This document shows, piece by piece, positions 1-20,000 of a DNA stretch of 20,000 bases. The position numbers were made by a program, and so were the translations under genes. The stretch lies in the IMG/VR virus record IMGVR_UViG_3300031998_000018. One strand, written 5' to 3'. Origin of the DNA: an uncultured virus (IMG/VR IMGVR_UViG_3300031998_000018) (taxonomy: Duplodnaviria; Heunggongvirae; Uroviricota; Caudoviricetes). Numbering within the stretch: position 1 is the stretch's first letter; every line of letters begins with the position of its first letter. Below the pieces are notes generated by a model. That model did not search any database. It saw only the letters and a list, made by a program, of their open reading frames with translations, and was not told where the DNA came from.

Positions 1-36
1 TGTATGATTATGGAGTGAACCACAATAATTCATCAT
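1..36 (-). CDS. dnaE: 5' end of probable DNA polymerase III alpha subunit (PHP domain), runs off the window
   Basis: Reads MMNYCGSLHNHT from ATG 36/33, the LHxHT PHP motif that opens DnaE. SD AAGGGG and a SigA-type promoter (66-94) lie upstream; replication gene context. Only 12 codons are visible. Confidence 0.6.
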   Translation of the reverse strand, partial: MMNYCGSLHNHT

Positions 37-53
37 TCTACCCCTTTTTATCT

Positions 54-94
54 TTTTCTATATATATTATACTACATTTTCCTATAAAAATCAA
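54..94 (-). promoter_or_regulatory. Conserved SigA-type early promoter, copy 1
   Basis: TTGATT (94-89), 17 nt, TATAAT (71-66), then ATATATAGAAAA; same architecture as four other copies. Confidence 0.8.
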
Positions 95-100
95 ATTATA

Positions 101-135
101 ATCCACGACTTATCATTTTCTGATTTGTCGTGGAT
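101..135. terminator. Stem-loop, probable intrinsic terminator of the upstream minus-strand operon
   Basis: ATCCACGAC (101-109) / GTCGTGGAT (127-135) with inner ATCA/TGAT pairing; AT-rich flanks. Confidence 0.6.
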
Positions 136-247
136 CATATTTTTATTCTTTTATGTGTTCAACAGTAAGAATTCTTGATTTGCCATCTCGTACCAAGCAG
201 ATGTTAAAGGCTGCTGATTAATTTTTATAGAATCGTTCATAGCTATC

Positions 248-427
248 TTATTTTTTAATTAAATCAATCGAAACTATCTTGTACTCACAATCAACGCCAA
301 GCCCGTACCATTCTTTACACTTTTGTAGCGCGAGGTCTTGCGAGGCGGCGACGATTTGACATGACTGAGTGCGCCACTGTCCTTTGGACATCTCATCTTT
401 ATATTGGAATATGATTTTGAATGTCAT
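248..427 (-). CDS. Small hypothetical phage protein, 59 aa (not in the ORF track)
   Basis: MTFKIIFQYKDEMSKGQWRTQSCQIVAASQDLALQKCKEWYGLGVDCEYKIVSIDLIKK; its ATG overlaps the methyltransferase TGA (ATGA); ends TAA. Confidence 0.75.
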   Translation of the reverse strand: MTFKIIFQYKDEMSKGQWRTQSCQIVAASQDLALQKCKEWYGLGVDCEYKIVSIDLIKK

Positions 428-1131
428 GATAAATTACTCCATTGTTCAGCCATTGCTTCCGCAAATCCTGGGAAGGTTTGACTGCGTATTCTACTTCGTT
501 CAGATTCAGACAAGCTAGATGCCTTAGCAAACCAGGTGGGGAGAGAGCGACCGCTAGCATAGACGGTGCGTTTTTCGGGTGTAACTTCATTTGTCTTTTT
601 GAGGAGAGGCAGTCCTTTAAGCCATAGACAAGTTCTCTTCTCAAATGAATCTCCGAACCAATAAGGCTGGATGATTTGATCGGGTTTACGATAGGAGGTA
701 GACATTACTCCTATGGGGTTCTCAACTGCTATATGGTCACAATTAGCATTGATGAAGGACATAAAGAACTTTTTGGCTTCCTCGCGAAGTTTTAAGCGCT
801 CGCGTGCTTTGTCACCGTATTTCTCTACATTAAACCACCGATTACCGGTGACCGTAAGGTAAGTGCAAGGTGGGTGAGCGATGATTAAGTCCCATTTAGG
901 TACGAAATGATATTGTTCATCCATTGTTTTAAATAAAATTCCTGGATTGGCTACTGGTGCATCGGGACAAGTATCATAAGGATTTAAAATACCAAGCACA
1001 TCTTGTTTAATGTGCCATTCGGGATGCCCACCACTCGGGTCAATTATATCACATGAATACGCCTCATGGCCGCGCGCTCTGAAAGCAGAGCAAACACGTT
1101 GAGACTCTTCACAAGCTACTAATACAAACAT
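424..1131 (-). CDS. Phage DNA cytosine-5 methyltransferase-like protein, 235 aa
   Basis: N-terminal SAM-binding-like segment (VLVACEES..AYSCDI), catalytic motif IV HPPC, motif VI ENP; SD AAGGAAGAG. Confidence 0.8.
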   Translation of the reverse strand: MFVLVACEESQRVCSAFRARGHEAYSCDIIDPSGGHPEWHIKQDVLGILNPYDTCPDAPVANPGILFKTMDEQYHFVPKWDLIIAHPPCTYLTVTGNRWFNVEKYGDKARERLKLREEAKKFFMSFINANCDHIAVENPIGVMSTSYRKPDQIIQPYWFGDSFEKRTCLWLKGLPLLKKTNEVTPEKRTVYASGRSLPTWFAKASSLSESERSRIRSQTFPGFAEAMAEQWSNLS

Positions 1132-1148
1132 GGCTTTCTCTTCCTTTT

Positions 1149-1364
1149 TTATTCATCATCTGTAATAGCAAGTATTGCACATGTTATCCAACTTATTTCA
1201 AGAAATGTGACTATGCCGAGTACTATTCCATATACTATTCCCCAGCCAAGTGCAAAAGACAATGCACATAAAACAGGGTTCGCCATAAAGCATAATGCCA
1301 TAAGTAAGGCTATGATAATTCTAACTGGAAAACACACTTTACTCATTGGTGCATTTCTTCTCAA
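1149..1364 (-). CDS. Small membrane protein with two hydrophobic segments; start may be ATG 1346
   Basis: Highly hydrophobic translation; fills the gap between recJ and the methyltransferase; ends TAA. Confidence 0.6.
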   Translation of the reverse strand: MRRNAPMSKVCFPVRIIIALLMALCFMANPVLCALSFALGWGIVYGIVLGIVTFLEISWITCAILAITDDE

Positions 1365-3136
1365 AAATCTAATGGATTATATTCTGTGATGTCATAATCA
1401 TCAATGAAGATCTGCGGCGTTATATTACCCATCCAGTTATTGAGATTAGGACGCCCAACAACCTCCAAGATTACTGTTTTCTTATACTGCGCTAGCTCTT
1501 CAATGAGATCTTTTGCATGGAACTTCATATAGGCAACTCCATTACATTCGATCTTAAGCGTATCTTTATTCGTGCCCATTACACGAATATCCGAAGGCGC
1601 TACCATAATATGCTTGACATGGATCATAGGTTCAGGATTTGACTGGCCCCAAATTCCGCCCATCTCACTTAGATCAATAATTAAATCGCGTAGATCCTGC
1701 GCAGTAGATGATCTTTCGAAGTTGACATCATAACAATTCTCACCGAAATCAACATCTTTGAGTGCCTTATTCGCATATTCATGGAAGGCGCGCAAATTAC
1801 GATCGGGAATCGACACACCAAATGCATTAGCATGTCCTTGAGCATATTCAAAGTATCCACTCTCGGTCAAGAATGCTTTGAAGTCGCGTAAATCACTCTT
1901 ATTTAAGCCGCGGGCGCTACCACGATCAAATCCTTCGGCGTTAAGTCTTGCTACAATAGTGGGCTTCTTATACTTTGCAGAGAGCTGCATAGCAATTAAC
2001 CCGTTTAATTCTGAAGGGAACTTGTCATCATCTTCAAGCCGGACAAAGAGGATCTTGTTTTCAAGTAAGTCATACTTGAAGATCTTCGCTTCCAAACGGA
2101 GGACGGCATCGTCCTTCATCTTGTTCTGATGCGTCTTGGCATTCGTACACACACGTGCTGCCTCGATTCCGGCCGCGCAGAGAGTACCCTTCGCGCCGCG
2201 TTTGTTGCATGGCACCATTTGGGAGCCATCAATAAATGCCTAGAAGAGAAGATCCTTTTCCTCCATTGTGCCGACACGGATGAGCGCATTGACCATTGGG
2301 ACGACATAGAAGGCAACGGAAATAGGATTAGTCTTAGCGAGAATATCCTGCCATGAAGGAGCCATTGTGCCAGTTATGGAGTAGGCCGCCTTCTCAAGTA
2401 GACAGCGGAAGAATTCATTCTTGATGTTGCGCAGACCTTGATAGATAATATATCTATTTTCTAAATCAATAACCGAACCCATATCACCAATGATGCCCCA
2501 AGCCGCGAGGTCGAGATAATCATCTGCCCAATGCTGATTGAGCTTCTCATCGAGGAACCGGCAAAACTGATATACGACGCCAGCGCCCGTCAGTTCTTTA
2601 TTCCGATATTTAGGGGACAACTGGTTATTGACGACTACTGCATTATCACTAAGTGCGACATCTGTTAAGTGATGGTCGAGGATCAGGCATGGAATATTAA
2701 TACCATCTAGCATATCATGATAGTGAGCATCATTACTTGATGAGTCAGGTAGTATGATTAGATCATAATGCACATCTTCATTCAGTAAGCGGTCGATATG
2801 ATCCTGGAGGCCATGCTGTTTGCCCTCATGGAGCCAGTAATCAATCTGGCAATGACAGTTAACCTGCTTTGTATATTGATACATAATTGTTGCAGATGTA
2901 AATCCATCGCAGTCACTATCTACAATAATAAGGACTCTGGAATATGGAGGCTGATCATTCATCACAATCCGGAGATACATCACGGCCGCCATCCCAATAT
3001 TCTTCAAATCATGGGGAGACTGTACGAAATCAGCGCGCGGCTCCATGAATGCCTATACGTCGGCGACCCCGCGCGCCTTCAACAGATTTTCTGCGTAGTT
3101 GCTACGGAAGTTTTCATTTACTAAATTACATTTCAT
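1361..3136 (-). CDS. recJ: RecJ-like DHH/DHHA1 ssDNA exonuclease, 591 aa, 2 in-frame TAG read as Gln
   Basis: ORFs 2240..3046 and 1361..2218 are in one frame, joined by TAG 2240-2242 (KDLLF*AFIDGSQMVPC). The frame extends through TAG 3053-3055 to ATG 3136, which overlaps the upstream TGA and has SD GAGGAAGAGG. Motifs DSDCDG, LDHH, GDM, RGSARG, QGHANAFG. Confidence 0.9.
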
Positions 3137-3486
3137 ACCTCTTCCTCTTTCTTATAAAAATTGTTATAATCAAACCATTTATCGCTAATTATATTTCCTA
3201 TTTTCTTAATAGTGCTACCCCATCCGTCTACTTCTACACGAACATATTTTCCAACCATTTCATTAAAACGGTCCACTCCAACTACATCCATAATACGCAT
3301 TATTTCTTCAATGCCCTTCGGGGTGCCTTCAAAAGTTTTACTATCTAGATATCCATAACCTAAAACGTATCCTCCAAAAACACATCCCCAACCTCGACCT
3401 TCAAGTACAAGTTCGAGTGTTAAAACTCCATGATCTGCCATAGACAAATCCGCTTTGGTAATTTTTGCATTTTGAATTTCTTTCAT
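3133..3486 (-). CDS. Hypothetical phage protein, 117 aa
   Basis: ATGA overlaps at both ends (primase stop, recJ start); function not recognised. Confidence 0.8.
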   Translation of the reverse strand: MKEIQNAKITKADLSMADHGVLTLELVLEGRGWGCVFGGYVLGYGYLDSKTFEGTPKGIEEIMRIMDVVGVDRFNEMVGKYVRVEVDGWGSTIKKIGNIISDKWFDYNNFYKKEEEV

Positions 3487-4523
3487 TGTACGAACACTCT
3501 ACTTTCTATCAATTTATCGAAGATTTCTTTACCGCGATCGGAAGGCGAATCTTTCATATTTGTTAGCCCTGCTCTATCATATACAAATGAAAAAGTACAA
3601 TACTGATTATATTTCGAACAAAGTTTATACAACTTATCAAAATATTTCGTCTCTCCAGGCAATTCTTCTCTATCAAAACAGATAATTATTTCTCTTGGAG
3701 AACACATTTTTAGTAATAAATTTAATTGATACTTATTAAACTGACTGCCGCAGACAGCCACTGTATTGTTGACGCCAAAGCTCGCGCATTGTAAGACAAA
3801 CTTCTCTGCTTCTCCTACGTATACATATCCGGTTTTTTTAATTGTTTCTTTATTCTCAAATAACCCATAAAGATTCATTCCCAAGGGATGACTGTAACAT
3901 TTTCCTTCGATCCAGACAGGCGCATATTTTCCATATTGCTCAATATCGTTCTCATTAAGAGCGCGGCCACGAATTCCCACGAGTGCCCCGTCCCGCGCCC
4001 CACGGTGAGGTATAATAATTTTATTTTGGGAGATGGAGAATAAGATGTTGAATCTGTCCATAGCTGACTGAGAAATCCCGTCCGATAGCCATTCTGGCGG
4101 GTATTTCTTAATAAAGCATCCTAAAGCTCCTATGGGGTAGGAAGGAAGAACAATGTTTTTCCGATTGACATAATTATTTCTTTGACTCCTATACTGTGGG
4201 ACTACAATGCCTTCAGGTTGCTTTTCACCGACAATCACACGATAAATGTCGCTATACCAGTTATATTCAATTCCCTGAGCTTCGTAATAATGTTTGAGAA
4301 ATGTGAAGATACTCAATGCGCCACATTCAGTGTAACACATAAAGATTTTATTATTTTTATAGAAATATAATTTCTTTGATGCATCTTCTGATTTGTGGTT
4401 ATGACAATATGTAGGCATTAATAAATAACTGCCTTTATCCTCATAAGGAATATCTAATTTCTCTAAAATTGACTGGACATGTTCGATTGTTAGGTTATCA
4501 ATAATTTCCTGATAATCAATCAT
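3483..4523 (-). CDS. dnaG: DnaG-like DNA primase, 346 aa
   Basis: Zn-binding region (CHNH...CYTECG), IIIPH..G.LVGIRGR, LYGL, TOPRIM (YVGEAEK, ICFDRE); ATGA overlap with the helicase. Confidence 0.85.
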   Translation of the reverse strand: MIDYQEIIDNLTIEHVQSILEKLDIPYEDKGSYLLMPTYCHNHKSEDASKKLYFYKNNKIFMCYTECGALSIFTFLKHYYEAQGIEYNWYSDIYRVIVGEKQPEGIVVPQYRSQRNNYVNRKNIVLPSYPIGALGCFIKKYPPEWLSDGISQSAMDRFNILFSISQNKIIIPHRGARDGALVGIRGRALNENDIEQYGKYAPVWIEGKCYSHPLGMNLYGLFENKETIKKTGYVYVGEAEKFVLQCASFGVNNTVAVCGSQFNKYQLNLLLKMCSPREIIICFDREELPGETKYFDKLYKLCSKYNQYCTFSFVYDRAGLTNMKDSPSDRGKEIFDKLIESRVFVQ

Positions 4524-6082
4524 TCTTTATCCTTTCCATTAAGATAATCCAGATATAATTGTTCTTCTGCTTCTGTCTCCCAATCAATCGTGTACCCACT
4601 ATCAAACATTCCTTCAATCAGATTGAACTGCGAGTCTGTTACAAATAAATCCGTCAATCTCAAATTACCTGTATCAAAGTGACTCCACACTCTAACCTGT
4701 GTCCATCTACCCGATCTAACTTTGAAGACATCGAATACTATATTCGGCGCGATACCACCACAGGCAGGAATGATTGCATTACTTAAGAACTCTAATTCTT
4801 CTTTCGTCGGTCGGGCGCCAATAATTCCATTATCTGCTTTATTGATCGTTGAACGACCGCCCGCCAATGTTGCTTCATTTCTTATTGTTGAGTTATCATC
4901 GACTTTCGCATTGACCTGAGTTGATGTGAACACACTTATACCTTGTTCAACCGCAAGATCTTTCAATGCTGTCGCCATTAATAACAATGCTTCATCATTA
5001 CGAAGATTGCTGCCACGAAACTCCTCTAACAAATTCGGAGATACAAATACATAATCAAAGAACACATATTGCGCGCCAGTTGTGATAACCTTCTCGCGCA
5101 CTGCTAATTTGAGCTGTTCCACATCTGGATCTGGGATACGCATCAACTCAAAATTTTGCTTATAATGATGGATCATCTCTTGTGCTTGACTAACACGATA
5201 TCTTTCTTCTGTTGTGAGACGACCAAATCTCAAATTTGAGTCCTCAATTCCAGTTAGATACGCAACAACCATACGAAGAATCTGCTCTGGAGTCTGCTCT
5301 GTCATAATAAACAACACAGGTTCATTATGTCCATTCTTTACCCATTTATCTTCTTTCAGATCATATCTAAATGGATAAGCTAACTTACATGCATCTGCCA
5401 CTGCTAATCTCGTCTTACCTATACCTGATGCTAATGACCTAATTGTTAACGCACCTAACTCCGCGCCGTTAATAATTTCGGAGATAATCGTTCCATTGAT
5501 TGATTTGCCTATATTATTAACCTTACCAAAGTTATTGATGATGTCATCAATCGTGTCAGCGGCCGACCATGATTCTATATTATGATCCTGAACATAAGTT
5601 TTCTCTAAACTGAGAACCTTCTTTTTAATTACATTTAGAATATCCTCAACTTCCAGAGATTCGAACTTCGCATTAACATCAATTGCAGCAGGATTAGTAA
5701 GATTTTCAATATAAAATTCATCTGTATTTACTCCTTGCTTGCGCAGAGATGTTAAAAGATTAAACTTCTTTAATTTCTTATAATAATAAGGGAAACTTTT
5801 TTCATCACTTAGCGCGATTGCATCTTGAAGATACTCAATTCCATTTGTCTTAACAAATAGATTTTTCGCGCTTTCGTTTGTATTGAGATAATTCTCAATA
5901 TCTATCGGGTTAATTAATGTTACACCGCTACGATAAAGACTATCTATTGCGATATAAATATATTTCTCAAATCGTGTTTCAAAATCATTCGGAGATAGTT
6001 GATACTTATCTGACTGACTTAAGAACTGCGGATGCTTCATTAATGAACCAAATATCTGCAATACCGCATTCTTATCCGTCAT
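4520..6082 (-). CDS. dnaB: DnaB-like replicative helicase, about 520 aa
   Basis: Walker A SGIGKT, FIMTEQ, Walker B FFDYV, STQVN, KAD, KVRSG. ATG 6082 chosen because SD AGGAG lies 9 nt upstream (the track start 6091 abuts the SD). Confidence 0.88.
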   Translation of the reverse strand: MTDKNAVLQIFGSLMKHPQFLSQSDKYQLSPNDFETRFEKYIYIAIDSLYRSGVTLINPIDIENYLNTNESAKNLFVKTNGIEYLQDAIALSDEKSFPYYYKKLKKFNLLTSLRKQGVNTDEFYIENLTNPAAIDVNAKFESLEVEDILNVIKKKVLSLEKTYVQDHNIESWSAADTIDDIINNFGKVNNIGKSINGTIISEIINGAELGALTIRSLASGIGKTRLAVADACKLAYPFRYDLKEDKWVKNGHNEPVLFIMTEQTPEQILRMVVAYLTGIEDSNLRFGRLTTEERYRVSQAQEMIHHYKQNFELMRIPDPDVEQLKLAVREKVITTGAQYVFFDYVFVSPNLLEEFRGSNLRNDEALLLMATALKDLAVEQGISVFTSTQVNAKVDDNSTIRNEATLAGGRSTINKADNGIIGARPTKEELEFLSNAIIPACGGIAPNIVFDVFKVRSGRWTQVRVWSHFDTGNLRLTDLFVTDSQFNLIEGMFDSGYTIDWETEAEEQLYLDYLNGKDKE

Positions 6083-6632
6083 CTGTATCATCTCCTATAT
6101 CGTCTAAACTATACTTTATGCGTGATGTGTTACGACGATTAGTGTCTTTAATAGAGACAGTTGGACGATTAAGCCGCGCCGTCATTTGCTTTACGATATC
6201 CTCTAATGTTCCCTTGCGTTTCATTTCCAGATTAGACCAGTACTGCGCACTCTCATTATAAATGTTGCTAACAATACCAATTCCTCCTTTTGCAAGTTCT
6301 GCATTACCATGTTGGACTTCATAAAAATAAATTACTGCAAAATATATACCTTTGGGAGTGTACTTTTTTGTTAGATAATTTCTCCATTGACTATGAACTT
6401 TTGCCCAATCAATTCCTGGCATCTTGAGATCGCGCCATAGATAATCTTTAAGAAGATCGAACCAGTCTTGCTCTTCACGATCTACTGTGATTGCACGATC
6501 ACTCTTGCGCGCTATCCAATCTTTATAACAGCTTGGATGATAATACCAGTTTGTACTTGGCATCATCCAATCTTGAGAAGAGTCTATATCTATTGCTTGT
6601 TTGCATACTCGACAATGAACAATATGAGCCAT
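6072..6632 (-). CDS. Hypothetical Zn-binding protein, 186 aa, first gene of the helicase-primase operon
   Basis: N-terminal CRVC...HPSC; SD AAAGGAG; overlaps the helicase start. A loader/initiator role is inferred from position only. Confidence 0.75.
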   Translation of the reverse strand: MAHIVHCRVCKQAIDIDSSQDWMMPSTNWYYHPSCYKDWIARKSDRAITVDREEQDWFDLLKDYLWRDLKMPGIDWAKVHSQWRNYLTKKYTPKGIYFAVIYFYEVQHGNAELAKGGIGIVSNIYNESAQYWSNLEMKRKGTLEDIVKQMTARLNRPTVSIKDTNRRNTSRIKYSLDDIGDDTDDG

Positions 6633-6650
6633 AAATCTTCTCCTTTCTAA

Positions 6651-6691
6651 TTTTCTATAAATATTATATCATAATTTTGTAGAAAAATCAA
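6651..6691 (-). promoter_or_regulatory. Conserved early promoter, copy 2
   Basis: TTGATT (6691-6686), 17 nt, TATAAT (6668-6663), then ATTTATAGAAAA. Confidence 0.8.
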
Positions 6692-6873
6692 TTTACTAAA
6701 TATGTATCTTCCATTAAGTCTTTTATACTAAGGCAATCGCGCAATTTATAAGGCAAACGAACTAATGGGATATGATTATCTAAAGCATACTAATTCTTTA
6801 TTTGATCATGCAAACCTAATTTAGATTCAGATACCACTATCTCATTATGACCGATTTCATTAATAACACTCAT
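6688..6873 (-). pseudogene. Probable internally deleted remnant of a Vsr/DUF559-like free-standing endonuclease, 61 aa with 1 TAG
   Basis: MSVINEIGHNEIVVSESKLGLHDQIKN*YALDNHIPLVRLPYKLRD...; the C-terminal part resembles the D-x-IKNQYC-xx-N-x-IPLIRIPY tail of these phage endonucleases, but no catalytic core is present. SD AGGAGA; ends TGA. Confidence 0.6.
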
Positions 6874-6880
6874 AAAAATA

Positions 6881-6925
6881 TCTCCTATTTGTTGATTCTA
6901 TATAAGTAGAAAAACAAATAGGAGA
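6881..6925 (-). promoter_or_regulatory. RBS-sequestering hairpin enclosing a candidate late-promoter motif (TACTTA)
   Basis: 13-bp perfect inverted repeat TCTCCTATTTGTT (6881-6893) / AACAAATAGGAGA (6913-6925) plus inner TTCTA/TAGAA. On the minus strand the 3' arm contains the SD of ORF 6873. Confidence 0.7.
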
Positions 6926-6953
6926 ATATAATATTTTCAGTTATAGCTACGGA

Positions 6954-7934
6954 TCATTTAGTTAAATCTTTCATATCTGTGACCACTAGGAACAAAAGGT
7001 CAACCTGATCTTCGGTAATTTCTGAGATTTTCATCGGATGTCCGAATATCATTTCTACTCTCTTCATTATGCGCTTTGCCATCTCTTCATTGGGTTCTTC
7101 ACCCGACATGACTAGCTTGTTCCATAATTCCTGAGCCTCGACGCGGAGTGCATTATAGTCTAACTGTTCTTCTGTAGGAGCTTCCGTTTTCTCTACAATG
7201 ACTGCTCCATCGAGCTTTGCGCTTCGATCAATAGCATCGCCTATAGCATCTACAAGTTCCTGATATCCGAATTTAATCTTAGGCGCAAGATACTTATATC
7301 GGCTACCTGCGACGACTCTTGGAGTCTGTCTTGTGTAGAGGTATCTTTCGGAATTACCTTCGGCATCCCATTCGATCGCAATATAGCCGATTACGTCGAC
7401 TAATCTGTTGCAGATCTCGTAGCAACGCTTATTCAGCGCCGGACTGTAGAACTCTACATCATTATCATCTATTTTTTCTTTGCGGATCTCTTGGTGCGCA
7501 ATCAGAATTAAACCATAACCAAGCATGGTTATTTTTCTGAGACAGGCCTCGAACTCGCCTTTTACCTGTGCATAGCCACCACCCCATGGGATGTCAGCAA
7601 TTCTTTGCACACTATTCTGCGCACATACAAACTGTTCACACAGATCATAAGCGATACTTACTGTATCAATAGTGACTGTATCGAACTTTTCCTTCGCGGC
7701 CGGCTGTTCAAGCTGGCGCAGAAGTAGTTTGAAATCAGACCACTTTTGAATAGGCTGGGCATAAATACCATCAATGGCATTGTATCCCATTTCAAAAGCG
7801 CAAAGAAGGTTTTTCTTAAACTTGGCGGCGAAGGAGGTTTTACCCACCTTCGGCGCGCCATAAACTAGGACATACTTGCCTTTCAAATCACGAGAGATTG
7901 TAGTAGGCTGAAGATTGAGAATATCAATCGCCAT
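6954..7934 (-). CDS. AAA-type NTP-binding recombination protein (Sak4/AAA_24-like), 326 aa
   Basis: Walker A GAPKVGKT, Walker B VTIDT, LILIAH, DVIGY; directly downstream of an SSB-like gene. Confidence 0.8.
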   Translation of the reverse strand: MAIDILNLQPTTISRDLKGKYVLVYGAPKVGKTSFAAKFKKNLLCAFEMGYNAIDGIYAQPIQKWSDFKLLLRQLEQPAAKEKFDTVTIDTVSIAYDLCEQFVCAQNSVQRIADIPWGGGYAQVKGEFEACLRKITMLGYGLILIAHQEIRKEKIDDNDVEFYSPALNKRCYEICNRLVDVIGYIAIEWDAEGNSERYLYTRQTPRVVAGSRYKYLAPKIKFGYQELVDAIGDAIDRSAKLDGAVIVEKTEAPTEEQLDYNALRVEAQELWNKLVMSGEEPNEEMAKRIMKRVEMIFGHPMKISEITEDQVDLLFLVVTDMKDLTK

Positions 7935-7951
7935 AGTTACACCTCTTTAGA

Positions 7952-8857
7952 TTAGAAACCGAAGTTGAACTTACTTCCTGCAGCAGGTGCTGCTTTCGCT
8001 GTAGTTCCCTTCGAAGCGCCCTTCTCTTTCAGAGCGGCAAGGCGTTCCTTCCTTTCTGCAAGAGCAGCGGTTACATCGTTCGGATCAAGCGCGAACTCTC
8101 CATCGAGAGGACTTGAAGAACCTCCAGTCAGGATCAGCTCACTGACACTGATTGTGCGGACTTCCTCGGTAGGCTCACCAAAGTCGACTTCGACCTTGCG
8201 GACTTCCGATCTCGATGTGAAGTTGAGCTTACCAGTGGCCTTAACTGTGTCGCCTTCGTTCCAGTAGTTGGACACTCCGTCGATCACACCAGGATTGATG
8301 GCGAAGAACGGAACTACGTCGATCTTGCCGCCGTACTGAGGCACCATACCGATGATCTTGTACTTGTTGGTTTCGACACCGTCTTTATCGGTCTCATATC
8401 CCTTGTTGCCAACCATGAACACGATCGAGAAGGTCGCGCAAGGCTTGCATTCATCTTTCTTTACCTTAGAGATAAAGGAAGCAGTGATACGAGGGAAGGA
8501 GATCAGATTGCCGTTCTGACCATAGTACTCATTCATCTGGATCTGACCACGAGTGATACGGATGCGATCCGCATGATCGATATCAGAAGCCGCGATACTG
8601 ACATATTCCTTCATCACACGACTGATGGATTCATATGCAGGGTTTGGCGCGCCAGCATTGGTAAGCTTGCTTGCGAACATATGTACAGGGATCTCCAGGT
8701 CAGTGGAGACACCATTAATGTCCTGAGTTACACGGACTTTGATAGAGCCGCCAATGGACTCCATCGTAGTACCATTTTTATTAAAAGTTTTTGTCTGAAG
8801 ATCTATTTCGCTGAGGATACCCTCTATCTTAACGATGTTTTCTTTTGTCTGTAGCAT
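7952..8857 (-). CDS. ssb: Probable single-stranded DNA-binding protein, 301 aa
   Basis: Beta-rich OB-like pattern (N.VKIEGIL.E; GDTVKATGKL), low-complexity tail ending in aromatic FNFGF, adjacent to a Sak4-like ATPase. Confidence 0.6.
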   Translation of the reverse strand: MLQTKENIVKIEGILSEIDLQTKTFNKNGTTMESIGGSIKVRVTQDINGVSTDLEIPVHMFASKLTNAGAPNPAYESISRVMKEYVSIAASDIDHADRIRITRGQIQMNEYYGQNGNLISFPRITASFISKVKKDECKPCATFSIVFMVGNKGYETDKDGVETNKYKIIGMVPQYGGKIDVVPFFAINPGVIDGVSNYWNEGDTVKATGKLNFTSRSEVRKVEVDFGEPTEEVRTISVSELILTGGSSSPLDGEFALDPNDVTAALAERKERLAALKEKGASKGTTAKAAPAAGSKFNFGF

Positions 8858-8904
8858 GTTTATTCCTCTTAAGTTTGTGTTATATGTGTGTTTGTGTTTC
8901 GGGC

Positions 8905-8931
8905 AAAAGAGGGCGGAATTATACCGCCCTC
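8905..8931 (-). terminator. Intrinsic terminator after the winged-helix gene
   Basis: GAGGGCGG/CCGCCCTC 8-bp stem (8909-8931) followed by TTTT on the minus strand. Confidence 0.75.
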
Positions 8932-8946
8932 ATATACATAGGGGGA

Positions 8947-9198
8947 TTATTCCTCGTCGGAAGGAACAAAAGCAGCGCCTTCGGGAGTAAGAACCGCGTA
9001 GGTGATATCCTTCGCATCTTCTCCGTCGCCAGCAACCTTCTCGCGGGTAACAAGACCTTTCTTGCTAAGGTCAGTAACGTTAGCGTTGATGGAGCGAGGG
9101 GCTCTGTCGAGAGCGTTGCAAAGTTCGTCGATGGTAACCTTGCCTCCGTTCTCCTTGATGTAATCAAAAACGACCTGGGACTTTTCGGTAAGTTTCAT
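8947..9198 (-). CDS. Small winged-helix DNA-binding protein, 83 aa
   Basis: MKLTEKSQVVFDYIKENGGKVTIDELCNALDRAPRSINANVTDLSKKGLV...LTPEG fits a wHTH pattern; SD AAGGAGA before ATG 9198; own promoter and terminator. Confidence 0.8.
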   Translation of the reverse strand: MKLTEKSQVVFDYIKENGGKVTIDELCNALDRAPRSINANVTDLSKKGLVTREKVAGDGEDAKDITYAVLTPEGAAFVPSDEE

Positions 9199-9259
9199 TG
9201 TGTTTCTCCTTGTGTTAAACATTGAATTGAATTTATTGAATAAAGGCGGTCACCTTTAT

Positions 9260-9299
9260 TTTCTATATATATTATATCAGAAATTTGTGATTAAGACAA
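9260..9299 (-). promoter_or_regulatory. Conserved early promoter, copy 3
   Basis: TTGTCT (9299-9294), 17 nt, TATAAT (9276-9271), then ATATATAGAAAA; hairpin AATAAAGG/CCTTTATT (9239-9260) just downstream. Confidence 0.75.
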
Positions 9300-9317
9300 A
9301 TTTCACATGATCGAATT

Positions 9318-11669
9318 TCAATATTTTAAAATTCGAGTCACGTTATCTATGGCGTTAAGTTTCATAGATTTATTACCTAATGCGCCTTTGCCAAAGATCG
9401 GAATATCATTAGTAGTAAGTTTGATGCAAGAACGAGTAGAAGCAATCAGAATATCAGAGTCGGTTGTGAGTGGCAGGAAGTCCGCCATCCAGTCACCTGC
9501 GTTCAGTTTCTGGAGTTTTGCGCCTTTAGTGTTCTTGCCTTGAGTTACGAACTCATTAGCGGCTGTTTTCTTGAAGAGACCAGCGCCGGATATTGAGGCG
9601 ATGAATGTAGTGTCGGTGGGGATGATATGCGCAGCGACTACGTGGTCACCTTCGTTGAGTTTGATTGCGTGAACCCCTTGCGCGACACGACCTATCGCGC
9701 GAACATCGGAGGTTGTCACCATCAGGAAGTTGCCTGCTTCAGTAAGGATACCGATACGATCATCATTAGTGAAGAGGACATCAATGATTGAGTCACCTTC
9801 TGTTAGATTAATTGCGCGCAGACCGATGCTACGGTTTGTGTTATATTCAGAGATCTCTGACTTCTTCATAATGCCGTTCTTCGTGATAAAGATAATGTAT
9901 TTCTCTGCCGGCTTCTTGGAGTTGGCAGTCATCGCGCAGACTGTCTCCCATTCTTTGAGTGGAAAGTAGTTAAAGAGTGAGGACTTTTCACCAAGCGGTA
10001 AAGAGTGGGCCGCGCAGTGGTAGACGTTTCCGGCGGAAGTGAAGAAGAGAAGCTCTTCATTGGACTCAACTGAACGGGAGTCAATTACATACTCTTTTGC
10101 ATCAAGTTTGAGTTTGTTGCCTACGCCGCCACGCTTCTGGGTGTAGAGGGTAGAGGTTTCGGTAACAATGACACTATTCTGATTGGTGAGGTTGATTTGG
10201 AGACGTTTAATCTCAATTGGTTCCTCAGACTCTGCAGTCAAATTGAGGATCTTTGTGCGGCGAGCATCACCATATTTATTTGCAACAGAGCGCCAGCCCT
10301 CTTTGAGCTCGTTATTGAACAATTCTTCACTATCAAGAATTGTATGAATTCTGACAGCTTCTTTTTCGAGGTCAGCTTTTTCATTTTCGAGTTTCTTAAC
10401 TTCGAGGTGTGCTAAACGACTTAGCTTCATATCAAGCACAGCCTTAGCCTGGTCTTCATCAAGCAGGAACTTGGATTGAAGTGCCGTACTGGCAGCAGCA
10501 GTCGACGTACTTGCTTTAATTGTCTGCACGACTTCTTCAATAGAGGCCATACAGATTAACAGACCATCTATAATGTGAATACGCTTCTCAATCTTACGGA
10601 GATCAAACTCAAAGCCTCTGTAATAAACCTTTTTTTCGTGCGCGATATGAGCTTCGAGCATTTCTTTCCAAGTGAAGACTTTCGGATAACGCCCTTGATC
10701 GAGCATTGTGAAGTTGATACCATAGTAATATTGAAGCGAAGTATTCTTATATAAGTGCTTTAATACCTTATCAGGATTCGCTTTTTTGGTGAGATAAATT
10801 TTGATTAAAGGCGATGAACCCGTGAGGTCATTGAAGCGTTCAACACCGGGGTTATCTTCGCTTTCGATAATCTCCTCAAGTTCGGCGCAGATTGTATTGG
10901 TATAGACGCTATATGGGATTTCAGTAACTACAAAACAGCGCTCTTTGCTGTCGAAATCGACAACACTCCTCAACTTGCAAGCAAAGCCCTGCCCATTCTT
11001 CATTGATTGCTTGACTTCATCTTCATTGTATAACACTGCGCCCGTCGCGAAGTCTGGCGCGCAATAGATGTCCTCAAATGAACAGTCAGGATGGTCAATA
11101 AGATAAATCAGCGCATTATTCAGTTCTTTGATGTTATATTGAGGAATGGAACACGCCATGCCGATACCGATACCAGTTGAACCATTCACGATATTGTAGA
11201 AGCCTTTTGAGGGAAGAACAGATGGATACTGTTCAGTTTCGGAGTAGTTATCGCGCCATTCCACAATGGTATCTTTATCTATATCCTCAAAGAGGTTAGC
11301 AGATATCTTAGAGAGGCGAGCCTCCGTGTAACGAGGCGCCGCCCAGTTGCCTGATGCAATGAGAGTACCGCCATTGCCCTTGATAGTAACGAGTGGATAC
11401 CGCATAGCAAATGGCTGACCCGCGCGCATTATAATTCCTTCACAAGAGGAGTCACCATGGATGTAGAAGTGCTTAAGAGCTTCACCGATAGAGGCCATGG
11501 TCTTCTGATATGGCTTGTCGGCAGTATACTTATACTTATCCATGCAGTAAAGTATCTGTCTCGCAGATGGTTTCAATCCATCACGCACATCAACGAGCGC
11601 GCGCGATTGTAAGACACTCCCTGCATATTGAGTCATTGCTTCACTGATTACATTTTTAAGGTTGCTCAT
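9318..11669 (-). CDS. gyrA: Type IIA topoisomerase subunit A (GyrA-like), 783 aa
   Basis: RALVDVRDGLKP, HGDS, catalytic APRYTEAR, DFATG, TEIPY; C-terminal beta-pinwheel repeats with GyrA-box-like QKRGGVG. Confidence 0.93.
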   Translation of the reverse strand: MSNLKNVISEAMTQYAGSVLQSRALVDVRDGLKPSARQILYCMDKYKYTADKPYQKTMASIGEALKHFYIHGDSSCEGIIMRAGQPFAMRYPLVTIKGNGGTLIASGNWAAPRYTEARLSKISANLFEDIDKDTIVEWRDNYSETEQYPSVLPSKGFYNIVNGSTGIGIGMACSIPQYNIKELNNALIYLIDHPDCSFEDIYCAPDFATGAVLYNEDEVKQSMKNGQGFACKLRSVVDFDSKERCFVVTEIPYSVYTNTICAELEEIIESEDNPGVERFNDLTGSSPLIKIYLTKKANPDKVLKHLYKNTSLQYYYGINFTMLDQGRYPKVFTWKEMLEAHIAHEKKVYYRGFEFDLRKIEKRIHIIDGLLICMASIEEVVQTIKASTSTAAASTALQSKFLLDEDQAKAVLDMKLSRLAHLEVKKLENEKADLEKEAVRIHTILDSEELFNNELKEGWRSVANKYGDARRTKILNLTAESEEPIEIKRLQINLTNQNSVIVTETSTLYTQKRGGVGNKLKLDAKEYVIDSRSVESNEELLFFTSAGNVYHCAAHSLPLGEKSSLFNYFPLKEWETVCAMTANSKKPAEKYIIFITKNGIMKKSEISEYNTNRSIGLRAINLTEGDSIIDVLFTNDDRIGILTEAGNFLMVTTSDVRAIGRVAQGVHAIKLNEGDHVVAAHIIPTDTTFIASISGAGLFKKTAANEFVTQGKNTKGAKLQKLNAGDWMADFLPLTTDSDILIASTRSCIKLTTNDIPIFGKGALGNKSMKLNAIDNVTRILKY

Positions 11670-11672
11670 TTA

Positions 11673-13526
11673 TTACTCCTTTATTTGTGAAAAGTCGACA
11701 TTCTCAAATATGAATTCTCTGCGCGGTTCGACTTCCTCGCCCATTAAGTCATAAAGTAGATCAATGGCATTTTCGTTCCACTCCATCACATCCATACGCT
11801 GATATTCAGGAGTAAACATTGACTTGCGCGCCTGATCTGGCTCAAGTGAACCAAGACCTTTGTTGCGCTGCACTTCACCCTTGATTTTGCCTTTTACTTT
11901 GTTGAACTCTTCATCAGTAAAGTAGTAGGACTCAGTCTTACTACTAGTCACGATGTAGAGAGGTGAACGAAGCCAGCAGAGCCTTCCTTCACGAATGAAG
12001 TCGGGCGCGAGATACTGCAGAGCAGCCATAATCAGTAAGCCAATATGATAACCATCTGAGTCAGCATCTGTACAGATTGCGAGACGACCATAACGAAGGT
12101 TCTTTGCATTATATTTGCCAGGAACAATATTCATCGCACTCAGTAGAAGTTTGATTTCTTCATTATTGAAGATCTTTTCTTCAGGATTAGATAAACAGTT
12201 AATGATCTTACCACGAATAGCCATGATGCCATACTTGGTATAATCACGACCTTGCGCCAGACCACCAAGCGCGCTATCACCCTCGGCAATTAGTAGGGTA
12301 GACCCTTCACCGAGAAACTCAGCATCCTTCAGTTTATCAGATGAAAAGACTTTCTTCTTCTGATTCTTCTCTACTTCGCGCGCAGCATCAAGGACTTGGC
12401 GCCGTGCCTTTTCGGCGGCTGCTTCGGCTTTAGCGATTTTCTTAAGCATCTCCACGATAGTATCAAACTCCGAGGAGTACTTAGTCTTCATTACTTTCAG
12501 AGCATCAGAAAATGCATTCGAAGCCAAAGTCCGCAGACTAGCGTTATTAATTTTGGATTTAGTTTGGTTAGCGAAAGAAGGTTGCGCCACAGAGCAGTTG
12601 ATAACATAATATAGACCAGAGCGGATGCTATCGCCGTCAAACTTTTGTCCTGAGAGGTTGTTGAAGGTTCTGGTGATGGCACTTTTAGCCCCCGTGATAG
12701 GGCTACCGCCTTCAGGTACTCGTAAGCCATTAACAAAGACATATTCATGTTCTTTATTGTCTCCCCATTGAAATGCGATATCTACTTTATCAACGCCATC
12801 TGTGGCAGTAGCGGTGATAATGTGTTGATGTAATGGCGCCTTGACGTTATCTTTGATGAAATCGATAATGCCATTCTTGGCGCAGAATGTTTTTTTGACT
12901 CCCTTGTCGTTAGCGACAAGGAAGGTTACTCCTGTGTAGAGATAGGAGATATCGTGGATCTCTTGACAGATACGATCATAAGAATAACCGATTTCACCGT
13001 TTTTGAAGACTTCGGGATCTGGGATAAACCAAATCTTCGTGCCATTCGGCTCGGTTGTATCATATTCGACATATTCATCAAGAATGCCTTGATTCCAGCA
13101 AGCATAAGCGGCCTTGCCATCACGATAGCTGTCTACGATAAATTGCTTGGAACTGAGGCAGACGCATTTACCGCCAATGCCATTGAGACCCGATGAGTTC
13201 TTATAGGCGCCTTCCTCAAACTTGCCGCCTGTGTGAGAACGAGAGTAGATGGATACTAAAACATTTTCACCATCCTCGCGGATACCAAACGGAACGCCGC
13301 GTCCGTAGTCACGGATCATTATGCTGTTGTTAGTTTCTGCGACGAGGATTTCGATTTTATTGCCATATCCAGCAATCGCCTCGTCTGTTGAGTTGTTGAT
13401 GATTTCCTTGAAGGCTTGATAGGTGCCTTCGTTGTCATCAGAACCGAGATACATTTGGATGCGGGTTCTAATACCCTCACGGAAGCTCAAGGATTTAATA
13501 TCCTCTATACCGTAATTATGAGTCAT
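11673..13526 (-). CDS. gyrB: Type IIA topoisomerase subunit B (GyrB-like), about 617 aa
   Basis: GHKL motifs (EIINNSTDE, DYGRGVP, HTGGKF, GLNGIG), TOPRIM EGDSA, RGKIIN, DADSDG, KGLG. ATG 13526 overlaps the mom TGA and has SD GGAGAG (track start 13538). Confidence 0.93.
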   Translation of the reverse strand: MTHNYGIEDIKSLSFREGIRTRIQMYLGSDDNEGTYQAFKEIINNSTDEAIAGYGNKIEILVAETNNSIMIRDYGRGVPFGIREDGENVLVSIYSRSHTGGKFEEGAYKNSSGLNGIGGKCVCLSSKQFIVDSYRDGKAAYACWNQGILDEYVEYDTTEPNGTKIWFIPDPEVFKNGEIGYSYDRICQEIHDISYLYTGVTFLVANDKGVKKTFCAKNGIIDFIKDNVKAPLHQHIITATATDGVDKVDIAFQWGDNKEHEYVFVNGLRVPEGGSPITGAKSAITRTFNNLSGQKFDGDSIRSGLYYVINCSVAQPSFANQTKSKINNASLRTLASNAFSDALKVMKTKYSSEFDTIVEMLKKIAKAEAAAEKARRQVLDAAREVEKNQKKKVFSSDKLKDAEFLGEGSTLLIAEGDSALGGLAQGRDYTKYGIMAIRGKIINCLSNPEEKIFNNEEIKLLLSAMNIVPGKYNAKNLRYGRLAICTDADSDGYHIGLLIMAALQYLAPDFIREGRLCWLRSPLYIVTSSKTESYYFTDEEFNKVKGKIKGEVQRNKGLGSLEPDQARKSMFTPEYQRMDVMEWNENAIDLLYDLMGEEVEPRREFIFENVDFSQIKE

Positions 13527-14680
13527 GTTTCTCTCCATTCTATTGTATATCCATTAATTGTATTTTGATGCCGCTGTTTTGCTATTGAGACTGCTTGGCG
13601 CGAGACATCGCAGTAATCTGCAACTTCGACTTGACGATTAAAGCGAACACCGTCGATCATGCAGATATAAGGAGTGTCAATTATTTCTTCAGGTTCCGTT
13701 TCGGAGTTGTATTGACGGAAGAAATGTTCTTTATACATCTTGCCAGATTTGATCGCGGCACGCAGTCCACTATCTGACAAGCCTGATGGACACTGCGCCA
13801 GAGCGTCTTTTATACTGGTGTAAGTAGTTATTAACTCACCATCATGAGAGTATTCTGCTACGTTGAGATGAACTGTCGGTAACTCGCCATGACGGATTAA
13901 AGCGGCGCGAGTAAATAACTTCTCTTCTTTTTCATAATAATATTGAACAAAATTGCGGGCGGGCGCAGTGTAAGTCGATAAGAACTCATTATCTTCTTTG
14001 TATACGCGCTCTTTAGTACATATCGGATATTCCGTGGCCGGCTTCGGATAGGGCAGGACAGGACTGGCGCAGTGTAGTTTTTTATCTAATCTTTGAATAT
14101 AGATGAACTGTTTAGTCCAAGTCTGCCTGACATCATGATAAAGATCACAAATACTTTGACGGAATGGTTTAGATCTATCTGTATAATGTGTATAGTAATA
14201 CCATACGGTTATTTGATGGCGCTCTTGACCATCGAGTAACCAGAAACCGTCTGAAACAAAATAGCCGAGATACTCCCAGTTAGTAGCTTGATAGATAAAA
14301 CCGTAATTACCTTCTTTGCGCCCTGCATAGGACACAAGAAGTTTAATTTCAGGTTTATTTTGCTTGATCCATTTAATACCGAGAGAGATGGCTTGACTTT
14401 CTGAGTTTTTCCCCTCGGAGTCTGCCATACAAAACCGATTGAGTTCGAGATATTGATCCTTAGTTATCGGCTCTTTGACATAACGATCTAGTCGAATAGC
14501 CTCTTGCGCGCTACATCCCCATTGGAGGACACCAACAAGAAGATTATCACTTTTGCGATAAATACCCTAATTGATCTTTGCTTTCTTGAAGCCAACTCCA
14601 GAATAGTGATATAAGGCAGTCATTTTATTTGCCTTAGATGAGTTGATTAGGTCAATATAATAATCTTTACTTTCAATCAT
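13523..14680 (-). CDS. mom: Mom-like adenine-modification (GNAT-fold) enzyme fused to NUMOD1-like and HTH domains, 385 aa, 1 in-frame TAG
   Basis: Reading through TAG 14567-14569 gives HYS...GIY...LVGVLQWG...YLELNRF...KNSESQAIS...VSYA...G.IYQATNWEYLG...PYPK, colinear with phage Mu Mom as recalled. Then VAEYSHDGELITTYTSIKDA (NUMOD1-like) and EVADYCDVSRQAVS (HTH). Confidence 0.85.
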
Positions 14681-14723
14681 GCCAGAATATACACAGTAAG
14701 ATGAACAATATAATAAATGTCAT
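14673..14723 (-). CDS. 16-aa hydrophobic leader ORF overlapping the mom start
   Basis: MTFIILFILLCIFWHD-TGA; SD AGGGAG; first ORF after promoter copy 4; overlaps the first 8 nt of mom. Confidence 0.55.
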   Translation of the reverse strand: MTFIILFILLCIFWHD

Positions 14724-14744
14724 CAGAATTTCTCCCTAATTTTG

Positions 14745-14783
14745 TTCTATATATATTATAGCAAAATTTTGTATAAAAATCAA
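14745..14783 (-). promoter_or_regulatory. Conserved early promoter, copy 4 (leader-mom-gyrB-gyrA operon)
   Basis: TTGATT (14783-14778), 17 nt, TATAAT (14760-14755), then ATATATAGAA. Confidence 0.8.
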
Positions 14784-14787
14784 GTTA

Positions 14788-14805
14788 TTTCTACTTACTA
14801 TATGA
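14788..14805 (+). promoter_or_regulatory. Candidate phage late-promoter motif
   Basis: TTTCTACTTACTATATG upstream of the plus-strand structural-like gene; same TACTTA core at 18523 (+) and 6908-6903 (-). Confidence 0.4.
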
Positions 14806-14829
14806 AAAATCTACCGGGAGGTAAAAAAT

Positions 14830-15144
14830 ATGGATATCGAAAAGATTATTGAGTATGTGTTAAGGACACCCGAAAACACAAATCCTAACATTCTACGCGG
14901 CATGCTTAAAGCACTTGTTGCTAGTGAACAACCCGACTTAAGTTTTGTAACTGCTACTGCGGACAAGATTTTAGTTGGCTATGACGGTGCCTCAAGTGCT
15001 GGTACAAAAGTTGAAGGTGCTTATGTGCCTCTTGATACTTCTGATGCGACTGCTACTGCTGAAGATATTATGTCTGGCAAAACAGCTTATGTCAATGGTG
15101 TTAAGATCGAAGGTACATATACACCACCCGCTGCTACAATTTAA
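14830..15144 (+). CDS. Small virion/tail-fibre-repeat protein, 104 aa
   Basis: Two copies of an ATATAEDI.SGKTAYVNG.KIEGT-type repeat seen in Bacillota phage tail proteins; SD GGGAGGT; own terminator. Confidence 0.75.
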   Translation: MDIEKIIEYVLRTPENTNPNILRGMLKALVASEQPDLSFVTATADKILVGYDGASSAGTKVEGAYVPLDTSDATATAEDIMSGKTAYVNGVKIEGTYTPPAATI

Positions 15145-15158
15145 TTAAACATGAAATC

Positions 15159-15185
15159 GAGCAGGCATTACGCCTGCTCTTTTTT
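15159..15185. terminator. Intrinsic terminator between convergent genes
   Basis: GAGCAGGC-ATTAC-GCCTGCTC (15159-15179) followed by TTTTTT. Confidence 0.85.
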
Positions 15186-15186
15186 A

Positions 15187-16245
15187 TTATCTTTCCCAGT
15201 TACTTGTCATTCTTGCTCGTTTTGCTTTTGTCGGTATTGTCGCCCATACAAGTAAATCTCGCGCTCGAGTGGCTGCAACATAACTCACACATTTTTCTTC
15301 GAGGTCATAGAAGCGGGCGCCGATTACGACCACATTCTTTGCTTCTAGTCCTTTGCTGGTGTGGATAGTTAGTACTTTGACATCATCGCTCTTTAACTTC
15401 TCATATAACTCTGCATTAGTTAATTGAGCGCGTTTAAATGACGAGGCTGGAATATCTTCACTTTCGAGATATTTCATGATTTCATCTGACTAATCATTAG
15501 TTCGAGTCAGTATGAACCAATCCTTATAGTTGCCCATTCGTTTGATTGTCCTGACAATTGCCACAGGGCTATAATCCACTGTCACTACGCGTCCGGCTGT
15601 CTTGCGCATGGCGATAGAAGAATCACAATATTCATATCCAGCCTGGAGGATGATACTGCGTGCAAATGAGAGGATATCACTACCATTACGATAGTTCTCA
15701 TTCATATATTCAACAACGCCATTGGTTTGCTTAATGTAGTCATTGATGTATTCTGGATGAGCATCGCGCCAACGATATATAGACTGGCGCTTATCATAGC
15801 AACAGAATCGTTTTTGAGGCTGAAGGATATTGAAGATAAATTCGAATTGATCTGCGTTGCAGTCTTGCATCTCGTCACAAAGAACAGCATAAACTGGCGC
15901 GACACAATCAAGATGTTCTTTAAGTAGTGAGAATAGTTTGTCGAATAATTGTTCTTCAATATATTCGAGTGCTTTGGAAACTCCGTGTGATAGGAGGAGT
16001 CTGAGACAATAAGAATGAATAGTGCCAACGAATACTCGATTCTTGTCGTAGTCGCCCAAGCGCTAACTCATTTCTTCAGCGGCCGCATTAGTGAATGTGA
16101 AAGCTATGACTTGACCTTGGTTATCATTGATAAACTAACGAGTTTTTTCGATTAGTACTAATGTTTTACCGGATGCCGCGGCTGATTCAACAAATACGTT
16201 GTCAGCGCGATTGTTGATGATTTTTTGTTGTAATGTGCTTAACAT
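15187..16245 (-). CDS. uvrD: Compact UvrD/PcrA-like SF1A helicase, 352 aa, 3 in-frame TAG
   Basis: One frame from ATG 16245 through TAGs 16135-37, 16063-65 and 15490-92. Motifs: I AAASGKT, Ia FTFTNAAAEEM, GTIHS, II DEMQD, III DKRQSIYRWRDA, IV ENYR, IVa LTRTND*S, V TIHTSKGLE, VI YVAATRAR. Confidence 0.9.
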
Positions 16246-16260
16246 GTTACTCCCGCCTAT

Positions 16261-17370
<1,110 letters not shown>

Positions 17371-17372
17371 TT

Positions 17373-18407
17373 TTATCCTCCGCTTTTAATATTATATCCA
17401 TAAATAGTGGATTGATAGAAATTCACATAAAATTTTTCTCGTTCACCCAATTTTGCTTCACCATCAACTTTTTCTAATATTTCCCATGAAAAATCTGACC
17501 AATGTTGGTATAAAGCTTTATGAATATTAGAACGCTTTATTGTTCCAATATTAAGTGATGTTTTTATATGTTCAGTCCAACGATTTGAGACCAATCCTGA
17601 AGTTTTACCAATATAAATTTCTTGGGTTTTGAGATTAGTAATTTTATAAATTACATTTTTAGGGTCAGAATTCCCTAAAACGTTGTTCATCATTTTTTTG
17701 AAAGGTTTTTGAAGATATTCAGACCAAATTAATTTTGATAGTATTTCTTTATTACGCAATCTATCAACGATTGATAAAAGATAATTTATATCTTCTAAAT
17801 CCTCGTCCGGTATACAAATACGATAAAAGTCTTGCTGTTCGTCGAGAGCGCGCTGCCGTAAAATTTCTTCATTGATAGCATCGCGTTTCTTTTGATATTC
17901 TGCTAAAGTAGCACGTAATTCATCTATATCACTATTTAAATTTGCACAAGTTTGAACGAATTCTTCTTCTGCTTGTTCAAGCAAGTCATTTTCGGTAGCG
18001 TGCAGACTACGTGTATATTCAGCCATTTTAGAGCCATAATACTGTTCAAGCATGCTATCGAGAGTGCCTTTTGCCTTTTCGTTTTGCTCAACTAGCTGTT
18101 GATATTGATCTTTAAGGACTTTTGCCTCATTCTGCGCCCGTTGCTCCTGTTCAGACACCTGCCGATTCAATAAATTTATGCGTCGGGTGCTCTCTGCATC
18201 AAAATTCAAACGAGCCTACTGCGCTATCTCTAGCCTATGTCTTTCCTCTGAAAGCGCGGAGTCAAATTGCTATTTCTTTTTTTCTATATATTCTTCTTTA
18301 TATTCTATTCTTTGTTTGTATAATTTAATTAAAAATATTATAATAAATATAAATAATATAAAAGTTAATATCAATGAACTTAATATTATATATAGTATGT
18401 ACTTCAT
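17373..18407 (-). CDS. Membrane-anchored coiled-coil protein with C-terminal GIY-YIG nuclease domain, 344 aa, 2 in-frame TAG
   Basis: The frame extends through TAG 18216-18 and 18270-72 to ATG 18407 (SD GGAGG). N-terminal TM helix YILYIILSSLILTFILFIFIIIFLI, long E/Q/K/R-rich helix, then VIYKITN...IYIGKT...RWTEH...EREKFY...YGYN. Confidence 0.85.
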
Positions 18408-18427
18408 TTTATCTATTCCTCCATTAT

Positions 18428-18468
18428 ATCTATATAAATATTATACATTATTTTTATCCGAAAATCAA
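18428..18468 (-). promoter_or_regulatory. Conserved early promoter, copy 5 (TM-GIY-YIG, GIY-YIG, uvrD operon)
   Basis: TTGATT (18468-18463), 17 nt, TATAAT (18445-18440), then ATTTATATAGA. Confidence 0.8.
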
Positions 18469-18522
18469 TTTTTGAGTCGTTGCCACCGAGCGTGAAAAAT
18501 TAGAGTATTTCGCCATAAAGGA

Positions 18523-18536
18523 TACTTATAAATGTA
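18523..18536 (+). promoter_or_regulatory. Candidate phage late-promoter motif
   Basis: TACTTATAAATG just ahead of the plus-strand structural operon. Confidence 0.4.
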
Positions 18537-18569
18537 AGCAGATTGGCTAATAAATTAAGGAGGAAAGTC

Positions 18570-18896
18570 ATGATCAGAGGCACAACACCTACTCATGTGT
18601 TCACTAAATTACCAGTGTTATCCACTGATATTGCTGAATTATGGGTTACCTACCTTCAAAACGGACGAGAAGTTCTGACTAAGGATAAGACATCGGCGGT
18701 CTTCATCGATGATCCTGAGGAAGAAACAAGTATTCTTGAAGTCACTTTAAGCCAAGAAGAGACTCTCAAATTTAATTATGGCCCAGCAAGCGTGCAGTTA
18801 CGTCTATTACTTGTTGATGATACAGCACTGGCTTCGGACGAAGTGCCACTTGTCGTTAAACGAATTCTGAAAAATGGGATTATTGGAGCGGAATGA
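18570..18896 (+). CDS. Phage structural protein, BppU-N-like beta domain, 108 aa
   Basis: MIRGTTPTHVF...LWVTYLQ...VTLSQEETLKF...VQLRLL; SD AAGGAGG before ATG 18570. Confidence 0.75.
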   Translation: MIRGTTPTHVFTKLPVLSTDIAELWVTYLQNGREVLTKDKTSAVFIDDPEEETSILEVTLSQEETLKFNYGPASVQLRLLLVDDTALASDEVPLVVKRILKNGIIGAE

Positions 18897-19743
18897 TTTA
18901 ACGCAATCAGAGCGTATATAGATAATTGATGCAGTGCGCGGAAAATTACCAATAGATTATTCTACTGAAATGACTGTCATCCCTGTCGAGTTCGAGGAAC
19001 AATCAAGTAGAATTCCGGTGATTATTCCTGAGCGAGAAGATGTTCCTTCTTTCTTTGAGGACTACATTGCTTAGCGCGGGAGCTGCCGCATTATATATAA
19101 GACCACTTCAGAATGGGATGCAGAACCTACTTTAGTTGGGTACCGCGGCTATCTGTATGTTTATCTTGATGCAGATTCTTATGTAGATGAGCACGGTAAT
19201 ACAGTATATGTCCCCGCAATCAAGTTAGGCGATGGAGAAACACCATTAATTGATTTGCCGTTTATGACGGCTTAGACCTCGCAAGAGGTAATTCACCATC
19301 TTGAGGATGCTTATGCACACTGGCAAGAGGGTGAGCGCGAGGCTCTTCAAGCGACACTTGAAGGAAAAGTAGATATAACAGAATTTAGTGAATATATTGA
19401 AATTGATGAAGCTCAAGGATATTTTGATGCTGAGACAATAGCAATTATTCAAACAAATCCAATTAAGCGAATAAAGTATGATGATCGTATTTATACTATG
19501 ACAATGCGTCGGTCTGGTGTGTATCGGTACACAACGGGTAGTGATGATGCTAATTTTGCTAAGTTCATTGATGTGAATGTTAGCGATTTTAGTTGGCATT
19601 GTTATAATAATGAAAATGATGTGCTTGCATAGCATATTAATGACACCACGGTGCATATCACTGATGCTAAAAGGACATTTTGGAATAGAAAACTTAATTA
19701 TGACACCGTCTCGGAAGAGCGGTTAATATTAAATAGAAATTAA
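18874..19743 (+). CDS. Tail-fibre-associated protein, about 289 aa, 4 in-frame TAG; start uncertain
   Basis: Open through TAGs 18919, 19072, 19273 and 19630 to TAA 19741-43. Contains TTSEWDAEPTLV...IKLGDGETPLIDLPF (Mtd_N/hyaluronidase-N-like) and HINDTTVHITDAKRTFWN. Confidence 0.75.
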
Positions 19744-19757
19744 AAGGAGGAAAGTTT

Positions 19758-20000
19758 ATGCCTACCCCACAATATTCTAATTATATTGCGTAGATCACTC
19801 TTCCCGATAATATTACTTATCACATAAAGGACTCTGAAGCTAGACAATGGATAGAGGATCTTGCATCTGCTGGCTGGTAATCGCATTTATTTTCGCTCAT
19901 CTAATACTACTACCTTAAACTCTGGTTCTTTTGTAGTTAAGAAAACTAATAGTCTTGATGGGGTCAATGCGGCCTATGAAGTTGGTGGTTTATTAGCTTC
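19758..20000 (+). CDS. 5' part of a tail-fibre-like gene with 1 TAG and an apparent frameshift near 19869-19877
   Basis: SD AAGGAGG; MPTPQYSNYIA*ITLPDNITYHIKDSEARQWIEDLASAGW stops at TAA 19878-80, but the +1 frame continues AGNRIYFRSSNTTTLNSGSFVVKK... to the window end. Confidence 0.55.

Follow-up and report, generated by a model that had tools for sequence, protein, structure and literature searches.

Recoding of TAG to glutamine in gut phages, which the initial annotation of the DNA studied here took as known, has indeed been published and proven elsewhere, with metaproteomics providing the proof for two crAss-like phages; in table-15 crAss-like and Lak phages, TAG codes for Gln and is found chiefly in late genes (PMC7886860, PMC9523058). 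According to the preprint by Borges et al. (bioRxiv 10.1101/2021.08.26.457843), the Agate clade comprises large gut phages of about 127-154 kb with members in cattle, uses tables 11, 15 and 4 within one clade, keeps its replication machinery largely without the recoded codon and has structural genes in several modules and recoded endonuclease genes. Phage phAss-1, of the proposed Phassvirus, is a 136-kb table-15 gut siphovirus with CUA tRNAs, no synthetase and a predicted host among the Clostridia (PMC10607447). The phage described below shares several of these traits.

The window, the whole stretch of 20,000 nucleotides that was analysed, is the replication region of a phage and is contained in a 66-kb virus record (G001; 54% complete) from the cattle gut; assemblies with these proteins measure 133-143 kb. 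In the phage carrying it, UAG is glutamine (table 15): TAG is a sense codon throughout the record and specifies Gln. With great confidence, we place this in a joint explanation, that of a siphovirus-type phage of the cattle gut of ~135-145 kb with UAG as Gln, a CUA tRNA, partial read-through and selection by gene class. A count of 22 in-frame TAGs in eight frames had been given initially, and our recount agrees with it. The names "tail genes" and "endonuclease remnant" introduced with that count have only weak PHROG matches behind them (E 9e-4 each). The features of the window are as follows.

1361..3136, minus strand: RecJ-like exonuclease, 591 aa, with DHH and RecJ_OB domains (Pfam); 2 TAGs, at codons 28 (3053-3055) and 299 (2240-2242).
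3483..6632, minus strand: primase, DnaB helicase and a 186-aa gene; 0 TAGs among 41 Gln codons.
6688..6873, minus strand: possible endonuclease remnant, 61 codons, matching PHROG 559 only; 1 TAG (6790), left out of the evidence.
6954..8857, minus strand: AAA_24 ATPase and a 301-aa gene (putative SSB, by inference only); 0 TAGs among 22 Gln codons.
9318..13538, minus strand: gyrA and gyrB; 0 TAGs among 38 Gln codons.
13523..14680, minus strand: Mom-like DNA modification protein, 385 aa (Pfam Mom, 2-202 of 202); 1 TAG, at codon 38 (14567-14569).
15187..16245, minus strand: UvrD-like helicase, 352 aa; 3 TAGs, at codons 37 (16135), 61 (16063) and 252 (15490-15492).
16261..17370, minus strand: GIY-YIG/NUMOD1 homing-type endonuclease, its domains appearing on read-through; 8 TAGs (17305, 17092, 16897, 16879, 16756, 16741, 16540 and 16537).
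17373..18407, minus strand: membrane-anchored coiled-coil GIY-YIG protein (TM-GIY-YIG), 344 aa; 2 TAGs, at codons 46 (18270) and 64 (18216).
18418..18468, minus strand: putative sigma-70-type promoter-like site from a consensus scan, ahead of TM-GIY-YIG, GIY-YIG and uvrD (13 TAGs).
Starts at 14783, 9299, 6691 and 94: further putative sigma-70-type promoter-like sites from the consensus scan.
18874..19743, plus strand: predicted protein, possibly tail-associated; 4 TAGs (18919, 19072, 19273 and 19630). The start is unsure, and an ATG at 18970 would leave 3 TAGs here and 21 in the window.
19758..19875, plus strand: 5' end of a gene of 429 aa in the 66-kb record, from which the window departs at 19875, with a TAA just beyond at 19878 (frame to 19880); 1 TAG (19791).

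A shuffle test of the promoter-like sites (0 in 200) was discarded as support, since the pattern had been drawn from the sites themselves and the test was thus unfair.

Opening TAG raised the open reading frame coverage of the window from 0.828 (table 11) to 0.916, compared with 0.848 for TGA and 0.821 for TAA. In the 66-kb record, where a greedy open reading frame script rather than Prodigal was used, coverage was 0.70 under table 11, 0.92 under table 15 and 0.71 under table 4, a gain above the >10% by which Borges et al. recognize recoding in contigs under 100 kb. The gain in coding density that had been proposed as a check is hence present in both. Read-through yields full-length genes without fusions in the window and the record, and TAG is never the terminator: TAA or TGA closes each of the 21 window frames regarded as genes, and a TAG lies within 15 codons of the gene end in the terminase only, whose homologs extend beyond it. 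The 47 genes of the record contain 170 TAG, 381 CAA and 240 CAG codons for Gln and no in-frame TAA or TGA alongside the TAGs; terminase, portal and tape measure all carry TAG, the last of these 72 times.

Gene structure gave the same picture, and what the initial annotation had said would be restored by read-through proved to be so. The ATGA overlap at 3136-3133 and the SD-like leaders of recJ, uvrD, both GIY-YIG genes and the 19758 gene are seen only on read-through, and the DHH and RecJ_OB, Mom, UvrD N and C, and GIY-YIG and NUMOD1 domains become whole. The mom gene is without an SD of its own, and its start overlaps a 16-codon open reading frame. RecJ relatives are 50-63% identical, and a uvrD scan of viral contigs returned 0 relatives. 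The GIY-YIG gene most likely ends, to judge from its sequence relatives, at a TAA after 341 aa, as in the 66-kb record and in the related locus L342 (97% identity over 162 aa; 4 of 4 covered TAGs kept; TAA at 342), and the YIYI tail and TGA of the window version stem from its (AT)n run, which is longer there (16291-16348). The expectation that standard annotation would mis-call such DNA holds for JGI/IMG, which carries table-11 fragments, but not for Logan/ENA, where the exact table-15 proteins are already found; under table 11, the eight window frames and the majority of the record's virion genes are split or truncated, and the fragments stand in one public source.

The distribution of TAG among gene classes was uneven. 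Pooled over five code-15 genomes (G001, G002, G003, G007 and G008), which are related, so that codons are not independent and P values overstate the significance, TAG accounted for 7 of 687 Gln codons in the replisome, none of 66 in the gene for the major capsid protein and none of 21 in a cement-like gene, compared with 395 of 1,235 in minor virion and packaging genes and 50 of 334 in repair and nucleotide genes. Among low-GC3 genes of the 66-kb record, the core had 0 of 115 and the others 165 of 564; the correlation of TAG share with GC3 over 29 non-core genes was weak (rho -0.34, P 0.07). The avoidance of TAG in core DNA-copying and major capsid genes hints, through codon use only, at partial read-through. 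Neither a phage release factor nor a GlnRS, for which a search had been suggested, was found (RF-1 domain, 0 of 9 records; GlxRS domain, 0 of 5), and therefore host RF1 would still compete at UAG and read-through would be partial, starting, as codon use suggests, only after build-up of the tRNA. With read-through thus limited and delayed, selection would keep TAG out of the genes required earliest (Pol III, DnaB, primase and gyrase) and those of highest copy (major capsid and cement-like protein), while AT-biased change from CAG to TAG would fill minor virion, packaging, repair and homing-endonuclease genes.

The strongest rival concerns the purpose of recoding rather than the code and is compatible with the Gln call: following the Borges model, TAG would be purely a late-gene switch, with full read-through after a timed change and a TAG-free capsid as a by-product of codon bias. 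We give this a real chance, if somewhat short of even. Each of the five code-15 genomes shuns TAG in its core replication genes, the same genes of a complete 126-kb table-4 relative (G005) use TGA for 0 of 52 Trp codons, the capsid gene of the 66-kb record is strongly CAG biased (17 CAG versus 1 CAA) and Borges et al. describe such a pattern (bioRxiv 10.1101/2021.08.26.457843). However, the major capsid gene is a late gene and has no TAG even in its CAA-rich, low-GC3 version in G003, and 16 TAGs lie behind sigma-70-type promoter-like sites (TM-GIY-YIG, GIY-YIG, uvrD, mom and recJ), which also speaks against a late switch if these are early promoters.

More tentatively, and with doubt prevailing, TAG may act as a dose dial rather than an on/off late switch, with partial read-through setting stoichiometry, tRNAs made for direct charging by GlnRS and a clade with six or more changes of code, possibly including a return to table 11. 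The TAG load would then be none in capsid and cement-like proteins, almost none in the replisome and about one in three Gln codons of the virion proteins made in few copies. If this is true, some decoder tRNAs would be so divergent that both ARAGORN and Rfam miss them, and the published "missing suppressor" gap would in part be accounted for; a GlnRS-bearing host is predicted. The TAG-free capsid and replisome offer a direct test of a timing switch against partial read-through. A search of titles and abstract openings, with subscription papers outside its scope, returned no paper on TAG avoidance in capsid genes.

The identity of the residue was assessed in 33 alignable TAG columns, out of the 170 TAGs of the 66-kb record, against 63 loci free of in-frame TAG. 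The best residue was Gln, with Glu second at -29.9 log units. The Gln share per column was 0.43 for TAG, 0.52 for CAA and 0.57 for CAG, and the Glu share was 0.13 in TAG columns compared with 0.61 at true Glu codons. As a side observation, true Gln columns are often Glu or Lys in homologs too. Since Logan/ENA proteins can be table-15 translations, protein-database columns were dropped as proof of Gln, and we relied on JGI-only rows and on DNA codons.

By sequence comparison, the residue evidence of the window alone is mixed, with one column decisive, two supportive and three leaning to Glu; it is the 66-kb record that carries the Gln call. The decisive column is the TAG at 15490-15492, which had been singled out as pointing to Gln: at uvrD codon 252, 118 of 119 homologs have Gln (the other one has Glu), as do 12 of 13 JGI-only homologs, and the codon is CAA or CAG in 5 of 5 DNA relatives and aligns with a Gln of GajB. 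Codon 37 is CAA in an 86% identical relative (L342). At mom codon 38, 119 homologs have Leu (68), Gln (50) or Glu (1), and all 10 closest homologs have Gln, possibly as table-15 calls. The TM-GIY-YIG columns are variable, with a relative (L343) having TAG at 46 and CAA at 64. Three columns lean to Glu, namely uvrD codon 61 (71 of 119 homologs) and recJ codons 28 (Glu in 16 of 34 relatives, Gln in 3) and 299 (Glu in 21, Gln in 7). These three are what suggests that TAG specifies Glu, alone or mixed with Gln, for example through a CUA tRNA and a non-discriminating GluRS without GatCAB conversion, together with the absence from the relatives' CUA tRNAs of the U1-A72 pair that amidotransferases need (PMC9976931). 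We consider this very unlikely in view of the 33-column result, the Glu share, uvrD codon 252 and the frequent Glu or Lys in columns of true Gln codons. The claim that TAG is Gln is therefore borne out by the coding gain, the column test, the codon matches in DNA relatives and the CUA tRNAs of relatives.

As to these tRNAs, for which a search of the rest of the genome had been proposed, no tRNA gene was found in the 66-kb record, but CUA tRNAs occur in five code-15 relatives (G002, G003, G007, G008 and G012), all with U1.pyrimidine72 and G73, a Gln-type acceptor end. We infer that the remaining half of the phage genome encodes such a tRNA, which host GlnRS would charge via G73, a weak 1-72 pair and U35, in keeping with the Gln identity elements listed in PMC9976931. 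No CUA tRNA was found in the table-11 relatives G006 (29 tRNAs) and G010 (16 tRNAs) or in the fragments G004, G009 (56 of 122 kb) and G011 (17.5 of 110 kb), and no UCA tRNA in the table-4 relative. A default ARAGORN run missed two of the five relatives' CUA tRNAs, and a tRNA missed by two standard finders illustrates how suppressors go uncounted. Origin from tRNA-Trp, as in Su7, was considered and is not supported: in a set of short CUA tRNAs of the terminase family, mostly chosen by the anticodon arm itself, masking of the anticodon only put 7 of 9 nearest Trp, but removal of the arm left 1 of 9, and Trp also attracted true Gln tRNAs, in 8-9 of 25 cases. Our literature search found no paper deriving phage amber tRNAs from tRNA-Trp.

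The lack of a suppressor in the 66-kb record would also suit a host that itself reads TAG as Gln, with the phage adapted to it, a highly improbable situation. TAG is confined to part of the genes and avoided by the replisome, whereas, when phage and host both use code 25, the recoded codon is present in ~90% of the phage's genes, as stated by Borges et al. (bioRxiv 10.1101/2021.08.26.457843). Furthermore, close relatives read their genes with table 11 or 4, and the code-15 relatives encode a CUA tRNA of their own.

Homing endonucleases often decay. This proneness and two local assembly oddities (the AT run at 16291-16348 and the differing last 125 bases) are all that favours TAGs as nonsense mutations in decaying genes or as sequencing or assembly errors, an idea that the occurrence of TAG, but not TAA or TGA, within essential genes (terminase, portal and tape measure) has refuted and that is further contradicted by the TAGs shared with L342, by 17 further recoded terminase rows and by Logan contigs of run X1 (depth 15-22; possibly the same sample), which agree letter for letter, with 0 differing letters over all TAG sites.

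The host probably belongs to the Bacillota. The nearest cultured terminases are from phages of Geobacillus, Alicyclobacillus, Enterococcus and Bacillus (34-42% identity); a permease-based host search gave 1 bacterium among 86 stretches. Codes 11, 15 and 4 are mixed among relatives, and a 96-row terminase tree with outgroups, built with FastTree only, has them interspersed, forcing at least six code changes without giving a direction (5 rows of undefined code and 4 outgroups were left out of this count). A first 35-row tree, made quickly and rooted at the midpoint, nested table-11 rows inside table-15 rows, but the larger tree leaves a reversion from table 15 to 11 unsupported.

Compared with the systems described above, the best match of the G002 CUA tRNA is the short CUA tRNA of phAss-1 (76%). 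However, the terminase, GyrB and capsid are only 33.7%, 33.5% and 36.2% identical to those of phAss-1, which lies far outside the clade on the tree, so that membership in Phassvirus was rejected in favour of a different genus. CrAss-like and Lak phages infect Bacteroidota, while the terminase here is of the Bacillus/Geobacillus type and the capsid of the YonB family; moreover, the crAss-like major capsid gene is among those used for spotting in-frame stops, whereas the capsid gene here has no TAG (PMC7886860, PMC9523058). Two Agate phages encode RF2, in contrast to none in 9 records here, and "major capsid" has 0 occurrences in the available preprint text, where TAG avoidance in that gene is unreported (bioRxiv 10.1101/2021.08.26.457843). 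The likeness to the Agate clade is one of descriptive traits (~125-155 kb, animal gut and mixed codes 11/15/4), all found here but insufficient for membership. Taken together, this phage adds one further case to the published recoding of TAG to Gln.

In the window, TAG is a sense codon read as glutamine, and the coding gain, the residue columns and the DNA codons of relatives all bear out the initial annotation's proposal that the phage is recoded. The 22 in-frame TAGs reported there in eight frames were recounted and are present, and each of the 21 frames taken to be a gene has TAA or TGA as its stop. Reading TAG as sense regains whole Pfam domains, an ATGA overlap at 3136-3133, and SD-like leaders ahead of recJ, uvrD, both GIY-YIG genes and the gene at 19758. 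ORF coverage of the window is then 0.916 instead of 0.828, with values of 0.848 when TGA is opened and 0.821 when TAA is opened. Whether translation of the 18874 gene begins there is uncertain; if it begins at the ATG at position 18970, three TAGs are left. Features discussed here are the following.

424-1131, DNA methyltransferase-like gene (PHROG 757); with the Mom-like gene, one of two predicted DNA modification routes
1361..3136 (-), recJ
13523-14680 (-), mom (Mom-like gene)
14673-14723 (-), hydrophobic ORF of 16 codons, preceded by a strong SD-like leader, its stop overlapping the mom start; possibly a coupling leader for mom-gyrB-gyrA
15187..16245 (-), uvrD
16261..17370 (-), GIY-YIG gene
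17373-18407 (-), TM-GIY-YIG gene: membrane anchor, coiled coil and C-terminal GIY-YIG nuclease; family of 961 homologs, often adjoining uvrD

The nearest virus record, G001 (66,124 bp, 54% complete), contains the window. By a greedy script rather than Prodigal, ORFs of at least 80 aa cover 0.70 of it under table 11 (standard), 0.92 under table 15 (TAG as Gln) and 0.71 under table 4 (TGA as sense), and 47 of its genes hold 170 TAG, 381 CAA and 240 CAG codons and no internal TAA or TGA. Well-aligned columns were available for 33 of the 170 TAGs, with 63 loci lacking in-frame TAG as references; some of these loci, such as L006 and L036, come from the replication regions of phages that are themselves recoded. 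The Gln fraction was 0.43 in these columns (Glu, 0.13) and 0.52 to 0.57 in CAA/CAG columns; Gln was the best residue for TAG, with Glu the runner-up at -29.9 log units.

The expectation that standard annotation would miscall such genes holds for JGI/IMG, which carries table 11 fragments, but not for Logan/ENA, which already carry exact table 15 proteins; database Gln can therefore be circular, and DNA codons and JGI-only proteins were checked for this reason. The UvrD TAG at 15490 (codon 252), initially read as Gln from a PcrA/UvrD motif that the alignments made here do not display, corresponds to Gln in 118 of 119 homologs and is aligned with Gln of GajB; it is also Gln in 12 of 13 JGI-only proteins and CAA or CAG in all five DNA relatives. 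UvrD codon 37 is CAA in L342, a locus from a different strain (UvrD 86% identical). The column of Mom codon 38 (n = 119) holds Leu 68 times, Gln 50 times and Glu once. Counter to Gln, 16 of 34 relatives have Glu at recJ codon 28 (Gln in 3), 21 of the 34 have Glu at recJ codon 299 (Gln in 7), and 71 of 119 homologs have Glu at UvrD codon 61. The TM-GIY-YIG columns vary, and most remaining window TAGs lack usable homologs.

The TAGs are real and are not sequencing errors. Logan contigs of sequencing run X1 showed no other letter across window positions 1-3752, 3723-16283 and 16359-19875 at a depth of 15 to 22, and G001 matches positions 1-19875 with no mismatches and two gaps, although both may stem from the same sample. 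The different strain represented by L342 keeps all four covered GIY-YIG TAGs. Positions 16291-16348 are a run of (AT)n, 58 bases long; G001 has a shorter one, immediately preceded by a TAA that closes the GIY-YIG gene. Since the longer run in the window hides this TAA, which is also in L342, the gene probably ends at 341 aa, and the run is likely an assembly artifact of the window. The final 125 bases (19876-20000) diverge from G001, in which the 19758 gene has 429 aa. The X1 contig stops at 19875, and the segment beyond reads as an open frame for a different protein, to which none of the loci compared has a match; it is either a misjoin or an alternative tail gene segment in the population.

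TAG is unevenly distributed among gene classes. It accounts for none of 179 Gln codons in 11 core replication and nucleotide genes of G001; among genes with a GC3 of <0.42, the counts were 0/115 for the core versus 165/564 for others, so base composition does not explain the TAG-free core. The same pattern was examined in five table 15 genomes.

TAG/Gln codons by gene class (G001 whole genes plus aligned parts of G002, G003, G007 and G008)
Replisome: 7/687
Major capsid: 0/66
Cement-like protein (assignment a lead only): 0/21
Putative tube: 2/14
Minor virion and packaging: 395/1235
recJ/uvrD/ruvC/nrdD/dUTPase: 50/334

In G005, a complete 126-kb relative using table 4, TGA makes up 0 of 52 Trp codons across the same replisome genes. 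AT-rich sigma-70-type promoter-like sites at 94, 6691, 9299, 14783 and 18468 (-) each head a replication unit, with a motif common to many other contigs of cattle gut runs; 16 window TAGs fall in units behind those at 18468, 14783 and 6691. Avoidance of the recoded codon in the replisome is already described in the available text of the Borges preprint (10.1101/2021.08.26.457843). That text has no occurrence of "major capsid," and its supplements could affect conclusions about the clade and about single genes; a literature search, mostly at the level of titles and abstract openings, showed no report of TAG avoidance in capsid genes.

No tRNA of any kind was found in the 66,124 bp of the 54% complete G001. 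Among table 15 relatives, ARAGORN detected CUA tRNAs in G002, G008 and G012; that of G003 scored 38.1 bits with Rfam and was missed by default ARAGORN. That of G007 (107086-107161; L122), adjoining a tRNA-Leu, emerged only from a motif scan; it forms a clean cloverleaf (-30.3 kcal/mol) with an atypical T loop and went undetected both by Rfam RF00005 at the gathering score and by ARAGORN, even when its threshold was lowered. No CUA tRNA was seen in the fragments G004, G009 (56 of 122 kb examined) and G011 (17.5 of 110 kb examined) or in the table 11 relatives G006 and G010, and G013 and G014 gave no tRNA at an E value of 1e-9. All five CUA tRNAs have U1 opposite C or U at 72, plus G73. According to the text available for PMC9976931, GlnRS determinants are G73, the 1-72 pair and U35, Escherichia coli amber suppressors with a weakened 1-72 pair inserted Gln, and amidotransferases depend on U1-A72. 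We infer that host GlnRS may charge the CUA tRNA directly. An RF-1 domain was found in none of nine records and a GlxRS domain in none of five. A Trp origin of the CUA tRNAs was tested and is unsupported. More distant TAG-recoded phages, but not the five closest relatives, have long CUA tRNAs with a second Gln anticodon-like loop in the variable arm (L228, L241, L249, L251, L265, L269, L276 and, in phAss-1, L332:6079-6166).

In the mechanism proposed here, a phage-encoded CUA tRNA that receives Gln from the host GlnRS would compete against host RF1, genes required first or in most copies would shun TAG, and the remaining genes would gather it through CAG-to-TAG change. Recoding may serve either timing or dose.

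The phage DNA was found in bovine gut metagenomes, and contigs of 143,451 and 133,432 bp encode the same proteins. G001 further encodes Pol III alpha, NrdD, dUTPase, RuvC, Dit, a tape measure protein (2697 aa), portal, terminase, a sigma factor and a YonB family major capsid protein (ESM Atlas, 0.99; weak match to annotated capsid). Beside nrdD and the dUTPase gene lies a membrane permease-like gene (30563-31975; 470 codons; 64% identical to a bacterial protein), which, from its sequence by eye, we take to encode a xanthine/uracil permease. The host would be a member of the Bacillota, because the closest cultured terminases (34 to 42% identical) come from phages that infect Geobacillus, Alicyclobacillus, Enterococcus and Bacillus. 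On a FastTree terminase tree of 96 rows (18 table 15, 67 table 11, 2 table 4, 5 of unknown code and 4 outgroup), codes are interspersed, and table 15 forces at least six changes. G005 (L036 and L142-L148) has 35 in-frame TGAs in aligned genes, read as sense, and no UCA tRNA was found in its complete 126 kb. A related terminase is present on 16 of the 47 contigs (G018-G056 set) picked by a CUA anticodon arm and contains in-frame TAGs in 15 of the 16; TAG-recoded phages of this terminase family form a wider group.

Membership in Phassvirus is ruled out by an identity of only 33 to 36% to phAss-1, as far as PMC10607447 describes it. The mixed codes of the relatives fit the Agate clade as described in the Borges preprint, a likeness by description only. 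As initially noted, TAG-to-Gln phages are already known from the portions available of that preprint, PMC7886860, PMC11210395 and PMC10607447, and peptides prove TAG recoding in crAss-like phages according to the accessible part of PMC9523058; the phage described here adds another member to these published TAG-to-Gln phages.
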